Notes: generated by a model not told the origin, from the letters alone. A stretch of DNA of 64,000 nucleotides from a virus (IMGVR_UViG_3300044986_000731:26352-90351); one strand, 5' to 3'; numbered from the stretch's first letter, positions 1 through 64,000 are shown. Numbers and translations: made by a program.

Positions 1-1
1 A

Positions 2-241
2 AGGATCGTCGGCTGGGCAGCAAAGAACGGTGTCGAGGTCATCGACCCGGCCATCGACATCAGGTCTCGCCATCATCATTGGGAGCGGTCGCGACCGCAT
101 CGAGAGGCGTGCTTCGGCACGTACGGATACCCGCACCTGACGGGGCTGTCCTACACAGGACTAGTGCTGCTGCATGAGTGGATGTCCGACGTGCCGACGT
201 ACATCGGCGAAATCAAGGACACGAAGAAATGCCCACGGTGA
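2..241 (+). CDS. partial CDS (3' end), possibly glycosyltransferase-like
   Basis: Open frame from window edge to TGA 239-241 (RIVGWAAKNGVEVIDPAIDIRSRHHH...); its stop overlaps the ATG 229 gene. Confidence 0.45.
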   Translation, partial: RIVGWAAKNGVEVIDPAIDIRSRHHHWERSRPHREACFGTYGYPHLTGLSYTGLVLLHEWMSDVPTYIGEIKDTKKCPR

Positions 242-1116
242 CATTCGACGACGTCGTGTCGCACGACCCGGACACGCTCCTGCCGCCCGACGAGGAGTTC
301 GCGGCCGAGTACGACTCACGAGTGGCAGCCGGCGAGGAGGCCGCGTCGAAACTCGATGTGTGCTTCACAGCGATCTGCCGCAACGCGATGCCGTGGTTGC
401 CGTTGACGCTCGACCGCGTGGCGAAGACCGCGAGCAAGTTTCGCTCGGCCAAGGTCTTCGTGTTCGAGAACGACTCGCAAGATGGCACAGACGAGTTCCT
501 GCGGCAGGCCGCAGCGGAGAACGACTGGCTCGAAGTCAAGTCGACGAAGAACGGGCGACCGCATCTGAACTACACCAAGTCATCCGAGCGGACAGTCGCG
601 CTTGCTGAGTATCGCAATGCGTGCCGCGAGTGGGTCGCCGAGCACTGCGGCAGCACGGACATCACCGTGGTCTTCGACACGGACCCGTGGGGCGGGTGGT
701 CGATCAGCGGCGTGATGAACACGATCGGCCATCTCGTCGACCCCGCGTACGAGTCCGCAGCCGGCATGGCGGCGTACTCGTGGTGTGAATGGGAGAGGCC
801 GCACTGGTACCGGCGAGATGCTTGCCACTACGACGCCTTCGCCTGTCGGTGGACGTGGTGGCGAGAGCATCTCGACATGCGGTGGTTCCACATGTGGCAC
901 CCTCCAGTGGGGTCGCCGCCGGTGCGGGTGAATTCTGCTTTCGGACAACTGGGGGTGTATCGCACGAGGAACTACGTCCTCGGGCGGTACGAGGGCGGTG
1001 ACTGCGAGCACGTCTCGCATTGGAAAACATGCGGCGGGGGCTGCTTCCTGAATCCATCCCAGAGGGTGGTTTCGTTCTGGGTGCCCCGGTCCGATGAAGA
1101 AAAACAACCAGCCTGA
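229..1116 (+). CDS. GT-A fold glycosyltransferase (CAP59/GT2-like)
   Basis: FTAICRN, FVFENDSQDGT, LAEYRN, VVFDTD (DxD), VNSAFGQLGVY, DCEHV motifs; likely start ATG 229. Confidence 0.75.
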   Translation: MPTVTFDDVVSHDPDTLLPPDEEFAAEYDSRVAAGEEAASKLDVCFTAICRNAMPWLPLTLDRVAKTASKFRSAKVFVFENDSQDGTDEFLRQAAAENDWLEVKSTKNGRPHLNYTKSSERTVALAEYRNACREWVAEHCGSTDITVVFDTDPWGGWSISGVMNTIGHLVDPAYESAAGMAAYSWCEWERPHWYRRDACHYDAFACRWTWWREHLDMRWFHMWHPPVGSPPVRVNSAFGQLGVYRTRNYVLGRYEGGDCEHVSHWKTCGGGCFLNPSQRVVSFWVPRSDEEKQPA

Positions 1117-1486
1117 CGTCTGCACGGCCACATTTTCTCAGATGTGGCTCGCCGGGACTCCGACCCGGATCATCGCCGAGACGCTGAAGATCAGCGCAGA
1201 TCGCTGCGATGTCACAAGGAAAACCCTCGGGCTTCCTCCGCGTGAGTCTTGGCACGGCTCGAAAACAGGCCACCGCAAGGCCTACCTGCCGACGCCGGAG
1301 GAAATACGGGAAAAGTGCCTTGAGTTTCAGCGGGGCTGGAGCGACGAAGAACGGGAGAAGCGTCGGGTCGGCGCGAAGGTGCAGGAATACGAGATGCCGA
1401 TCATCTCGGAATCCTCGTTTCGAGTGTCGTCATTTTCTGACGACGCCCCCTCGATCGAAGACCTCGCCGACACTTCGGGTGGATAA
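1094..1486 (+). CDS. putative HTH DNA-binding protein (GcrA-like N-terminus)
   Basis: FSQMWLAGTPTRIIAETLKISADRC...RKTLGLPPR helix-turn-helix-like segment. Confidence 0.45.
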   Translation: MKKNNQPDVCTATFSQMWLAGTPTRIIAETLKISADRCDVTRKTLGLPPRESWHGSKTGHRKAYLPTPEEIREKCLEFQRGWSDEEREKRRVGAKVQEYEMPIISESSFRVSSFSDDAPSIEDLADTSGG

Positions 1487-1503
1487 GTCGCGGTCTTTAC
1501 TAT

Positions 1504-1532
1504 GGATGTAGCACTCAAGGAGGAGCGCATCC
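1504..1532 (+). promoter_or_regulatory. RBS hairpin presenting CAAGGAGG (CsrA/RsmA-type site)
   Basis: GGAT..GC.CTC[AAGGAG]GAG.GCATCC stem-loop immediately before GTG 1533. Confidence 0.4.
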
Positions 1533-1808
1533 GTGGACGACGACAAGACTTTCCTTCCCAAGGTCTCGATCTGGGAAAAAATCCGCCTGCTGCAAGAGTG
1601 GTCGCCTGCCGCGACCTACCTACAGGCGTTTCTGGCGACCGACGACCCACACCGACGCACGATCATCGTGTCGGATGCGTGCGAGTGGCTCGCCTCGAAG
1701 ACCGACACGACGCTCGACGACGAGTTCGTGCGGCATATCGCCGCCGTCCTCCGGTCGAACGAGGGCACGGCTCTCGTCAAGTGGCTCGCGGAGAGGGTGA
1801 ACGCATGA
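1533..1808 (+). CDS. hypothetical protein
   Basis: GTG after AAGGAGG; stop overlaps next ATG. Confidence 0.65.
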   Translation: MDDDKTFLPKVSIWEKIRLLQEWSPAATYLQAFLATDDPHRRTIIVSDACEWLASKTDTTLDDEFVRHIAAVLRSNEGTALVKWLAERVNA

Positions 1809-2038
1809 CCGAGCACGCACTGCGTCTCGTGGCCGGGACCGTCGGGGCCGTGATCGTGGCGTGGCCGAATGTCGCGTCGGCAGCGACGTGGCTCACGTCG
1901 AAGAAGACGGTCACGCCGCAGGACGACGCCGTGGCGGTCGTGGGAATCGCGAGGCGTTTGCAGGCAGCCGGCAACAAGAGCGGAGTCTCGCTGTGCCAGC
2001 AACTGCTCGCGGTCTTGCTGGAGGCCGACAAGCGATGA
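1805..2038 (+). CDS. hypothetical membrane protein
   Basis: ATGA overlaps at both ends; hydrophobic N-terminus LRLVAGTVGAVIVAWP. Confidence 0.6.
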   Translation: MTEHALRLVAGTVGAVIVAWPNVASAATWLTSKKTVTPQDDAVAVVGIARRLQAAGNKSGVSLCQQLLAVLLEADKR

Positions 2039-2499
2039 AGTGGGTGCGACTCGCCGTGGCCGGGCTTCTCATCGCGTACGCGAGCGGTGTGGTTCGCGTG
2101 CCGAAGCCGCAGGAGCCTGTTGTTCAGCCGCTGACGGAGATGCAGATGTCCGCGAAGACTCTCCGAGACATCATGTCCACGGTGCCCATGACCGACAGGC
2201 TCTGGGTGAAGACGATCTATACGAGCGCCGCGAAGGTCACCCGCGCTGACGGCGAGGAGGAGTCCCCGGAGATTCAGACGACTGAGTCTCTGCGAGACGT
2301 GCATATCGCGATCCTGAAGTTCGTGTGGAAGCACCTCGCCGGCAACGAGCCGGGCAAATACGCAGGGCTTGCCGACGCCGTGTCGACCGTGATCACGCAT
2401 GCCGTCGGCACGGACAACAGGCCTCTCACGCCAGAACTGCGAGAGAAGGCTGCTGAGGCGTTTGACGCGATCGCATGGGCAGGACTCGGGGAGGGCTGA
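2035..2499 (+). CDS. hypothetical exported or membrane-anchored protein
   Basis: MKWVRLAVAGLLIAYASG signal-like N-terminus. Confidence 0.65.
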   Translation: MKWVRLAVAGLLIAYASGVVRVPKPQEPVVQPLTEMQMSAKTLRDIMSTVPMTDRLWVKTIYTSAAKVTRADGEEESPEIQTTESLRDVHIAILKFVWKHLAGNEPGKYAGLADAVSTVITHAVGTDNRPLTPELREKAAEAFDAIAWAGLGEG

Positions 2500-2504
2500 C
2501 CCCG

Positions 2505-3419
2505 ATGACTAAAAGACCCCAAGGCTGGGTGCCGAACCCTGCCGAGACGGAGCGGTTCGTCTCGCGGCTGCGATATCCGACGATGTCCGACGCGATGCCT
2601 GTCGGCAACACAGGGCAGGACGTGCTGCTCTATGTTCCCCTGCTCAAGGTCTGTCCGACGTACAGCCGCGTTGCTCAGGGTATTGGGTCGTGTGTCGGGC
2701 ATGGTTACGCCGGATGCGGGGACGCCTTAGCCTCGACGGAAATTGTCATCCACGGAGACCCGGAGGACTGGCGAGGTCGCATCCTCGAAGCGTCGATCTA
2801 CGCATTCTCCCGCGTGGAGGCGAGAGGGCGGACACGCGCGGGTTTGTCCGACGGCTCTTTCGGCGCCGCTGCATGCAAGGCCGTGATGCACTGGGGACTG
2901 CTCCATTACGACGTTGACTACGACGGCAATAAGTTCACCGCGTACTCGGCCGAACGAGAGAAGTCGTGGGGTGACACGGGAGTTCCAGACGAGTACGAGA
3001 AGTACTCGAAGCACCGTCTCATTCGCGAGACCACACTTGTACGAAATTTCAGCGAATATGCGCGGGCGTTAGGGTCGGGCTATCCGGTGTCAATTTGCAG
3101 CAACGTGGGCTTCACGTTTACCCGAGACTCAGAGGGCTTCTGTCGTCCTCGCGGGAACTGGAGTCATTGCATGGCCGGGATCGGCGTGAGGCATGGCAAT
3201 AGGCCCGGCGGATTGATCTGGAATTCATGGGGTCCATCGTCGAACTCGGGGCCTCACTATCCAGAGAACATGCCGTCGCCCTTTCGCGGATCGACCTTCT
3301 GGGTCGACGCTTCCGTTCTGGATCGCATGCTCGGGCAGGGCGATAGTTTCTCCCTGTCGAGTTACGACGGATTCCCGGCGCGAAAACTTCCTTCCGACTG
3401 GACAGGGGGCGTGCTGTGA
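2505..3419 (+). CDS. papain-like (clan CA, C1-type) cysteine peptidase
   Basis: QGIGSCVG (Gln/Cys), WSHCM (His), IWNSWG (Asn), G.FWV motifs. Confidence 0.8.
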   Translation: MTKRPQGWVPNPAETERFVSRLRYPTMSDAMPVGNTGQDVLLYVPLLKVCPTYSRVAQGIGSCVGHGYAGCGDALASTEIVIHGDPEDWRGRILEASIYAFSRVEARGRTRAGLSDGSFGAAACKAVMHWGLLHYDVDYDGNKFTAYSAEREKSWGDTGVPDEYEKYSKHRLIRETTLVRNFSEYARALGSGYPVSICSNVGFTFTRDSEGFCRPRGNWSHCMAGIGVRHGNRPGGLIWNSWGPSSNSGPHYPENMPSPFRGSTFWVDASVLDRMLGQGDSFSLSSYDGFPARKLPSDWTGGVL

Positions 3420-3709
3420 GGCTGATCGCCATCGCTCTGATCGTGTTGTGCTGCGGATGCCAGACACGCGAGGCCGTGACGCAGGCGGAACTCGCGGAGT
3501 GCTTCGCCGAGGCAGCCTACGCAGCCGTGTGTGCGAGGAAGACTCCGCCGGCTCCGCCGTCGCCAGATCAGTGCTGCTCGAAGTGCGGCAAAGATGGTCT
3601 GCCGCCCGGCAAAGTTCGCTCTGGAGATGGTCTGGCGATCGTTTCGTGCCCGTGCCCGGACACATGCAAATGCAAGGTGCCGCGTGAGCAGCCTCGACGA
3701 ACTCGCTGA
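3416..3709 (+). CDS. Cys-rich putative lipoprotein
   Basis: MRLIAIALIVLCCGC lipobox-like; CCSKC...CPCPDTCKC. Confidence 0.55.
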   Translation: MRLIAIALIVLCCGCQTREAVTQAELAECFAEAAYAAVCARKTPPAPPSPDQCCSKCGKDGLPPGKVRSGDGLAIVSCPCPDTCKCKVPREQPRRTR

Positions 3710-4052
3710 TGACATCTGGCGAGACCTGCCGTTCTTCCGCCGGCAGTTGCTCGGCCGGGAGCGCGTCAAAGACATGGTGCTGATCGCCGTCGAGCAGTGT
3801 CCGCTCGACCTGTGCGGGCACGTCCAGCCCGGCTCCACCGAGAGCGAGGTACTGGTCGCAGCGTGGTCGCAGGACGTGAAGCGATCGTATTGCCTTCTCT
3901 ACACCGGAGACGAGGCGAAGTTCGGGCCTCTGTTCTGGATTCTTCTGTCTCCAGTCCTGCACTACGTGATCCAAAAGATTCTCGACTGGTACTTCGAGTC
4001 GCGGTCGAACCGTGCCCTGCTCCGACGTTGGCGAAAGGAACTAACCCAGTGA
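3684..4052 (+). CDS. hypothetical protein with C-terminal hydrophobic helix
   Basis: GTG 3684; FGPLFWILLSPVLHYVI. Confidence 0.6.
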   Translation: MSSLDELADDIWRDLPFFRRQLLGRERVKDMVLIAVEQCPLDLCGHVQPGSTESEVLVAAWSQDVKRSYCLLYTGDEAKFGPLFWILLSPVLHYVIQKILDWYFESRSNRALLRRWRKELTQ

Positions 4053-4297
4053 GCGCATCGGACGTGTCAGAGGCAGTCAAGACGATCCTCGAACGGTGGG
4101 GACTGCCCACGCTGTTCTGCCTAGTCCTCATGTTCGTGATCAGGAACGACCTGATCATTCCGCTCGTCGAGCAGCATGGAGCGTTTCTCCGTGCCATCTC
4201 CGACTCGCAGAAGGAGATCGCCGAAGCCGTGAAGGATCAGACAAGACTCCTCTACGCGCTTCAGCCGCAACTCGCGAAGGAAGGAGCGAAAGAGTAG
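4049..4297 (+). CDS. single-TM holin-like protein
   Basis: AAGGA RBS, GTG; WGLPTLFCLVLMFVI followed by coiled coil. Confidence 0.5.
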   Translation: MSASDVSEAVKTILERWGLPTLFCLVLMFVIRNDLIIPLVEQHGAFLRAISDSQKEIAEAVKDQTRLLYALQPQLAKEGAKE

Positions 4298-4618
4298 GTG
4301 GGCACTTACAACCAACTGCCGGGGCTTCTGAATCTCTCGCTGCGTCGCGGGGACTCGTTCGGCACCACAGTCGACTTCGACGTGAGTCTCGCGAGTCACA
4401 CCGTGGCTTCGTACCTGTCGTCGCCGATCACCGGCCAGACGACCGGGACCATGACGGCGTCGATCACGAATGCAACTGCGGGCGTCGTCGCGATCTCGAT
4501 GACAGACCTTCAGACGTCTTCGCTGCGAGTCGGTACGCATGGGTGGCGTCTGGAGTGGACAGCCCCCGGCGGCGTGAAGCGGACAGTCCTGTCGGGTCAT
4601 ATGGAGGTGACCAGATGA
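4298..4618 (+). CDS. virion structural/adaptor protein (BppU-N-like beta-sandwich)
   Basis: LSLRRGDSF...GVVAISMT...RTVLSG; paralog of 9829..10179. Confidence 0.55.
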   Translation: MGTYNQLPGLLNLSLRRGDSFGTTVDFDVSLASHTVASYLSSPITGQTTGTMTASITNATAGVVAISMTDLQTSSLRVGTHGWRLEWTAPGGVKRTVLSGHMEVTR

Positions 4619-4986
4619 GCGGCGTAAGCGCGACCGTTACGGGAGGCTCTGTCTCGGCTTCTGTCTCTGGAGGAAGAGTCGTCGCGAGCGTAGCCCTTCC
4701 TCCTGCGAGTGGGCACTCCGTGAGTGGAGGTACCGTCTCAGTTGGCGTGCCGAACTCGTTGGCAAACGTCTCGGTGTCGGGAGGGAGCATTGCGGCTGAA
4801 ATCTTCGCCGGAACCGGGCCGCAGGGACCGGCCGGGCCTGTGGGGCCTGCTGGAGGAGTGTCGTACCTCGCGGAACTACTCGACGTGCAGATCACGTCAG
4901 CGTCAAACGGCGACGTTCTTCGTTGGAACGGCATTGCGTGGACGGACTATGCAGAATCAGGACTCACAGACGGCGGCGCATTCTAA
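4615..4986 (+). CDS. tail-fibre-associated protein with short collagen-like stretch
   Basis: GPQGPAGPVGPAG; C-terminal DGGAF shared with the next gene (DGGVF). Confidence 0.55.
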   Translation: MSGVSATVTGGSVSASVSGGRVVASVALPPASGHSVSGGTVSVGVPNSLANVSVSGGSIAAEIFAGTGPQGPAGPVGPAGGVSYLAELLDVQITSASNGDVLRWNGIAWTDYAESGLTDGGAF

Positions 4987-5004
4987 AAGCAAGAGAGGTG
5001 TAAC

Positions 5005-6438
5005 TTGGCGAATGTAATCAGGATAAAGAGGCGATCGGCGTCCGGCGGTGCAGGGTCGCCCGCGAGTCTTGCCAATGGAGAGTTGGCTTACAACGAATCT
5101 TCAGATATTTGCTACTACGGCTCAGGCACGGGAGGACAGAACGGATCGGCGACTACGATCGTCGCGATCGCAGGGCCGGGTGCGTATCTGGGGCTTTCGA
5201 GCGGCCTGACTCAGACTGCGGCCGGCACGTACACGTACACGGGAAGCGTGACGTTCTCCAGCACGGTTGCGTTGGGTGCATCGGCGACAGCCACGACCCC
5301 GGCGACGAGCGACAACTCGACCTCGGTCGCGACGACCGCCTTCGTCAAGGCTCAGAACTACATCACCGGCAACCAGTCGATCACGATCTCCGGAGACGTG
5401 ACAGGCACGGGCGCCACGTCGATCACGGCCACGATCTCGAACGACGCCGTGACGAACGCGAAACTCGCCAACATGGCGACCGGGACGATCAAGGGCCGAG
5501 TATCGTCTGGGACCGGAGACCCCGAGGACTTGTCGGCCTCGTCGGTCAAGAGCATTCTCGCCATCGTCAAGGCCGACATCTCGGACTTCGACACCGGAGT
5601 GCAGGCGAATCGGCTCGACCAGTTGTCGTCGCCGACTGCGTCCGTGTCGATGAACTCGCAGCGGGTCACGAACGTCGCTGCGCCGGTCGACGCAGGCGAC
5701 GCGGCGAATAAGGGATACGTCGATGCAGCGAGGAGCGGACTCGACGTCAAGCAGTCGGTGCGTGTCGCCACCACGGCGAACGTCGACCTGTCGAGCGAAC
5801 TGGAGAATGGAGACGTCGTCGACGGCGTCACGCTCGCGACGGGAGACCGGGTGCTCGTCCGAAGCCAGACGACCGGCTCGCAAAACGGCATCTACGTTGT
5901 GCAGGCCACGGGCGCTGCGGTCCGGGCGGCAGACTTCGACTCTGCGGACGAAGTCACGCCGGGTGCGTTCGTGTTCGTCGAGGAGGGATCGCTCGCCGAC
6001 TCGGGGTGGGTGCTGACGAACGACGGAACGATCACGCTCGGCTCCACGGCACTGACGTTCGCCCAGTTCTCAGGGGCCGGGCAGGTTGTGGCCGGGGACG
6101 GCCTGACGAAGACAGCGAACACCCTGAATGTCGTCGGGACGGCCGACAGGATCACGGCGAACGCGGACTCGATCGATATCGCGTCGACATACGCCGGGCA
6201 GTCGTCGATTACGACGCTGGGTACTGTCACCACGGGCGTCTGGTCAGCGACGACGATCGGTGTCGGAAAGGGTGGGACCGGGATTACCTCCACGCCGAAG
6301 GGAAGCGTGCTTGTAGCCAATACTTTGGATACACTCACTGCCCTCGACGGCGGAGGATCGTCCGACGGGATTCTCGCCTACACGGCGTCGAGTGACACGA
6401 TTGCGTGGGCAACGTCTATCGACGGCGGAGTCTTCTAA
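5005..6438 (+). CDS. tail fibre protein
   Basis: IRIKR...LANGELAYN N-terminus; DAANKGYVD, KQSVRVATT, DGVTLATGDRVLV, QNGIY fibre motifs. Confidence 0.75.
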   Translation: MANVIRIKRRSASGGAGSPASLANGELAYNESSDICYYGSGTGGQNGSATTIVAIAGPGAYLGLSSGLTQTAAGTYTYTGSVTFSSTVALGASATATTPATSDNSTSVATTAFVKAQNYITGNQSITISGDVTGTGATSITATISNDAVTNAKLANMATGTIKGRVSSGTGDPEDLSASSVKSILAIVKADISDFDTGVQANRLDQLSSPTASVSMNSQRVTNVAAPVDAGDAANKGYVDAARSGLDVKQSVRVATTANVDLSSELENGDVVDGVTLATGDRVLVRSQTTGSQNGIYVVQATGAAVRAADFDSADEVTPGAFVFVEEGSLADSGWVLTNDGTITLGSTALTFAQFSGAGQVVAGDGLTKTANTLNVVGTADRITANADSIDIASTYAGQSSITTLGTVTTGVWSATTIGVGKGGTGITSTPKGSVLVANTLDTLTALDGGGSSDGILAYTASSDTIAWATSIDGGVF

Positions 6439-6441
6439 GAC

Positions 6442-8937
6442 ATGCCGCAATTCCCGGTGCAGATCAAGCGGAGCGGAACGGCGTCCTCTGCGCCGACCTC
6501 GCTCTTACATGGCGAGTTGGCGATCAACTACAACGTCGCCGACGGCAAACTGTTCTGGAAGGACTCGTCGGACGTCATCCAGTCGTTCACCTTCCAGAGT
6601 TACGCGCTCGCGTCGCACTCTCACGATTCGTCCGGCATCACATCGACTGGCGTGACGAACGGCCACGTCCTGACGGCCAATGGAAGCGGAGGCGCGTCGT
6701 GGCAGGCACCGGCTGGCGGGGCGCCGTCAGGCGCTGCCGGCGGAGACCTGACGGGCACCTACCCTAACCCGCAGATCGCTGCGGGGGCGATTGTCACTGC
6801 GGACCTAGCCAATTCTGCGGTCACATACGCCAAAATCCAGAATGTCTCAGCGACAGACAGGCTGCTCGGGCGATCGTCAGCGGGGGCTGGCGTAATCGAA
6901 GAGGTGACCTGCACGAGTTTCGCGAGAAGTATTTTGGATGACGCTTCGGCGGCTGATGTCAGAACCACCATCTCGGTGCTTGCGACAAGCGGCGGCACGT
7001 TCACAGGGCCAGTAGAAATATCTACGGGCGCCACGAACAACAACTACAACGAAGGGCTGAGACTGACTGCCGCCAACAACGGATGGACCGGAATTACCTT
7101 TGCCGGCACAGGACTTAGCGGCGCGCCTACCAATGGATGGTTTGCGGCGAGAAACCCGTCCAATCAATTTATTATCTCACCAGCAGACAGTAACTCCACA
7201 ACCGGACTGACGCTCAACTCTGGTGGAAATGCGGCATGGCGAAACAACATCATGCTGCACGCAGGCAACTACAACTCCTACTCGCCGACGCTGACGGGAG
7301 GCGGGGCGAGTGGTACGTGGGCCATCTCCATCAGCGGCAGCGCCGCTCAACTCGGTGGCGTGACGGCTGCGAACTACTTCCGCGTGGACGGAAGTTACCC
7401 TAACGCCGACATGAACGTGCCGGTCGAGGGTTACTGGCACGTCGCGTCTAATGCGGCCAATCTTCCTGACGGGGCGCAGTACGGACATCGCTGGGACTAC
7501 GACCACGCTGGTGACGGCGTGTGGGTCGCGCAGTTCTACACGCCCACGTCAGGCGACGCCGGGATGTGGTTCCGCCAGCGTCGCGGCGGGACGTGGCAGA
7601 CGTGGCGGAAGTTTCTCGATTCGACCACCTACAACTCGTACTCGCCGACGTTGACGGGCGGCGGTGCCAGTGGTACGTGGACTATCAACGTGACGGGAAC
7701 CGCCGCCACAGCGACTCGCTCGACAATCCAAGACACGCGAGCGGCGCAGAGGACGCCCAACGACTACGACGATTTTCAAGCCAGTTACGAGTTCACGAAT
7801 CAGTTCACCGGCCTGCCCGATTGGCACACTGCATTCACGATGCAAGGCTGGCACAACGGATACGCCTCATGGCAAATCATTGGCCCCGCGTCCACGACGG
7901 CGCACGAGAACTTTTACCTGCGCAGCGGGATCAACACCACATGGAACTCCGTTCGCGCGATCCTTCATAGCGGGAACTACAACTCCTACTCGCCGACCCT
8001 CACGGGCGGCGGCGCGAGTGGTACGTGGGGGGTCAACGTCACCGGGACCGCAGCGAGCGAGACGCTGGCTACAGTGACTGGGCGAGGGGCGAGCACCTCG
8101 ACGAACATCACGACGACGGGCGCGATGTTCGCGAGCAACTGGTACCGCTCGTATGGAGCGACCGGGTGGTACAACGAGTCGTATGGCGGCGGCATCTGGA
8201 TGAGTGATTCCACGTATGTCCGCGTCTACAACAACAAGGTTTTCTACGCAGACAATTTTATTTGGTCTGGAACTGACGTTCGCGCCCCGATCTTCTACGA
8301 CTCGCAAAACACCGCATTCTATTGCGATCCCAACGGCACGAGCCGTATGTCGGGGATGAACATCGATAGTGTAGTAGTTCTCGGAGCGGACCTGTACGTA
8401 GGTGGGATAGGCATTGGGGGGACCACGTACAGTACTATCTCCATGAATGACGCGGATGAGGGCGCGCGGCAAATCCACTGCAACTCAAATCGAATTGGAT
8501 TCCTCACGCAAGCAGGCGGGTGGGGAGCGTGGTGCAACGACGACGGCAGTTGGGAGAGCGTGGGCCGTGTCACCGCAACGGAATTCTATGAGTCAGGCTT
8601 TGCGGGGAGGATTTTTGGCGCTAAGGCGTGGTGCATTCATTTTGGGAATACTAGTCCGACCTTGTTGGCGAACAGCAGCGGCAATGTCTCAAGCATTACA
8701 TACCGCAATACTGGCAGATATCGAGTCAACTTTTTGACGGGAATCCTTCCGACGGGTGCGGTTATGCTTGGAACAGCGTATGATGTTGTTAGTCCGGGCG
8801 ACAGTGCATCGGCAACAATGGTGAGAATAGGCCAGCGATACATCAGCAGCAGCCGATTGACCGGCATCGACTACGCGGTGTCAGTCGGCGGTGCGTATTC
8901 AGGCGCGCTAGATGTCGCTCTTATCGTTGTAGGGTAG
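6442..8937 (+). CDS. modular tail fibre / receptor-binding protein
   Basis: QIKRSG..P..L..GELAINY head; three YNSYSPTLTGGGASGTW repeats; shufflon-PilV-like WYRSYGATGWYNESYGGGIWMSDSTYVRVYN. Confidence 0.75.
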   Translation: MPQFPVQIKRSGTASSAPTSLLHGELAINYNVADGKLFWKDSSDVIQSFTFQSYALASHSHDSSGITSTGVTNGHVLTANGSGGASWQAPAGGAPSGAAGGDLTGTYPNPQIAAGAIVTADLANSAVTYAKIQNVSATDRLLGRSSAGAGVIEEVTCTSFARSILDDASAADVRTTISVLATSGGTFTGPVEISTGATNNNYNEGLRLTAANNGWTGITFAGTGLSGAPTNGWFAARNPSNQFIISPADSNSTTGLTLNSGGNAAWRNNIMLHAGNYNSYSPTLTGGGASGTWAISISGSAAQLGGVTAANYFRVDGSYPNADMNVPVEGYWHVASNAANLPDGAQYGHRWDYDHAGDGVWVAQFYTPTSGDAGMWFRQRRGGTWQTWRKFLDSTTYNSYSPTLTGGGASGTWTINVTGTAATATRSTIQDTRAAQRTPNDYDDFQASYEFTNQFTGLPDWHTAFTMQGWHNGYASWQIIGPASTTAHENFYLRSGINTTWNSVRAILHSGNYNSYSPTLTGGGASGTWGVNVTGTAASETLATVTGRGASTSTNITTTGAMFASNWYRSYGATGWYNESYGGGIWMSDSTYVRVYNNKVFYADNFIWSGTDVRAPIFYDSQNTAFYCDPNGTSRMSGMNIDSVVVLGADLYVGGIGIGGTTYSTISMNDADEGARQIHCNSNRIGFLTQAGGWGAWCNDDGSWESVGRVTATEFYESGFAGRIFGAKAWCIHFGNTSPTLLANSSGNVSSITYRNTGRYRVNFLTGILPTGAVMLGTAYDVVSPGDSASATMVRIGQRYISSSRLTGIDYAVSVGGAYSGALDVALIVVG
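7267..8028 (+). repeat. three ~51-bp direct repeats in the tail fibre gene (7270-7320, 7630-7680, 7978-8028)
   Basis: TACAACTCSTACTCGCCGAC...GGYGCSAGTGGTACGTGG-like unit, spaced 360 and 348 bp. Confidence 0.85.
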
Positions 8938-8942
8938 TTGCA

Positions 8943-9260
8943 ATGGCAGCAGTTATCGTCCACCCAGCGCCCGCTCCAGAACCCGGCGTGTGGGTCATTA
9001 TCCCGGCAACCGACTGCCCCCTCTCCATCGAGGAGATCGCAAGGAAAGACGTTCCCGCCGGGCTTCCGTACGTTTTCGTGGACACATCTGAACTGCCCGA
9101 CCCGGCGTATCGGGAGGCGTGGGATTGCGACTTCTCCGAGCCGGATGGATTCGGCATCGGCCACGAGGCGTGGTTTGCAGAGCAGGAGGCCAAGCGTGTC
9201 GAAAATGAGCATCAACCCGACGGTGGCGGCGGCGATAGACCAGCAGAACCACCGGCTTGA
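8943..9260 (+). CDS. tail fibre assembly/chaperone-like protein
   Basis: IARKDVPAGLPYVFVDTSELPD..YREAW motif; follows the fibre gene. Confidence 0.65.
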   Translation: MAAVIVHPAPAPEPGVWVIIPATDCPLSIEEIARKDVPAGLPYVFVDTSELPDPAYREAWDCDFSEPDGFGIGHEAWFAEQEAKRVENEHQPDGGGGDRPAEPPA

Positions 9261-9546
9261 AGTCGAGTCTTGGTTTGCGGACAGACTCGCGGAAGGCTAC
9301 GACGTTTCGGAACACGGGTTCCGTCTCGGCCTCAAGCAAGAGGACGTGACGCTGCTCACCGGCGCGTTCGTCCTTGCGAAAGAGGCGGCGGCGATTGGCA
9401 TGCCGGTGCCTCCGATCATCGACGCAGAAGGCAGGCCGCACACGCTCACGATCGAGCAACTTACTGCCGTCATGCTGGGATACGGGCATCATAGGGCGTC
9501 GCTGTCTGCCGAGTACGCATCGAGGCTCGACGAGGCGAGGCAGTGA
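9205..9546 (+). CDS. tail-associated hypothetical protein (DUF4376-like)
   Basis: ATG 9205 after GGAGG; IIDAEG..HTLT..QL. Confidence 0.5.
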   Translation: MSINPTVAAAIDQQNHRLEVESWFADRLAEGYDVSEHGFRLGLKQEDVTLLTGAFVLAKEAAAIGMPVPPIIDAEGRPHTLTIEQLTAVMLGYGHHRASLSAEYASRLDEARQ

Positions 9547-9776
9547 TGGAGTCGCTCGCTCTGCTCGCCGCTGCGATCACAGCCACTGTGCTGCTTCTAG
9601 GCGCGATCGCATCCCTCCTGTCTGCCATCGGATGGAGGACTGCCGGCGCGATCGTCGGTGTGCTCGCGATGGTCGCAGCCGGCTCGCTCGGGTGGCGAGT
9701 TCCGCAGGCGTGGGCGATCTGGCTGCCGCCCCTGATTGCCGGTGCGTGGTCTTTCTGGCGGGGCCGCGACACTTAG
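9543..9776 (+). CDS. small multi-TM membrane protein
   Basis: About three hydrophobic segments. Confidence 0.55.
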   Translation: MMESLALLAAAITATVLLLGAIASLLSAIGWRTAGAIVGVLAMVAAGSLGWRVPQAWAIWLPPLIAGAWSFWRGRDT

Positions 9777-9828
9777 GGTCGATGTTTCACGTCCGGTAAC
9801 CTGATGGTGGTTCCCCGGAGGTGAGACA

Positions 9829-10179
9829 TTGGCGACCTACTCGGTCCTACCAGACACACTCGACGTAGTCTTCGTGCAGGGCGATGAACTCAGCCTGCTC
9901 TTAGACTTCGACCAAGACCTTTCCGGGTATGTTTTCGAGACCCGGATTATCGAAGTTCTGGGCGTCTCGGGCGGAAACGTGACGTCATATAACAACGTCA
10001 TGGTCTTCACGCAGACCATCGTGTCGCTCCCAGACGGACGCATCAATCTTTCGCTCACAGAGTTGCAGACGCAGTCCCTTAGCCTGACAGGCAACTATCG
10101 CTGGTTCATGCGATGGGTCGCGCCGGGGTTCATTACGCGGACTGTCCTGAGCGGAACCATCTCAGTGAGGAGTCCGTGA
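9829..10179 (+). CDS. virion structural/adaptor protein, paralog of 4298..4618
   Basis: GGAGGTG RBS, TTG start; FVQGD...GRINLSLT...RTVLSG. Confidence 0.6.
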   Translation: MATYSVLPDTLDVVFVQGDELSLLLDFDQDLSGYVFETRIIEVLGVSGGNVTSYNNVMVFTQTIVSLPDGRINLSLTELQTQSLSLTGNYRWFMRWVAPGFITRTVLSGTISVRSP

Positions 10180-10180
10180 C

Positions 10181-12061
10181 ATGCCCGTGAGCGTCACAGC
10201 CGCGCCGTTGATCAACGTCTCTATCTCTGGAGGCATCGGGCCGGCAATTATCGTCGACGGCTCCGCGACGAGCGTCGTGGGCGTCATCGGCGTCAACCCA
10301 TTCATCGCCGGTCCGAACATCTCTCTGGCGACGTCGAGCCTCGGGATCACGATCTCGGCAGCGAATCCACCTGTTTCGAGCGTGCAGTCGAGGACAGGCA
10401 CGGTCGTCATCACGCTCGCGGACCTCACCGGGGCTGCGGCAGTCCACACACACGGGACTGCGAGCATCACAGGCCTGACCGCCGCGATCGTCGCGAACTC
10501 GCCGGTCTCCAGCGTGCAGTCGAGGACCGGAGACGTCGTCCTCACCCTTGCAGACCTCACGGGGGCTGCGGCAGTCCACACGCACGCGACGAGCGATGTG
10601 GTTGGTTTGACCACGGCGATCTCGGCGAACTCCCCCGTGTCCAGCGTTCAGTCGAGGACAGGGGCAGTGGTGCTGACCCTTGCCGACCTCACCGGCGCAG
10701 CGGCAGTCCACACACACTCGACGAGCGACGTGGTGGGGCTGACCACGGCGATCTCGGCGAACTCGCCCGTGTCCAGTGTTCAGTCGAGGACAGGGGCTGT
10801 GGTTTTGTCGCTCGCCGACTTTACTGGCGCTGCGGCCATTCACACGCACTCCACGAACGATGTTGTCGGGCTGACCACCATCCCGAGCGTCGTCTCGGTG
10901 AACGGCATCACGGGCAAGCCCACGATCGTGGCCGGAAATGGCGTGACGGTCAGCACGTCAGGGTCGAACATCACGATCGAGTCTGGCAGTGGGCTGCCGT
11001 CGCAGGGAGGAAACGCCGACAGAGTCTTGGCGACCGACGGCACGTCGGCAGTCTGGGCCACGAGGTACAGCATCGTCGACCCGGTGATCGTGCAGGGAGA
11101 TGGAGTCACGATCACACGGGACACGACGAGCGGAAGCATCACGATCGAGGCTGCCGGCGGGACGTCAGGTGTCACACTCGGCAGTGGCACGCCTCAGCCT
11201 CTCGGAGTGGCTGCCTCCGGGTCTAGTTCTCTTGCGTCACGGCAAGACCACGTCCATCAACTGCCGACGATCGCCGACATCACGGCGGCGGCTGCCTCGC
11301 ACACCCACCTCGCTGCGAGCGTGACTGATCTGACCACGGTCGCCAATGTCGTCTCTGTCAATGGGCAGACTGGCGTCGTGACAGTGACTGGCGGCTCGGG
11401 GTCTACGGCGGCTTCTGTATCGACCAAGACTCCAACCTTGAACCCGTCCAACGACTACGACGCAGGCACCACCGACGTCGTGCGAGTCGACCCGACGACG
11501 AGCATCACGCTCACAGGCCTCGCTGGAGGGGCGTCTGGCGTGGTGAAACTGCTCGTCAACGTGAGCACGAACGACGTGCTGCTCTCGTCGTCGAACACGA
11601 ACAGCAGTTCCACGAATCGGTTCTTGTTCACGGGCACAGAGCGAGTGCTCGGAGAGAATGACTCGGCGTCGACGTTCTACGATGCGACCAGTTCGAGGTG
11701 GAGGCTCGTCGGGCACGAGCCGGCCGGTCCTCCGCTGCTCTGGACCGGGGTCACGATCAACACAAACCTCAACAACTACTCGATGGGCACGGCGACAGTG
11801 CTGCTCGCGTATGTCGTTGGGTCGAGGCAGATCACGGGCTTTTCGGGCGGTGCCGAGAACAGGGCCATTCGAGTCGTGAATGCCTCGACGAACTCACTAA
11901 CGCTCGTGCACAACAGCAATTCCAGCGACCTCAGCAACAGGCTCCTGATCGACACGGGCACTGATCGCACCCTCGACGAGAACGATCAGGCGGAACTCCT
12001 CTACGACCCGATCACGATGCGGTGGAGGGTGACGCCGTGCTGCGGCCAGCCCAGCAGTTGA
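10181..12061 (+). CDS. fibre-like protein with 40-aa HxH repeats and a duplicated C-terminal domain
   Basis: 4x PVSSVQSRTG.VVLTLADLTGAAAVHTH; two ITG..GG...V.N.ST...NR.L....R.L.END....YD....RWR domains. Confidence 0.7.
   Translation: MPVSVTAAPLINVSISGGIGPAIIVDGSATSVVGVIGVNPFIAGPNISLATSSLGITISAANPPVSSVQSRTGTVVITLADLTGAAAVHTHGTASITGLTAAIVANSPVSSVQSRTGDVVLTLADLTGAAAVHTHATSDVVGLTTAISANSPVSSVQSRTGAVVLTLADLTGAAAVHTHSTSDVVGLTTAISANSPVSSVQSRTGAVVLSLADFTGAAAIHTHSTNDVVGLTTIPSVVSVNGITGKPTIVAGNGVTVSTSGSNITIESGSGLPSQGGNADRVLATDGTSAVWATRYSIVDPVIVQGDGVTITRDTTSGSITIEAAGGTSGVTLGSGTPQPLGVAASGSSSLASRQDHVHQLPTIADITAAAASHTHLAASVTDLTTVANVVSVNGQTGVVTVTGGSGSTAASVSTKTPTLNPSNDYDAGTTDVVRVDPTTSITLTGLAGGASGVVKLLVNVSTNDVLLSSSNTNSSSTNRFLFTGTERVLGENDSASTFYDATSSRWRLVGHEPAGPPLLWTGVTINTNLNNYSMGTATVLLAYVVGSRQITGFSGGAENRAIRVVNASTNSLTLVHNSNSSDLSNRLLIDTGTDRTLDENDQAELLYDPITMRWRVTPCCGQPSS
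10363..10880 (+). repeat. ~120-bp tandem repeat, about 4 copies
   Basis: Recurrent CAGTCGAGGAC...GACCTCAC...GCGGCAGTCCACAC units. Confidence 0.85.
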
Positions 12062-13161
12062 TTGGTTCGCGAATCGTCTCCGTGTGCTCCCGCCTCGCGA
12101 GGGCACCTCTCTCTGGGAAGACGCTCTCGGCGAGGCAGCGTGTCGTCGACTCGCTCGGATGCGACGAGCGGCTGCCGCAATGGATCGCAGAGGAGGCCGA
12201 GAAGCGTGGATACTCGCTGTCAGACGACGCGATCTCTCGGATTATCGCCATTGCCAGCCGCCGCCGAGGTGGTGGCTACTGGAAGTCGAAGCGGCAAGAC
12301 CTCTCGGTCGTGATGTGCCACTACAACCCAGCAAGATGGGAGACGACTCCGAGACTGCTCTACGAGACATGCGAATCGGTCGTCGAGGCAGGCATCTCGC
12401 CTCTGGTCTTGCAGGTCACATTGCCCGGGCAGTCGCCCGCTGCCGTGCCTGATGGCGTTCAGAGCGTCTATTTCGAGAGCGATTCTGTGCTCTTCCTCAA
12501 AGAGAATCTCTGGAACATCGCCTACAGAATGACGACGACCCCGAAGGTACTTTTCCTCGACGGGGACGTGCTCTTCACTCGCAGGGACTTGTTTGACGCT
12601 GTGAGCGAGAGCCTCGACGAGAAAGACGTGATCCAGCCGTATGCGATCGCAACGTGGCTCGATCGCGATGGCAAGATCGACCTCGTCCGCGAGCCTTCGG
12701 TTCAGGCAATCGAGCGTGGCGAGCAGCCGCTCCTCGGAAGGTACCACCCGGGCTTCGCGTGGGCGATGACTCGCGAGTTCTTCGATCGCTGCGGGGGGTT
12801 CTATGAGCGGCACCCGATGGGCGGCGGAGACGCTGCTTTCGTGTTCGCGATGACTCCCGGCGTGCCGAAATTACCGAAGAGCGACTCGCACGCATTCGCA
12901 GAGACGCAGTCGTACAAGTCATATCGCGAGAAGATGCTCTCGCTGAAGCCGGCCGTCGGCTACATCGCAGGGACTGTGTATCACAAGTGGCACGGGACTC
13001 GCGAAAATAGAAAATACGAGGAGCGATACAAGTACATGCCGAGGATGGTCAACGGCGAGTATCCTCTCGCGAACCGCGAGGACGGGCTTCTCGTCTGGGA
13101 GTCGCGAGAGCACAGCGACCTCGCGTTTCGGTACTTCGTTGGACGTCAGGAGGACGGATGA
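12022..13161 (+). CDS. GT-A glycosyltransferase (GT2/GT7-like); start uncertain
   Basis: KENLWN, LFLDGD (DxD), HPGFAWA, GGGD, HKWHG..ENRKY. Confidence 0.75.
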   Translation: MEGDAVLRPAQQLIGSRIVSVCSRLARAPLSGKTLSARQRVVDSLGCDERLPQWIAEEAEKRGYSLSDDAISRIIAIASRRRGGGYWKSKRQDLSVVMCHYNPARWETTPRLLYETCESVVEAGISPLVLQVTLPGQSPAAVPDGVQSVYFESDSVLFLKENLWNIAYRMTTTPKVLFLDGDVLFTRRDLFDAVSESLDEKDVIQPYAIATWLDRDGKIDLVREPSVQAIERGEQPLLGRYHPGFAWAMTREFFDRCGGFYERHPMGGGDAAFVFAMTPGVPKLPKSDSHAFAETQSYKSYREKMLSLKPAVGYIAGTVYHKWHGTRENRKYEERYKYMPRMVNGEYPLANREDGLLVWESREHSDLAFRYFVGRQEDG

Positions 13162-13709
13162 GCACGTACACGGCGGACTGGTTTTCGTACTCGATTCCTG
13201 TCTGGAAGAACGTCGTCGTCCCGAATCTGCGTCAGGGAGCCGGAAGAAAGTTTCTTGAACTTGGCTCATACGAGGGGCGATCGGCCGAGTGGCTGCTCGA
13301 CAACGTCATGTCGCCGGGGGACGAACTGACGTGCGTTGATATCTGGAGATCAGACGACGCTGAGAAAAGATTCGACGAAAACGTCGGCGACCGAGTCAAG
13401 AAAGTGAAGCGAGACGGAACGCAGGCACTGCTCTCTCTCGTGCAGATGGGCGAGAAGTTCGACTGCATCTATATCGACGGCGACCACAACGGCCGGGTCG
13501 TCCTCGAAAACGCCGTGATCGCGTGGATGCTGCTGCCAATTGGCGGAGTCATGGTGTTCGACGACTATCGCTATGCCGTGCCCATGCAGTACTCGATGGG
13601 TTCGATCGACACTCGGTTTGGGATCGATGCGTTCCTCGACTGCTACACGCTGAAAATTCGCGTGCTGCATAAGACCGCGCAGGTTGTCATCGTGAGGTGT
13701 GAGCAATGA
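13158..13709 (+). CDS. class I SAM-dependent methyltransferase (Methyltransf_24-like)
   Basis: FLELGSYEGRS, TCVDIW, FDCIYIDGDH, GGVMVFDDY. Confidence 0.85.
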   Translation: MSTYTADWFSYSIPVWKNVVVPNLRQGAGRKFLELGSYEGRSAEWLLDNVMSPGDELTCVDIWRSDDAEKRFDENVGDRVKKVKRDGTQALLSLVQMGEKFDCIYIDGDHNGRVVLENAVIAWMLLPIGGVMVFDDYRYAVPMQYSMGSIDTRFGIDAFLDCYTLKIRVLHKTAQVVIVRCEQ

Positions 13710-14050
13710 TGAAAATGCTGCTGCTTCGCCCGTCGCAGGGTGTGCCGAAGGCACCTGACAGGATTCAGCCCATCACGGCGAGCGGGTGGTCTGGGCTTGC
13801 CGTGGAGTACGATCCTCTGACTGGTCCGGCGACGAGCGACGTGACGTTCACCGTTGGGGTCGCCGGGACGTTTCGTCTTGCCGGGTACACGCAGACAGGG
13901 TGGACGGTCAGGAAGAACGGAACCGTGCTCCACTCCGAGGCTGATTCTTTCCCATACGGGACTGTCGCGGTCGCGGTCGGAGACCTGATCAGACTGACAT
14001 CGTCGAGCGGCAACTTCGCAGCCGGCTACATCGAGGTCTGGATCGAGTGA
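13706..14050 (+). CDS. hypothetical beta-rich protein
   Basis: Start/stop overlaps with both neighbours. Confidence 0.55.
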   Translation: MMKMLLLRPSQGVPKAPDRIQPITASGWSGLAVEYDPLTGPATSDVTFTVGVAGTFRLAGYTQTGWTVRKNGTVLHSEADSFPYGTVAVAVGDLIRLTSSSGNFAAGYIEVWIE

Positions 14051-14367
14051 TGCCGAAGAGACTCGAATTCCATCGCGCGAAGAAACCCCGCTACCGCGAA
14101 GGACGCCCCTCGTCGTTCGCCCGGGGCTATGGAGGCCCCGAGTGGTCGAGCCTCCGCCGGCAGGTGCTCATCAGGGACGCATGGCAATGCAGGCAGTGTG
14201 GGAAGATTTGCGAAGATGGGGGAGATGCACAGGTTGACCACATTTTGGCAAAACGGGCAGGTGGGGCAGACTCGCTAGACAACCTCCAGACGCTGTGCAG
14301 GCGGTGCCACGGAAAGAAGACGAAATGCGATCTGAGGGGCCTAGCAGGCCCTGAGAAGGCCACTTAG
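14047..14367 (+). CDS. HNH endonuclease (HK97 gp74-like terminase cofactor)
   Basis: RGYG..W..LR..VL.RD..C..C...VDHI......G.....NLQTLC..CH..KT; upstream of TerS. Confidence 0.9.
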   Translation: MMPKRLEFHRAKKPRYREGRPSSFARGYGGPEWSSLRRQVLIRDAWQCRQCGKICEDGGDAQVDHILAKRAGGADSLDNLQTLCRRCHGKKTKCDLRGLAGPEKAT

Positions 14368-14416
14368 GGTCTGGTGGCTATCCTGACACCCCTGAGACCA
14401 TCGGGCTTTATAGGCC

Positions 14417-14750
14417 CGGGACCAGCCCTCTCTCGTTTTTCGAGAACCTCTGGTCCCCTCTAAGTCCCTGTCAGCATTGGACTTACGACGACTGGGACCA
14501 AAAAATCGATTTTTTCGGGCGCGTACGCACACGGAAAAAAGTCGTGGTCCCTTGGTCCCCGGTCCCAGCAGCGCGTAAGTGCTTGATTTACAAGGACTTA
14601 GGTGGGGACCACCCAAAAAAGTTGACTGGTCCCTTTCATAAGGATGACAGATATCTTCCATAAGTGATTCTGGGGTCTGGAATCGAGGTCAGGAGGGGGT
14701 CGTTTTCGCGTGTGCACACGCACGCGAGCGCGAGACTTCGCGTGGTCCCT
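14417..14750. repeat. cluster of GGGACC/GGTCCC motifs plus two 25-bp TAAGT...ACTTA palindromes
   Basis: About 9 copies in both orientations; palindromes at 14461-14485 and 14576-14600. Confidence 0.75.
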
Positions 14751-15153
14751 CTCACGAATCCTCTGTTTTTCCCGGGAAATACAAATCGCTTAGTACGCGG
14801 GCGTGATCACATACACACACACGCGCGCCTGCGAGGGGGTGGAGGAGGCAGGAGCGCGGGCAGGAGGCAGGCACCTGAGTGATCGCAGGGTCTCCTGTGA
14901 TCGCGCGGCAGCGCGGCAGGAACAAAATCTTCCTGCCGCGCTTCCTGCCGCGCATAAAACCCCGGAAAATGCGACACTTTCTCACGCGCGCGGCAGCGCG
15001 GCAGCAAAAACCAGATTTTTTCTTCGCGCGTGTCGCGAATTTTTTTCTTCCTGCCGCGCCTCGCCCAGACACACAAAGCATCACGCGAGAAGCGATCGCG
15101 AAGGCGAGGCGACCTCGCAGAGCCTTTAGGTTTCGCGCGATCAAACTCACTCG

Positions 15154-15258
15154 TTTGCAGAACCTCCAAGGTTTTGCAAAGCCCTCGCGAGTCTCGTTTG
15201 CAGAACCTCCAAGGTTTTGCAAAACCTCGCGTTTGCAGAACCTCCAAGGTTTTGCAAA
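15154..15258. repeat. three copies of 27-bp imperfect palindrome TTTGCAGAACCTCCAAGGTTTTGCAAA
   Basis: 15154-15180, 15197-15223, 15232-15258. Confidence 0.9.
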
Positions 15259-15424
15259 GCCCTCGCGAGTCGCGAACTTTACGTGCGAAAGCCCTCTCGC
15301 GAGAATGAATGAGCGGGCCTACTCCCGGGGAGTGTCGCGTTTGTGCGCGAACGCAAACGCAAGCCCGAGCGTGCGTCGTTCCGTGAGCGCCCGCAGAATT
15401 TTGGACCGGGGTTTTCCGGCAAAA

Positions 15425-15889
15425 ATGGGCAGAACTCCCGCCCCGACCTCGCTCAAGGTTCTCCGGGGCAATCCGGGTCAGCGACCGCTGAACGCCGAGG
15501 AGCCAATTCCGCCCCCGGCCGACCCGAACCCACCCTCGAACCTCGCCGGCGTCGCTCTTGAGAAGTGGGACGAGATGGTCGACCTGCTCTCGAAGATGGG
15601 CGTGTTCACTGCCGCCGATCGGCAGCCGCTCCAGCGGTACTGCCTCATGTACGAGCAGTGGCTCGCGCTCGAAGCGCACTGCCGTGAGCATGGTTGGACT
15701 CAGGTGACGCAGTCTGGCTACAGCCAGATCACCGCCGAGGCCACGCTCATCAAATCTCTTCGGGCCGACATGCTCGCGATCGAGCGACAGTTCGGCATGA
15801 CACCCGCCGCACGTTCCTCGATCAAGGCTCCCGGTGCCTCTGCCCCCGAAAATCCTCTTGCCGCGTATATCTCGCGACGAGGCGGTTGA
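15425..15889 (+). CDS. terminase small subunit (P27 family)
   Basis: MGRTPAPTSLKVLRGNPGQRPLN..EP; QFGMTPAARS. Confidence 0.9.
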   Translation: MGRTPAPTSLKVLRGNPGQRPLNAEEPIPPPADPNPPSNLAGVALEKWDEMVDLLSKMGVFTAADRQPLQRYCLMYEQWLALEAHCREHGWTQVTQSGYSQITAEATLIKSLRADMLAIERQFGMTPAARSSIKAPGASAPENPLAAYISRRGG

Positions 15890-17453
15890 ACAAGGCGAGC
15901 CGTTCTACTTCGACGAGGACAAGGCCGCACACGCGGTCGGGTTCTTCGAGAAGTTCTTGATCCACTCGAAGGGTCGCTTCGCCGGCAAGCCCTTCACGCT
16001 CTTGCCGTGGCAGAGGCACGACGTCATCGAGGAACTCTTCGGCTGGATGAGGGTCGACAACGACCGGAGGAAGTACAGGGTCGGGTACATCGAGGTTCCC
16101 AAAAAAAACGGAAAATCGACCCTCCTCTCCGGCATTGGACTCTACATGCTGATTGCTGACGGCGAGCCGTCGGCCGAGTGCTTCGGGGCGGCGAATTCCC
16201 GCGATCAGGCTGGCATCGTCTACAAGCAGATGAAAGAGTTGGTGCAGGCCAGCCCCTACCTCTCGTCGATGCTGGAGATCGTCGACTCTCGCAAGACCAT
16301 CGCGTGCGTCCCGACGAACTCTTTCTGGCGTGTGATCTCGTCTGACGCCGGCCGTCAGGAAGGTCTGAATATTCACTCGCTCTGTTATGACGAAATCCAT
16401 CAGAGCCGCGACCGGGCGCTATGGGATGCGGTTCGCTACGGTTCTATCTCCAGAGATCAGGGCCTCGTTCTGGCGATTACCACGGCCGGCGTCGACCGGG
16501 ACTCGATCGGCTACGAGTTGCACTCGCAGGCGATCAAGGTCATGGAAGACCCCTCGTACGATCACCAGTTCTTCGCCTACGTGCGTGCTGCGTCTCAGGA
16601 CGACGACTACCGCAGCCCGGCCGTCTGGAAGGCCGCAAATCCTTCGTTCGGCGTCACGATGGACGAGGAGACGTTCAAGGCAGACGTGCTCGAAGCCGAG
16701 AGGTCCGGCGGCTCGAAACTCGCCGGCTTCCTGCGATACAGGCTCAATATCTGGGTGCACGGCGAGAACAAGTTCGTGAACCTGACCCAGTGGGACAAGT
16801 GCAAGGGCCGGTCCGGCCACCTCGACAAGTCCCGTGTCTGGTACTGCGGACTCGACCTCGCTCAGACGTGGGACGTGAACGCATTCGTCGCCGTCTCGAA
16901 GGCTCACGACGACGTCTACGACTGCCTGTTCAAGTTCTGGATTCCAGCCGATAACGCTCATCAACGCCGCGAGGAAGTGCCGTACGTGCTCTGGGCGAAA
17001 GACGAGTCGACCGGACTCGTGATGACGCCCGGGGACACCTGCGACTACGAATTCATCAAGCGAGACATACTCGCGTTCGCCAAGGAGCGTCAGGTCGCGA
17101 AGGTTCTCTGCGACCCGCACAACGCCCACTACCTCACGCAACAACTTCAGGCCGAGGGCCTGACAGTGCTAGGCTTTTCACAGTCGTTCGCCTCGATGAA
17201 CTCGTCGACGCGAATGCTGGAGACATTGATCAGTCAAGGTCGTCTGAGGACTCAGGACAACCCTGTCATCAACTGGATGGCCGGCAATGCGGTGACGAAG
17301 ACCTCGGCCGAGGGGTACATCAAGATCGTGAAGCCCGCATCTACCAGCCCGGCGAGAGTCGACGGAATGGTCGCGCTCGTGATGGCACTCGCTGGCGCCA
17401 GTGACGCCGAGGCTGCCGCCAAGACTCCAGAGCCGGAGATTCTCGTCCTATGA
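15834..17453 (+). CDS. terminase large subunit (Terminase_1, HK97/D3-like)
   Basis: LLPWQ, EVPKKNGKS (Walker A), CYDEIH (Walker B), ITTAG, ANPS, GLDLA, RVDGMVALVMA. Confidence 0.95.
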   Translation: MPLPPKILLPRISRDEAVEQGEPFYFDEDKAAHAVGFFEKFLIHSKGRFAGKPFTLLPWQRHDVIEELFGWMRVDNDRRKYRVGYIEVPKKNGKSTLLSGIGLYMLIADGEPSAECFGAANSRDQAGIVYKQMKELVQASPYLSSMLEIVDSRKTIACVPTNSFWRVISSDAGRQEGLNIHSLCYDEIHQSRDRALWDAVRYGSISRDQGLVLAITTAGVDRDSIGYELHSQAIKVMEDPSYDHQFFAYVRAASQDDDYRSPAVWKAANPSFGVTMDEETFKADVLEAERSGGSKLAGFLRYRLNIWVHGENKFVNLTQWDKCKGRSGHLDKSRVWYCGLDLAQTWDVNAFVAVSKAHDDVYDCLFKFWIPADNAHQRREEVPYVLWAKDESTGLVMTPGDTCDYEFIKRDILAFAKERQVAKVLCDPHNAHYLTQQLQAEGLTVLGFSQSFASMNSSTRMLETLISQGRLRTQDNPVINWMAGNAVTKTSAEGYIKIVKPASTSPARVDGMVALVMALAGASDAEAAAKTPEPEILVL

Positions 17454-20400
17454 GCGAAGAGCGAGTTCTCTCTGACGTAGTCTGGACACCGGAACGCGGC
17501 TCTGCCGACCAGCCCGAAGTGCGGTCGATGTATTGGAACAACCTGCTCTTCGGCGACGACGGCTTCAACGGCCGGACCCAGACATCTGCGGATATCAGGA
17601 TCACGCCCGACACGGCCCTTCAGAGCACTGTCGTGCTCGCTGCGTGTCGCATCCTCGCCGAGTCGATCGCGAGCATGCCTCTCCACGTCTACCGCAGGAC
17701 GAAGGACGGCTACCGCGAGATCGCGAGCGACGTGCCGCTCTACAAGGTTCTCTCGTTTGCGCCCAACGAGTGGCAGACGAAGTTCGAGTTCTTCGAGCAG
17801 ATGGTGATGAACCTCACCCTGTGGGGTAACTCATACAGCCGCATTCGCTCGGGCAGGTACGGAGCCGTCTCGGCTCTCGACAACTTCCACCCGTCGAACA
17901 TGGAAGTTGAGCGTCTTGAGAACGGCCGACTGCGGTACTCGTACATGAACCCTGAGACCGGGCGAGTCGAGAGGTACTCGCAAGACGACATCATGCACGT
18001 CCGGTGGACGCCCGAGCCGAACGGCATCAAGGGCATGGTGCCTGTCGAGATCGCGAGAGAAGCGATCGCGCTGGCTCGTGCGTGCGAGATTCACGCCGGC
18101 CGGTTCTGGGCGAACTCAGCACGCCCGGGGATCGTGCTCCAGACGGACAGTTCTCTCTCGCCGGAGGCTGCCGAGAGGCTCCGCGACAACTGGGAGCGGA
18201 TTCATAGGGGAGTCGATCGAGCGAGCCGCACAGCGATCCTCACGAATGGACTCCGCGTCGAGCAGGTCGGATTCAACGCCGAGCAGTCCCAGTACGAGTC
18301 GACACGCCGCTTTCAGAGTGAGGAGATCGCGAGAGTCTACAGGTTGCCGCTCTCGCTCATTCAGGGCCAGTCCTCCGGAAGCATCGAGGAGAACGGTCAA
18401 GAGTTCGTCACCTACACGCTCGTGCCGTGGCTCCGACGCATCGAGTCGGCCATCTCGCGAAGCCTGATCTACAACGACGACGTGTTCTTCGCGGAGTTCG
18501 ACACGAAGGGCCTGATGCGGGGCAACTCAAACGCCCGCGCGGGCTTCTATTCGACGATGATCAACCTCGGCTTGATGACTCACAACGAATGCCGTCGCGC
18601 CGAGAACCTTCCACCCATCGGAGAGATCGGCGACCACCACCTCGTCGCGATGAATCTCCAGCCGCTCGAAGCGGCGACGAAGCCGAAGGAGCCGCCGCCG
18701 GGGATGCCGGGGATGCCGGGGCCACCGCCGGAGGCTGCCGGAGGCGTGCCGAGCCTGCCCGGGGTCAAGACTGGCAAGACTCCGACCGAGTCCGAGCAGG
18801 GCGAGGCCTCCGAGAAGAAGCCGGACGAGCCGCTCGTCGAGTACGCCGAGGGCAAGTTCGGCCGGGTCAAGCACGTCATGGAGGAAGGCACGCTCGACCT
18901 GAAGTCCGGCGAGAAGATCGAGGTCGAGCCGGGCAAGCCCGTGGCTCTCGTCGTCGACGAGGAGACCGGAGAAGAGGTCGGCGTCGAGGCGTCAAAACTC
19001 AAGCCAGTCGAGGAGAAGCCGGCCGTCGAGGAGAAGCGAGGCCTCACGCCACAGAGCGAGGCCCTGTACAAGTCGCAGGAAGAGATCGCGAGGAAGCACG
19101 GTCGGTGGAAGCAGGCCGACGCACACTACGTGCCACGCTCGCCGTTTGCCACCAAGGGCATGGTGTGCCGCAACTGCGTCTACTACGAGGACGGCGGCGC
19201 GTGCGAGATCGTCAAGGGTGGCATCAACCCGGACGGCATCTGCAAACTCTGGGTGATCCCGAGCGAGAAACTCGTCGAGACGCGATCGCCGGAGGAGGAG
19301 GCCCGCTCCGCCGACTGCGGTCGAGACGAGGGCGGCAGGTTCGGCTCTGGAAACAAATGCCAAGAGGACGGCAGCGGAGGTGGAGGCTCCGGGGGAGGAA
19401 TGTCGTCGCCGGCCGGCGGCGAGCCAGACAAGGTGTACGGGAGCGTATCCCCGGACGTGAAACTTCCGCCGCCTGTCCGCACGATCGACGCCGAGGCGTT
19501 GCTCGAACAAATCTCGAAGAACCCGAACGGATTCACGCTCGACCCGTACTCGGCTGAGTCTCCGTCCGACGGAATCATGGTGAGCGAGTTCAAAAACGAC
19601 TCGCGTCGCTCGGTGAAACTCAGTGCCAAGGACATCGTCACTAAGGAAGGGCGAGACTCGTTCGCAAACTGGCTGAAGTCAAACTCGGACGTGCTTCAGG
19701 GCTTCGAGGGCGAGCGGTTCGTCGGAGGGTGGAGAGCGGGCGACGACTTCTACATCGACATCAGCACTCGGTTCTCGCCGGAAGAGGCGGAGCGAGCACT
19801 GGAGGTCGGACGCGACTCGGGCCAGTTGGCTGTGTTCAACTTGGGCACGCTCAAGGAAACGTGGGTGCAGTACGACTCGGGCGACGACAGGAAGCCTCCT
19901 GAGTGGGACCGGGCGTTCGCACGCGCGAGGAAGGACGCTCAGGTCGATCAGGTCTACGGCGACGCTCCCGATCTTCAGGATGAGGACATCGCTGCCGACC
20001 TCTCGAAGCACGGCAAAAAGACCGTTCGGGCGTATAATCTCGCCGAGGAGACAGAGAATGGAACAGCCGCAGCGGTTCGACGTGCCGGCGAAGAAGAAGA
20101 GCCTGTTGGAGACGTACCGCGCGATGCGGACGTACTTCGAGAAGGTCGCGGAGAGCCAAGGCAAGACTCTCGATCCGTCGTGGTACGAGGACGGGCCGGA
20201 CCAGATGCCGCAACTGTACGAGGATCAGACGCCGCAAGACGGCTGATCGAGAACGCCGAGGCCGCATACCGAGCGGCGTTCGGCAGCACGCCCTTCCCTC
20301 GCGTGGAGTTCCGCGACATCGGCGACGCATACGCCTACTACTCGCCAGAAGACGACACGCTCTACGTGTCACCTGACGCAGGCGAGCCAGACGACTCAGA

Positions 20401-20656
20401 CGGCTGGACGTCGAGCGGCAACCCCCTGCTCCACGAGGCATGCCACCGCATCCACCGCACATCCGACGCCGACTCTTATCGAGACTCCGAGAGCGTCACG
20501 TTCACGCCCGAGCAGCGTGAACTGATCGAGGCCGAGGTCTCTCGGTACGCGGCAGTCAACGCCCGCGAGTTCATCGCGGAATACATCGCAGGACAGTTGT
20601 CTGGAAAGATTTACTCTCCTGATATCACAGCGATCGCAAGGTCGATCTGGCGATGA
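17450..20656 (+). CDS. HK97-family portal protein fused to a ~660-aa multidomain C-terminal extension
   Basis: aa ~45-405 portal (ACRILAESIASMPL, PNEWQT, LWGNSY, IARVYRLP, LMTHNECRRAENLPP); then Tudor-like, HiPIP-like, Cys tag, unknown domain, HEACH peptidase. Confidence 0.9.
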   Translation: MSEERVLSDVVWTPERGSADQPEVRSMYWNNLLFGDDGFNGRTQTSADIRITPDTALQSTVVLAACRILAESIASMPLHVYRRTKDGYREIASDVPLYKVLSFAPNEWQTKFEFFEQMVMNLTLWGNSYSRIRSGRYGAVSALDNFHPSNMEVERLENGRLRYSYMNPETGRVERYSQDDIMHVRWTPEPNGIKGMVPVEIAREAIALARACEIHAGRFWANSARPGIVLQTDSSLSPEAAERLRDNWERIHRGVDRASRTAILTNGLRVEQVGFNAEQSQYESTRRFQSEEIARVYRLPLSLIQGQSSGSIEENGQEFVTYTLVPWLRRIESAISRSLIYNDDVFFAEFDTKGLMRGNSNARAGFYSTMINLGLMTHNECRRAENLPPIGEIGDHHLVAMNLQPLEAATKPKEPPPGMPGMPGPPPEAAGGVPSLPGVKTGKTPTESEQGEASEKKPDEPLVEYAEGKFGRVKHVMEEGTLDLKSGEKIEVEPGKPVALVVDEETGEEVGVEASKLKPVEEKPAVEEKRGLTPQSEALYKSQEEIARKHGRWKQADAHYVPRSPFATKGMVCRNCVYYEDGGACEIVKGGINPDGICKLWVIPSEKLVETRSPEEEARSADCGRDEGGRFGSGNKCQEDGSGGGGSGGGMSSPAGGEPDKVYGSVSPDVKLPPPVRTIDAEALLEQISKNPNGFTLDPYSAESPSDGIMVSEFKNDSRRSVKLSAKDIVTKEGRDSFANWLKSNSDVLQGFEGERFVGGWRAGDDFYIDISTRFSPEEAERALEVGRDSGQLAVFNLGTLKETWVQYDSGDDRKPPEWDRAFARARKDAQVDQVYGDAPDLQDEDIAADLSKHGKKTVRAYNLAEETENGTAAAVRRAGEEEEPVGDVPRDADVLREGRGEPRQDSRSVVVRGRAGPDAATVRGSDAARRLIENAEAAYRAAFGSTPFPRVEFRDIGDAYAYYSPEDDTLYVSPDAGEPDDSDGWTSSGNPLLHEACHRIHRTSDADSYRDSESVTFTPEQRELIEAEVSRYAAVNAREFIAEYIAGQLSGKIYSPDITAIARSIWR
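20058..20246 (+). CDS. 62-aa gene nested in an alternate frame of the portal extension
   Basis: TATAAT 20033-38, GAGGAG 20045-50, ATG 20058; portal frame here reads like an off-frame R/G-rich linker. Confidence 0.55.
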   Translation: MEQPQRFDVPAKKKSLLETYRAMRTYFEKVAESQGKTLDPSWYEDGPDQMPQLYEDQTPQDG

Positions 20657-23600
20657 TTTTCCTAGAGAAGAAATACTCGGCTGCCGAGTATCGCAGTCTC
20701 GTCGAGGCTCGCGGAGACGGGCAGTGCACGGACAGTGATCGCCAAGAAGGCGGCAGGTTCGGCGATGGGAACGACTGCCAGAAGGAAGGAAGCGGTAGCG
20801 GCGATAGTTCCCAGACGAAAACGAAGTCCAAGGCGAAGTCCGGAGGCTCTGATGTCAAGGAGCCTCTCTCGTGGAGTCGCGGAAAGCCTCACATAACTCC
20901 GTTCGAGTCGGTTTCAAGCAACAACCCGACCCGGAGGTCTGAGGACGGAAAGAAGATTGAGTCCACGTCCATCGAAGGCGCCGTTGTCACTCAGGCAATC
21001 GCCGGAAAAGACGAGGTCGACCCAATATCTGTGGGCCGACACCTGCTTTCGGTTCAGGCAGAGCATCGCGGAAGGCCGATCGACACAACTGAAGAACTTC
21101 AGGGCGATGATTTCGAGTACATGGTCTCTGGTGTCGCTGCTCAGGTCGAAGCGGCTATGGCGAGAGGAGTGAGACCTAACTTTTACAGCCCGCAAGATCG
21201 CAAGGCCCAGATGGACGAGTACGCGAAGATTCAGCCTCTCATGCGAGGCGGAAGAACAGCGTCTGGATTTTGCATCGGCGTGGAAGGCCCGAACGGAGAG
21301 TGCGATCCGGGGAGTGATATATCTCCACAGGCTGAGTTCCTTTTCAGGGCCGCACAGGCTCTCACATCGCCAGAAGCAAACCCGTTCGAGAACATGCTCC
21401 GGGCGGACAAGGTATTGACTGCTTTCTTTGAGCAGCCGGACCCGGATAAAGCGAAACTTGGACTCGGACTGAGTATGCCCGGAGCCGGTGCCGGCGAGGC
21501 GATCAAAAACTTCTCTCGACTGCAAAAGATCATCGACAGGGTAGGGCTTGATGAGGCAAGGCGGCTTTTCTCCGAGCCGCCTCTCAGGGCCGGAGACTTC
21601 GAGAGATACTTTCTGGACAGGATACCGGGGACTGAGGGGGATCGTTACAAGGCAAACGACTACGCCGTCGACGAGGTCGTTCCTCTGTTCAGCATCTTTG
21701 GCCCGAAGGTTGGGCCTTTCTTCGCGAACAACACAGGAGACCTCGATGCGCTAACTGCGGACATCTGGTTCACTCGAACATGGGGAAGACTCTCCGGCGA
21801 GTTGATCGAGCAGACAAAGCCGTCGCTGGCAAAGACTCACGCTTCAAAACTCATGTCGATGACGTCAGAAGTTCCAAGAAAGGAACTCTCCGCAATAGGC
21901 GTGGACGGCAGGCAGTTCAGGACTGCCATCTCAGGAATGAAAAAGAGCGGCGTCATTCCGCAGACTGTGATTTCTTGGGCAGAGAAAAGAATCAAGCAGT
22001 ACTCAAAGGACGGGTTCCCGAGTCCGGAGAAAAAAACAGGAACGCAGGAGCGGTACGAACTCGACAGGCTTGCTATAGCAATCTCCAAAAATCAAACGAG
22101 AGTTCTCAAGACCCCAACAACAACCGTCATGCGGTCAAACATGATCCGCGTGATGAAGGAGGCGTCCGCTCGCACGGGAGTCCCCGTCGCGTACATGCAG
22201 GACATCCTGTGGCAAGACGAACAGGACGCTTGGGGGTCGCTCGGCTCTCGCACGACGACAACGCCGGGCGAACCGTCGCTTTACTCGGATGTGATCCGCA
22301 AGATCGTCGAGAACCCCCAGTACCGCGAAAAGCGACGAGCAAACAAGCGATCGACTGACGACGTCGGCGAGCCGCAGGAGTACGAGTACCTCACTGACCA
22401 GAAGGGTGGACTGGAGCAGTCGCTGTACGAGGCGTTTATTCAGAACTTGAGCGACGACGAGTTCGCAGACCTCGCCATCGACCTGCTTACTCGCAATGCC
22501 GAGAAGAACGACGAGCAGAGAAACTTCGCAGCCCTCGACGTCGAGCAACGCGCCGGCCTCGACTGCGGTCGGCAAGAAGGCGGCAGGTTCGGCCCGAAGA
22601 ACATGTGCGCCGCAGATGACGGCGGCGCGAACGTGACTGGTGGCGGAGCGACAGCAACAGCACCGACAGCACCGAGCACGAGATGGCAGTCCAGCAATCG
22701 CGGCATCGTCAAGTGGTCTGGCAGCAGCCTCGCGAAGGACAGCCCGATTAGCGGAGGCGAGAAACTCCGCTCTGTCGAGATCAGGAGGCCGAAGGAACTC
22801 GCCAAGGCGATGGGTGACGTCCTTCCTGAGTCAGCGACGCTAGACGACGTCGTGACGATCGGCGGTGGTGCCGTGCGAGGGTCTGACCTGATGGTCACTG
22901 GCGTCGGAGACACGATCTCCACGCAGATGACTACGCCCGTCGATCCTTCGGAGCCTGAAGGCTGGAGGGTGTACTCCGACGTGCACATGTCAGGCGCAGA
23001 CGGCGTGATCACCGCCGTCGATTACGGACTCCTCGAAATCTATCCGCCCGGAGCAGACGGCGATGATCCGTTCTATGACCCGCCGTCGCCGGACGACGCG
23101 GTCGTCAGTCGCATCACATCCATGATGATGGAGAGAATGACCGACTCGCTGATGACAGCAGAGAGGCTCGGTGCAGAGCAAGCAACGACGACGGCCATCG
23201 GGGATGGGCACTCTGACGCCCAGTGGAAGGGGTACCGACTCTGGCCGCAGTTCGGGTTCGACGGCCCGATCACTCCACGCACGGTGAGCATGATCGAGGA
23301 CGAGCCGGACCTGACGTTCCTCTCGGACGAAGCCAGAGACAAGTGGGACGCTGGCGAGCAACTCACAGTGCAGGACATCATCGCAACGCGAGAGGGCCGG
23401 CTCTGGTGGGACGAGAATGGATCGTCCACCGATATGTCATTCGACTTCAGCGACAAGTCATCGAAGGGCTACCGGCAGTTCGAGCGGATGAAGCGGCTCC
23501 TGCCGAAACTTCGCGAGCGAAACAAGAGCCGGAGTTGGATCGAGGCGTCCGAGTCTCGCAACTGCGCGAGAGAGGCGACCGGGCAGTTCGCCGACGGCAA

Positions 23601-26600
23601 CGAATGCCAAGAGAAGGGCACCGGGACTGCCGAGTCGCAAGACTCGTGGCGGGAAGATGGCGGCACCGTCCTGTGGGACAGCGAGCGGCCTCCTGTTCGA
23701 GGCGAACTCGCCTCGCTGGAGGTGCAGGGCGGAAGAGACGTGGCGAAGGCGATGGAGTCGGTCGGCGTCGACTCTCTCGATAAGGTCGTCTCGCTCGGAG
23801 GCGGCACGGCGAGAGGCGCCGAGGTCCGCGTCTCTGCGTACGGCACGCACACCGTAGCCGTGTCCACGCGAATTCCAATCGACCCGCAGGCCCCGCAGAG
23901 CGACGACCCGTACGAAGGTGCGGTGACATCCAGCGTGATGATCTCTCGCGGAAGGGACGGCAAGTCCACCCTGCACTACGGCAGCCTCTACACACCCATG
24001 TCGGTGTCGTCGGCCTCCGCCACGAAAGAGGACCGGCTTCGCATCGCGAGCCTGCTCAAGGAGCACTTCCTCGAATCGCTCTCGACCGCCGAGGCCGTTG
24101 GCATCTCGTCTGCGGACATGGCAGCAGCCGGAGACGCCGAGGACAAGTATTTGCAGGGCTACCGGCTCTGGCCTCAGTTCGGCTTCGACGGCGAGGTGCC
24201 GAATCTCTCGGAGGTGCCAGACGAGATCGTGCTCAGGGCAGCAGGCATCGACATCCCACCCGCAGGCTCAACTCGAATCCCTCATGCGACCGTGATCCGC
24301 AGCCTCCGCAGCCGCGTCAGGAGCCTCACGGTGCAGCAACTCATCTCAGTCCGCGAGGGCGATCGCTGGTGGGACGAGAACGGCACTGACGTCTCGCTCT
24401 CGCTCGATCTCACGGACAAGACCTCGCTGGGATACAAGCGATATCAGGAAGCAAAGAAGTCCCTCGCCCGCCTGAAGGAACGCAACAAGTCTCGCGATTG
24501 GCTCGATTGGCTCGACGATTTGGAGTCGCGAGACGCCGACTGCGGACGCGACGAGAGCGGGCGTTTCGGCACCGGCAACGACTGCGGCGCCGGCGACGGG
24601 CAGCCGTCGGCCAAGGAGGACTCCAAGGCCAGAGACGCACGAATCAAGCAGGCGTCAAAATCTCTTCCACAATCAATAGCAGCGACTGACGCAAAGTCTC
24701 TCGGACTCGCCGCTCACAAGCAGTTCTCTCCAGTTGGTGTATCGAAAAATTCAGACAATCTGCCGATCAAATCCGACGACGAACTTCGACGCGCGCTGCG
24801 CGGAATGACCGGACCGAAAGGAAGCCAAGTCCCGCAGCGCGACCTCGTCGGCGCGCATAGAAGGCTCGACAAGGGGCACCCAGTTGATCTCCGCATTGAC
24901 ATCAATGCGTTCGAGGATTTTGACACTTATGCCGTGACTGTGCACGAGCACGCAGGAGGCAAGGGGGTCGGAAAGCCAATTGGGTTTGACTCGCTCGTGC
25001 GGCTGGGAGGTCGGGTTTCGTTCTCGTCTGACGAAAACGTAGCAACAAAAATCGCAATGGGCATCGGGAAGACGCCGATTGCGACTGTCAAGGGAATGTT
25101 CGACCCTTCTCGCGACATACCGAGCGACATCGATTCGTGGACTCCCGTCGGATTTGATCCAAAGAAGGCCGCGTACTTCTACGACAAGAGGACAGGAGAC
25201 GAAGTCACAGGCGGAACAGACGCCGTGAGTGTTGGCAACTCGGTATTCGTCAGAGTCCCAGAGTACGCGAACCCTCCACGCAACGCCGCCCGTCAGTACC
25301 GCAACGCGGGCTTCTGGGGCCTCGAATCTCGCGACGCCGACTGCGGACGCGACGAAGGCGGGCGTTTCGGCTCCGGCAACAAGTGCCAAGAAGACGGCGA
25401 AGGCCCGGCCGCTGAGAAAGTGACGTGGTCTGCCGGCAGCGGCGAGCCGCCGTTCGAGGGCGCTGAGAAAGCAGCGAGCGTCTCGGTGAGCGGCAACAAA
25501 GAAGTGACCGATAGTCTGGATACGCTCGGAGTCGACAAGTCCAGCATCGTCGACCTCGCCGGTGCGGCCGGCGGATCAGTGTTCATTCGCCCGGCCCCGG
25601 ACCTCACCACGAAACTCCCCGGAGGCGTGCTTCCGGTCCTGATCAGTTGGGACCGTCCGTTCGGGGGCGTGGACTACGGCATCGAGGGATCGTCTGCCGT
25701 CGGTAAGAACGACAAAGGCGAGTCGATCCTGTACCACTCCACGGTGACCGTCGATCCACGCGCGAAGGACACGCCGGCGAAGAGGCACGCAGCCGCGACC
25801 GCCTTCTACTCGATGATGAGCGAGAGCGTGCAGGCCGCGAGAAAGGCCGGCATCTCCGAGGTGCGATTCAATGCGTCCGGAAGCAAGGTCGACAAGTCGT
25901 GGAAGGGTTACACGATATGGCCCCGCATGGGCTTCGACGCACCGCTCCCCGCCGACCTCAAGGCGAAACTACCCGAGACTCTCTCGCACGCGAAGAGCCT
26001 CCTCGACCTCCACGCCACGCGAGAGGGCACGCAGTGGTGGAGCGAGAACGGACGCGAGGTCGACGTGAGTTTCCGGCTCGACGACCCTTCGTCGCCGCAG
26101 GCCCGGATCATGTCGCGATTCATCAAGCGATTCTCGACCAACCGCCGAGACATGCCTCTCGGCGCCGGCGACGGCTGGCTCTCTCCGGCCGACCTCGCGA
26201 GGTTCGATGAGTTGTGGGAAGAGATATGGGACGAGGGTGATCTCGACGAGTACGAATTCGCCGAGTCTCGCTCGGCTGATTGCGGGCGAGACGTGGGCGG
26301 TAGGTTTGACCAAGGGAATCAGTGCCAAAGAGGGGCAGGGAAAGTGGCATCCCTCGCCCGGTCTGGTGCGAGCCACGAGGAACTGGTGTCTGCAATCTCT
26401 GAAGCCATCGGAACAAAGCGAGGTTGGTTCAGTGGCCCAGAGAAAGGCGAGTCGTCTCCGTCCGAGGTATGCGCTGCTCTCGGTCTCAACGTGGAGAACG
26501 ACTGGATCGTAGATCAGCAGCACGAAGAGGCGTCGCAGTCCGATAGAGAGGCAATTGCAAGAACGATCGCTGAGTGCTACTCGGCTGTCCAGTCCTCTCC

Positions 26601-27159
26601 ATCGCTGAAGGACGTCTCGTTTCACATTCAGACGGCAAGTTCGATGGCTAAATGGTCTGGCTTGCCTGCATCTGATTACGAGGGAACTCAGGGCACATAC
26701 TTCCCCGGAGACGATGCGGTTCATGTCGTAGCCGGAACAATGCCTCAGTATGTGACGCCTGAGTATCTTTACGAGACAGAGTACTCCTCCACTCCATCTC
26801 CCGCTCACACGCTCGTGCACGAAGTCGCGCATAAGGAGCACTACGAGAACGCCAGCCGCGAACTTGGAATGCCGAGGCAAGCCAACGCAACCGACGCGCA
26901 GTCGCTGCGATGGGCGAAAAAAGTCGAGTCCGCGATTGAGCAAAACTTAGAGCGCGAAGGAGAAAAAGACCCCGCATGGGCTGAGAGGGTTACGTCGAAG
27001 GTTCCGACCTTGGGGTTTTATGCGACAACCGACCCGTTTGAGTTTGTGGCCGAGTACTCGACGGCGGTGAAACTGGGTTACAAGAAAAACGATGCCGACC
27101 TCGACAGAATGTGCAAGGCACTTCTAGCACCAGTTCCCAGAAAGGAGAAGCGAGCATGA
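20653..27159 (+). CDS. 2168-aa polyvalent head-associated polyprotein
   Basis: Six Cys-tag repeats separating HhH-glycosylase-like, 3 GNAT-like, one unknown and one HEVAH metallopeptidase domain. Confidence 0.8.
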   Translation: MIFLEKKYSAAEYRSLVEARGDGQCTDSDRQEGGRFGDGNDCQKEGSGSGDSSQTKTKSKAKSGGSDVKEPLSWSRGKPHITPFESVSSNNPTRRSEDGKKIESTSIEGAVVTQAIAGKDEVDPISVGRHLLSVQAEHRGRPIDTTEELQGDDFEYMVSGVAAQVEAAMARGVRPNFYSPQDRKAQMDEYAKIQPLMRGGRTASGFCIGVEGPNGECDPGSDISPQAEFLFRAAQALTSPEANPFENMLRADKVLTAFFEQPDPDKAKLGLGLSMPGAGAGEAIKNFSRLQKIIDRVGLDEARRLFSEPPLRAGDFERYFLDRIPGTEGDRYKANDYAVDEVVPLFSIFGPKVGPFFANNTGDLDALTADIWFTRTWGRLSGELIEQTKPSLAKTHASKLMSMTSEVPRKELSAIGVDGRQFRTAISGMKKSGVIPQTVISWAEKRIKQYSKDGFPSPEKKTGTQERYELDRLAIAISKNQTRVLKTPTTTVMRSNMIRVMKEASARTGVPVAYMQDILWQDEQDAWGSLGSRTTTTPGEPSLYSDVIRKIVENPQYREKRRANKRSTDDVGEPQEYEYLTDQKGGLEQSLYEAFIQNLSDDEFADLAIDLLTRNAEKNDEQRNFAALDVEQRAGLDCGRQEGGRFGPKNMCAADDGGANVTGGGATATAPTAPSTRWQSSNRGIVKWSGSSLAKDSPISGGEKLRSVEIRRPKELAKAMGDVLPESATLDDVVTIGGGAVRGSDLMVTGVGDTISTQMTTPVDPSEPEGWRVYSDVHMSGADGVITAVDYGLLEIYPPGADGDDPFYDPPSPDDAVVSRITSMMMERMTDSLMTAERLGAEQATTTAIGDGHSDAQWKGYRLWPQFGFDGPITPRTVSMIEDEPDLTFLSDEARDKWDAGEQLTVQDIIATREGRLWWDENGSSTDMSFDFSDKSSKGYRQFERMKRLLPKLRERNKSRSWIEASESRNCAREATGQFADGNECQEKGTGTAESQDSWREDGGTVLWDSERPPVRGELASLEVQGGRDVAKAMESVGVDSLDKVVSLGGGTARGAEVRVSAYGTHTVAVSTRIPIDPQAPQSDDPYEGAVTSSVMISRGRDGKSTLHYGSLYTPMSVSSASATKEDRLRIASLLKEHFLESLSTAEAVGISSADMAAAGDAEDKYLQGYRLWPQFGFDGEVPNLSEVPDEIVLRAAGIDIPPAGSTRIPHATVIRSLRSRVRSLTVQQLISVREGDRWWDENGTDVSLSLDLTDKTSLGYKRYQEAKKSLARLKERNKSRDWLDWLDDLESRDADCGRDESGRFGTGNDCGAGDGQPSAKEDSKARDARIKQASKSLPQSIAATDAKSLGLAAHKQFSPVGVSKNSDNLPIKSDDELRRALRGMTGPKGSQVPQRDLVGAHRRLDKGHPVDLRIDINAFEDFDTYAVTVHEHAGGKGVGKPIGFDSLVRLGGRVSFSSDENVATKIAMGIGKTPIATVKGMFDPSRDIPSDIDSWTPVGFDPKKAAYFYDKRTGDEVTGGTDAVSVGNSVFVRVPEYANPPRNAARQYRNAGFWGLESRDADCGRDEGGRFGSGNKCQEDGEGPAAEKVTWSAGSGEPPFEGAEKAASVSVSGNKEVTDSLDTLGVDKSSIVDLAGAAGGSVFIRPAPDLTTKLPGGVLPVLISWDRPFGGVDYGIEGSSAVGKNDKGESILYHSTVTVDPRAKDTPAKRHAAATAFYSMMSESVQAARKAGISEVRFNASGSKVDKSWKGYTIWPRMGFDAPLPADLKAKLPETLSHAKSLLDLHATREGTQWWSENGREVDVSFRLDDPSSPQARIMSRFIKRFSTNRRDMPLGAGDGWLSPADLARFDELWEEIWDEGDLDEYEFAESRSADCGRDVGGRFDQGNQCQRGAGKVASLARSGASHEELVSAISEAIGTKRGWFSGPEKGESSPSEVCAALGLNVENDWIVDQQHEEASQSDREAIARTIAECYSAVQSSPSLKDVSFHIQTASSMAKWSGLPASDYEGTQGTYFPGDDAVHVVAGTMPQYVTPEYLYETEYSSTPSPAHTLVHEVAHKEHYENASRELGMPRQANATDAQSLRWAKKVESAIEQNLEREGEKDPAWAERVTSKVPTLGFYATTDPFEFVAEYSTAVKLGYKKNDADLDRMCKALLAPVPRKEKRA

Positions 27160-27290
27160 CTCAGGTCGTGAAGACAGACAAGAACGAGAGCACTGAAAGC
27201 ATTCGCAAGAGGCTTGAGAAGATCGGCGACCGGAAGGTTCCTGAGTTCTGGAAGAAGATGTTCACTGGAAAAAACGATGGCAAAGCCTGA
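27156..27290 (+). CDS. 44-aa small protein (MTQVVKTDKNESTESIRKRLEK...)
   Basis: AAGGAG RBS, ATGA overlap with the upstream stop, overlaps the protease start; below ORF-track cutoff. Confidence 0.55.
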   Translation: MTQVVKTDKNESTESIRKRLEKIGDRKVPEFWKKMFTGKNDGKA

Positions 27291-29343
27291 AAAATACGCG
27301 CACATCGACTTCAAGCCTCCCAACGGCGTTCGCCGCGAGGCCGAGTACGGATTGAAACTCCGCCGCGAGCACGGACGCGGAGGCACGGCCGTGGGCATCG
27401 CCCGCGCGAGAGACTTGTCGAACGGAGTTGAAGTCTCGCCGAGCACGGTGCGGCGGATGAAGGCGTTCTTCGATAGGCATGCGTCGGATGCGAAGGCGCC
27501 CGGTTTCAATCGCGGTGACGAGCAGTATCCCTCAAACGGGCTGATAGCCAACAAATTGTGGGGTGGCCCGAGTGGCTACTCGTGGTCAAAGAAGGTAGTC
27601 GCACAAATGGAAGCGGCCGACCGCAAGGCCGGAGACAGCCGCTCGCTCCGCCCGTACGGCTCGACGCACGGCATGAAACCGCGAGTCAAGGTCGTTTACG
27701 GTGCCCCCGGCTCTGGCAAGAGCGATTACGTGTGGGCGAAGAAACGCGATGACGATGTCGTCTTCGACTTCGATCGGATCATGTCTGCAATCTCCGGCCT
27801 GCCGTATCGCCAGCACAACAAGAGACTGATCTCTTACTGCACAGACATTCGAGCGCTTATCCTGAAAAAAGCGTTGTACGGAAACGATAATACGACGTGG
27901 ATCATCACGACTCGTGTGAACGATGACTTGGCTGATTCGCTCGGAGACATACCGGTCGAGTACATCGAGATGGAGGCGACGAAGGACGAGTGCCTGAAGC
28001 GGGTCAACGAGTCACCCGAGTGGCAACCAGTCATCGAGGAGATCAAACAGGTGATCGACGAATACTTTTCCGATCGCGAAGAGCAGCGTTCCGCAGACAC
28101 CCGCGCGGGCGTCGAGCGCCGGTACCTCGGCAACTTCTCGCAGACAGAGAAGGCCGACCCGGGCATGCTGCGAGTCGAGCGTCGCGCTGATCCGTCGACT
28201 GGAAAGCCACGGACGTACCTTGTCGGCTATGCGGCCGTGTTTCACAAGGACAGTTTGATGCTGGGTGATTTCATCGAGCGCATTCACCCGGACGCATTCC
28301 AGATTGTGAAGGACCGTCAGGACGAGGACGGAAAGCCTCTGGAAACGCGATGCCTTTTCAACCACAGCGCCGATCACCTCCTCGGCAGGTTCCCGACGAC
28401 GATGCGAATGACGGTCGACGACAAGGGACTGCGGTACGAGTGCCTGCTGCCAGAGTCTCGCGCGGACGTTGCAGAGTTGGTGGAAAGAGGCGACCTCAAG
28501 GGTTCAAGTTTCAGTTTCGTCGTGCACCCGGACGGTGGAGAGGAATGGAAGACCGAGGACGGGCAGTCAATTAGAGTCGTAAAAAAAATAAAGGCGCTCC
28601 TCGATTGTGGCCCAGTCACCTACCCGGCGTATGGCGATGCCAGCGTTGCAGTCGCGAAGAGAAGTTACGAGACGCACGTCATTGAGCGACGCAGTGACGT
28701 GAAAATGGCAGGAGCCAAGAAGACGAAGCGTCCTCGCCGGCCTGACGTGTCCTCTTCGGTCGACAGCCTGAAGGCTTTCCTCGCAGAGCGGCGAAGCGGC
28801 GAGTGCGGCCGTGACGAGTCAGGCCGGTTCGGCTCGGGCAACAAGTGCCAAGACGACGGCGGAGGAGACGAAGACTCTGATCCGCCTGCCGAGCAGCCCG
28901 CATCCGACAGCGGCAAGGGCGTCGCTGAGTTGTCTCCGAAGCCGAAGTCATCTCGCCCCAACTACATGGAAGTCTCCGGTCCGATGACCAAGGCCAAGGC
29001 AAAGGCCGCTCAGAAATTCATCGACGACGCGCGTCAGGGGCAACTCGAACGCGGCGGCAAGGACGGAGGTCAGTCCGACGACGGAGGTGGTGTGCAGACG
29101 TGGAGCAAGGGCGACTCGTATCCGTGGACGACGAAGCAGGTCGGCACCGACTCTGGGTACCTGCAAGCACAGCACCCAGACGGATCGAAGACTCAGAAGT
29201 ACACGTTCGAGCGTGGCGACACAAAGCCAGCACTGGACGCGCTAAACGCCGAACTGAAGAAGAAGGGCAAGAAGCCGGACACCCGTAGTCTGGTTACGCA
29301 CACTATCGCAGAGACCATGAAGTTCTTGCGGGAGCGACGCTGA
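27277..29343 (+). CDS. HK97-family prohead protease (Peptidase S78) with N- and C-terminal fused domains
   Basis: GYAAVF, FIERIHPDAF, LFNH...LGR, DDKGL, GSSFSF, PVTYPAY; N-terminal helical domain, GAPGSGKS P-loop, C-terminal Cys tag. Confidence 0.9.
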   Translation: MAKPEKYAHIDFKPPNGVRREAEYGLKLRREHGRGGTAVGIARARDLSNGVEVSPSTVRRMKAFFDRHASDAKAPGFNRGDEQYPSNGLIANKLWGGPSGYSWSKKVVAQMEAADRKAGDSRSLRPYGSTHGMKPRVKVVYGAPGSGKSDYVWAKKRDDDVVFDFDRIMSAISGLPYRQHNKRLISYCTDIRALILKKALYGNDNTTWIITTRVNDDLADSLGDIPVEYIEMEATKDECLKRVNESPEWQPVIEEIKQVIDEYFSDREEQRSADTRAGVERRYLGNFSQTEKADPGMLRVERRADPSTGKPRTYLVGYAAVFHKDSLMLGDFIERIHPDAFQIVKDRQDEDGKPLETRCLFNHSADHLLGRFPTTMRMTVDDKGLRYECLLPESRADVAELVERGDLKGSSFSFVVHPDGGEEWKTEDGQSIRVVKKIKALLDCGPVTYPAYGDASVAVAKRSYETHVIERRSDVKMAGAKKTKRPRRPDVSSSVDSLKAFLAERRSGECGRDESGRFGSGNKCQDDGGGDEDSDPPAEQPASDSGKGVAELSPKPKSSRPNYMEVSGPMTKAKAKAAQKFIDDARQGQLERGGKDGGQSDDGGGVQTWSKGDSYPWTTKQVGTDSGYLQAQHPDGSKTQKYTFERGDTKPALDALNAELKKKGKKPDTRSLVTHTIAETMKFLRERR

Positions 29344-31733
29344 TGCCGAGTCTTTCGACACAGGCCCGTATCGCGAGCCTGACGGCGTTTGCCGAGGCCC
29401 GAGCAGGCGACTGCGGGCGGGACAGCGGGCGGTTCGCGAAGGGGAATAACTGCCAGTCATCGGCTGCTTCGCCGCCACGGCCGAAGACTCTTGAGCAGGA
29501 GCGGATCGACGCTGCGAGAGACGAGGGCGAGGAGCCTGAGCAGGCCACGAAGGCTGACGTCACTGAAGACGTGAAGACGTACATCCGACTGTCCGGCTAC
29601 GGCTGGGCTGAGTTCGTGCGCAAGTCTCAGTCGCACAGCCCCGACACGATTCGCAATGCGAGGCACGCGAAGAACAAGGCCGTGCAAATCTACCGCGAAG
29701 AGGGCGCCGCCGGTTTCGGGCGATACCTCGAAGAGATCGGCCTGCGAAGTCTAAGCCCGACCGAGGCTCGCCGCATCAGGCCGATCAGGCAACGCCCGTC
29801 CCTGCCGGGACAGATGCGGCTGCCTCTCTCCGGTGACAACTGCGAGCGAAATCCGGGGGGCACGTTCGCGAAGGGCAATACGTGCCAAGAAGGCGCCGGC
29901 CTGTCGCGAGATGAGCAGGAGAATACTGGGAGGCTTTACGACAGACTGTCCTCGACTGAAGAGCCATTTATTACGCTGGGGCCGAGCGAGGCTGCCAAGA
30001 CTCCGGGGTTTGAAAAAGCCCATCAGGTGAGCGTAAGTAGCCCGAACGACGTATCGCGGATACTTCGCGAGAACAGCGTAAACACAAAGCAACTCGCCGC
30101 GCTTGGTGTCGCCACTGAGCCGGGCGCGAAAGTTACAGTGTCGGGATACGGAAACAGGCTTGTCGTTAGGTCAAATATCCCGGTCCCTATTTCAGCCGAA
30201 GAACTAGTCGCAGCCGGGGCTGTCAGCCCCGGACAATCCGCGCAGGAAAAGGCAGCAGAAGTAATCGCAGATACAGGCGCCCACATCAGCATTGACATGA
30301 CGCTTGGTGGCGTCGACAGCCAAATTCATTACGGACTCTTTCAGGTCAGCCACAGTATTCAAAACGCTATCGCCATGCACGCATCTGTTCAGGAGTCGCC
30401 AGACGGCCCTTGGACTGACGAGCAAAAGGCTCTTGCGGAACTGGGAAATAAAGCCAACCGTTTTTTCGGCGGCGCAATCATAGACCTCATGGGCCAGTCT
30501 CTTTTTGAGGCTGAAAAAGCGGGAATTCATACGGCCGAGACAAGCGCCGTTGGTCGTGGACGAGGGGGCGGTCAAGGAGCAGGTCGGGCCGACTCATTTA
30601 CTTTCAAAGGGTACTCGCTGTGGCCGAGGTTCGGGTTCGACGGCGAGATTCCTTCTTCTACTCAGATTCAGATCGACCCGATTCTGCGGGAAATTTTCGC
30701 GGAGGGGCCTGACTCTCCGAGGCGTCGCGTTCTCACTGAGGATGGCTGGGAAAAATGGCAGAGCGGCTCGATGCGTATTCAAGACCTCGTCGAGACTCCG
30801 CAGGGCGAACGGATGTGGCGAGACTACGGATCGTCAGCCCACATGTCTATCGACTTTCGCGACAAGGAGTCGAAGGGATACAAGAAATTCACAGAGGCAA
30901 AGGAAACGGCTTCTCGCGCGAAGCGGCGGCGAGAAAGACGCGACTTGTCTCAGTGGCTCTGGGACACTGACTTCCGCTTCGATCCCGAGATTTTCTTCGT
31001 CGAACGACGAATGACTCGGTTTCTCGAATCGCGAAACTGCGGCACCGGAGCCGGCGGCTTCCAGAAGGGCAACACCTGCGGAGGCGTCGCTGCCGACGTC
31101 GCCGCATCGGCAGCCGAGGGTGCAGTCACAGGCGCTGCCGTGGCTGCCGGCAAGACGGCGTTCTTCCCGCCGACCGTTGCGACGGGAGCCGCCGTCGGCG
31201 CTGCATACGGCGTGATCGGTGGTCTCTACGACGCAGCGATGTCCCCTACGCGGGCTGGCAAAGCCATCGCGGCTGTCGGCAGCACGGACGAGAAGGTCGC
31301 GACTCTCGTGAAAGGCCTCGGAGGCTCACCGAAGTCTGTGGCGAAGTCGAAAGACGGCAAGAGGCTGACGCTCGATATCAAGGGCAGCAAGGGCGAGTCA
31401 AAGTTCCGGGTCGAGATCGAGAAGGACTCGATCACCATCACGCCGTCGAAAGAAAAACTGAGCGACGACGAGGTCGAGACGATCAAGCAGGTGGCGGCTG
31501 ATCACTCCGGCAGAGAGGTGAGGGTCATCGTCGACAAGGTGCCTGTCTCGACCATGAGCAAACTGGCGAAGGCCGGGTTCCGAATCGGCGTGACGGTGAC
31601 TGGCGCAATGGCCGCAGGCCTGCTGGTCCCCATGATTCCGTCGGTGGCCGGCACCGCAATCGAGAAGGTGGGCGGTCTCGACATCGAGAAGTCCGGAGTG
31701 CTGAAGCCGATCGACAAGGTGTTCGGTCTGTAA
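29343..31733 (+). CDS. 796-aa polyvalent head-associated polyprotein
   Basis: Three Cys tags, GNAT-like KGYSLWPRFGFDG domain, C-terminal glycine-zipper/hydrophobic domain. Confidence 0.75.
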   Translation: MPSLSTQARIASLTAFAEARAGDCGRDSGRFAKGNNCQSSAASPPRPKTLEQERIDAARDEGEEPEQATKADVTEDVKTYIRLSGYGWAEFVRKSQSHSPDTIRNARHAKNKAVQIYREEGAAGFGRYLEEIGLRSLSPTEARRIRPIRQRPSLPGQMRLPLSGDNCERNPGGTFAKGNTCQEGAGLSRDEQENTGRLYDRLSSTEEPFITLGPSEAAKTPGFEKAHQVSVSSPNDVSRILRENSVNTKQLAALGVATEPGAKVTVSGYGNRLVVRSNIPVPISAEELVAAGAVSPGQSAQEKAAEVIADTGAHISIDMTLGGVDSQIHYGLFQVSHSIQNAIAMHASVQESPDGPWTDEQKALAELGNKANRFFGGAIIDLMGQSLFEAEKAGIHTAETSAVGRGRGGGQGAGRADSFTFKGYSLWPRFGFDGEIPSSTQIQIDPILREIFAEGPDSPRRRVLTEDGWEKWQSGSMRIQDLVETPQGERMWRDYGSSAHMSIDFRDKESKGYKKFTEAKETASRAKRRRERRDLSQWLWDTDFRFDPEIFFVERRMTRFLESRNCGTGAGGFQKGNTCGGVAADVAASAAEGAVTGAAVAAGKTAFFPPTVATGAAVGAAYGVIGGLYDAAMSPTRAGKAIAAVGSTDEKVATLVKGLGGSPKSVAKSKDGKRLTLDIKGSKGESKFRVEIEKDSITITPSKEKLSDDEVETIKQVAADHSGREVRVIVDKVPVSTMSKLAKAGFRIGVTVTGAMAAGLLVPMIPSVAGTAIEKVGGLDIEKSGVLKPIDKVFGL

Positions 31734-31748
31734 TCACGGAGGCACATC

Positions 31749-31922
31749 GTGCAATCAGGCGACAGGTGTCGCATCTGCGGCAAGGGCCGCATGACCACTC
31801 GCACCAGCAAGCCCGCTGGCGACAACCAAGTGCGATACCTGCGATGCGGGTGCTGCGGCGCTCAGGCGCGGTCAGTTGTCCCCGTCGACCGAGCGTGGCG
31901 TCGCGCGGAAAAAGTTGTGTGA
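31749..31922 (+). CDS. Ogr/Delta-like zinc-ribbon protein (57 aa)
   Basis: GGAGG RBS, GTG; CRICGKGRMTTRTSKPAGDNQVRYLRCGCCG; not in the ORF track. Confidence 0.65.
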   Translation: MQSGDRCRICGKGRMTTRTSKPAGDNQVRYLRCGCCGAQARSVVPVDRAWRRAEKVV

Positions 31923-31937
31923 AACAACTTTTTTTTG
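31909..31937. terminator. AT-rich hairpin, possible bidirectional intrinsic terminator
   Basis: AAAAAGTTGT-GTGAA-ACAACTTTTT(TT). Confidence 0.55.
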
Positions 31938-32031
31938 CTTTCGCCTTCTTGGGGGCGTGTGTGCGAGAGATGTAGTGTGAGGAAAGCCCGCCACAGGGGC
32001 GCTCACACACACCCGCAGGGACATACCAGTC

Positions 32032-33543
32032 ATGGACTCGTCTGCCAAGGTCAAGTCGCTCCTCGATGAACTCGCCGCCGTTCTCGCTGAGATGGGCGCG
32101 ATGCAGGACGAGGAGGCCCCCGCCGAGCGCATGTACGGCGAGGACGAGCCGAAGGAAGACGAGAAGCGGGAGATGCCCGAGGGCGAGGGCGAGGACGAGG
32201 ACGAGGACGAGGTCGAGGAGAACGGCTACGCCCCGAAGGACGTCGAGGACACCGAGGCCACTCCTGCCGAGGGCGACGACGAGAAGGAGCGGAAACTCCG
32301 CTGCCTCTGCTCCCGCGCGGAGAAACTCCGCAAGAGGATCACCTTCTACGAAGGCATCCAGAAGAAAGAACTCGAACTGCGATCGGTGCTCGATAAGGCG
32401 ACCCCGGCCGAGGTCGCTGGTTACCCCACTCGGGAGAAGCGGAACGTGCACATCTACCACAACCTGCCGGGCGCCGGCCGTCTGAAGAACTTCAAGGGCG
32501 CGAACGCCGAGGAGCGGGCTTACCGCGCCGGCCAGTACTTCCGCGCCACGCTGCTCGGCGACAAGAACGCCGCTCGGTGGTGTTCTGACCACGGCGTCGA
32601 GTCTCGTGCACAGTCCGAAGGCGTGAACTCGAAGGGCGGTGTGTTTTTGCAGGAGGAGGTTCTCAACGAGGTGATCGTCCTCACCGAGGAGTATGGGGCC
32701 TTCCCTGCGAACGCTCGAAACATCCAGATGAAGTCGGACACCCTCGTGGTGCCTCGACGGACTGGCGGTCTCAGCGCGTATTTCGTCGGGGAGAATTCGA
32801 GTATCCCCGATTCCGACGCTAGTTGGGATCGCGTGCAGATCGTAGCCAAGAAGGCTGCGGTCTCGAACCGCCTCAGCACCGAGGTGATGGACGACTCTGC
32901 GATTTCTCTCGGTGACTATTTGGTAGGCGAAATTTCGAGAAGCCTCAGCGAACTCGTGGACACCGTCGGGTTCGTGGGGACAGGGAGCGGTGACCACGGT
33001 GGAATCGTCGGAGCATGCACCAAGATCGTCGACGGCACGCATGACGCCAGCGTCGTGACCGCCGCCGCCGGCAACACCGGTGCCCTGACCCTCGACATCG
33101 ACGACCTGATCGCTTGTGCAGGTCGACTCCCGCTCTTTGCGAGGGCGAATGCCAAGTGGTATTGCAGTCCCGCAGTTTTCGCGGCCTCCGTGCAGCGGCT
33201 CGGCCTCGTGAACAACGTCGGACTCTCGGGTGGCAACACGGCTGCGAACCTCGCTTCGCCCGCCGAACTTCGCCTGCTCGGTGCCCCGGTGGTGTTCGTC
33301 CACACGATGAGCAACGTGATCGGCGCCGACCCCGGCGTGGTCAAGTTTCTCTACGGTGACCTCTCCATGTCGTCGATGTACGCGACTCGTCGCGGCCTGA
33401 CCGTGAAGAAGTCGGACGAGCGGTACATCGAGCAGGATCAGTCGTTGATCGTCTGTTCAATGAGGTTTGACTGCGTTACGCATGACTGCGGCGACCAAGT
33501 CAAGGCCGGACCGATCGTGGCTCTCAAGACTGCGGCTTCGTGA
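32032..33543 (+). CDS. HK97-fold major capsid protein with long acidic N-terminal delta/scaffold domain
   Basis: ESR|AQSEG..SKGG.FLQEE; AYFVGE; LLGAPV; YGDLS; RFD near the C-terminus. Confidence 0.92.
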   Translation: MDSSAKVKSLLDELAAVLAEMGAMQDEEAPAERMYGEDEPKEDEKREMPEGEGEDEDEDEVEENGYAPKDVEDTEATPAEGDDEKERKLRCLCSRAEKLRKRITFYEGIQKKELELRSVLDKATPAEVAGYPTREKRNVHIYHNLPGAGRLKNFKGANAEERAYRAGQYFRATLLGDKNAARWCSDHGVESRAQSEGVNSKGGVFLQEEVLNEVIVLTEEYGAFPANARNIQMKSDTLVVPRRTGGLSAYFVGENSSIPDSDASWDRVQIVAKKAAVSNRLSTEVMDDSAISLGDYLVGEISRSLSELVDTVGFVGTGSGDHGGIVGACTKIVDGTHDASVVTAAAGNTGALTLDIDDLIACAGRLPLFARANAKWYCSPAVFAASVQRLGLVNNVGLSGGNTAANLASPAELRLLGAPVVFVHTMSNVIGADPGVVKFLYGDLSMSSMYATRRGLTVKKSDERYIEQDQSLIVCSMRFDCVTHDCGDQVKAGPIVALKTAAS

Positions 33544-33568
33544 TAACTCTCTCTCGGAGACTCTGAAC

Positions 33569-33994
33569 GTGAATCATCTGGAAGGCACCAAGACCGTCGC
33601 GAAGATCGCAACCGTGGCCGCTGACGGCGGCGCGTTCTCCCACGAGATCGACACGCTGTACAGCGACTACGTCTCGATCGACGTCGTTTACTCGACGTTG
33701 ACCGCGACTGCTGCGGCGTACTCGACGAGCCTGAAACTCCAGCAGAGCGACACGGCAGGGAGCGGCCAGACCGACATCGGCGGCGTGTTCACCGTGACGC
33801 CTGTTGCTGGCGTGACGACCGGCAACCACATCTGCCGGTTCAACGTCGACATGCGTGGCAAGAAGCGATACCTGACGGTCGTCGCCAACCCGGCGAAGCC
33901 CGCCACGGTCGCCAGCGTCGCGCGTCTCGACAAGATCGAGGACATGCCGACGACTGCGGCCAAGGCCGGCGTGAGCAATTACGTCAGCGGCTGA
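33569..33994 (+). CDS. capsid decoration/cement-like protein
   Basis: Directly after MCP; EIDT, KLQQSD, KRYLTV beta-sandwich pattern. Confidence 0.6.
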   Translation: MNHLEGTKTVAKIATVAADGGAFSHEIDTLYSDYVSIDVVYSTLTATAAAYSTSLKLQQSDTAGSGQTDIGGVFTVTPVAGVTTGNHICRFNVDMRGKKRYLTVVANPAKPATVASVARLDKIEDMPTTAAKAGVSNYVSG

Positions 33995-34019
33995 TCGCAG
34001 CACGCGAGACTCTAGGTCG

Positions 34020-34068
34020 AGCCAAGGACGGCTGGGCCACGGAGGGTCACAGCGGGCAGGGAAGCCCG
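34020..34068 (+). promoter_or_regulatory. three tandem hairpins with ANGGAN hexaloops (CsrA/RsmA-binding element)
   Basis: AGCC[AAGGAC]GGCT, GGCC[ACGGAG]GGTC, CGGGC[AGGGAA]GCCCG. Confidence 0.65.
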
Positions 34069-34096
34069 AGCCGCCACCACGAGGCTCTGGGTACCT

Positions 34097-34888
34097 ATGC
34101 GCATCGTAGTCGGAAACGTCGAGCACGATATCAAGATCGCGGCCGTACTCTCGGCGCCGCGACTTGGTTTCATGGACAACTACTACTGCTCCGTGCAGGC
34201 GTTCACTCAGTTCCAGATTCCTATCACCAAAGGGACTGGCGCGTTCTGGGACCAGACCATGTCGCGGCTCCTCGACGAAGCGTCGAAGCCCGAGCACGGC
34301 AATACGTTCGTGATCACGATGGATTACGACAGCGTGTTCGAGCCGGAGTGCGTCTCTCGCCTCGTTTCGACGGCCCTGATCTCTGGATACGATGCCGTGG
34401 CGCCGCTCCAGACGAAGCGAGACGACCAGAAACTCATGTTCACGCCTGCCGGCATGGCGGGGCACACAGGCGAAGTCACGCTGCCGCTCGACTGGTGGGA
34501 GAAGCCCGCGCAGCCAGCCGACACAGCGCACTTCGGTTTGACGGTGCTGCGTTGCGAGGCGATTCGCCGAATGCCGAAGCCGTGGTTCCTCGGCACGCCA
34601 AACTCTCGCGGAGACTGGGGTGACGTCGGGGAGGGCGAGACTGCCCGCACCGACCCGGACATCCACTACTGGAGGCAGTGGCGGGCGTGCGGCAATACGC
34701 TCGCGATCAGCCCACAAGTCTCGATCGGCCACGCCGAACTCGTGATCACATGGCCGGATCAGCGTCTGAAGGCCATCCACCAGTACCCGACGCATTTTTG
34801 GCACGCTGGAGGCCGTCGACCGGCCGAGGCGTGGGGTTCCCCAGAGCACGCAGTTGCGTCGTCGAACAGACAGCAGGGAGGTAACTGA
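34097..34888 (+). CDS. GT-A fold glycosyltransferase-like protein inside the head operon
   Basis: VITMDYDSVF (DxD), AHFGLTVLR, DPDIHYW, V.IGHAE. Confidence 0.65.
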   Translation: MRIVVGNVEHDIKIAAVLSAPRLGFMDNYYCSVQAFTQFQIPITKGTGAFWDQTMSRLLDEASKPEHGNTFVITMDYDSVFEPECVSRLVSTALISGYDAVAPLQTKRDDQKLMFTPAGMAGHTGEVTLPLDWWEKPAQPADTAHFGLTVLRCEAIRRMPKPWFLGTPNSRGDWGDVGEGETARTDPDIHYWRQWRACGNTLAISPQVSIGHAELVITWPDQRLKAIHQYPTHFWHAGGRRPAEAWGSPEHAVASSNRQQGGN

Positions 34889-35130
34889 TGGAAGTGCGAA
34901 TGCTCCGAGACTGGTCGTATCACAAGCAGGGCGAGATCGTTGAGGTGTGGGAGCCGACGGCTCGAAACTGGATGCTCAATGGCATCGCGGAAGAGGTCGT
35001 CGTTCGCCCGCCAGCCCCAGAGCCGACCCCCGAGGTGCGTGACGTCGCCCCCGAGCCTGTCGTCGAGTCGGCAGAGGCACCTGAGCCGGACGACGTCGAG
35101 CGGGCTGATCGTCGCCCGAAGCGGCGATGA
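34888..35130 (+). CDS. small head-associated hypothetical protein
   Basis: GGAGG RBS; VRMLRDW..HKQGEIVEV...A..W...GIAE. Confidence 0.6.
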   Translation: MEVRMLRDWSYHKQGEIVEVWEPTARNWMLNGIAEEVVVRPPAPEPTPEVRDVAPEPVVESAEAPEPDDVERADRRPKRR

Positions 35131-35753
35131 ACTCGTACTTCGTCTCCGGGGCCGGTCCGTTTCGGTACCGGTCGCTGACCGTAGCCACGCCACCGGTGAT
35201 CTACCCGGTGTCTCTGGCTGCGGCAAAGGCCCACCTGCGAGTCGACGAGGACTTCCTCGACGACGACGCCTATATCCAGACCCTGATCGCAGCCGCGACT
35301 GACCACGTTGAGGGCGTGTCTGATCGCACGCTGATCAGGCGTCAGTACCGCATGCGGTTCGATCTCTTCCCGGCATGGGACATCCCGCTGCCAAGGCCAC
35401 CGATCGCGACCGGCCCGATCGAGGTCTCGTACATCCCGTCGGACGGCGTTTACTCGCCTGTCTCGCACACGAACTTTCGCGAGGACCGAGACGCGACGCC
35501 GGCGGTCATCAGACCTCAGTGGAACGGCACATGGCCGACCGCTCGCGGTGCCGAGAACGACGTGACGGTGACCTATTGGGCGGGCTACGGCGAGGACACG
35601 ACTTCGTGCCCGACGCCGGCTAGGCACTGCATCTTGATGATCGCGTCGCACTGGTACTCGACGAGAGAGTCGGTGATCCAAGGCGGCATGAACCCGGTTC
35701 CGATGTCAGTCGAGGTGCTCCTCGGCTCGATCAACTGGGGGCAGTACCGCTGA
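35127..35753 (+). CDS. head-tail connector (gp6-like, phiE125 gp8 family)
   Basis: PVSLAAAKAHLRVD, DDAYI..LI.AA, VTYWAGYG, HWYSTRE. Confidence 0.88.
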   Translation: MNSYFVSGAGPFRYRSLTVATPPVIYPVSLAAAKAHLRVDEDFLDDDAYIQTLIAAATDHVEGVSDRTLIRRQYRMRFDLFPAWDIPLPRPPIATGPIEVSYIPSDGVYSPVSHTNFREDRDATPAVIRPQWNGTWPTARGAENDVTVTYWAGYGEDTTSCPTPARHCILMIASHWYSTRESVIQGGMNPVPMSVEVLLGSINWGQYR

Positions 35754-36094
35754 TGGAAAGGCCACTGCGAGCCGGAGACTTGCGAGAGTCGGTGGTAGTC
35801 GAGCAGCCGACGGAGACGACGAACGACTACGGCGAGACCACGGCATCATGGTCAACGAAGGCCCGGCGGCGGGCGGCGATTCGCGGGCTTCGCGTTGACG
35901 AACTGATGATGGCTCAGGGCATGTATACGGTTGCGACGCACGAGGTCGAGTTCCGTTACGTCGACGGCCTGACGAATGACATGCGGCTGATTTGGACGAG
36001 CCGCACACCGTCGCGAACGCTCGACATTGTCTCGATCACGGAAGTGAACAATCGCGAGTACCACAGGCTCGTTGTCAAGGAGCAGGTGGGATGA
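35753..36094 (+). CDS. head closure / head-tail adaptor (SPP1 gp16-like)
   Basis: AGDLRE.V...QP.....DYG....W; RY..G....MR. Confidence 0.85.
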   Translation: MERPLRAGDLRESVVVEQPTETTNDYGETTASWSTKARRRAAIRGLRVDELMMAQGMYTVATHEVEFRYVDGLTNDMRLIWTSRTPSRTLDIVSITEVNNREYHRLVVKEQVG

Positions 36095-36507
36095 CGCAGT
36101 CGTTTGTACTGGAAGGCAGCGAGGCCCTTTTTGAGGCACTGCGTGAGATTCCAGAGAAACTTCCTGTCAGCAGCGAGACCGAGCGGACCGCCGCGATTCT
36201 TGCGGACAGGGTCAAGGAAAGCACTCCGCCCGGCTACAACAAGAAACTCGACCAGTCCGTCCTGTATGTCGCCGAATCTCCAGACGAGTACCTGATCGGC
36301 TACGAACGCGGAGTAGAGACGGCAGGAGGCCCGGACCTCGACAGCGTCACTCGCCCCCGCACCAGAGGCAGGAGCGTTCTGAGTCGCCCACGGCGTGAAT
36401 GGGTCGACACCGACAGGCTCGCGTCCGTGCTGGAGCAGACGTTCGAGGATTACGCCAAGGAAACCGTGAGGAGCCTCGCCGATGGCGTCGCCCGAGGTCT
36501 GGCTTAG
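36091..36507 (+). CDS. neck protein (HK97 gp10-like position)
   Basis: Synteny; LEGSEALFEAL N-terminus. Confidence 0.55.
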   Translation: MTQSFVLEGSEALFEALREIPEKLPVSSETERTAAILADRVKESTPPGYNKKLDQSVLYVAESPDEYLIGYERGVETAGGPDLDSVTRPRTRGRSVLSRPRREWVDTDRLASVLEQTFEDYAKETVRSLADGVARGLA

Positions 36508-36889
36508 AAGCCGCATCGACGCTGCCACGACGGCCGGCGTCCATCCGCTCCTCGCCCCGCAAAACACGGCATTCCCAGTGGTCGTCTACCGACGCACGGG
36601 AACCCGCCGTGAGCGGGACATGATTGGAAACGTCGGTCGCCCGGTGGCGACGTTTTCCGTGTCGATGGTTGCCGAAACGTACACAGAGGTAAAGGACATA
36701 GCCGACTCTGTTCGTCTTTCGGTCGACAACTTTACGGGCACCCACCCGGGCGTGACAATTGTAAATACATCGCTTGTTTCCGAATCGGACAACATGGAGC
36801 GTCCGAACGAGGGGCAGGCGAAGCCACTGTACAGGGTCGATCAGGTCTACGAGGTGCGGTTTCACGAGAGCGTCCAAGGAGGGGCGTGA
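36482..36889 (+). CDS. tail terminator (DUF3168-like)
   Basis: P.LAPQ...FP.VVY; AETY.E...IA..VR. Confidence 0.75.
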   Translation: MASPEVWLRSRIDAATTAGVHPLLAPQNTAFPVVVYRRTGTRRERDMIGNVGRPVATFSVSMVAETYTEVKDIADSVRLSVDNFTGTHPGVTIVNTSLVSESDNMERPNEGQAKPLYRVDQVYEVRFHESVQGGA

Positions 36890-36892
36890 CAC

Positions 36893-37264
36893 ATGGCTTA
36901 CGAGTCTTCACAGGGAATCTCGTTCGTTTTTTCGGGGGACGAGTTCGCGCTCACCTCAATCAGCGTCAGCAAGGGCGCTGCCGAAGTCGACACGAGCGAC
37001 CTGAAGTTGGCGTACGGCTCCGAGCGCAAGTATCGCATCTCGCCGCTTCGCGACGGCGCGGAACTTCAGGTCGAGTTCTTCGGCATGAAACTCCCGCAGC
37101 AGACGGCGACCGGTGCGATTACGTGGTCGGTCGACGGCAGCGGAAGCAATGCGGCCTTCACGACCGGACTCCCGACGGTGGCTCTGTGCACGTCGGCGTC
37201 CGTGCAGGCTGCGGCCGGCGAACTCATCAGGGGTTCGGCGACCTTCCGTCTGACGGCCGGCTAG
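36893..37264 (+). CDS. tail tube-like protein 1
   Basis: MAYESSQG; GELIRGSATFRLT; synteny. Confidence 0.55.
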   Translation: MAYESSQGISFVFSGDEFALTSISVSKGAAEVDTSDLKLAYGSERKYRISPLRDGAELQVEFFGMKLPQQTATGAITWSVDGSGSNAAFTTGLPTVALCTSASVQAAAGELIRGSATFRLTAG

Positions 37265-37267
37265 TCC

Positions 37268-37720
37268 ATGTCGAGGATCACGTCTCAGGGCACGATAGTG
37301 GTCTGGGCGGGGGTCACGCTGGAAGCGACATCGGTCACGTACTCTGCGAGTGCAGGAGACGAGATCGAGATTACGTCGCTTGCGTCCAGTGTGATCACTG
37401 ATCCGAACAACTCGTATCGGAAGTACGTGCGTCGTGAGTACGATACGTGCTTCGCCGGCGAGGCTGCGGAAGTAACAGTAGAGTTCTTCGCGAAATCGGG
37501 CGCTAATTTGACTGCTCTTGTCGGACACAAGAGGCCTCTGTCTGTTACAATGCCCGGAGGAGAGTTCGGAGAGACAGTTACGACCATTTCAAACGGCGGA
37601 CTGGCCGACGTCAATCGAGCACATTCGTTCGGAATGGACGCGATCCTTTCGAGCCTGCAACTCACAGCGACCACCGGGGAATACGTCAGGGGGACGGCAA
37701 CATTCAGGATGACGGGGTAG
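37268..37720 (+). CDS. tail tube-like protein 2 (paralog)
   Basis: SQGT..., VEFF, GEYVRGTATFRMTG. Confidence 0.55.
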   Translation: MSRITSQGTIVVWAGVTLEATSVTYSASAGDEIEITSLASSVITDPNNSYRKYVRREYDTCFAGEAAEVTVEFFAKSGANLTALVGHKRPLSVTMPGGEFGETVTTISNGGLADVNRAHSFGMDAILSSLQLTATTGEYVRGTATFRMTG

Positions 37721-37733
37721 CAAGGCTGATAAC

Positions 37734-38078
37734 GTGGCACTAAGCAAGGCAGCCATTCTGGCTGCGGACGACAAGAAGTCGATCGAGATTGACGTCCCCG
37801 AGTGGGGAGGGTCGGTCCGGCTTCGCGTAATGACAGGCTCCGAGCGAGACCGTTTCGAGGCTGACTTCGTCGACGGCAAGAAAAGCGTCGAGATGGTCCG
37901 CGCGAAACTCGTCGCGAAGTGCCTCGTCGATGAGCACGGCGAGCGTCTTTTCACCGAGTCGGAGATTCCGAGCCTCAGTGACAAGTCTGCGTCGGTTCTC
38001 GACCGGCTCTTCACCGAGTGCATGCGGCTGAACCGCTTCTCGAAGGGCGACGTCGAGGAACTCGCGGGAAACTCCTAG
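37734..38078 (+). CDS. tail assembly chaperone (gpG-like)
   Basis: VPEWGGSV.LR.MTG.ERD.FE; ends in slippery G GGA AAC. Confidence 0.85.
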   Translation: MALSKAAILAADDKKSIEIDVPEWGGSVRLRVMTGSERDRFEADFVDGKKSVEMVRAKLVAKCLVDEHGERLFTESEIPSLSDKSASVLDRLFTECMRLNRFSKGDVEELAGNS

Positions 38079-38371
38079 ACCGCCCCAGACGCCTGTTCGA
38101 GTTCCGGCTCGCGCTTGCGCTCGGGCGGTCCCATGCTGAACTTCTGGAGTCGGTCGACGCGGCCGAACTCGCAGAATGGGAGGCATATTGGACAATAGAA
38201 CCGTGGGGAGACGAGTGGCGTCAGGCTGCCCGTCTCGCCACGGCTCTATGCACGGCATGGGGCGCGAAAGGTCTCAAGGAGGAGGCCCTCATGCCGAGTC
38301 ACCGCAGGCGACGTCAGTCTGCCGCTGAGATGTTCGCGGAACTCTCCCGTCTCGGAGGAGAGAAGAAGTGA
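38066..38371 (+). CDS. -1 frameshift extension of the chaperone (gpGT)
   Basis: GGGAAAC 38066-72 in X XXY YYZ phase; -1 frame LALALGRS..EL...EW.AY..IEPWG. Confidence 0.8.
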   Translation, partial: GKLLDRPRRLFEFRLALALGRSHAELLESVDAAELAEWEAYWTIEPWGDEWRQAARLATALCTAWGAKGLKEEALMPSHRRRRQSAAEMFAELSRLGGEKK

Positions 38372-41300
38372 CAATCGGCAGCATCTCAATCGCGTTCAAG
38401 TCGGACCTGAGCGACCTAGAGTCTGGCATCGAGAAGGCGATTGACCTCGTCGGCGAACTCAAAGACGCTGTCAAGGAGTTGCAGGACAGCGTCGGAGAGA
38501 TATCGAAGACGGCAGTCTCGGTGATCGTCGACAAGTCGTCGATCGAGCAGGCCTCGAAGGCCGTCGACGCCCTCCGCAAGAAGGCGAGCGACGCGAGCGG
38601 CGAGGTCTCAGTCACGGCAGAGGCCTCGTCTGTCGCGTCCGCCGCCACCGCCACCGAGGAACTTGGCGAGGCCGTCGCTGCAACAGGCGAGCAGGCGACT
38701 CGTTCGAGGTCGGCCCTCGCGTCGCTCGTCATCACGTCTGCACAGGTGGCAATCGCCGCACAGCAGGCTGTTGCGAGGTACGCGGACTTTAGGACAGAGT
38801 TTCTTGCGTTCGTGAGGACAGCCACCGGCGCCGAAACAGCCGCACAGGCAGTTGGAGTCGCAATTCGTGGCCTGCGAGGAGACGTCGACTCGTTGAGGGC
38901 GATTTTTGGAGCACTCGGCGCTGGGCTAGAGGGCGCAGTCAGCGGATTTCTGAGCGTCGAAAACGTCAACGGCCTGCTTCAGGCATCTCTCGGCGGAGTC
39001 TTGAGGCTGTTCGGGTTTACGGACGACGCCGTGAGAGCATCGATCGGAGTCTTGTCCGACTTTGTTACTCGGCAGGTCGCTCTTGCGGCAAGCAATAGGC
39101 TCGTGCAAAGGTCGCTGTCGTTGGTCGGGCAGGCTTACGACACTGCGGCAGACTCCCTTGCAAGGTTTCTGACCGAAACAGCGAGTGGACGCGCGGCTGC
39201 TTCTGCGATCGAGCGAGGCTTGCTGGTTGTCGTTAGGGCCGCATCGGAGTTCGATGCGCGTTTTGGCGAGGCCGTCTCTTCAATCGGAAGATTCCTCACA
39301 AGCAGCAGGCTCATTGGGAGCGTTTCTGCGACTGTTGGTTCTGCGTTCGACGCAGCGTCCAGCGCAGTTGGTGACTTCATCTCTCGCGCCATCTCATCAG
39401 CGTCATCCGTTGATGGGCTGCGGGAGAGGCTTAGTGCAATGCTTTCCGAGGCACTGAAACTGATCCCGTCGATGTCTGGAGTAACCGATGCAGTAGGGGG
39501 GTTCGTGGCATCGGCAGCGAGGGCTGTGCCGACGATAGCAAACATCGCCACGTCGCTCGCCAGCGTGCTCGACGTGTTCACGCTCGTTTCCGCAGCGAGC
39601 CGACGCGAGACCTCGATATTCGACTTCACAGCCGCAGTTGCGTCCACCGCAGCGATGTCGGCTGGCCTCGGCGCAGTTACCGGGGCGGCGACGTCTCTGG
39701 CAACAGGCGGGTCCGTGCTCGCTGGCGCGTGGGGAGGCGCAACGGCTGCCCTTTCCGGATTCGCGGCCATCCTCCCAGCAACAATCGCACTGTCGGTCGC
39801 CGCAGCCGTAGCAACAGGCCGCATGGCGGGCGAGTTGCAGCACGTCGGTCAGTCGGCACAGCAACTCGGAGACTTGTCGGACAGGTTCGAGCAGCCAGTG
39901 CAGGAGATCGAGAAACTTCGCATCGCGGCACAGAACACCAACGTCGACTTCGGATCAGTTGTGAAGTCGACGCAGGTCTTCCAGAGCAACCTCTCGAAGG
40001 TCAAGGTCGGTCAACTCGGCAGCCGGCAAGCCCGCGAGGCAAAAGCAGCATTCGACACGCTCGGCGTCTCTGTCGAGGACATGCAGAACAAGAAGCCGCA
40101 AGAGGTGTTCGCGGACGTCGCCAAGGCGATATCTGAAATCGAAGACCCGGCCAAGCGAACGCAACTCGCGATGGACGTGTTCGGCAAGGCCGGTCCGAGG
40201 CTCATGCCCCTGCTCAAGAACCTCGAACAGATCAACGAGGACATCAAGAGGCTCGGCGGAACGATCAGCGACGTGGACTTCAAGCGATTCACGGACGTCA
40301 ATCAGTCGTTCGATCGACTCAAGACAGCGTCCGGGGCGATGGCCGATGACCTGATGATTCCGTTCACTCGCATGCAAGAAGCGATGAACAATGCCAAGGC
40401 TGAGATCATCGGCGGGCTGGCGCCGGTGTTCGGCGAACTGGGGCAAATGATCGCCGACGTCTCGGCGCCGATTGCGGTCTTCATTGAAATTGTCGCACGC
40501 ATCGTTGGCACCGTGCTCCGTGTCGCGGCTGCGGTCGTCAAACTCGTCGCCGTCTTCCAGCCATTCGCGACCATTGCGTCAGTCGCTGAGATTGTTGGCG
40601 ATGAGTTCAACAAGATGTGGACGTACGTTGAGTACGCGGCGGATGTGTTCGAGGAATTCGCAAGCAGTGTCAAAGAGTACCTCGGCGACTCCGTCGAGTC
40701 CGTTCTTGCCGTTGGCGAAGCCATACGTGGCTTACTCAACTGGGTTACCTCTATCGTTGGTCTTGGCAATGTCTTTGGAGAACTCACGGTACCGATCCTC
40801 GCTGTCGCAGCAGCGTTTGCTTGGGCGCAAACATCAGCAGCCACTTACACCGCAGTAATGCAAATTGCCGGCGTGCAGTCTGTAGTCTCCGCAGTGACGT
40901 CCGCAGCGGCATGGGTGGCGTTCGGTGCAACTGTCGCCGCCGTGCTTGTTGTCGGCGCCGTGGTGGCGATTGGCGTGTACATCGCTGGCGTCATCACTGC
41001 GATGGCAACGACAATCGCCTCGTGCGCCGCGATGCACGTTGCGTGGCTGTTTGGCCTCGGCCCAATTGGACTCGCGGTCGCAGCGGTGGAACTGCTCATC
41101 GTGGCGATGGCAGGCATCTGGGCGCTCGGAGGGAGCATCGTCGACTTCTTCAGCGGTTTCGGTGAAGGCAAGAAAAAGATCGACGGCGCTCGGGCGAGCA
41201 CCGAGGAACTCGCCGAGGTCGTGGCCGAGAACGAGAAGCCACGGGAAAGCGGATTTGCCTCGGACATGGAGGCCCTGTCCGAGGCGACCGGCATCACTCG

Positions 41301-43917
41301 GCAGTCTCTGAACGAAACTTGGAACGGCTTCACGTCGAGCATGGGCAGTGGCTTCTCTTCTTTCGTAACGACTCTGGGCGAAGCCACGGGGGCCAGTGAC
41401 GAAGAGATCGAGGCGATGAAGTCGCGGATTGAGGCAAACGTCGCCGCAGTCGCAGACATCTTCGGCGAGGAAATTCCAGTACCAGACCTCGACGTGAGTC
41501 CATTCGAGACAGCAAAGCAGGTCATCGGAGATGCCCGCAACGAACTCGGCGAGTTCAGCATCCGTGCTGCGCAATTGGGCACACCCGGCGCCGACGCTGC
41601 CGCAGCGGCAACCGAGAGGTTCTCGGAACTCCAAAAGAGCCTCGGTGACGGCAAGATCAGTCTGGAGGAGTTTCAGAGCGAGTCCTCAACGCTCGCCAAG
41701 CAACTCGGCGAAGACCTCGAAGAGATCGCGAAGTCCAGCCCAGAAGAGACGTTGAAGCGAAACCTCGAAGTCTTCAAGGAGATGGACGCAGCCGCCAAGC
41801 AGGCCGCGAAGTCTGCGAGAGAGATCGGCGCCGACGTGATGATCGGCGACCAGTTGTTCCCTCGCTCCGAGGAGGTGAAGAACCGCGCGAAGCAGTACTC
41901 GCAGGAATACGCCGACGCACTCGACGACATCAAGAAGCGGCTCGCTTCTGGCGAGTTCCAAATCGAACTCGACCAGAAAAAGAAAGCCAACGAAGAAGAC
42001 TTCGCTGCCGGCAAGATCGACAAGGAGACGTTCACTCGCACCAAGCGAGAACTCGACACGTCGAGCGCCCAAGAGCAGGCCGGCATCGCCGCCGAAGAGG
42101 TGCAGCGGGAGTTCGACCAGAAGAACGCGAAACTGAAGGTCGAACTCGACTTCGCAGACGGCATTCGCAAGAGCCTCGAAGATGCGTTCCTGTCGCCGGT
42201 CGAGAAGTTCCAGAAGGAACTCGACAAGATCGAGAACAACACCGACCTGACCCCGGAAGAGAAAGAGAAGGCCGAGAAAGACCTGCGGAAGAAGGCAAGA
42301 GAGAACCTCGTTGGCAAGACGGCGACGGAGCAGTTCACCGACCGCAACCGCGACATCCAGCAGGGTCTCGCAGCCGGGCTGATCACGGACAGCGAGGCTG
42401 AGAACGAGGTCCGAAAGAACGCCGACGCGCTCGCTCAGTCGCTTGGCTTCGCCGTGGACCCGGCGAACGCGATGAAGAACGCCGTGTCGAACCTCGATCA
42501 GGCGCTGAAGGACGGCGTGATCTCCGTCGAGCAACATGCCGACGGACTGAACAAGGCACGCCGCAGTTTTCTCGAAGGCCTCGGAATCAAGACTGCGGCC
42601 GAGACTGTCGACGCCGAGAAACTCGGCGAACTCCAGAAGCAGCGAGACGCCGGAAACATCTCTCAGGAGGAGTTCGACAGGGGCAAGAAGTCGCTCTCTG
42701 ACAGCATCGTCGGCCAGTCCGCCGCCGACCGGATCGGCGAGCAGCGACGACGCATCGAGGCCGGAGTGGCGAGCGGCATCGTCGACAAGGATCAGGGAGC
42801 GGCTGCCCTCCGCAAACTCGACTCCGACAGGCGGTCGGCCGCAGGCATCGAAGACACGGCAGGCCAGCAGGTGCAGAGCGGCGTCGACAAGATCAACGAC
42901 GCCTTCGGCGTCACCGGCAAGACGATGGCCGAGATACAGGCCTCGCTCTCTCCGCAGGAGTTCGCCGAGTACCAGAAAGCCATCAAGCAAAACACAGACA
43001 AGGTGAAGGAGTCGCTGGGCGTCGAGAAGACGGGTGCACAGAAGTTCGCAGAGTCTCGCGAGAAACTCGATCAGGCCATGAAGGACGGCGTGATCAACGC
43101 CGAGGAGCGGGACAAGGCCCTAAAGAAGCAGCGAGACTCGCTGCTCTCGTCGCTCGGCATCGACAAGTCGCCTGCCGAGGACTTTCAGGACGCCGTCGAG
43201 AAGATTCGAGAGAACGCCGCCGAACTCTCGCCAGATGAGATCGCGAAGGGCCTGAAGGCCGCGAAGGACAAACTGCTCTCGGCGCTCGGCATCGACAAGT
43301 CGCCTGCCGAGGCTGCGAGCGAGTCGCTCAAGAAACTCAACGAGGCATTCGCTAAGGGCCAGATCACGCAGGAGGAGTTTGCCAAGGGCGCGCAGAAGGC
43401 CCGCGACACGCTGCTCCAGAGCCTCGGCATCCCGCTCGACCCGGTGAACGCGCTCCGTGACAGAATGAACGACCTTCAGGAGGCGTTCTCGCAGGGCCTG
43501 ATCACGCAGAAGGAGTTCGCGAAGGGTCAGGAGGAGGCTCGCCGCTCGATGATCCCCGGCGGCGAGGCGAAGTCGCCCGTCGAGCAATTCCGCGACGACC
43601 TCGACGCGGTGAACCGCGCCGTTGAGCAGGGCCTGATCAGCGAGCAGGAGGGTGCCGCGAGGAAACTCAACCTGCAAGCGGACCTGCAAGAGAACATGAA
43701 GCCCGCGCTCGACAACCTCCAGCAGGATCGCCGGCAGGTCGGGGCCTCCGACGTCCGCTCTCGCGAGGGCGTTGACACGTTCTTCCGCATCCTCCAAGGC
43801 AGAGACAACCCGTCTCTCAAGGCGCAACTGGAGATCGCTCGAAACACACGGCTCCTCGCACAGGCCGCTCAAGACCCAGACGCCGCGCCAGTCATTGCTC
43901 AACTCTCTGCACGGTGA
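38368..43917 (+). CDS. tape measure protein (1849 aa)
   Basis: Follows the chaperones; long Ala-rich helical repeats, hydrophobic segments. Confidence 0.9.
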   Translation: MTIGSISIAFKSDLSDLESGIEKAIDLVGELKDAVKELQDSVGEISKTAVSVIVDKSSIEQASKAVDALRKKASDASGEVSVTAEASSVASAATATEELGEAVAATGEQATRSRSALASLVITSAQVAIAAQQAVARYADFRTEFLAFVRTATGAETAAQAVGVAIRGLRGDVDSLRAIFGALGAGLEGAVSGFLSVENVNGLLQASLGGVLRLFGFTDDAVRASIGVLSDFVTRQVALAASNRLVQRSLSLVGQAYDTAADSLARFLTETASGRAAASAIERGLLVVVRAASEFDARFGEAVSSIGRFLTSSRLIGSVSATVGSAFDAASSAVGDFISRAISSASSVDGLRERLSAMLSEALKLIPSMSGVTDAVGGFVASAARAVPTIANIATSLASVLDVFTLVSAASRRETSIFDFTAAVASTAAMSAGLGAVTGAATSLATGGSVLAGAWGGATAALSGFAAILPATIALSVAAAVATGRMAGELQHVGQSAQQLGDLSDRFEQPVQEIEKLRIAAQNTNVDFGSVVKSTQVFQSNLSKVKVGQLGSRQAREAKAAFDTLGVSVEDMQNKKPQEVFADVAKAISEIEDPAKRTQLAMDVFGKAGPRLMPLLKNLEQINEDIKRLGGTISDVDFKRFTDVNQSFDRLKTASGAMADDLMIPFTRMQEAMNNAKAEIIGGLAPVFGELGQMIADVSAPIAVFIEIVARIVGTVLRVAAAVVKLVAVFQPFATIASVAEIVGDEFNKMWTYVEYAADVFEEFASSVKEYLGDSVESVLAVGEAIRGLLNWVTSIVGLGNVFGELTVPILAVAAAFAWAQTSAATYTAVMQIAGVQSVVSAVTSAAAWVAFGATVAAVLVVGAVVAIGVYIAGVITAMATTIASCAAMHVAWLFGLGPIGLAVAAVELLIVAMAGIWALGGSIVDFFSGFGEGKKKIDGARASTEELAEVVAENEKPRESGFASDMEALSEATGITRQSLNETWNGFTSSMGSGFSSFVTTLGEATGASDEEIEAMKSRIEANVAAVADIFGEEIPVPDLDVSPFETAKQVIGDARNELGEFSIRAAQLGTPGADAAAAATERFSELQKSLGDGKISLEEFQSESSTLAKQLGEDLEEIAKSSPEETLKRNLEVFKEMDAAAKQAAKSAREIGADVMIGDQLFPRSEEVKNRAKQYSQEYADALDDIKKRLASGEFQIELDQKKKANEEDFAAGKIDKETFTRTKRELDTSSAQEQAGIAAEEVQREFDQKNAKLKVELDFADGIRKSLEDAFLSPVEKFQKELDKIENNTDLTPEEKEKAEKDLRKKARENLVGKTATEQFTDRNRDIQQGLAAGLITDSEAENEVRKNADALAQSLGFAVDPANAMKNAVSNLDQALKDGVISVEQHADGLNKARRSFLEGLGIKTAAETVDAEKLGELQKQRDAGNISQEEFDRGKKSLSDSIVGQSAADRIGEQRRRIEAGVASGIVDKDQGAAALRKLDSDRRSAAGIEDTAGQQVQSGVDKINDAFGVTGKTMAEIQASLSPQEFAEYQKAIKQNTDKVKESLGVEKTGAQKFAESREKLDQAMKDGVINAEERDKALKKQRDSLLSSLGIDKSPAEDFQDAVEKIRENAAELSPDEIAKGLKAAKDKLLSALGIDKSPAEAASESLKKLNEAFAKGQITQEEFAKGAQKARDTLLQSLGIPLDPVNALRDRMNDLQEAFSQGLITQKEFAKGQEEARRSMIPGGEAKSPVEQFRDDLDAVNRAVEQGLISEQEGAARKLNLQADLQENMKPALDNLQQDRRQVGASDVRSREGVDTFFRILQGRDNPSLKAQLEIARNTRLLAQAAQDPDAAPVIAQLSAR

Positions 43918-43920
43918 CGC

Positions 43921-44892
43921 ATGCCCGAGAACGACTACACTACAGTTTGGAATCCGAACCTCCCCGGCATCGTGGACTGCCGCGAACTCTATCGAGGTCG
44001 GAGCCGCACCGCGAACCTCGAAGGGACGCCGACATACCAGCGAGAGTTCCTCGTCAGAACCGCGATCAACGCCCCAAACATGCGGATCGTCGCGGCCGCG
44101 CCCGGCCCCAACTGGCGAGACCCGTACCCAGACGACGCGAACTGCCGGCTCATCGATTCAAACGTGCGTCAGGACGGAGATTCGCCGTACCACTACAAGG
44201 TCACGTTCACGTACCGCTTTCTCGACGAGACCGATCGCATTCCGTGGCTCCGGCCGTCTGTGTTCTCGTTCTCGGGGTCGCTCGCCAGCGCGCCGGCGTT
44301 CTGGTACTTCCCGAACGCGAACGACAACGCCACGAAGCGAGTGATCACGAACACAGCCGGCGACCCGCTGTCTGGCCTCGATCGCGACGAGGGCGAGTTC
44401 AACGTCACGATCAATTACAACCAGAAGCCGCCGTTCAACTTCGCCCGCGCGCAACTCTACGTCGGTGCGATCAACTCTGACACATGGAGCGGTGGAGCAC
44501 CGAAGACTTGGAAGTGCATGAGCATCACGGCCAATCAGAAGTACGAGTTGATTCAGCCAGACGTTCCCGACGGACTGCCGGCCAAGGGCTACTACTGGGA
44601 GACGTCGATCACTCTCGGGTACCGCAACACGGGCTGGGACTTGCAGACGTGGGACGTCGGATTCAACGAGATCGTCGGCGGTCAGCGTCGCAAAATTCTT
44701 GCAGGCAGCGAGCCGGTGTCAGAGCCTGCGGCGTTGTCGAACGGAGTGGCGAAGACTCCCGGCCAGCCGCCTGACTTGCTGACATTTCGCATCTACCCGA
44801 TGGTGCCATTCACGGGCATCTTCGAGCCGATCCCGTCCACTTATCCGACCACTTTCCCTTACGACATTCTGTCGAACTACTACGGGTGGTGA
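43921..44892 (+). CDS. distal tail/hub protein
   Basis: Position after TMP; NTAGDP, GAINSDTW, DVGFNE. Confidence 0.6.
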   Translation: MPENDYTTVWNPNLPGIVDCRELYRGRSRTANLEGTPTYQREFLVRTAINAPNMRIVAAAPGPNWRDPYPDDANCRLIDSNVRQDGDSPYHYKVTFTYRFLDETDRIPWLRPSVFSFSGSLASAPAFWYFPNANDNATKRVITNTAGDPLSGLDRDEGEFNVTINYNQKPPFNFARAQLYVGAINSDTWSGGAPKTWKCMSITANQKYELIQPDVPDGLPAKGYYWETSITLGYRNTGWDLQTWDVGFNEIVGGQRRKILAGSEPVSEPAALSNGVAKTPGQPPDLLTFRIYPMVPFTGIFEPIPSTYPTTFPYDILSNYYGW

Positions 44893-44893
44893 G

Positions 44894-45283
44894 TTGAAGG
44901 CACGAGACCAACCTGTGAATCGCGGTGACCAACCTGTCACCTTTCGCCACAGCGACGCCCAGAGGATCGCGAACGCTGTCGCCGCGCACGAGAGCGGTCG
45001 CCGCGACAGGAAGTCAAGTCAGTTGCCGAGGGCGGCGGGCGGCGGAAGCGGCGGCGGCGTGACTCTCGTCACGGCGACGTTTCTCGGTTCGTGGTTTACC
45101 GGCCAATACAAACCGGTCAATTTCGATGGTCATCATTACAACTGGCAGTCAACGAACACAGCACTGTGCTTCAATCAGATCATGTCGTTTTACGGAAACG
45201 GAGCAACAACCCCCCGCGTGTGCATCGTGTCTCCGTCAACGTCCACCGCTTTTTACATGCTCGTGAATGGCGGTGATGTGTGA
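44894..45283 (+). CDS. tail-associated hypothetical protein
   Basis: TTG start; DAQRIANAV..HE.G.R. Confidence 0.55.
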   Translation: MKARDQPVNRGDQPVTFRHSDAQRIANAVAAHESGRRDRKSSQLPRAAGGGSGGGVTLVTATFLGSWFTGQYKPVNFDGHHYNWQSTNTALCFNQIMSFYGNGATTPRVCIVSPSTSTAFYMLVNGGDV

Positions 45284-48200
45284 CTCGCTCGATTCAAGGA
45301 CAGACCGCCCACCATGTTGGCGGCGTGGCAACAGGAGTAGACGAGAGCGAGTTTTACGTGCCGGCGCTTTCCGGTCCGTCGAGAGTTCCGCAGGCAGACT
45401 GCGAGGAGTGGGCGAAAACTTCCACAAACGGTCACACGACTGTTGCAATAGACAAGCAAGGTCGGCTGTGGGGCTGGGGCATGCCGCCCGTCGGGGATGG
45501 AACTTTCTTCTACAGAGAAACGCCTGTTCTTCTGAGCAGCGATTCTTGGCTTGACGTCAGTGTCGGCCTTGCTCCGCAGGAACGCAGGACGGGCAACAGC
45601 AACGAAGTGAACTGGTCGGCTCTTGAAGGAGACGTCTCGGCAGCCCCTCGCCACTTCACGCAGCCGACGGCCGGCACGTACGTACTCGCGGTGAAGAGCG
45701 ACGGCTCGCTCTGGGGATGGGGAAGTAACTATCACGCCGTTTTGGGCAACGGAAAGTCAACTCCTGAAGTCAAGCAAACGTTTCTGAGATTTCGCGGCCT
45801 ATTGTCTTCGTCTATCACTCACGCCGAGATTGTGCCAGACTTCAACGGCTCTGGACCGGCAGACCCGGTTCTCTGGGACTCGGTTGGGTACGGCAGCGAC
45901 GTCTATGCGCCTCTTGTCGTTGGGGCCGTACGGGACGACGCGAATGCGCAGCCCGGCCATTTCACGGCGTCACCAAACCAGTCTGCGGTGCTGAGGGCAA
46001 ATGTCGAGATTTTCTTCAAACTCAGCGCATTCGCGGACATCCCATCGCAACCCATCCAGTCCAGCGGCGGAAGCGGTTACGCCGCTGCACCTTCGTTGAC
46101 CGTGTACGCGGTTGACTCACAGGGCCAAGAGGTTGCCCTAGATGCAAGAACGAAACAGGCATCACTCACCGCAGACATGCGATTTACCGTCGCCTCCGTC
46201 GCTGTGTCTGGTCAGACTCAGCCGTATCGCGGAGGCGCCGCGGTCGTCTTTCCGCGAGGCGTCGACGGCAATACGGCCGTCGCAGAATGCACGCTTGTCG
46301 ACGGAGTGGTCACCGCAATCACGGTAACAAACCCGGGTCTGTACCGCGAAGTCCCAACTGCGACTATCTACGGAACAGGCGGAAACGCCACTGCGACAGT
46401 TACCGCATCTGGGACTATTGTCGGAGTGAAGTGCGAGAGCGAGGGACTCTACTTCGACAGGCGAGACAGGCTCCGCATGAGGGCCACCGGAACGCTCCTC
46501 CCGGGCGGATCACACGCGACCTTCTCCTCGCTGACGCCGTGGCTGACGGGAAGATATACGGGAATAACGATCGAGAGCGGTGGCTCGGGGTATACGTGCA
46601 GCGACACGATTCGTCTTGGCGTGGATGCGGATTTCTATTTCAACACCCAAGGCATCACGACGAATGCGTCGTACAGCCCCCAGTGGCGTTTTGGCGGCGT
46701 TGATTTGAGGCACCCCTCGCGAATCGGCGGCGTTTCTACGAGCAATGCGTTTCACGCCAAGGGCTTTCTCTCGCCGTCTGGCGTTGCGTCAGTGTCATCC
46801 CCGCAGGTGGTCGACCTATCAGGGCACAACCCAGTCGCGGTTCCCGCCGGCACGTTTGTCGGATATGCCTCGACGATCGACCTTGGCGTTTCTTCGACGT
46901 GGTACTTGAAGTGGGACGGTCATCCGGAAAAAATTCCACTCAATGTTGCTGCCAACAGAAGAATCACAACCACTCAGCCAATCGCGGACCTGTACGGAAA
47001 AGGCATGCCGTTCATCTACGGCGAAGTGCATCAGTCGTATCGCAGCGGAGATGGAACGCAACAGGTACAAGTGCCGGGACTGATGTTCTACGACTCTGGC
47101 GTGACCTACTCCGGTCAGTCGTCCGCATATCGAATGCTTGATCCGATATGGGGAGGGACGCCAGTGCTGTTCGAGGACGGAGTGACACCGCCCAACACAA
47201 CGATAGTCAAGACTACGAACATTCCGCCATATGTTGTGTCGTGGCCTTTCTCTACCCAAAAGAATGTGCGGGTGAACTCCGGTATAGAGCGGCAGCCGTT
47301 CGAGATGTACTTGCGGGGAGGTGAGACACAGGGGCAGAAAGCGACGTTCGCACTCTCCGTTGAGAACCTATCTGCCGACGCAAATAGGTTCACGGTGTCA
47401 GTCACAAGCCCCGGAAGCGGATACACCACGGAGCCGGAAATTGTCGTGACTGACGTGCTTCCGTCTCCAACGCTCATAGACAACTCGCGGCAGTATCAGG
47501 CGGTCATCGCCGCCCGAAACGGAAATGTGGCGACGACCGCTTCCGCAGCGGACGCTATTACCGCGTGCTTCTCAATGGCCCTGTCTGGGGGGAAGGTCTA
47601 CGAATGGGGCCTGCAATCTCAAACTGGAACTCCGACTCCGACTCTTCGCGGATACCATCTTGAAATCAAGGCGACCAATGTCCCGGTGCTGTTCTCTCAA
47701 GGTTACATGAACGGTGGGCAATCGACCCCATACACAGGATTGGGGTGGTGGCTTTCAAGCGTCTATTGCAACAGGCAAGTGCCGTGCAATAACAGCCAAG
47801 TATACCGACGTAGCGGCGGCGACGGCGGGGTGCAAAGGACGTATGGGGAGGTCGATTACTTCAACTATACCGAACACTGGAATTTTCACGCCGACGCATT
47901 CATTGACCCTGCTTCTGTGAAAAAAGTCCTTTCAAACCCATACTACTCCGGCCAGACGCCGGGCCGTCGCTTCTTTGCAGGCTCCCTGTCGGCCGTCGTG
48001 CAGTCGAGAGAAGATGTCTTCGACTACGGCTCTGTTGCTATTTTTACGGTGAGATCGCCGGGGTGGGTTACTGTGCCCACTCTTCCGCAAACCCCGGAGC
48101 CGTGCGAGGCATACCTTCTCAAGCCGTCTGAGCCTGTGCAGTCTCTCGTGAGGCAGGATGACGGTACAGTGCTCGCGATGGGGAGCGATGGGGTTGCGTG

Positions 48201-51200
48201 GGTCTTGGACAGCGTGGAAGACAGATACAACTCCGTTACGAGCGGGTTCAATTCAAGAAATCTACCGAGCGCGAGCGACACCAGTGAGTTCTTGGGCGGT
48301 AAGTTTTCAACGAACGAAAAGGCTCACAATGTCTACAGCATGCTGCCTCCACATCAAGTCACGGGAAAGTCGACATCTTGGTCGTACACGATAGGCCCAG
48401 CCCCGAATTACGATGTTTCCATATCGCGAGAAGTCATTGACCTTCCGCCCGGGTACGGCGGCGTTTACTACGCCATTCCACCGAGGCAGGAGGGCGGCGG
48501 GTCGGACACAATCCCGCGATACATCAATGCGTTGCTGTTGCCGCGAAACACGACCGCCGACCCGTATGCCCTCGGCACCCCGGAGTTTTCCCTGAGCGGA
48601 GGCACGGTGGCGAACGCCGTGCGATTTGCGGCAAGGGAGCCGTTCGGCGGCAACGGTCTCCGTGTTCAGCAAACGAGAGTTACGACGTATACGCCTACGA
48701 CTCGGACCTCTACCGTTCACTACTTTGGCGGCAGAGTCAGCGACTTGGCATTCGATTTTTTTATACCGAACAACCCCGCTCCGGGGCCAGCCAATTTCCC
48801 CGGTCCGCTCTATCCAGAGACAGGATCGTCGCTGGCGACGTATTCGCTGACTGGAGTGGACTCCAGCGTCGCAAGTTACTACACGTCCTTGCCGACAATA
48901 TCGCTGACATGCGGTGGGCAGACGGCTGCCTCCGAGTGGATGCTCTACACGTTCAGGGCGAGGTTGTATTCATGTCGCAAGGTGCCCCTCATGCACCCAT
49001 CGTGCGAGTACACCGAATCTCGATTTGTGCAGAGGAAGAGCGGAACAAACAACTACTTCGTAACAAACGGCGTTCATCCGCTGAGGCGACAGTTTGTCTC
49101 GCTGCCTTTTACTCGCGTGTTTGGGAGTCTCTTCGCCGCCGGCGACAATCACCTCGCGAACTGGCGGATTACCAACCGTCGCGGCGAGCCGTTGCCGACT
49201 TACGTTCCGAACCTAGAAATTGACGTGACCGACGGTGGCGAGGGTTTCACGGAAATCCCAGACGTCGTTCCGAGCCACCAGCCGGATGGCGTTGCTTCTG
49301 TGACTGCTGTTCTGGACGGCAAGGTCACGACCGTGTGCGTCGAGAAGCCCGGAAGCGGATACTCATCCCCTCCCTCGGTCACGATATCCGGCGGTGGTGG
49401 CTCTGGCGCCGAGGCAGTGGCGACAATCGAAGGCCCGGTCGGGGAGTGCAAGGTGACATCTCCCGGCTCCGGATATACGTCCCCGCCGTACGTGACGTTT
49501 TCCGGAACAGGCTTCGCTGCGAGCGGGTCAGCCACCGTCAGTCTCGCAGGCGCCGTCGAATCGATCTCCGTCTCGGACGGAGGGAAGTATAGAACCGCTC
49601 CCGTTATTACGATCGTTCCCCAGAAGAGAGTCTCTTCTGTGTCGCTCGACAGCGGAGGCTCCGACTACACTTCTCCTCCGTCTGTCACTCTGTGCGCGAC
49701 AGAGAGCGGAAGCGGAGCCGCGTGCAAGACGACGATAGATGGAAAGGTCGTGAAATTGATTCTCACGTCCGGAGGGTCGGGCTACACGTCAGATGATGTG
49801 ACAATCAAGATTACGTCGCATGGCGCGCTTGGCAGCGGCGCGTCTGCCACTCCGGTAATTGACGAGGAGACTGGAGAGATCACGTCTCTCTCGATCGATA
49901 GCGGCGGAAGCATGTATCAGTCTCCTCCGAGCGTCTCGATCACTTCGCTTCAGGGTGCAGGGGCGGCTGCGGTTGCGCAAATCGCCGGCCCGGTCGCGAG
50001 CGTATCCGTGACGCAGGGAGGCAGTGGGTACATTCTGCCGCCAGCCGTTCGCTTTCAAGGCGGTGGCGGGAGCGGCGCGACGGCGACTGCGACTCTCGCC
50101 GACATTGGGAGCGGCGCGACGGCGACTGCGACTCTCAACGCTGGCGTGTCTTATATCACCGTCACGAAGTCCGGAGGGGGGTACCAGCACGCACCGTCTG
50201 TACGAGTATCCGGCGGAGGAAACAAAGCGGGAGACGAGTCGCTTGGGAAATTGTCTTCTGGTGAGATAACGCTTGCCCAGTACAACGCGACACCTTCCGT
50301 GACGGTCGCGCAGGCCCGCGTCGACGGCATGCTCAGGGGAGCCTCGGTCACCACGCCGTTCGCCGGCGAAGAAGACCCGTTCGTTGTGAACAACGCTGGC
50401 AGTCTCTACGCGAGCGGTGTGATTGAAACAAATAGTCATTATGGAGTGGGCAGGGTGCCCGCGCGCAACTTTGCGTACGTCGGAGGGTTCACTAGGCAAC
50501 AAACTGATTCATACAACTACGCCAATCCCGACACAGCCACCCTTTGGCAGTCCTCTGATTTGTGGCGAGACGTTCAGGGCATGTACGTCTTGCAGTCTCG
50601 TGCCGATGCTGGCGTCTTCACCGCTCCTGCGTGGCCTTCTGGTGGCCCGCTGGCTTTCGACACGCCAAACCGAAGCACACTTCTTACCTCTCGCTCCTTT
50701 ACCAAAAACCGGTTCTACCGACGACCGGGCATGATGTTCGACAACGGGCACGGGTTCTATGTGAACGAGATCGAAGGCGTGCGGACGGTCGGCTTGTGCC
50801 CGCGAATCCCAATTGTCGTCCCATTTCAGACTCGCACCCACACGGTATTTCCGACGGCACTGGCGATGCGGGCGGGTAGGTCAACAGGGACAAACCAGCA
50901 GAGGTTCGGGTACGCCCATCCTTCCTCCGGGGCTTCTCTTCAGTACACGGGCGCTGGCGCGCAAGTCTCGTGGCTCACGGATAGTTGCAGATGGCTCGCT
51001 CTCGACGACATTCAGGGCAAAGCGATCAAACTGCCAGTGCTGCTCGGCCAAATTCCAAACGCTTCGCTGGCGATCTTCATGCCCGAGGGCCTGCGGCTAT
51101 CGGACTTTCGCTTCTCCGAGCCTCCGGCTTTTTCTCTAGTCGACGTCGTGGGGACTGGCGCGTCGCTTCAGGCGGCTATCGATCAGTCGGGATACATCAC

Positions 51201-52254
51201 GTCGCTCTCGTTTACATCGCAGGGCACCGGCTACACGGACAGGACTGTCCTTCGGATGGACTCGTGCAGCGTCAGGAAAGTTCCCGCGTCCGCCTCGTGC
51301 GTCGTCGACCAGCAAGGGAGAGTGTCCCATTGCATCGTCACCAACCCGGGAGACGGCTTCGTTTCGCCGATTGCGGTCGTGCACGACGGAGGCGGAAGCG
51401 GCTGCGTAGTCTCGGTGTCTCGTCTTTTCGGCGGCACAGCCCCGTGTGGGATCGCGGCGATCCGCGTAGAAAATGGCGGCTCTGGATACAGCCAGCAGTC
51501 GCCCCCGTCCGTGTACATCTACGACGCCGTTGACGTTGACAAGAAAATACTGGGCGAGTTCAACGCAGCGGCCAAATCCTTCCCGCTGTACTCGCCGCCC
51601 AGTTCGAGGAGTTTTGAGTATCATTCGTCCGTCTATCCGACAGACGAGAGTCCGTACGACGACTTCAAGACGTTTGCCACATTCAGCGAGGCAACCGTAA
51701 TGAGAACCTATCCGTCGAACGGCCAAGAGATGGTCAGGTGGTATCCGTGGTTTCTGAACAACCGGCAGACTACTGTCCCGGCGCCGTGGAACAGTGGCAT
51801 TATCTCCAAGAACTACCGCGCCATGTGGGGCGGCAGTGGCAATGACCAACCCGTCTATGTAGGCGCCTCGTCCACTTTGCTTCGGCAGCGATATGAGACC
51901 TTAGAGTCTGCGTCGATGTTCAACCACAGGCTCGGACTAGGTCCGATTTTATTTTTCAGATACAACAATCAGCCCGGCGACTACTACATGCAAGTGTTCG
52001 ATGTGTTCGTAAGGTTTGACCGAATTCATTCAATCACGCACGTCAGCAAAATACATCCATCTACGTTCAATACAAACGGCCGCGGCGCGGGGGTGCCGTA
52101 CAACTCCCCTCCCGCTCTCAGTTTCTTCGGCGCCGAAAGATCGAAAGAGCCTACCGCCACGGTTACTATGCTTTCCGTTGATCCGCAGTCCGTCAGCGCC
52201 GACAGGACGTTTCGCGGCAACTGGAAGATCAGATACTTCGCTGGGAAAAAGTGA
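45280..52254 (+). CDS. 2324-aa tail tip/adhesin-like protein with RCC1-like fragments and GSGY repeats
   Basis: IDKQGRLWGWG, VKSDGSLWGWGSN; many GGSGYT.PP.V repeats. Confidence 0.7.
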   Translation: MTRSIQGQTAHHVGGVATGVDESEFYVPALSGPSRVPQADCEEWAKTSTNGHTTVAIDKQGRLWGWGMPPVGDGTFFYRETPVLLSSDSWLDVSVGLAPQERRTGNSNEVNWSALEGDVSAAPRHFTQPTAGTYVLAVKSDGSLWGWGSNYHAVLGNGKSTPEVKQTFLRFRGLLSSSITHAEIVPDFNGSGPADPVLWDSVGYGSDVYAPLVVGAVRDDANAQPGHFTASPNQSAVLRANVEIFFKLSAFADIPSQPIQSSGGSGYAAAPSLTVYAVDSQGQEVALDARTKQASLTADMRFTVASVAVSGQTQPYRGGAAVVFPRGVDGNTAVAECTLVDGVVTAITVTNPGLYREVPTATIYGTGGNATATVTASGTIVGVKCESEGLYFDRRDRLRMRATGTLLPGGSHATFSSLTPWLTGRYTGITIESGGSGYTCSDTIRLGVDADFYFNTQGITTNASYSPQWRFGGVDLRHPSRIGGVSTSNAFHAKGFLSPSGVASVSSPQVVDLSGHNPVAVPAGTFVGYASTIDLGVSSTWYLKWDGHPEKIPLNVAANRRITTTQPIADLYGKGMPFIYGEVHQSYRSGDGTQQVQVPGLMFYDSGVTYSGQSSAYRMLDPIWGGTPVLFEDGVTPPNTTIVKTTNIPPYVVSWPFSTQKNVRVNSGIERQPFEMYLRGGETQGQKATFALSVENLSADANRFTVSVTSPGSGYTTEPEIVVTDVLPSPTLIDNSRQYQAVIAARNGNVATTASAADAITACFSMALSGGKVYEWGLQSQTGTPTPTLRGYHLEIKATNVPVLFSQGYMNGGQSTPYTGLGWWLSSVYCNRQVPCNNSQVYRRSGGDGGVQRTYGEVDYFNYTEHWNFHADAFIDPASVKKVLSNPYYSGQTPGRRFFAGSLSAVVQSREDVFDYGSVAIFTVRSPGWVTVPTLPQTPEPCEAYLLKPSEPVQSLVRQDDGTVLAMGSDGVAWVLDSVEDRYNSVTSGFNSRNLPSASDTSEFLGGKFSTNEKAHNVYSMLPPHQVTGKSTSWSYTIGPAPNYDVSISREVIDLPPGYGGVYYAIPPRQEGGGSDTIPRYINALLLPRNTTADPYALGTPEFSLSGGTVANAVRFAAREPFGGNGLRVQQTRVTTYTPTTRTSTVHYFGGRVSDLAFDFFIPNNPAPGPANFPGPLYPETGSSLATYSLTGVDSSVASYYTSLPTISLTCGGQTAASEWMLYTFRARLYSCRKVPLMHPSCEYTESRFVQRKSGTNNYFVTNGVHPLRRQFVSLPFTRVFGSLFAAGDNHLANWRITNRRGEPLPTYVPNLEIDVTDGGEGFTEIPDVVPSHQPDGVASVTAVLDGKVTTVCVEKPGSGYSSPPSVTISGGGGSGAEAVATIEGPVGECKVTSPGSGYTSPPYVTFSGTGFAASGSATVSLAGAVESISVSDGGKYRTAPVITIVPQKRVSSVSLDSGGSDYTSPPSVTLCATESGSGAACKTTIDGKVVKLILTSGGSGYTSDDVTIKITSHGALGSGASATPVIDEETGEITSLSIDSGGSMYQSPPSVSITSLQGAGAAAVAQIAGPVASVSVTQGGSGYILPPAVRFQGGGGSGATATATLADIGSGATATATLNAGVSYITVTKSGGGYQHAPSVRVSGGGNKAGDESLGKLSSGEITLAQYNATPSVTVAQARVDGMLRGASVTTPFAGEEDPFVVNNAGSLYASGVIETNSHYGVGRVPARNFAYVGGFTRQQTDSYNYANPDTATLWQSSDLWRDVQGMYVLQSRADAGVFTAPAWPSGGPLAFDTPNRSTLLTSRSFTKNRFYRRPGMMFDNGHGFYVNEIEGVRTVGLCPRIPIVVPFQTRTHTVFPTALAMRAGRSTGTNQQRFGYAHPSSGASLQYTGAGAQVSWLTDSCRWLALDDIQGKAIKLPVLLGQIPNASLAIFMPEGLRLSDFRFSEPPAFSLVDVVGTGASLQAAIDQSGYITSLSFTSQGTGYTDRTVLRMDSCSVRKVPASASCVVDQQGRVSHCIVTNPGDGFVSPIAVVHDGGGSGCVVSVSRLFGGTAPCGIAAIRVENGGSGYSQQSPPSVYIYDAVDVDKKILGEFNAAAKSFPLYSPPSSRSFEYHSSVYPTDESPYDDFKTFATFSEATVMRTYPSNGQEMVRWYPWFLNNRQTTVPAPWNSGIISKNYRAMWGGSGNDQPVYVGASSTLLRQRYETLESASMFNHRLGLGPILFFRYNNQPGDYYMQVFDVFVRFDRIHSITHVSKIHPSTFNTNGRGAGVPYNSPPALSFFGAERSKEPTATVTMLSVDPQSVSADRTFRGNWKIRYFAGKK

Positions 52255-52255
52255 A

Positions 52256-52546
52256 GTGAGCAACTCCGACCATCACTTCCACCTCGCCGGATTCCGCTGG
52301 CTCTGGCGGTACTCGCCGCTGAAGGGCACGGCGGACGGCTGGACTGAGTTCGCGAAGCGGAAAGTCTTGATCGACTCAAGACTCAAGGGCCGCGCGAGAC
52401 TCGAAACCGAGTGCCACGAGGCGCTCCACGCGATCCTCGGCCCGGACATCGTGAGCGAGGAGTGCGTGACGGCGACGGCCAGAGACCTGAGTCGCGTGCT
52501 CTGGTCTCTCGGGTATCGGTTGCCTTCCGACTCAAAGTCTGGATAG
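52256..52546 (+). CDS. small HExxH metallopeptidase-like protein
   Basis: LETECHEALHAI, EECV. Confidence 0.6.
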   Translation: MSNSDHHFHLAGFRWLWRYSPLKGTADGWTEFAKRKVLIDSRLKGRARLETECHEALHAILGPDIVSEECVTATARDLSRVLWSLGYRLPSDSKSG

Positions 52547-52580
52547 ACTGCCTCCGTCACCACCCCGGAGGGCATTCAGC

Positions 52581-53186
52581 ATGACACCGACAGCAGTCGA
52601 GGGCGGGCACGTCACGGACCTCGCCGCGTCGAACGCGATCATTCGCGACATCGTCGAGCGTCGCAACCAAGGCCGCGAGATCGACATCGACGAGGACGGC
52701 GAGGTCGCTCGCGACGTCGAGCAGGCAGTCGACATGGACGCATCGCCGCTGCCGTCCGACTCAGAGTGCGAGATGAATCCGAAGGACCGCATCGGCTCGA
52801 CGAAACTGCCTCTCCACCTGTTTCCCGACGCTGCCGTGGCCTACGGCTGCCTAGCCATGCTCAATGGCGCGCTAAAGTACGGTCGCGCGAACTGGAGGCA
52901 TTCAGGCGTCCGCGCGAGCATCTACGTCGACGCCACTCGGCGTCACCTAGCCGCGTGGCTGGAGGGCGAGGACTCCGACGAGGAGGGCGTGCCGCACCTC
53001 GGCGCGGCGATCGCGTGCATCGCGATCCTCATCGACGCGGAGGTGTCCTCGACGCTGATCGACGACAGGAACTTTCGCGGAGGCTACCTACAGGCGGTCG
53101 CCGACCTGACCCGTCGAGTCGCCGAGATCAAAGCGCGGCATGCAGACAAGTCGCCGAGGCACTTCACGATCGCCGACAATGAGTGA
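52581..53186 (+). CDS. dATP/dGTP diphosphohydrolase-like protein (DUF5664)
   Basis: NPKD.IG..KLPLHL.P, GALKYGRANWR, RHL.AW..GED.D, PHL..A.AC..IL.DA. Confidence 0.8.
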   Translation: MTPTAVEGGHVTDLAASNAIIRDIVERRNQGREIDIDEDGEVARDVEQAVDMDASPLPSDSECEMNPKDRIGSTKLPLHLFPDAAVAYGCLAMLNGALKYGRANWRHSGVRASIYVDATRRHLAAWLEGEDSDEEGVPHLGAAIACIAILIDAEVSSTLIDDRNFRGGYLQAVADLTRRVAEIKARHADKSPRHFTIADNE

Positions 53187-53529
53187 CGACATCCTCTCAG
53201 ACGAGGTCATAGCCGAGATGGAGATGGCCGCGAGGCGATTCTCTGGTGCGTGGACCGGGACGTCCGGCACGCTCGCTGCACACGTCGTCAACCTGATCAA
53301 GGCCCTCCGTCGATCCGAGGCAGCACGTCGCACGGCCGAGGCCCGGTGTCGAGCATCCGAGGATCGAGGTAGTACTGGACAGTCACACGAGGCGAACTGT
53401 GATCGAGCAGCCGAGTCGCGTCTCCGCCGCGACTCGCGAACCAAGTCGCGGCGGCTCGTCTCAGCGCATGAAATTTGTTCCGCCTGTCGTTCGGCAGCCC
53501 GGCCCGCTCGACGATCGATGAGAACCTAG
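53179..53529 (+). CDS. hypothetical protein; 3' part overlaps integrase antisense
   Basis: ATG overlaps the upstream gene end; first ~45 aa look protein-like. Confidence 0.4.
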   Translation: MSDDILSDEVIAEMEMAARRFSGAWTGTSGTLAAHVVNLIKALRRSEAARRTAEARCRASEDRGSTGQSHEANCDRAAESRLRRDSRTKSRRLVSAHEICSACRSAARPARRSMRT

Positions 53530-54172
53530 CCCACAGGTAGACGTAGGAGAGCGGCCAATCGAACAGGCGCTTCCCGGCGTTCGCCTTCGCGAGCACGTCG
53601 AGCAAGTCGCAGCACTCGGTCGACAGCGAGTGCAGTTTGTCGGAGCGTCGCCCCTTGCGGTGCTCGGCTGCGATCAGGAGATTCGGGCGGCAGTAGTCGT
53701 CTGCGGGGACGGCGAGCACAGCGCCGACTCTCTCGGCAGACTGCCAGAGAGTCAGCACCAGCGCGGTGTACCAGACTCTCGCCGGCACTGCGCCGATCGT
53801 CCCCGGCTCCGTCTGAGTCGCCGTGACGAGTGCCCGCAGTTGTTCGAGCGTCCACGCACGCGGGACTCTTCTGGGCACAGGCTGCGGCGGAACGCACGGC
53901 CGGACTGTCCGCAGGCCACGGTCGCACGCGAGCCTCGCGAGCGCGAGCAATTGTGTCCGCTCCTTCTCGGCCGTGAGCGGGCTACGCTCGCCGGCGCGAT
54001 GAATCAGGTAACGCGACACGGACAGATCGCTCAGGTCGTCGAGCGACGCTGGTCGCCCGAGCCACCGGCCGAATTGCCTGAGCGTGTTGCAATAGAGCCT
54101 CGTGGTGGACTCGCTCCGGCCCCGCAGTCGCAGGGGCGAGTAGTAGTCGCGGAAGAATTCTTCAAGCGTCAT
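53297..54172 (-). CDS. int: tyrosine recombinase/integrase
   Basis: SAM-like N-domain (SESTTRLY), ERVG (R), HRK (K), FHALRR (HxxR), LDHS...YY; start MTLEEFF. Confidence 0.88.
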   Translation of the reverse strand: MTLEEFFRDYYSPLRLRGRSESTTRLYCNTLRQFGRWLGRPASLDDLSDLSVSRYLIHRAGERSPLTAEKERTQLLALARLACDRGLRTVRPCVPPQPVPRRVPRAWTLEQLRALVTATQTEPGTIGAVPARVWYTALVLTLWQSAERVGAVLAVPADDYCRPNLLIAAEHRKGRRSDKLHSLSTECCDLLDVLAKANAGKRLFDWPLSYVYLWARFSSIVERAGLPNDRRNKFHALRRAAATWFASRGGDATRLLDHSSPRVTVQYYLDPRMLDTGPRPCDVLPRIDGGP

Positions 54173-54231
54173 CGCACGTCTCCGTCGGGGAGTGTGCGGG
54201 TCCATCCGCCGGGCTATACCCCCACACACCA

Positions 54232-54420
54232 CTAGGTGGCGGGGGTCAGGCGTTCGTCCTGTATCGAATTTGTGATCTGGGCTAACCTGTCCAGCAGCCT
54301 CTGGCCGTGGTCGTGCATGCGGTCGAGCCGCAGAGGCACGCGGCCAAGGAACTGCTCGATCGCCTCTTGCAGCAGGAAAATTTGGTCGACTGAATCGATC
54401 GTGAGGGCCGTGTCGTCCAT
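54232..54420 (-). CDS. small hypothetical protein
   Basis: AAGGA RBS before ATG 54420. Confidence 0.5.
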   Translation of the reverse strand: MDDTALTIDSVDQIFLLQEAIEQFLGRVPLRLDRMHDHGQRLLDRLAQITNSIQDERLTPAT

Positions 54421-54460
54421 GACGGTGATTCCTTTTGTGGTGTGTTTCCGACATGGGAAT

Positions 54461-54476
54461 AATCCTGTCCCCGCCA
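54461..54476 (+). mobile_element. candidate attP core: 3' end of a tRNA-fMet-like gene
   Basis: AATCCTGTCCCCGCCA matches the T-arm 3' half and acceptor of initiator tRNA; lies near int and is followed by a terminator. Confidence 0.55.
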
Positions 54477-54487
54477 TTCGAGTTCAA

Positions 54488-54522
54488 GCCCGGTCCGAGA
54501 AAAAAACTCGGACCGGGCCTTT
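54488..54522 (+). terminator. 12-bp-stem hairpin terminator
   Basis: GCCCGGTCCGAG-A7-CTCGGACCGGGC-CTTT. Confidence 0.7.
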
Positions 54523-54597
54523 GATCCGCGAAAAACGCGGACATACCGTTGGATGGCCCGACCCCTCAGTGGGGTTGGTAGTCTGGGAACACGAACC

Positions 54598-55029
54598 ATG
54601 CGTCGTCCAATCTCGGTCAGCGAGGCTGCCTCGCTCCTCGGCATCTCGTCAGTCGCGGTGATCAAGCGCATCGCCAAAGGTCAATTGCTCGCCGTGATGC
54701 TCTCGGACAAGGGCTGGATGGTCTCGCACGAGGCTGTGCTCGGCGAGGAGGTCGATGAGAAGGGATTTCGCCGGCTATGCGAGGGCTACATCTCCGTGCC
54801 CGAGGCTTGCGACATCGTGTGCGTCACAGACGGCATGGTCGGCAGAATGCTCGCAGCCGGCATCCTCGACGGATTCCGCCTCAACGAGAAGGCGTGGGCC
54901 GTGTCTCGAAAGTCCTGCGAGGACAACATCCGCGAGTACCTCGCGTCGAAGAAGCCCTCGGTCGGCCGCAAGCGTCGAGTCGGCGACTCTCGCCGCCCCG
55001 CGAAGCGAACGGCGAAGAAGAAGCGTTGA
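54598..55029 (+). CDS. double HTH_17/excisionase-like DNA-binding protein
   Basis: ISVSEAASLLGIS...IAKGQL and ISVPEACDIVCVT...LAAGIL; divergent from int. Confidence 0.75.
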   Translation: MRRPISVSEAASLLGISSVAVIKRIAKGQLLAVMLSDKGWMVSHEAVLGEEVDEKGFRRLCEGYISVPEACDIVCVTDGMVGRMLAAGILDGFRLNEKAWAVSRKSCEDNIREYLASKKPSVGRKRRVGDSRRPAKRTAKKKR

Positions 55030-55053
55030 CCGTCGTTCTTGTGGCCGTACAAT
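55026..55053 (+). promoter_or_regulatory. sigma70-type promoter, probably leaderless transcript
   Basis: TTGACC-16-TACAAT, then ATG 7 nt later. Confidence 0.6.
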
Positions 55054-55060
55054 CGCGGCC

Positions 55061-55279
55061 ATGCCCGAGAGCGTTGACCACCCGGCCCACTACAACTCGC
55101 ACCCGAGCGGGGTCGAGTGCATCGACATCGTCGAGCACTTCAACTTCAACATCGGCAACGCGATCAAGTACCTGTGGCGGTCAGGCCTGAAAGGCGACGC
55201 GATCGAAGACCTGAAGAAAGCCGCGTGGTACTGCCAACGGGAGATTGAGAGACGTGAAGCCTCGACCGAGTCTCGGTGA
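55061..55279 (+). CDS. DUF3310 family protein (T7 gp1.7/SaV-like)
   Basis: VDHPAHY, ECIDI, GNAIKYLWR, EDLKKA.WY. Confidence 0.88.
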   Translation: MPESVDHPAHYNSHPSGVECIDIVEHFNFNIGNAIKYLWRSGLKGDAIEDLKKAAWYCQREIERREASTESR

Positions 55280-55478
55280 TGCGATCGTGCGGTTCGTCTG
55301 CACGGTGTGCGTGTCCATCATCGTCATGTGCGGCTGCGGCGCCGCGCTCTCGTACGCATGGGCGAGATCAGCCGTCTCGGCGTTCGGCCTCCCTCCGCTC
55401 GACTGGCCGCAGGCCACGCACCTGATCCTGTCGCTGTGGCTCCTGAGCATGCCGCTCTCCGTGAATCGATCGAAATAG
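55254..55478 (+). CDS. 2-TM membrane protein
   Basis: Hydrophobic helices; FGLPPL.W.QA. Confidence 0.55.
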   Translation: MKPRPSLGDAIVRFVCTVCVSIIVMCGCGAALSYAWARSAVSAFGLPPLDWPQATHLILSLWLLSMPLSVNRSK

Positions 55479-55491
55479 TCTGGATACGGTC

Positions 55492-56729
<1,238 letters not shown>

Positions 56730-56732
56730 GAG

Positions 56733-57659
56733 ATGACGATCGCAGTCACCGGTGGCGCTGGGTTCCTCGGCTCGCACGTCTGCGAGGAACTCACACTGCG
56801 AGGCCTCGATCACACGGTCGTGCGGTCGAGCATGTACGACCTCCGCCGGCAGGACGCCGTCGAGGCCTTCTATGACGAGGTGTCGCCGCGAGTCGTGATC
56901 CACCTCGCCGCAACCTGCGGCGGCATCGGCGCGAACCGCGACCACCCGGGACGGTACTTTTACGACAACGCGATCATGGGGCTGAACATGATCGAAGGCG
57001 CGAGACTCGCGAACATCGACCAGTTCGTGCTCGTCGGCACCGTGTGCGCCTACCCCGTGCTCTGCCCTGTGCCATTCGTCGAGGGCGATCTCTGGAGCGG
57101 ATACCCGGAGCCAACGAACGCGCCGTACGGCGTCGCCAAGAAATCGCTCTTCACGATGCTCGACGCCTACTCGCGAGAGTACGGCCTGAGATCGGCCGTG
57201 CTCATCCCGACGAATCTCTACGGCGAGCGGGATAATTTTGACCCTCGCTCCAGTCATGTGATTCCAGCGATGATCCGACGGCTCAAGACTGCGACCCCGG
57301 GCAGCCGCGTCGCGATGTGGGGCACTGGCGCCGCGACGAGGGACTTCCTCCACGCGGCAGACGCTGCAAGGGCGATCGTCTCGGCTGTCGAGCGTGGTCT
57401 CGGCGACCCTCTGCCAGTCAACCTCGGGAGCGGCACCGAGGTGTCAATGAGGAGTCTCGCCGCGAGGATCGCCATATTGTGCGGGTACGATACCTCGCTC
57501 ATCGACTGGGACTCGTCGCAGCCCGACGGCCAACCTCGAAGACTCCTCGACACGAGCCGCGCAAGTCGCGTGCTCGGATGGTCACCGCAAGTCTCGCTCG
57601 ACGAGGGACTGCGACGCACCGTGACGTGGGCATCGGAGAATCAGCCGTGGCACGAGTAA
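56733..57659 (+). CDS. fcl: GDP-L-fucose synthase
   Basis: TGGAGFLG, HLAA.CGGIGAN, PTNAPYGVAK, PTNLYG..DNFD...SHVIPA, PDGQPRR. Confidence 0.93.
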   Translation: MTIAVTGGAGFLGSHVCEELTLRGLDHTVVRSSMYDLRRQDAVEAFYDEVSPRVVIHLAATCGGIGANRDHPGRYFYDNAIMGLNMIEGARLANIDQFVLVGTVCAYPVLCPVPFVEGDLWSGYPEPTNAPYGVAKKSLFTMLDAYSREYGLRSAVLIPTNLYGERDNFDPRSSHVIPAMIRRLKTATPGSRVAMWGTGAATRDFLHAADAARAIVSAVERGLGDPLPVNLGSGTEVSMRSLAARIAILCGYDTSLIDWDSSQPDGQPRRLLDTSRASRVLGWSPQVSLDEGLRRTVTWASENQPWHE

Positions 57660-57847
57660 GAAAGCGATCGACGGCGCAGACGTATCGAGACTGGCTCCAG
57701 CGCCGAATCCGCAACTCGGAAGTCATGGCCCGCGAAGGCAAATACATCACGACTCGCGAGGGCGCCGCCCAGCGGGCGAAGGCCTACCGCGAGGTGCTGA
57801 GAGTCATGGAGCGGTCGAGCCTCGACCTGCGGGAACGGGTGCGGTAG
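57647..57847 (+). CDS. small basic hypothetical protein
   Basis: GGAG RBS, GTG 57647. Confidence 0.5.
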   Translation: MARVRKRSTAQTYRDWLQRRIRNSEVMAREGKYITTREGAAQRAKAYREVLRVMERSSLDLRERVR

Positions 57848-57884
57848 CCCGAAAACCCCTGTTTTTGGCCGAGTTACGGGGGTG

Positions 57885-57913
57885 TTGACACTAGCCGCGA
57901 CGTCGCGTATTCT
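57885..57913 (+). promoter_or_regulatory. sigma70 promoter P1 with CGCGACGTCGCG palindrome in the spacer
   Basis: TTGACA-17-TATTCT. Confidence 0.8.
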
Positions 57914-57978
57914 TTGGGGGTCAGTCGAGTCATGGTTGGCTCGACGACGAAACCCCGATGAAGAAAGACGCACGACAA

Positions 57979-59247
57979 ATGGCTACCGCAACCGCAACCC
58001 CCGCTTGGAAGTCCTACTCCGTTGGCTCGACCGTCGAGGTCAACGGCGTCGCATGGGTGATCACGGCCGTCGCGACTCGCCGCACCGAGCACGGTCGGCA
58101 GGGCCGCGTGTTCACGCTCGTCTCGCCGACCGGCGAGCGGGTCACGAAGTCCAGCCGTGGCATCACGCTGTGGGCGCAGAGCGGTGGCTCGCCCGCCGTC
58201 GAGTCTGAGGTCGAGACCGAGGTCGAGACCGTCGCCGAGGTGAGCATCGAGGCGGCACCGTCCGTCGCCGAGTCGTCGCTCGGCCGCGTGCTCGCGGAGG
58301 TGATCGAGCCGTACCTCGACTCGCGGGGCATCAAGGCCGGCATCGACCGCGACGAGGTGCTCTCCCTCGTCGACGAGCGGCTCGCCGAGACGCTCGTCAA
58401 GCGAGTGGTCGTCGAGGCTGCCGGCCGTCCGCCGGTGGACGTCGGGGTCCAGCACACGCGGTTCGACACGCTACTGTCGATCGTCGCGTGCCGTCTCAAC
58501 TGCTGGGTGCTCGGCCCTGCCGGCTCGTTCAAGACGTCGAGCGCCAAGAGTGTCGCCAGTGCCCTGCAACTGCCCTTCTATACGGTCGGCGTCGGCAGGC
58601 AGACGACGCAGTCGCAATTGATCGGATACAAGAACGCGGCCACCGGCGAGTACGTCTCCACGCAACTGCGTCAGGCGTACGAGCACGGCGGAGTGTTCCT
58701 TCTCGACGAGTGCGACGCCGCGTCGCCGGAGGTGTTGGTCACGATCAACGCACTGCTGGCGAACGGCCACTACGGCTTCCCCGACGCCGTGGTCGCGAAG
58801 CACCCGGACTTCGTGTTGCTCGCGGCTGCGAACACGACAGGGCAGGGTGCCAACTGGCAGTACGTCGGCCGGTGCCAGATCGACGCCGCGACGCTCGATC
58901 GGTTCGTGTTTCTTCAGTTTGACTACGACCCGACCTACGAGGCCGCAATCCTCGGCGTGCCGGTGTCGCTGTTCGACGGTCTGCCGCGTGTCTCGCCGCA
59001 GGTGTTCGAGGACACCTCCGACGCGGCTGCGGTCGAGACTCGCCGTCAGAACTTCATCCGAGCGGTCAATCGCGTGCGGGCGTCGATCAACCGCCTCGGC
59101 AAGGGCGTGAGGCACCTCGTCAGCCCGCGTGCCCTGTTCGCCGGGTCGGACCTGATCCGCCGTGGGTGGAGCGTGGAGGACGCGCTGGAGTCTTGCGTCT
59201 GGAAGGGCTGCGACGCCGACACGCGGAGCAAGATCGAGTCGAACTGA
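57979..59247 (+). CDS. MoxR/CbbQ-like AAA+ ATPase
   Basis: GPAGSFKT, VFLLDECD, HPDF...AANT.G.G...YVGR..IDAATLDRF, VSPR. Confidence 0.85.
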   Translation: MATATATPAWKSYSVGSTVEVNGVAWVITAVATRRTEHGRQGRVFTLVSPTGERVTKSSRGITLWAQSGGSPAVESEVETEVETVAEVSIEAAPSVAESSLGRVLAEVIEPYLDSRGIKAGIDRDEVLSLVDERLAETLVKRVVVEAAGRPPVDVGVQHTRFDTLLSIVACRLNCWVLGPAGSFKTSSAKSVASALQLPFYTVGVGRQTTQSQLIGYKNAATGEYVSTQLRQAYEHGGVFLLDECDAASPEVLVTINALLANGHYGFPDAVVAKHPDFVLLAAANTTGQGANWQYVGRCQIDAATLDRFVFLQFDYDPTYEAAILGVPVSLFDGLPRVSPQVFEDTSDAAAVETRRQNFIRAVNRVRASINRLGKGVRHLVSPRALFAGSDLIRRGWSVEDALESCVWKGCDADTRSKIESN

Positions 59248-59270
59248 CGCATAGTCTGGAAGCACTCACC

Positions 59271-59296
59271 GCCCCCCGGCAATCGGGCCGGGGGGC
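59271..59296. other. GC-rich intergenic hairpin (no U-tail)
   Basis: GCCCCCCGGC-AATCGG-GCCGGGGGGC. Confidence 0.6.
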
Positions 59297-59319
59297 ACAA
59301 ACGCAAAGGGGACACCGCG

Positions 59320-60168
59320 ATGCAGACCACGACGACCAGCAATCTGCGACGAATCGACTTCGACTCGTTTGGAGAGTTCCTCTCGTTCGCCGAGGATCAG
59401 GTACCCGAGGCCGACCGGGGCCGGTACCGCGACACCGAATGCCGCTCGTGGTCGACCACGCACGAGAGGTTTCATGGCACGCGAACCTTCGCTGAGGCCC
59501 GAGACCTCGCCCGGCGTGGCTGGGCCGAGGGCGTCGCAAAACTCACCGAGACTCGCGAGCGTCTCGGCGGCACGCTCGCCCGCGCCGTGAGCACCGCTCT
59601 CGCGAGCGACACGGTCTGGGGTGTCGAGGGCACGTTCTTCGACATCGGCCGGATCGCGATTGGCGAGCCTGAGTGCTGCGGCTACGAGGCTGCCGGCGAC
59701 GTCGCGTCCACTCGGATCGTCGACGTTCGCATCAACGTGTCCTCGTCGGCCTGCTGCACCGAGGAGGAGTTCGTGGCTCGCGGAGCCGTGGCACTCGCCG
59801 TGATCGACACGCTGGAGAGTCTCGGAGAGCGGGTCGCGGTCACCATCGGCTCGTCAGCGAAGGCGAACAACGTCACCTACGAATGGACCGCTCCGGCCAA
59901 GTCTCCAGACCAGCCGCTCGACCTCGACAGGCTCGCGTTTTTCTTCGCGCACCGGTCGGCACTCCGCCGGTACGGATTCAGCGTGTACGAAAAATTGGGT
60001 CGCCCGGGCGGGGGCCTCCCGCAGCCGTTCGCCGGCGACCGCGAGTCTGGCCGGCACATCGACGTCCCGCACATCCTGCGTGGGGGCGGCAGGCTGACGC
60101 CGGCCGAGTTCGCGGCTCTCGTCCAGCGGCTGTGCAAGGAGGTCGGCGTGGAGTTTGAGGTCAGTTGA
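59320..60168 (+). CDS. vWA-like partner of the MoxR ATPase (paralog 1)
   Basis: GW.EG, D.GRIAIGEPECC, RGAV.LA.ID.LE, LDLDRLAF..AH.S..RR.GF. Confidence 0.65.
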   Translation: MQTTTTSNLRRIDFDSFGEFLSFAEDQVPEADRGRYRDTECRSWSTTHERFHGTRTFAEARDLARRGWAEGVAKLTETRERLGGTLARAVSTALASDTVWGVEGTFFDIGRIAIGEPECCGYEAAGDVASTRIVDVRINVSSSACCTEEEFVARGAVALAVIDTLESLGERVAVTIGSSAKANNVTYEWTAPAKSPDQPLDLDRLAFFFAHRSALRRYGFSVYEKLGRPGGGLPQPFAGDRESGRHIDVPHILRGGGRLTPAEFAALVQRLCKEVGVEFEVS

Positions 60169-60193
60169 CGCGACGTCGCGGCTACGCTAGAAT
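60165..60193 (+). promoter_or_regulatory. sigma70 promoter P2 with the same palindrome
   Basis: TTGACG-17-TAGAAT; CGCGACGTCGCG at 60169-80. Confidence 0.8.
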
Positions 60194-60229
60194 CGGGGTA
60201 GTTCGAGAACACTAACCAAGGGACATGAG

Positions 60230-61078
60230 ATGAAGACACGAACGTACAACTTCGACTCGGTCGGCGAGTTCGCGGCGAAGTCGCTCGCGGCGGCGAGGGG
60301 GCCGTCGAGCGTGGGCAGCGAGTTCGCGGCGGAAAACCAGCGAGACTTCTACGGGACGAAGAGTATCAAGGAGGCGGAGGGCCTGTTGGCGAAGGGCTGG
60401 CCCGATGGCGCGGCGCGGATCGCCCGGCTCCGCGACAAACTGAACGTGGTCGTCCGCGAGGCTGCCGCGTCTCGGGTCCGCGACACGGTCTGGGGGGTGG
60501 AGGGCGAGTGGTGCGATGTCGGCCGCATCGCCATCGGCGAGCCTGAGTGCTGCGCTCGCGTCGACAGCGAGGGCGACGGCGAGACGGGCCGCGTGGTCAC
60601 GCTGCGCTACAACGCGGCCGTGTCCGGGTCCGTGTCCACGACTGCGATCGAGGCGAGAGGCGTTGCCGTGCTCGCGGCCGTCGACCTGATCGAGGCGAGC
60701 GGCGTCCGGTGCGAGGTGATCTACTCGCAGGGCAGCAGGGGGATGGGTCCAAATCTGGAATGCAACGTCGTGGTGAAGGCTGCCGACACCCCTGTCGACC
60801 TCGACCGCCTCGCGTTCGTGCTGGTGCACCCGAGTTTCTTCCGCCGGATCGGCTTCGCGTTCCTTGAAGGTCACGGTCACAAGCCGAGCGGCACGTACCC
60901 GGCCCCGCTCTCGGACGTCGGCAAGCGACCGGGCACGGTCGAGATCAACGAGGTCTGCACGGCGAGTGGCCTCGACGACGGCGAACTCGCCGAGAACGTC
61001 TTGAAGATCGCCGCAGCGTGCGGCATCGTGATCGACGAGGGCGTCGCGGAGCGAATCCTAGAGGAGGTGGCATCGTGA
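60230..61078 (+). CDS. vWA-like partner of the MoxR ATPase (paralog 2)
   Basis: Same motifs and same length (282 aa) as paralog 1. Confidence 0.65.
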   Translation: MKTRTYNFDSVGEFAAKSLAAARGPSSVGSEFAAENQRDFYGTKSIKEAEGLLAKGWPDGAARIARLRDKLNVVVREAAASRVRDTVWGVEGEWCDVGRIAIGEPECCARVDSEGDGETGRVVTLRYNAAVSGSVSTTAIEARGVAVLAAVDLIEASGVRCEVIYSQGSRGMGPNLECNVVVKAADTPVDLDRLAFVLVHPSFFRRIGFAFLEGHGHKPSGTYPAPLSDVGKRPGTVEINEVCTASGLDDGELAENVLKIAAACGIVIDEGVAERILEEVAS

Positions 61079-61284
61079 TGATCACGTCGGAGCATCCGCT
61101 GCATGCCGCAGCGCGTGCGAGACTCGAAGCCAGCGACCGGCTGCGGCCGTACATCGAGTGGCTGCTTTATGACCCGGAGTCTGAGTCGCACTGCGAGTGG
61201 ATCGCCACCGGCGACGAGGACGAGATCGAGGACTTTGGCGAGACTCTCAAACTGGTGACCGAGTACCTAGCGGCGGGAGGGTGA
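61075..61284 (+). CDS. hypothetical acidic protein
   Basis: GGAGG RBS, GTGA overlap. Confidence 0.55.
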   Translation: MMITSEHPLHAAARARLEASDRLRPYIEWLLYDPESESHCEWIATGDEDEIEDFGETLKLVTEYLAAGG

Positions 61285-61288
61285 CGCG

Positions 61289-61507
61289 ATGATCCTGTGG
61301 AGACGATACGGCGCGGTGCACGTCGGCACGACCGACTGCGGCCTGCGATTCGAGGTTCGGCGTCGACGAGGTGATCGGTGCTACTCGCTCTCGACTCGCA
61401 CCGCCGCCGGCGGCGAGCGCGAGTGGTGCACCGGCTACCAGTCGGTGAGTGCGGCTCAGGTGGCGGCGTTGGTCACGGCTGCGTCCATCGTGAGGGAGGC
61501 TCGATGA
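61289..61507 (+). CDS. hypothetical protein
   Basis: GGAGG RBS. Confidence 0.5.
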   Translation: MILWRRYGAVHVGTTDCGLRFEVRRRRGDRCYSLSTRTAAGGEREWCTGYQSVSAAQVAALVTAASIVREAR

Positions 61508-61953
61508 TGCAGACGTTCCTTCCGCACCCGTCGTTCGGCGACACAGCCGCATGCCTCGACTACCGACGTCTCGGCAAGCAGCGAGTCGAGGCGAAGCAAC
61601 TCCTGCTTGCTCTCGGCGTCGCCGTCGGCTCGCACCTGCCGAATTCTGGATGGACAAACCATCCGGCCTGCGGCATGTGGCGAGGCTTCGAGGGTGGCCT
61701 GTGCGAGTACGCAGTCGCGATCTGCGAGGAGTGGCTGCGTCGCGGCTACCGCGACTCCCTGCTGCCGCAGTTCGTCGAGGCGGGATCAAGACTCTCGCGA
61801 GTCTTGCCGCCGTGGCTGGGCGACCATGCGTTCCACGCGAGCCACCGGTCGAACCTGCTCAGAAAACTCCCCGAGCACTACTCGCGGTTCGGGTGGGCCG
61901 AGCCGGATGATCTGCCCTACGTGTGGCCGAGGGCCGGAGGTATTGCGGCATGA
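61504..61953 (+). CDS. pyrimidine-dimer DNA glycosylase / DenV-like (MSMEG_6728 family)
   Basis: MQTFLP....A..LD..RLGKQRVE, GW.NHPA..MWRG, PPWLG...FH.SHRSNLLRK. Confidence 0.85.
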   Translation: MMQTFLPHPSFGDTAACLDYRRLGKQRVEAKQLLLALGVAVGSHLPNSGWTNHPACGMWRGFEGGLCEYAVAICEEWLRRGYRDSLLPQFVEAGSRLSRVLPPWLGDHAFHASHRSNLLRKLPEHYSRFGWAEPDDLPYVWPRAGGIAA

Positions 61954-62183
61954 ACACGATCGACCCAACAGAGCCGTACCACGACGTCCGACTGGGCCTG
62001 ACCGCCTTGCAGGCCGAGTACCTGCGACAGGTGCTCGACGCCGAGGCAGACAGCATCGCCGAGGAACTCGGTGGCCGCGAGGACGAGGAACTCGAAGAGA
62101 CAATCCAGTACCTCGAAGCGATCGTCGCAAAACTCGACCGCGCAATTGAAGAGGGGAGGAAGCAGCGATGCAGTGGCTCGTAG
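61950..62183 (+). CDS. acidic helical hypothetical protein
   Basis: GGAGG RBS, ATGA overlap. Confidence 0.55.
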   Translation: MNTIDPTEPYHDVRLGLTALQAEYLRQVLDAEADSIAEELGGREDEELEETIQYLEAIVAKLDRAIEEGRKQRCSGS

Positions 62184-62329
62184 CCTGCCGCCTCGGCGGC
62201 AAGAATGTCGTGTTCGCGTTCCCGACCAAGGCCTCGGCGAGGGCCTTCGCCCGGGACTGCCGGGGCTGGGGCGTCGAGACGGCGATCGCCAAAAATACCC
62301 CTATTTCCCGGCGGAAACAGGGTACTTGA
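62168..62329 (+). CDS. 53-aa hypothetical protein (MQWLVACRLGGK...)
   Basis: GGAGG RBS; below ORF-track cutoff. Confidence 0.45.
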   Translation: MQWLVACRLGGKNVVFAFPTKASARAFARDCRGWGVETAIAKNTPISRRKQGT

Positions 62330-62354
62330 CACGACGTCGCGGGTAGCGTAGATT
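62326..62354 (+). promoter_or_regulatory. sigma70 promoter P3 with CGACGTCGCG operator
   Basis: TTGACA-17-TAGATT. Confidence 0.8.
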
Positions 62355-62393
62355 TGTGGGTAGTTCGGGGCCATCAACCAAAGGAGACTCCCA

Positions 62394-62786
62394 GTGAAGA
62401 CCTACCTCATCCACTTTCGCGGCCACGGCTCCCTGAGCGAGACCAAGACTCTCGATGCAACCGAGGCCGGGCTGACGGCCGCTGCTCGTGCGGCGGCTGA
62501 GTACTGGTGCCGCTCGAACCGGTCGCCATTCTGTGTCTACACAGTCGACAACGCATTCCCGCAAATCGGCGAAGACCTCGTCTGCACAGTGACTGTCGAC
62601 GTCGACGCCCCTTACACGGTGTTTGTGAGGGACAATCACTCTGGTAGGGATTTCGGCCACGACTTCCGAAGGAAGTGCGACGCCGAGTCGTTTGTCGAGC
62701 GTTGCCGAGAAGCCGGAATCAAGCACTTCGAGATCAATCTCGTGATCTGGCTGAAGAATAAGCCCCGCAAGGTGGCGACGAGGTGA
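62394..62786 (+). CDS. hypothetical early protein
   Basis: AAGGAG RBS, GTG. Confidence 0.65.
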   Translation: MKTYLIHFRGHGSLSETKTLDATEAGLTAAARAAAEYWCRSNRSPFCVYTVDNAFPQIGEDLVCTVTVDVDAPYTVFVRDNHSGRDFGHDFRRKCDAESFVERCREAGIKHFEINLVIWLKNKPRKVATR

Positions 62787-62846
62787 CATCTACCCGGCGG
62801 CAACGTCGCTGTCGGGCAAGGCCACGAAACGAAAGGGAACGCAACC

Positions 62847-63107
62847 ATGACCTCGACCAACACGATCAAGTGGATTCGCCATGAAGTGCCCCGCAACTGG
62901 CAGCCGGGCACGACACTCTACTCGGCCTCCGGCCCGTTCGAGTGGGCTGGCGACTGTGCGTTCGAGATCGCATGCGGCAACACCATCGGCAAGCCGTACT
63001 CGCTCAGGCTCGTCTATTCGAGCGGAGCACGCGAGTTCGTCGGCGCGTTCGCGACGGTGAGCGGTGCGAAGCAGCGGGCGAAGAAGTTCGGAACGTGGCG
63101 AGGCTGA
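62847..63107 (+). CDS. hypothetical early protein
   Basis: AAGGG RBS. Confidence 0.6.
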   Translation: MTSTNTIKWIRHEVPRNWQPGTTLYSASGPFEWAGDCAFEIACGNTIGKPYSLRLVYSSGAREFVGAFATVSGAKQRAKKFGTWRG

Positions 63108-63156
63108 GAGAACGACACCGAGACACGAACCCTCAGAGACGAAAGGAACCACGACG

Positions 63157-63375
63157 ATGCGACTGAACGAACAACGCGACACCCTGCTGGCTGCGGTTGA
63201 CGACGCCAGTAGGCTCATCCACGAACTGCGGTGCCGAGTCTTGCGCAAGACTACGCAGCCCTACGGGGACGGCTCCCGCAGCGATGTGGTCAACGTCAAC
63301 AGCGATGTCCTGCCGCAACTGGTCGAGGTGCTCGACCGGCTTCAGGGCGCGAGAGATCAGGTCACGTACGGCTGA
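63157..63375 (+). CDS. hypothetical early protein
   Basis: AAGGA RBS, ATG 63157. Confidence 0.55.
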   Translation: MRLNEQRDTLLAAVDDASRLIHELRCRVLRKTTQPYGDGSRSDVVNVNSDVLPQLVEVLDRLQGARDQVTYG

Positions 63376-63404
63376 GTAGTCTGGAAACCCAAAGGAGCAA
63401 CCCC

Positions 63405-63833
63405 ATGAGCATCGAAATCAACTCACCCGAGACGGTCGCATCGCGGCACTTCACCCTCCCGGTAGACGTGCCGAATCCCGTCCACGACGGCCGCTGCCGT
63501 CACGGACTGCGAGGCGTGAAGGCGTTCAAGGCAGGCACCACGGTCTACGCAGTGGACTACGACCAGTCGGTGGTCGTCCAAGGCAAGAGGGTCGTGCGGT
63601 CTTTCACTGAGTATCGAGTCGGCCACGTCGTCCGCGAACTCGCTCCCGAGGCGCTCGCCGCGTTACTTGCGCCGCACGACACGCGAGAAGCCCGCCCGGC
63701 CTCGACGCTCGAAGAGGTCTCCGCCGAGGAGGGAGTGTCGGTGAACTGCATCTGCGAGTACGCGGTCCGCCGGCTTCTCGCCGATGGAGCGATCACGATC
63801 GCAGACGTCCAGCGTTTCTATCGAGAGTCTTGA
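63405..63833 (+). CDS. hypothetical early protein
   Basis: AAGGAG RBS, ATG 63405. Confidence 0.6.
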   Translation: MSIEINSPETVASRHFTLPVDVPNPVHDGRCRHGLRGVKAFKAGTTVYAVDYDQSVVVQGKRVVRSFTEYRVGHVVRELAPEALAALLAPHDTREARPASTLEEVSAEEGVSVNCICEYAVRRLLADGAITIADVQRFYRES

Positions 63834-63848
63834 GAGGAGACACATCCC

Positions 63849-64000
63849 ATGACCGGCCCCTGCATCGTCACGACCTATCGAGGACCGACCGAGACCCGAG
63901 GCGCGAGGATCATCTCACGGTGCCTCAACCTGCGATCGATGACCATCTCGTAAAACCACGAACTGTCGGCTACGGAGAATCACGCCCTCGCGGCGAGGGT
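63849..64000 (+). pseudogene. phage protein with in-frame TAA (possible pseudogene or sequencing error)
   Basis: MTGPCIVTTYRGPTETRGARIISRC...TIS*NHELSATENHALAA; the frame continues protein-like past TAA 63951. Confidence 0.45.

What the first reader, a model, noticed from the sequence alone, without database searches (positions are those of the whole stretch)
17450..33543. Candidate new system: protease-processed, peptide-tagged cargo polyproteins built into the phage head module
Seen: four adjacent head-module ORFs (portal 1068 aa, 2168-aa protein, prohead protease, 796-aa protein) carry 11 copies of a Cys-bracketed motif. The typical form is C-x-R-x(2-3)-G-[RQT]-F-x-x-[GK]-N-x-C (e.g. DCGRDEGGRFGSGNKCQ); the copies at 20704 and 31026 deviate. 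Copies start near 19298, 20704, 22543, 23551, 24523, 25324, 26263, 28786, 29394, 29841 and 31026. Ten have E-x-R 1-4 residues upstream (EAR, EQR, ESR, ERR). Most are followed by a flexible G/S/D linker and then a distinct domain. The major capsid has E-S-R (aa 190-192, nt 32599-32607) where the acidic delta domain meets the HK97-fold core. Established: HK97-type proteases remove the delta domain inside the prohead; T4 internal proteins use an N-terminal capsid-targeting peptide; P1 DarA/DarB are packaged anti-restriction proteins. Inference: the prohead protease cuts at E-x-R and releases about a dozen cargo proteins, each starting with the tag. The tag could be a packaging or ejection signal, an anchor, or a Zn/disulfide hook. 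Fusion to portal and protease would guarantee encapsidation, giving a plug-in effector delivery system.
Basis: partly seen in the sequence, partly recalled or inferred. Interest (0 to 1): 0.93.

Follow-up and report, generated by a model that had tools for sequence, protein, structure and literature searches.

The report
Cys-loop junction tag in phage cargo polyproteins
An uncultured 90-kb phage strings enzymes onto its portal, head protease and two neighbouring head genes, and each unit starts with a likely protease cut site followed by a conserved two-cysteine peptide that also marks such units in hundreds of other phages and that I found in no family library or paper.

Summary
Eleven copies of E-x-R plus a Cys-bracketed loop (C..G.F..GN.C) lie in four adjacent head-module ORFs and nowhere else in the 90,351-bp genome. 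A minimal DNA pattern gives 8 matches against 0.01 expected.

The four ORFs are phage-type polyvalent proteins, a class described by Iyer et al. 2017. The modules include four GNAT-fold domains, two zincins with an anthrax-lethal-factor-like fold, a P-loop domain and a membrane-like module.

The tag sits at almost every module start. A profile of it finds 250 protein clusters. Of 145 tag-bearing viral stretches, 128 hold a head gene.

The cut-site reading is supported only indirectly:
- the capsid protein's scaffold/core junction carries the same E-S-R;
- capsid clades with K at that junction have K in front of their tags;
- one module is present or absent exactly between two E-A-R sites.

The R/K switch is a single event on the capsid tree. 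No cleavage or packaging has been measured. The tag also occurs in phages where I found no S78 protease. What the tag does remains open.

This scan noted the same tag earlier on other DNA.

Verdict: new variant of a known kind, interest 0.62.

The parts
17450..20656 (+). Portal protein with a C-terminal extension: portal core (aa 61-386 by Pfam), Pro/Glu-rich linker, Cys4 segment, junction 1, an unknown domain, and a zincin-like module (aa ~940-1068, HEACH...EFIAEY)
   Evidence: Phage_portal 1.1e-95; portal_HK97; HExxHxxH and E..AEY invariant in the zincin alignment
19298..19360 (+). Junction 1: E-A-R, S-A-D, then Cys-loop CGRDEGGRFGSGNKC
20653..27159 (+). 2168-aa polyvalent protein with six junctions. 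Order: leader, tag, domain A, tag, X1, tag, X2, tag, domain B, tag, X3, tag, zincin
   Evidence: (no Pfam or PHROG family)
20704..20778 (+). Junction 2: 17-aa N-terminal leader, E-A-R, then an 18-residue loop CTDSDRQEGGRFGDGNDC
22543..22608 (+). Junction 3: E-Q-R plus Cys-loop
23551..23607 (+). Junction 4: E-S-R-N plus Cys-loop
24523..24585 (+). Junction 5: E-S-R-D-A-D plus Cys-loop
25324..25386 (+). Junction 6: E-S-R-D-A-D plus Cys-loop
26263..26325 (+). Junction 7: E-S-R-S-A-D plus Cys-loop
22600..23538 (+). Domain X copy 1 (GNAT-like fold)
23605..24522 (+). Domain X copy 2 (GNAT-like fold; this is the copy that was modelled)
   Evidence: pLDDT 86.9; best Z 7.2 to 1yre_A, rmsd 4.2, 137 aligned; the rows I read are nearly all acetyltransferases of this fold; Foldseek: no row at E <= 0.001
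25390..26256 (+). Domain X copy 3
26335..27156 (+). Zincin-fold module (HEVAHKEH ... EFVAEY) at the C-terminus of the 2168-aa protein
   Evidence: pLDDT 82.5, six-row alignment; Z 9.4, rmsd 4.7, 198 aligned to the anthrax lethal factor catalytic domain 1yqy_A; Pro-Pro endopeptidases Z 6.1 and 5.9
27214..29343 (+). Prohead protease fusion. Order: prN domain (phrog_2859), P-loop domain, E-Q-R|S-A-D, S78 protease, E-R-R|S-D, linker, junction 8, C-terminal domain ending ...FLRERR. The likelier start is the ATG at 27277
28081..28089 (+). E-Q-R (followed by S-A-D, no tag) just before the S78 domain
28207..28674 (+). Peptidase_S78 / HK97-family prohead protease domain
   Evidence: 7.1e-30; TIGR01543; His and Ser invariant in 43 of 43 aligned proteases
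28684..28692 (+). E-R-R (followed by S-D) just after the S78 domain
28786..28848 (+). Junction 8: helix SLKAFLA, E-R-R, S-G-E, then Cys-loop
29343..31733 (+). 796-aa protein. Order: 20-aa leader, tag, small domain, tag, X4, tag, membrane-like module c
29394..29453 (+). Junction 9: leader MPSLSTQARIASLTAFA, E-A-R, then a 14-residue loop
29763..29885 (+). Junction 10: E-A-R, a 23-residue basic Pro-rich spacer, then Cys-loop CERNPGGTFAKGNTC. In relatives P0009 and P0010, the module between junctions 9 and 10 is absent exactly from EAR to EAR
29895..31007 (+). Domain X copy 4
31026..31079 (+). Junction 11: helix RFL, E-S-R-N, then CGTGAGGFQKGNTC. This is the loop variant that dominates in distant phages
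31080..31730 (+). Module c: Gly/Ala-rich hydrophobic stretches plus a conserved C-terminal domain. Inferred to be a membrane-active ejection protein
   Evidence: nearly invariant among 5 homologues; found in 30 of 150 tag-bearing representatives
32032..33543 (+). Major capsid protein with an N-terminal acidic scaffold (delta) domain
32599..32607 (+). E-S-R at the delta/core junction: the predicted maturation cut R192|A193
   Evidence: kept as [ED]-[SA]-R|A in 10 of 10 related MCPs; A193 nearly invariant; E196, N199 and G202 invariant in 24 MCPs

Best explanation
This is a head-operon set of polyvalent cargo polyproteins. The portal, the giant protein behind it, the prohead protease and the protein in front of the capsid gene each carry strings of modules: four GNAT-fold domains, two zincin-fold domains, a P-loop domain, the prN domain and a membrane-like module.

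Each module starts with a junction cassette. The cassette is often an amphipathic helix, then E-x-R, then 1-4 residues (usually S-A-D), then a 14-18-residue loop closed by two cysteines (C-G-R-D-x-x-G-R-F-x-x-G-N-x-C), then a flexible linker.

Most likely mechanism (inferred): the polyproteins enter the prohead through their portal, protease or N-terminal-leader parts. The HK97-family S78 protease then cuts after the Arg of E-x-R, the same site it is expected to use to remove the capsid protein's scaffold domain. This frees about a dozen proteins that each begin with the Cys-loop. They stay in the head and leave with the DNA.

The Cys-loop itself is a portable, strongly selected peptide whose job is not settled. 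It stays almost unchanged across phages with different portal and capsid families. So I think it more likely binds something generic (a metal, itself, or a host or DNA feature) or acts as a redox-sensitive handle than that it docks on one particular phage structural protein.

Shown here: the motif, its position at module starts, its spread, its link to head genes, and the match with the capsid junction. Inferred: cutting, loading, ejection.
For: 1. The motif is real and confined: 11 of 11 copies lie in four adjacent head ORFs, with 8 matches against 0.01 expected.

2. Selection acts on the peptide. Synonymous sites differ between copies.

3. The tag marks module starts family-wide. A tag profile finds 250 clusters at E <= 1e-3 among 1.84 billion representatives. 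In the best 150, 141 carry 2-6 copies (407 tags), and the tags separate shuffled modules: t-X-t-A-t-X..., PORTAL-t-..., prN-S78-t-t-prC.

4. Head context. The window's order is TerS, TerL, portal, 2168 aa, protease, 796 aa, MCP, adaptor. Of 145 tag-bearing IMG/VR stretches, 128 hold TerL, portal, MCP or S78.

5. Polyvalent nature. Of the 46 representatives that share no module with the window, 45 were scanned (one dropped for the residue cap). ART-PolyVal occurs in 11, ADPrib_exo_Tox in 7, Phage_Mu_F in 6, GNAT in 4, portal families in 4, Zeta_toxin in 2 and Topoisom_I in 2.

6. Cut-site reading.
- The MCP junction is [ED]-[SA]-R|A in 10 of 10 clade MCPs.
- E-x-R|S also flanks the S78 domain on both sides.
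- Among 21 loci holding both an MCP junction and tags, 9 pair R with R, 7 pair K with K, 0 mix R and K, and 5 have no basic residue next to the tag. Four further records agree: L147 and L150 R/R, L151 and L152 K/K.
- In 3 of 3 inspected members of the 'no adjacent basic residue' clade, a leader helix ending in E-x-R lies 20-28 residues upstream.
- Of 406 tags, 279 have R within 7 residues upstream, and 206 of those have E at P3.

7. Units behave as cassettes.
- One module is missing exactly EAR-to-EAR in P0009 and P0010.
- The zincin module exists as a separate 345-aa gene with its own leader, E-S-R and tag (P0160).
- Portal and giant protein are one 2,366-2,421-aa ORF in relatives.
- In 84 of 149 representatives the first tag lies within the first 70 residues. 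56 of 150 end in K or R, against 13.5% expected from composition.

8. The tag does not pack on its domain in the model: pLDDT is 47-71 over the first 40 residues against 86.9 overall.
Against: - No cleavage, packaging or ejection has been measured for any member.
- The R/K agreement between capsid junction and tag junction is one change on the MCP tree. The K clade is 9 rows on one branch, support 98/99. It is therefore one evolutionary event, not repeated co-variation.
- E-x-R alone cannot define a site. The five proteins hold 51 E-x-R against 30.6 expected from composition, and many lie inside domains.
- The tag is kept in 35-kb phages (G006-G008) where the Pfam capsid model, PHROGs, Pfam, jackhmmer and hhalign found no S78 protease and no scaffold-fused capsid protein. 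There it is preceded by E-x-[LF]-D. S78 cutting cannot explain the tag's conservation there.
- S78 is seen in only 63 of 145 tag-bearing stretches, many of them short.
- Two zincin-fold modules in this very locus could do the cutting instead.
- P3 = E is not kept in the K clade, in either MCPs or tags.
Confidence: 0.55

Rival explanations
1. The zincin-fold metallopeptidase modules (portal C-terminus and the end of the 2168-aa protein) process the junctions, before packaging, inside the head, or after injection. Iyer et al. proposed this for polyvalent proteins in general. On this view the S78 protease only matures the capsid.
For: - The module has HExxH plus E..AEY invariant in 6 of 6 aligned sequences.
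- The model matches the anthrax lethal factor catalytic domain (Z 9.4, rmsd 4.7, 198 aligned) and Pro-Pro endopeptidases.
- Portal-tag-zincin is kept in the distant G006 and G007 phages, where no S78 was found.
- Iyer et al. 2017 name zincin-like peptidases as the likely processing enzymes.
Against: - Zincin modules were found in only 29 of 150 tag-bearing representatives and 10 of 145 stretches. S78 was found in 63 of 145.
- The junction tripeptide equals the capsid maturation site, which is S78's known kind of substrate.
- The zincins sit behind a tag like any other cargo module, so they may be effectors.
Confidence: 0.15
2. The junctions are not cut. The Cys-loop is a small metal- or disulfide-stabilised knuckle that tethers or spaces modules, for example to portal, scaffold, DNA or each other. 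E-x-R is merely the conserved cap of the preceding helix. The giant proteins are packaged whole, as N4 virion RNA polymerase is.
For: - The two Cys, the G-F and the G-N are invariant or nearly so in 67 copies and across phages with three portal families and different capsid types. That conservation is far stronger than a protease site needs.
- The tag persists without a detectable S78.
- Iyer et al. note that N4 vRNAP is packaged unprocessed.
Against: - P1 follows the capsid junction, R or K.
- Separate genes start with a leader, E-S-R and a tag.
- C-termini are enriched for K/R.
- E-x-R|S-A-D also occurs without a tag on the N-terminal side of the protease domain.
Confidence: 0.2
3. The tag is a self-cleaving element. 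Cleavage happens at the [D/N]-Cys bond by an N-to-S acyl shift or Asn/Asp cyclisation, triggered in the head or in the host.
For: The residue before the first Cys is D or N in most copies I read.
Against: - G, A or E also precede the Cys in whole clades, e.g. PSAG|C, RKTG|C, IRE|C.
- No other intein- or Hedgehog-like block is present.
- The loop is only 14-18 residues long.
Confidence: 0.05

Closest known systems
Phage-type polyvalent proteins (Iyer, Burroughs, Anand, de Souza, Aravind 2017, J Bacteriol; PMC5512222)
   Same: Many unrelated enzyme domains sit in one polypeptide, encoded next to portal and terminase, with fusions to portal and MuF. Zincin-like and assemblin-like peptidases are proposed to process them, and the proteins are proposed to be packaged and injected (section 8 and passages read). 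Distant tag-bearing proteins carry that paper's own Pfam families, such as ART-PolyVal.
   Different: The paper's main text does not mention this junction cassette. Word searches gave 'cysteine' 0, 'glycine' 0 and 'linker' 0. Its FTP supplements were not visible to me. The window's modules hit none of the PolyVal Pfam models. Here the tie to the capsid protein's own maturation site points to the S78 protease rather than the zincin.
T4 internal proteins with capsid targeting sequence, cut by prohead protease gp21
   Same: A short conserved N-terminal signal on otherwise diverse anti-defence proteins gets them into the scaffolding core (PMC3012670, passages). The proteins here have 17-20-residue leaders ending in the presumed protease site.
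   Different: As I recall it, the T4 signal lies before the cut and is removed. Here the most conserved element, the Cys-loop, lies after the cut and would stay on the cargo. T4 cargo proteins are separate small proteins, not polyproteins. The protease family differs (T4 gp21 against HK97-type S78), and so does the recalled site (after Glu against after Arg/Lys).
Giant phage (SPN3US/phiKZ) head proteins matured by the prohead protease
   Same: One protease motif is used on the capsid protein, the portal, the protease itself and the ejection proteins. Propeptides hold multiple motif copies. SPN3US has 14 sites in nine substrates (PMC10052503, passages).
   Different: Those cuts remove propeptides. 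They do not separate strings of enzymes, and no conserved peptide follows the cut.
HK97 capsid maturation (delta-domain MCP plus gp4-family protease)
   Same: Portal, protease and MCP here reach the curated cut-offs of the HK97 models. The MCP has an N-terminal scaffold domain. The title of Duda, Oh and Hendrix 2013 (seen only in a reference list) concerns protease-borne encapsidation signals; its content is recalled.
   Different: As I recall, HK97's portal and protease carry no cargo modules and HK97 has no tag.
Encapsulin cargo-loading peptides (recalled; no call)
   Same: A short conserved peptide on a flexible Gly/Ser linker marks cargo for the inside of an HK97-fold shell.
   Different: They are usually C-terminal, with a different sequence and no cysteines. 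Binding of this tag to the capsid protein is not shown.

Membership tests
Polyvalent proteins (Iyer et al. 2017) | One polypeptide joins several domains with disparate biochemical activities | tested here: met
   The 2168-aa protein holds A, X, X, B, X and zincin. X has a GNAT-like fold and the last module a zincin fold. The protease fusion holds prN, a P-loop domain, S78 and a C-terminal domain.
Polyvalent proteins (Iyer et al. 2017) | Encoded by a phage with a portal-terminase packaging system, beside head genes | tested here: met
   TerS, TerL, portal, protease, MCP, adaptor and head closure were identified.
Polyvalent proteins (Iyer et al. 2017) | Carries the class's recurrent domains (zincin-like MPTase, ART, MuF, portal fusion) | tested here: inconclusive
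   A portal fusion and a zincin fold are present, but no PolyVal Pfam model matches the window's proteins. Distant tag-bearing relatives do match: ART-PolyVal in 11 of 45, Phage_Mu_F in 6 of 45.
Polyvalent proteins (Iyer et al. 2017) | Packaged in the capsid and injected | not testable with these tools
   Needs virion proteomics.
T4-like capsid-targeting/propeptide system | Short N-terminal leader ending in the prohead protease's site, the same site as in the capsid protein | tested here: met
   Met at sequence level only. Leaders of 17-20 aa end in E-A-R, and the MCP junction is E-S-R.
T4-like capsid-targeting/propeptide system | The conserved targeting element lies before the cut and is removed | tested here: not met
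   The most conserved element (the Cys-loop) lies after E-x-R.
HK97-family prohead protease (Peptidase_S78) | Match over the curated cut-off, and the His and Ser conserved | tested here: met
   PF04586 scores 104.8 bits against a cut-off of 21. TIGR01543 scores 65.1 against 59. H88 and S136 of alignment A5 are invariant in 43 of 43. That they are the catalytic pair is recalled from HK97.
HK97-family prohead protease (Peptidase_S78) | Cuts the junctions | not testable with these tools
   Needs co-expression or an in-vitro assay.
Zincin metallopeptidase (lethal factor / Pro-Pro endopeptidase-like) | HExxH plus a downstream Glu, on a zincin fold | tested here: met
   H162, E163, H166, H169, E236 and E240 are invariant in 6 of 6. 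Z 9.4 to 1yqy_A. Sequence searches were negative. Activity was not tested.
GNAT acetyltransferases (domain X) | GNAT fold | tested here: inconclusive
   Best Z 7.2 (rmsd 4.2, 137 aligned), and the listed rows that I read are nearly all acetyltransferases of this fold. But Z is below 8, Foldseek gives no row at E <= 0.001, and there is no Pfam match.
MuF-domain head proteins / MuF polymorphic toxins | Phage_Mu_F domain in the protein behind the portal | tested here: not met
   The 2168-aa protein has no PF04233 match at E <= 0.01. 6 of 45 distant tag-bearing proteins have it.
Encapsulin-type cargo-loading peptide | The peptide binds the inner face of the HK97-fold shell protein | not testable with these tools
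   Needs a binding or packaging assay.

The most novel reading that the evidence does not exclude
The two-cysteine loop (C-G-[RT]-x-x-G-G-F-x-x-G-N-x-C) is a universal, portable handle for phage head cargo. It works independently of which protease, portal or capsid family a phage uses. It could act as a loading or ejection address, or as a redox- or metal-switched latch that holds cargo in the oxidised virion and releases it in the reducing host cell. On this reading, hundreds of uncultured phage lineages share one plug-in grammar for adding enzymes to the particle: leader, cut site, Cys-loop, linker, enzyme.
Probability: 0.3. Interest if true: 0.8.

Novelty: new variant of a known kind. Interest (0 to 1): 0.62.

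Why it matters
How tailed phages choose, load and release the proteins they inject with their DNA is known for only a few model phages. Here a single short cassette marks the start of nearly every cargo unit in this phage and in at least 250 protein clusters from uncultured phages. It is tied by sequence to the capsid's own maturation site.

If the reading holds, it gives a sequence rule for finding injected anti-defence enzymes in metagenomes. Here that would point to GNAT-like, zincin, ART, Zeta-toxin-like and topoisomerase-like modules. It also gives a simple experimental handle (leader + cut site + tag fused to a reporter) for testing cargo loading in HK97-type capsids.

It would also turn the 2017 prediction that polyvalent proteins are processed into a testable claim, with named bonds to look for.

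Tried and rejected
1. The DNA repeat as a recombination site, rather than a selected peptide: rejected. The copies differ at synonymous sites.

2. Relatives in GenBank phages. tblastn of the 796-aa protein gave no match. A viral-contig scan with that protein gave no relative. A genome-contig scan gave one weak hit, 27% identity over domain X, in a Planctomycetaceae MAG.

3. Pfam at E <= 1 on ten separate modules gave only sub-threshold noise. NCBIfam found nothing for the tag or for the two unnamed proteins.

4. Complex prediction with full-length MCP, the S78 domain and a junction peptide (helix + E-x-R + tag), each given as an alignment. Verdict 'no answer': score 0.04 against a mark of 0.32, controls not run. 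This is evidence neither way.

5. A hidden S78 protease in the 35-kb phage G006. The 360-aa protein behind the prN protein looked protease-like by eye, but hhalign against the S78 alignment gave probability 0.15. Rejected.

6. Repeated co-variation of P1. I hoped for several independent R/K switches; the MCP tree shows one. The clades with F or L before the tag could not be tested, because their capsid proteins lack a scaffold domain or were not found.

7. prN (phrog_2859) as a receptor for the tag. It occurs in 88 of 145 stretches, but it is itself flanked by tags like a cargo module, and the Atlas gives only unnamed viral clusters. Dropped.

8. A CxC motif in the capsid scaffold domain as a partner for a shared metal site. 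It is present in the window's clade but not in the other MCPs I read. Dropped.

9. Zincin by sequence. phmmer against PDB chains gave nothing relevant. Only two homologues of 150-480 aa were found.

10. Literature. Searches found no description of the cassette. Six literal tag strings occur in 0 papers. Supplementary and FTP files of Iyer et al. 2017 were not visible and may list the motif among its '40 novel uncharacterized domains'.

Full report
**What is there.** The window is the last 64 kb of a single 90,351-bp virus record. Its head operon runs small terminase (14879-15889), large terminase (15834-17453), portal (17450-20656), a 2168-aa protein (20653-27159), a prohead-protease fusion (27214-29343), a 796-aa protein (29343-31733), the major capsid protein (32032-33543), and then head-tail adaptor and head-closure genes. 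Portal, protease and capsid protein pass the curated HK97-family cut-offs. The 2168-aa and 796-aa proteins match no Pfam, PHROG or NCBIfam family.

**The observation.** A regex for the tag core, run over six frames of the whole genome, finds 11 copies. A DNA pattern specifying only Cys, Gly, Phe, Asn and Cys at the 15-residue spacing finds 8 of them, against 0.01 expected from shuffles. Ten copies have E-x-R 1-4 residues before the first Cys. The eleventh has E-A-R 23 residues upstream, behind a basic spacer. The capsid protein has E-S-R at aa 190-192, nine residues before its Pfam capsid match begins. The copies differ at synonymous sites: for example 24 of 32 residues are identical but only 13 of those 24 codons. 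So the peptide is under selection, not a DNA repeat.

**What the proteins are.** Between the tags lie separate modules.
- Four are paralogous (domain X). An AlphaFold2 model from a 31-row alignment has pLDDT 86.9. Its structural neighbours that I read are almost all GNAT-fold acetyltransferases, including tRNA-acetylating toxins and an anti-CRISPR acetyltransferase. The scores are middling, though: best Z 7.2, rmsd 4.2 over 137 residues, and Foldseek gives nothing at E <= 0.001.
- The C-terminal modules of the portal and of the 2168-aa protein share HExxHxxH and E..AEY. The model (pLDDT 82.5, only six rows) matches the catalytic domain of anthrax lethal factor at Z 9.4 (rmsd 4.7, 198 aligned) and Pro-Pro endopeptidases at Z 6.1 and 5.9. 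This is a fold match, not a claim about activity.
- The protease gene also encodes an N-terminal prN domain (phrog_2859) and a P-loop domain.
- The last module of the 796-aa protein has long Gly/Ala-rich hydrophobic stretches.

**Family-wide picture.**
- Back-translated tag patterns hit 21 stretches on 18 IMG/VR contigs for the CGRD form.
- A 67-copy tag profile finds 250 clusters at E <= 1e-3, 95 at <= 1e-10 and 15 at <= 1e-30, among 1.84 billion representatives.
- In the best 150, 141 have 2-6 copies, 407 tags in all. 104 share at least one module with the window. The tags sit between modules whose order is shuffled from protein to protein.
- Three carriers recur: portal-..., prN-(P-loop)-S78-tag-tag-C-domain, and tag-X-tag-c.
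- Of the 46 that share no module, 45 were scanned with Pfam. ART-PolyVal occurs in 11, ADP-ribosyl exotoxin in 7, MuF in 6, GNAT in 4, portal families in 4, and Zeta toxin and topoisomerase I in 2 each.
- Of 145 tag-bearing viral stretches (1.4-15 kb), 128 hold a terminase, portal, capsid or S78 gene.
- Public sources call these proteins hypothetical, uncharacterized or 'HK97 family phage portal protein'. In one cluster, portal and giant protein form a single ORF of 2,366-2,421 aa.

**Relation to what is known.** This is the class that Iyer et al. (2017) named polyvalent proteins: phage proteins next to portal and terminase, often fused to portal or MuF. That paper predicted they are packaged and injected, and processed by zincin-like or, rarely, assemblin-like peptidases (section 8 read whole; other passages by word search). 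Its main text does not mention a cysteine motif, glycine, or linkers. I could not see its supplementary FTP files. Six literal tag strings occur in no paper of the library. T4's capsid targeting sequence and the shared protease motif of SPN3US head proteins are the closest experimentally studied analogues.

**Is E-x-R a cut site? Evidence for.**
- The junction [ED]-[SA]-R|A is kept in all 10 capsid proteins of the clade, which are 61-89% identical.
- E-x-R followed by Ser also brackets the S78 domain itself.
- In 21 loci that hold both a capsid junction and tags, 9 pair R with R, 7 pair K with K, and none mix them. Four further records agree.
- The five 'odd' loci belong to one clade. In the three members I inspected, a leader helix ending in E-x-R lies 20-28 residues before the tag, in the gene between protease and capsid protein.
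- A whole module is absent exactly from E-A-R to E-A-R in two homologues.
- The zincin module exists as a separate gene with its own leader, E-S-R and tag.
- Tag-bearing proteins end in K or R in 56 of 150 cases, against 13.5% expected from composition.

**Evidence against, or limits.**
- The K-type capsid proteins form one clade, so the R/K agreement is a single event.
- E-x-R is common inside domains too: 51 seen against 30.6 expected.
- The tag persists in 35-kb phages with lambda-type portal and a short capsid protein, where I found no S78. There E-x-[LF]-D precedes it.
- Zincin modules are an alternative protease, though they are rarer near tags than S78: 10 against 63 of 145 stretches.

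**The tag itself.**
- It is preceded by the presumed cut, so it would remain on the cargo. This is unlike the T4 signal.
- Portal and protease fusions already lie inside the prohead, yet they carry the tag at the joint. So the tag is probably not needed only for entry.
- It is almost invariant across phages with three portal families and different capsid types. That argues against a fast-evolving phage protein as its partner.
- In the domain X model it is poorly ordered and does not pack on the domain.
- I could not assign it a function.

**Verdict.** The system is a new variant of a known kind: polyvalent proteins with a defined, widespread and apparently undescribed junction cassette. This scan's notes show the same Cys-loop tag was reported earlier on other DNA (e1-5974159, e1-5923218). 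I treated those notes as leads and re-derived the spread and the capsid-site match independently.

Noticed in passing
window 19120-19260 (portal aa ~557-604): A four-cysteine segment (CRNC...C...C) sits in the portal extension. A similar Cys-rich segment occurs in the 1389-aa portal fusion of the distant phage G007. It could be a metal site.
   Followed up: no
window 27277-27663: The prN domain (phrog_2859; GRGGT and LWGG motifs) at the N-terminus of the protease gene is found in 88 of 145 tag-bearing viral stretches, more than S78 at 63. In 24 ORFs it is followed by a tag, and over all 41 ORFs that hold both the median distance from its end to the next tag is about 48 residues. The Atlas gives only unnamed viral clusters, with DUF6321 and DUF5824 nearest.
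   Followed up: partly
window 27673-28095: A P-loop (GAPGSGKS) kinase- or ATPase-like domain is fused in front of the prohead protease. It matches phrog_4581 and, weakly, AAA_33.
   Followed up: no
window 27214-27277: The protease ORF as listed starts at a TTG. The ATG 21 codons downstream (27277, MAKPEKY...) looks the likelier start.
   Followed up: no
window 29320-29343 and relatives: The protease fusion ends ...FLRERR. Relatives end FLEARR, FLKDRR or FLRDRRA. This is a junction-like helix plus E-x-R with nothing after it, as if the C-terminus mimics a cut product.
   Followed up: partly
window 28111-28122 (protease aa 300-303): In V-E-R-R at the N-terminal edge of the S78 domain, the E and the second R are invariant in 43 of 43 aligned proteases from different clades.
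   Followed up: no
window 31080-31300: Directly after the last tag comes a ~55-residue Gly/Ala-rich hydrophobic stretch (glycine-zipper-like). A second one lies near the C-terminus. Both are conserved in 5 of 5 homologues. Possibly a membrane-inserting ejection protein.
   Followed up: no
L155 (G006) 5373-9097; L157/L158 (G007): These are 35-kb phages with a lambda-type terminase and portal. The portal is followed by tag and zincin, then by a prN protein with a tag. The tags are preceded by E-x-L-D or E-x-F-D, and no S78 was found.
   Followed up: partly
L001 (Planctomycetaceae MAG contig CAWFAF010000051.1): This is the only hit of the 796-aa protein family in one-genome-per-species contigs: 27% identity over the core of domain X. 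It is a weak hint at the host group.
   Followed up: no
window 32290-32310 (MCP aa ~87-93): The capsid scaffold domain carries R-C-L-C, conserved in 10 of 10 clade MCPs. A further Cys lies 8 residues before the junction (W-C-x-D-H-G-V) and is nearly invariant in 24 MCPs.
   Followed up: partly
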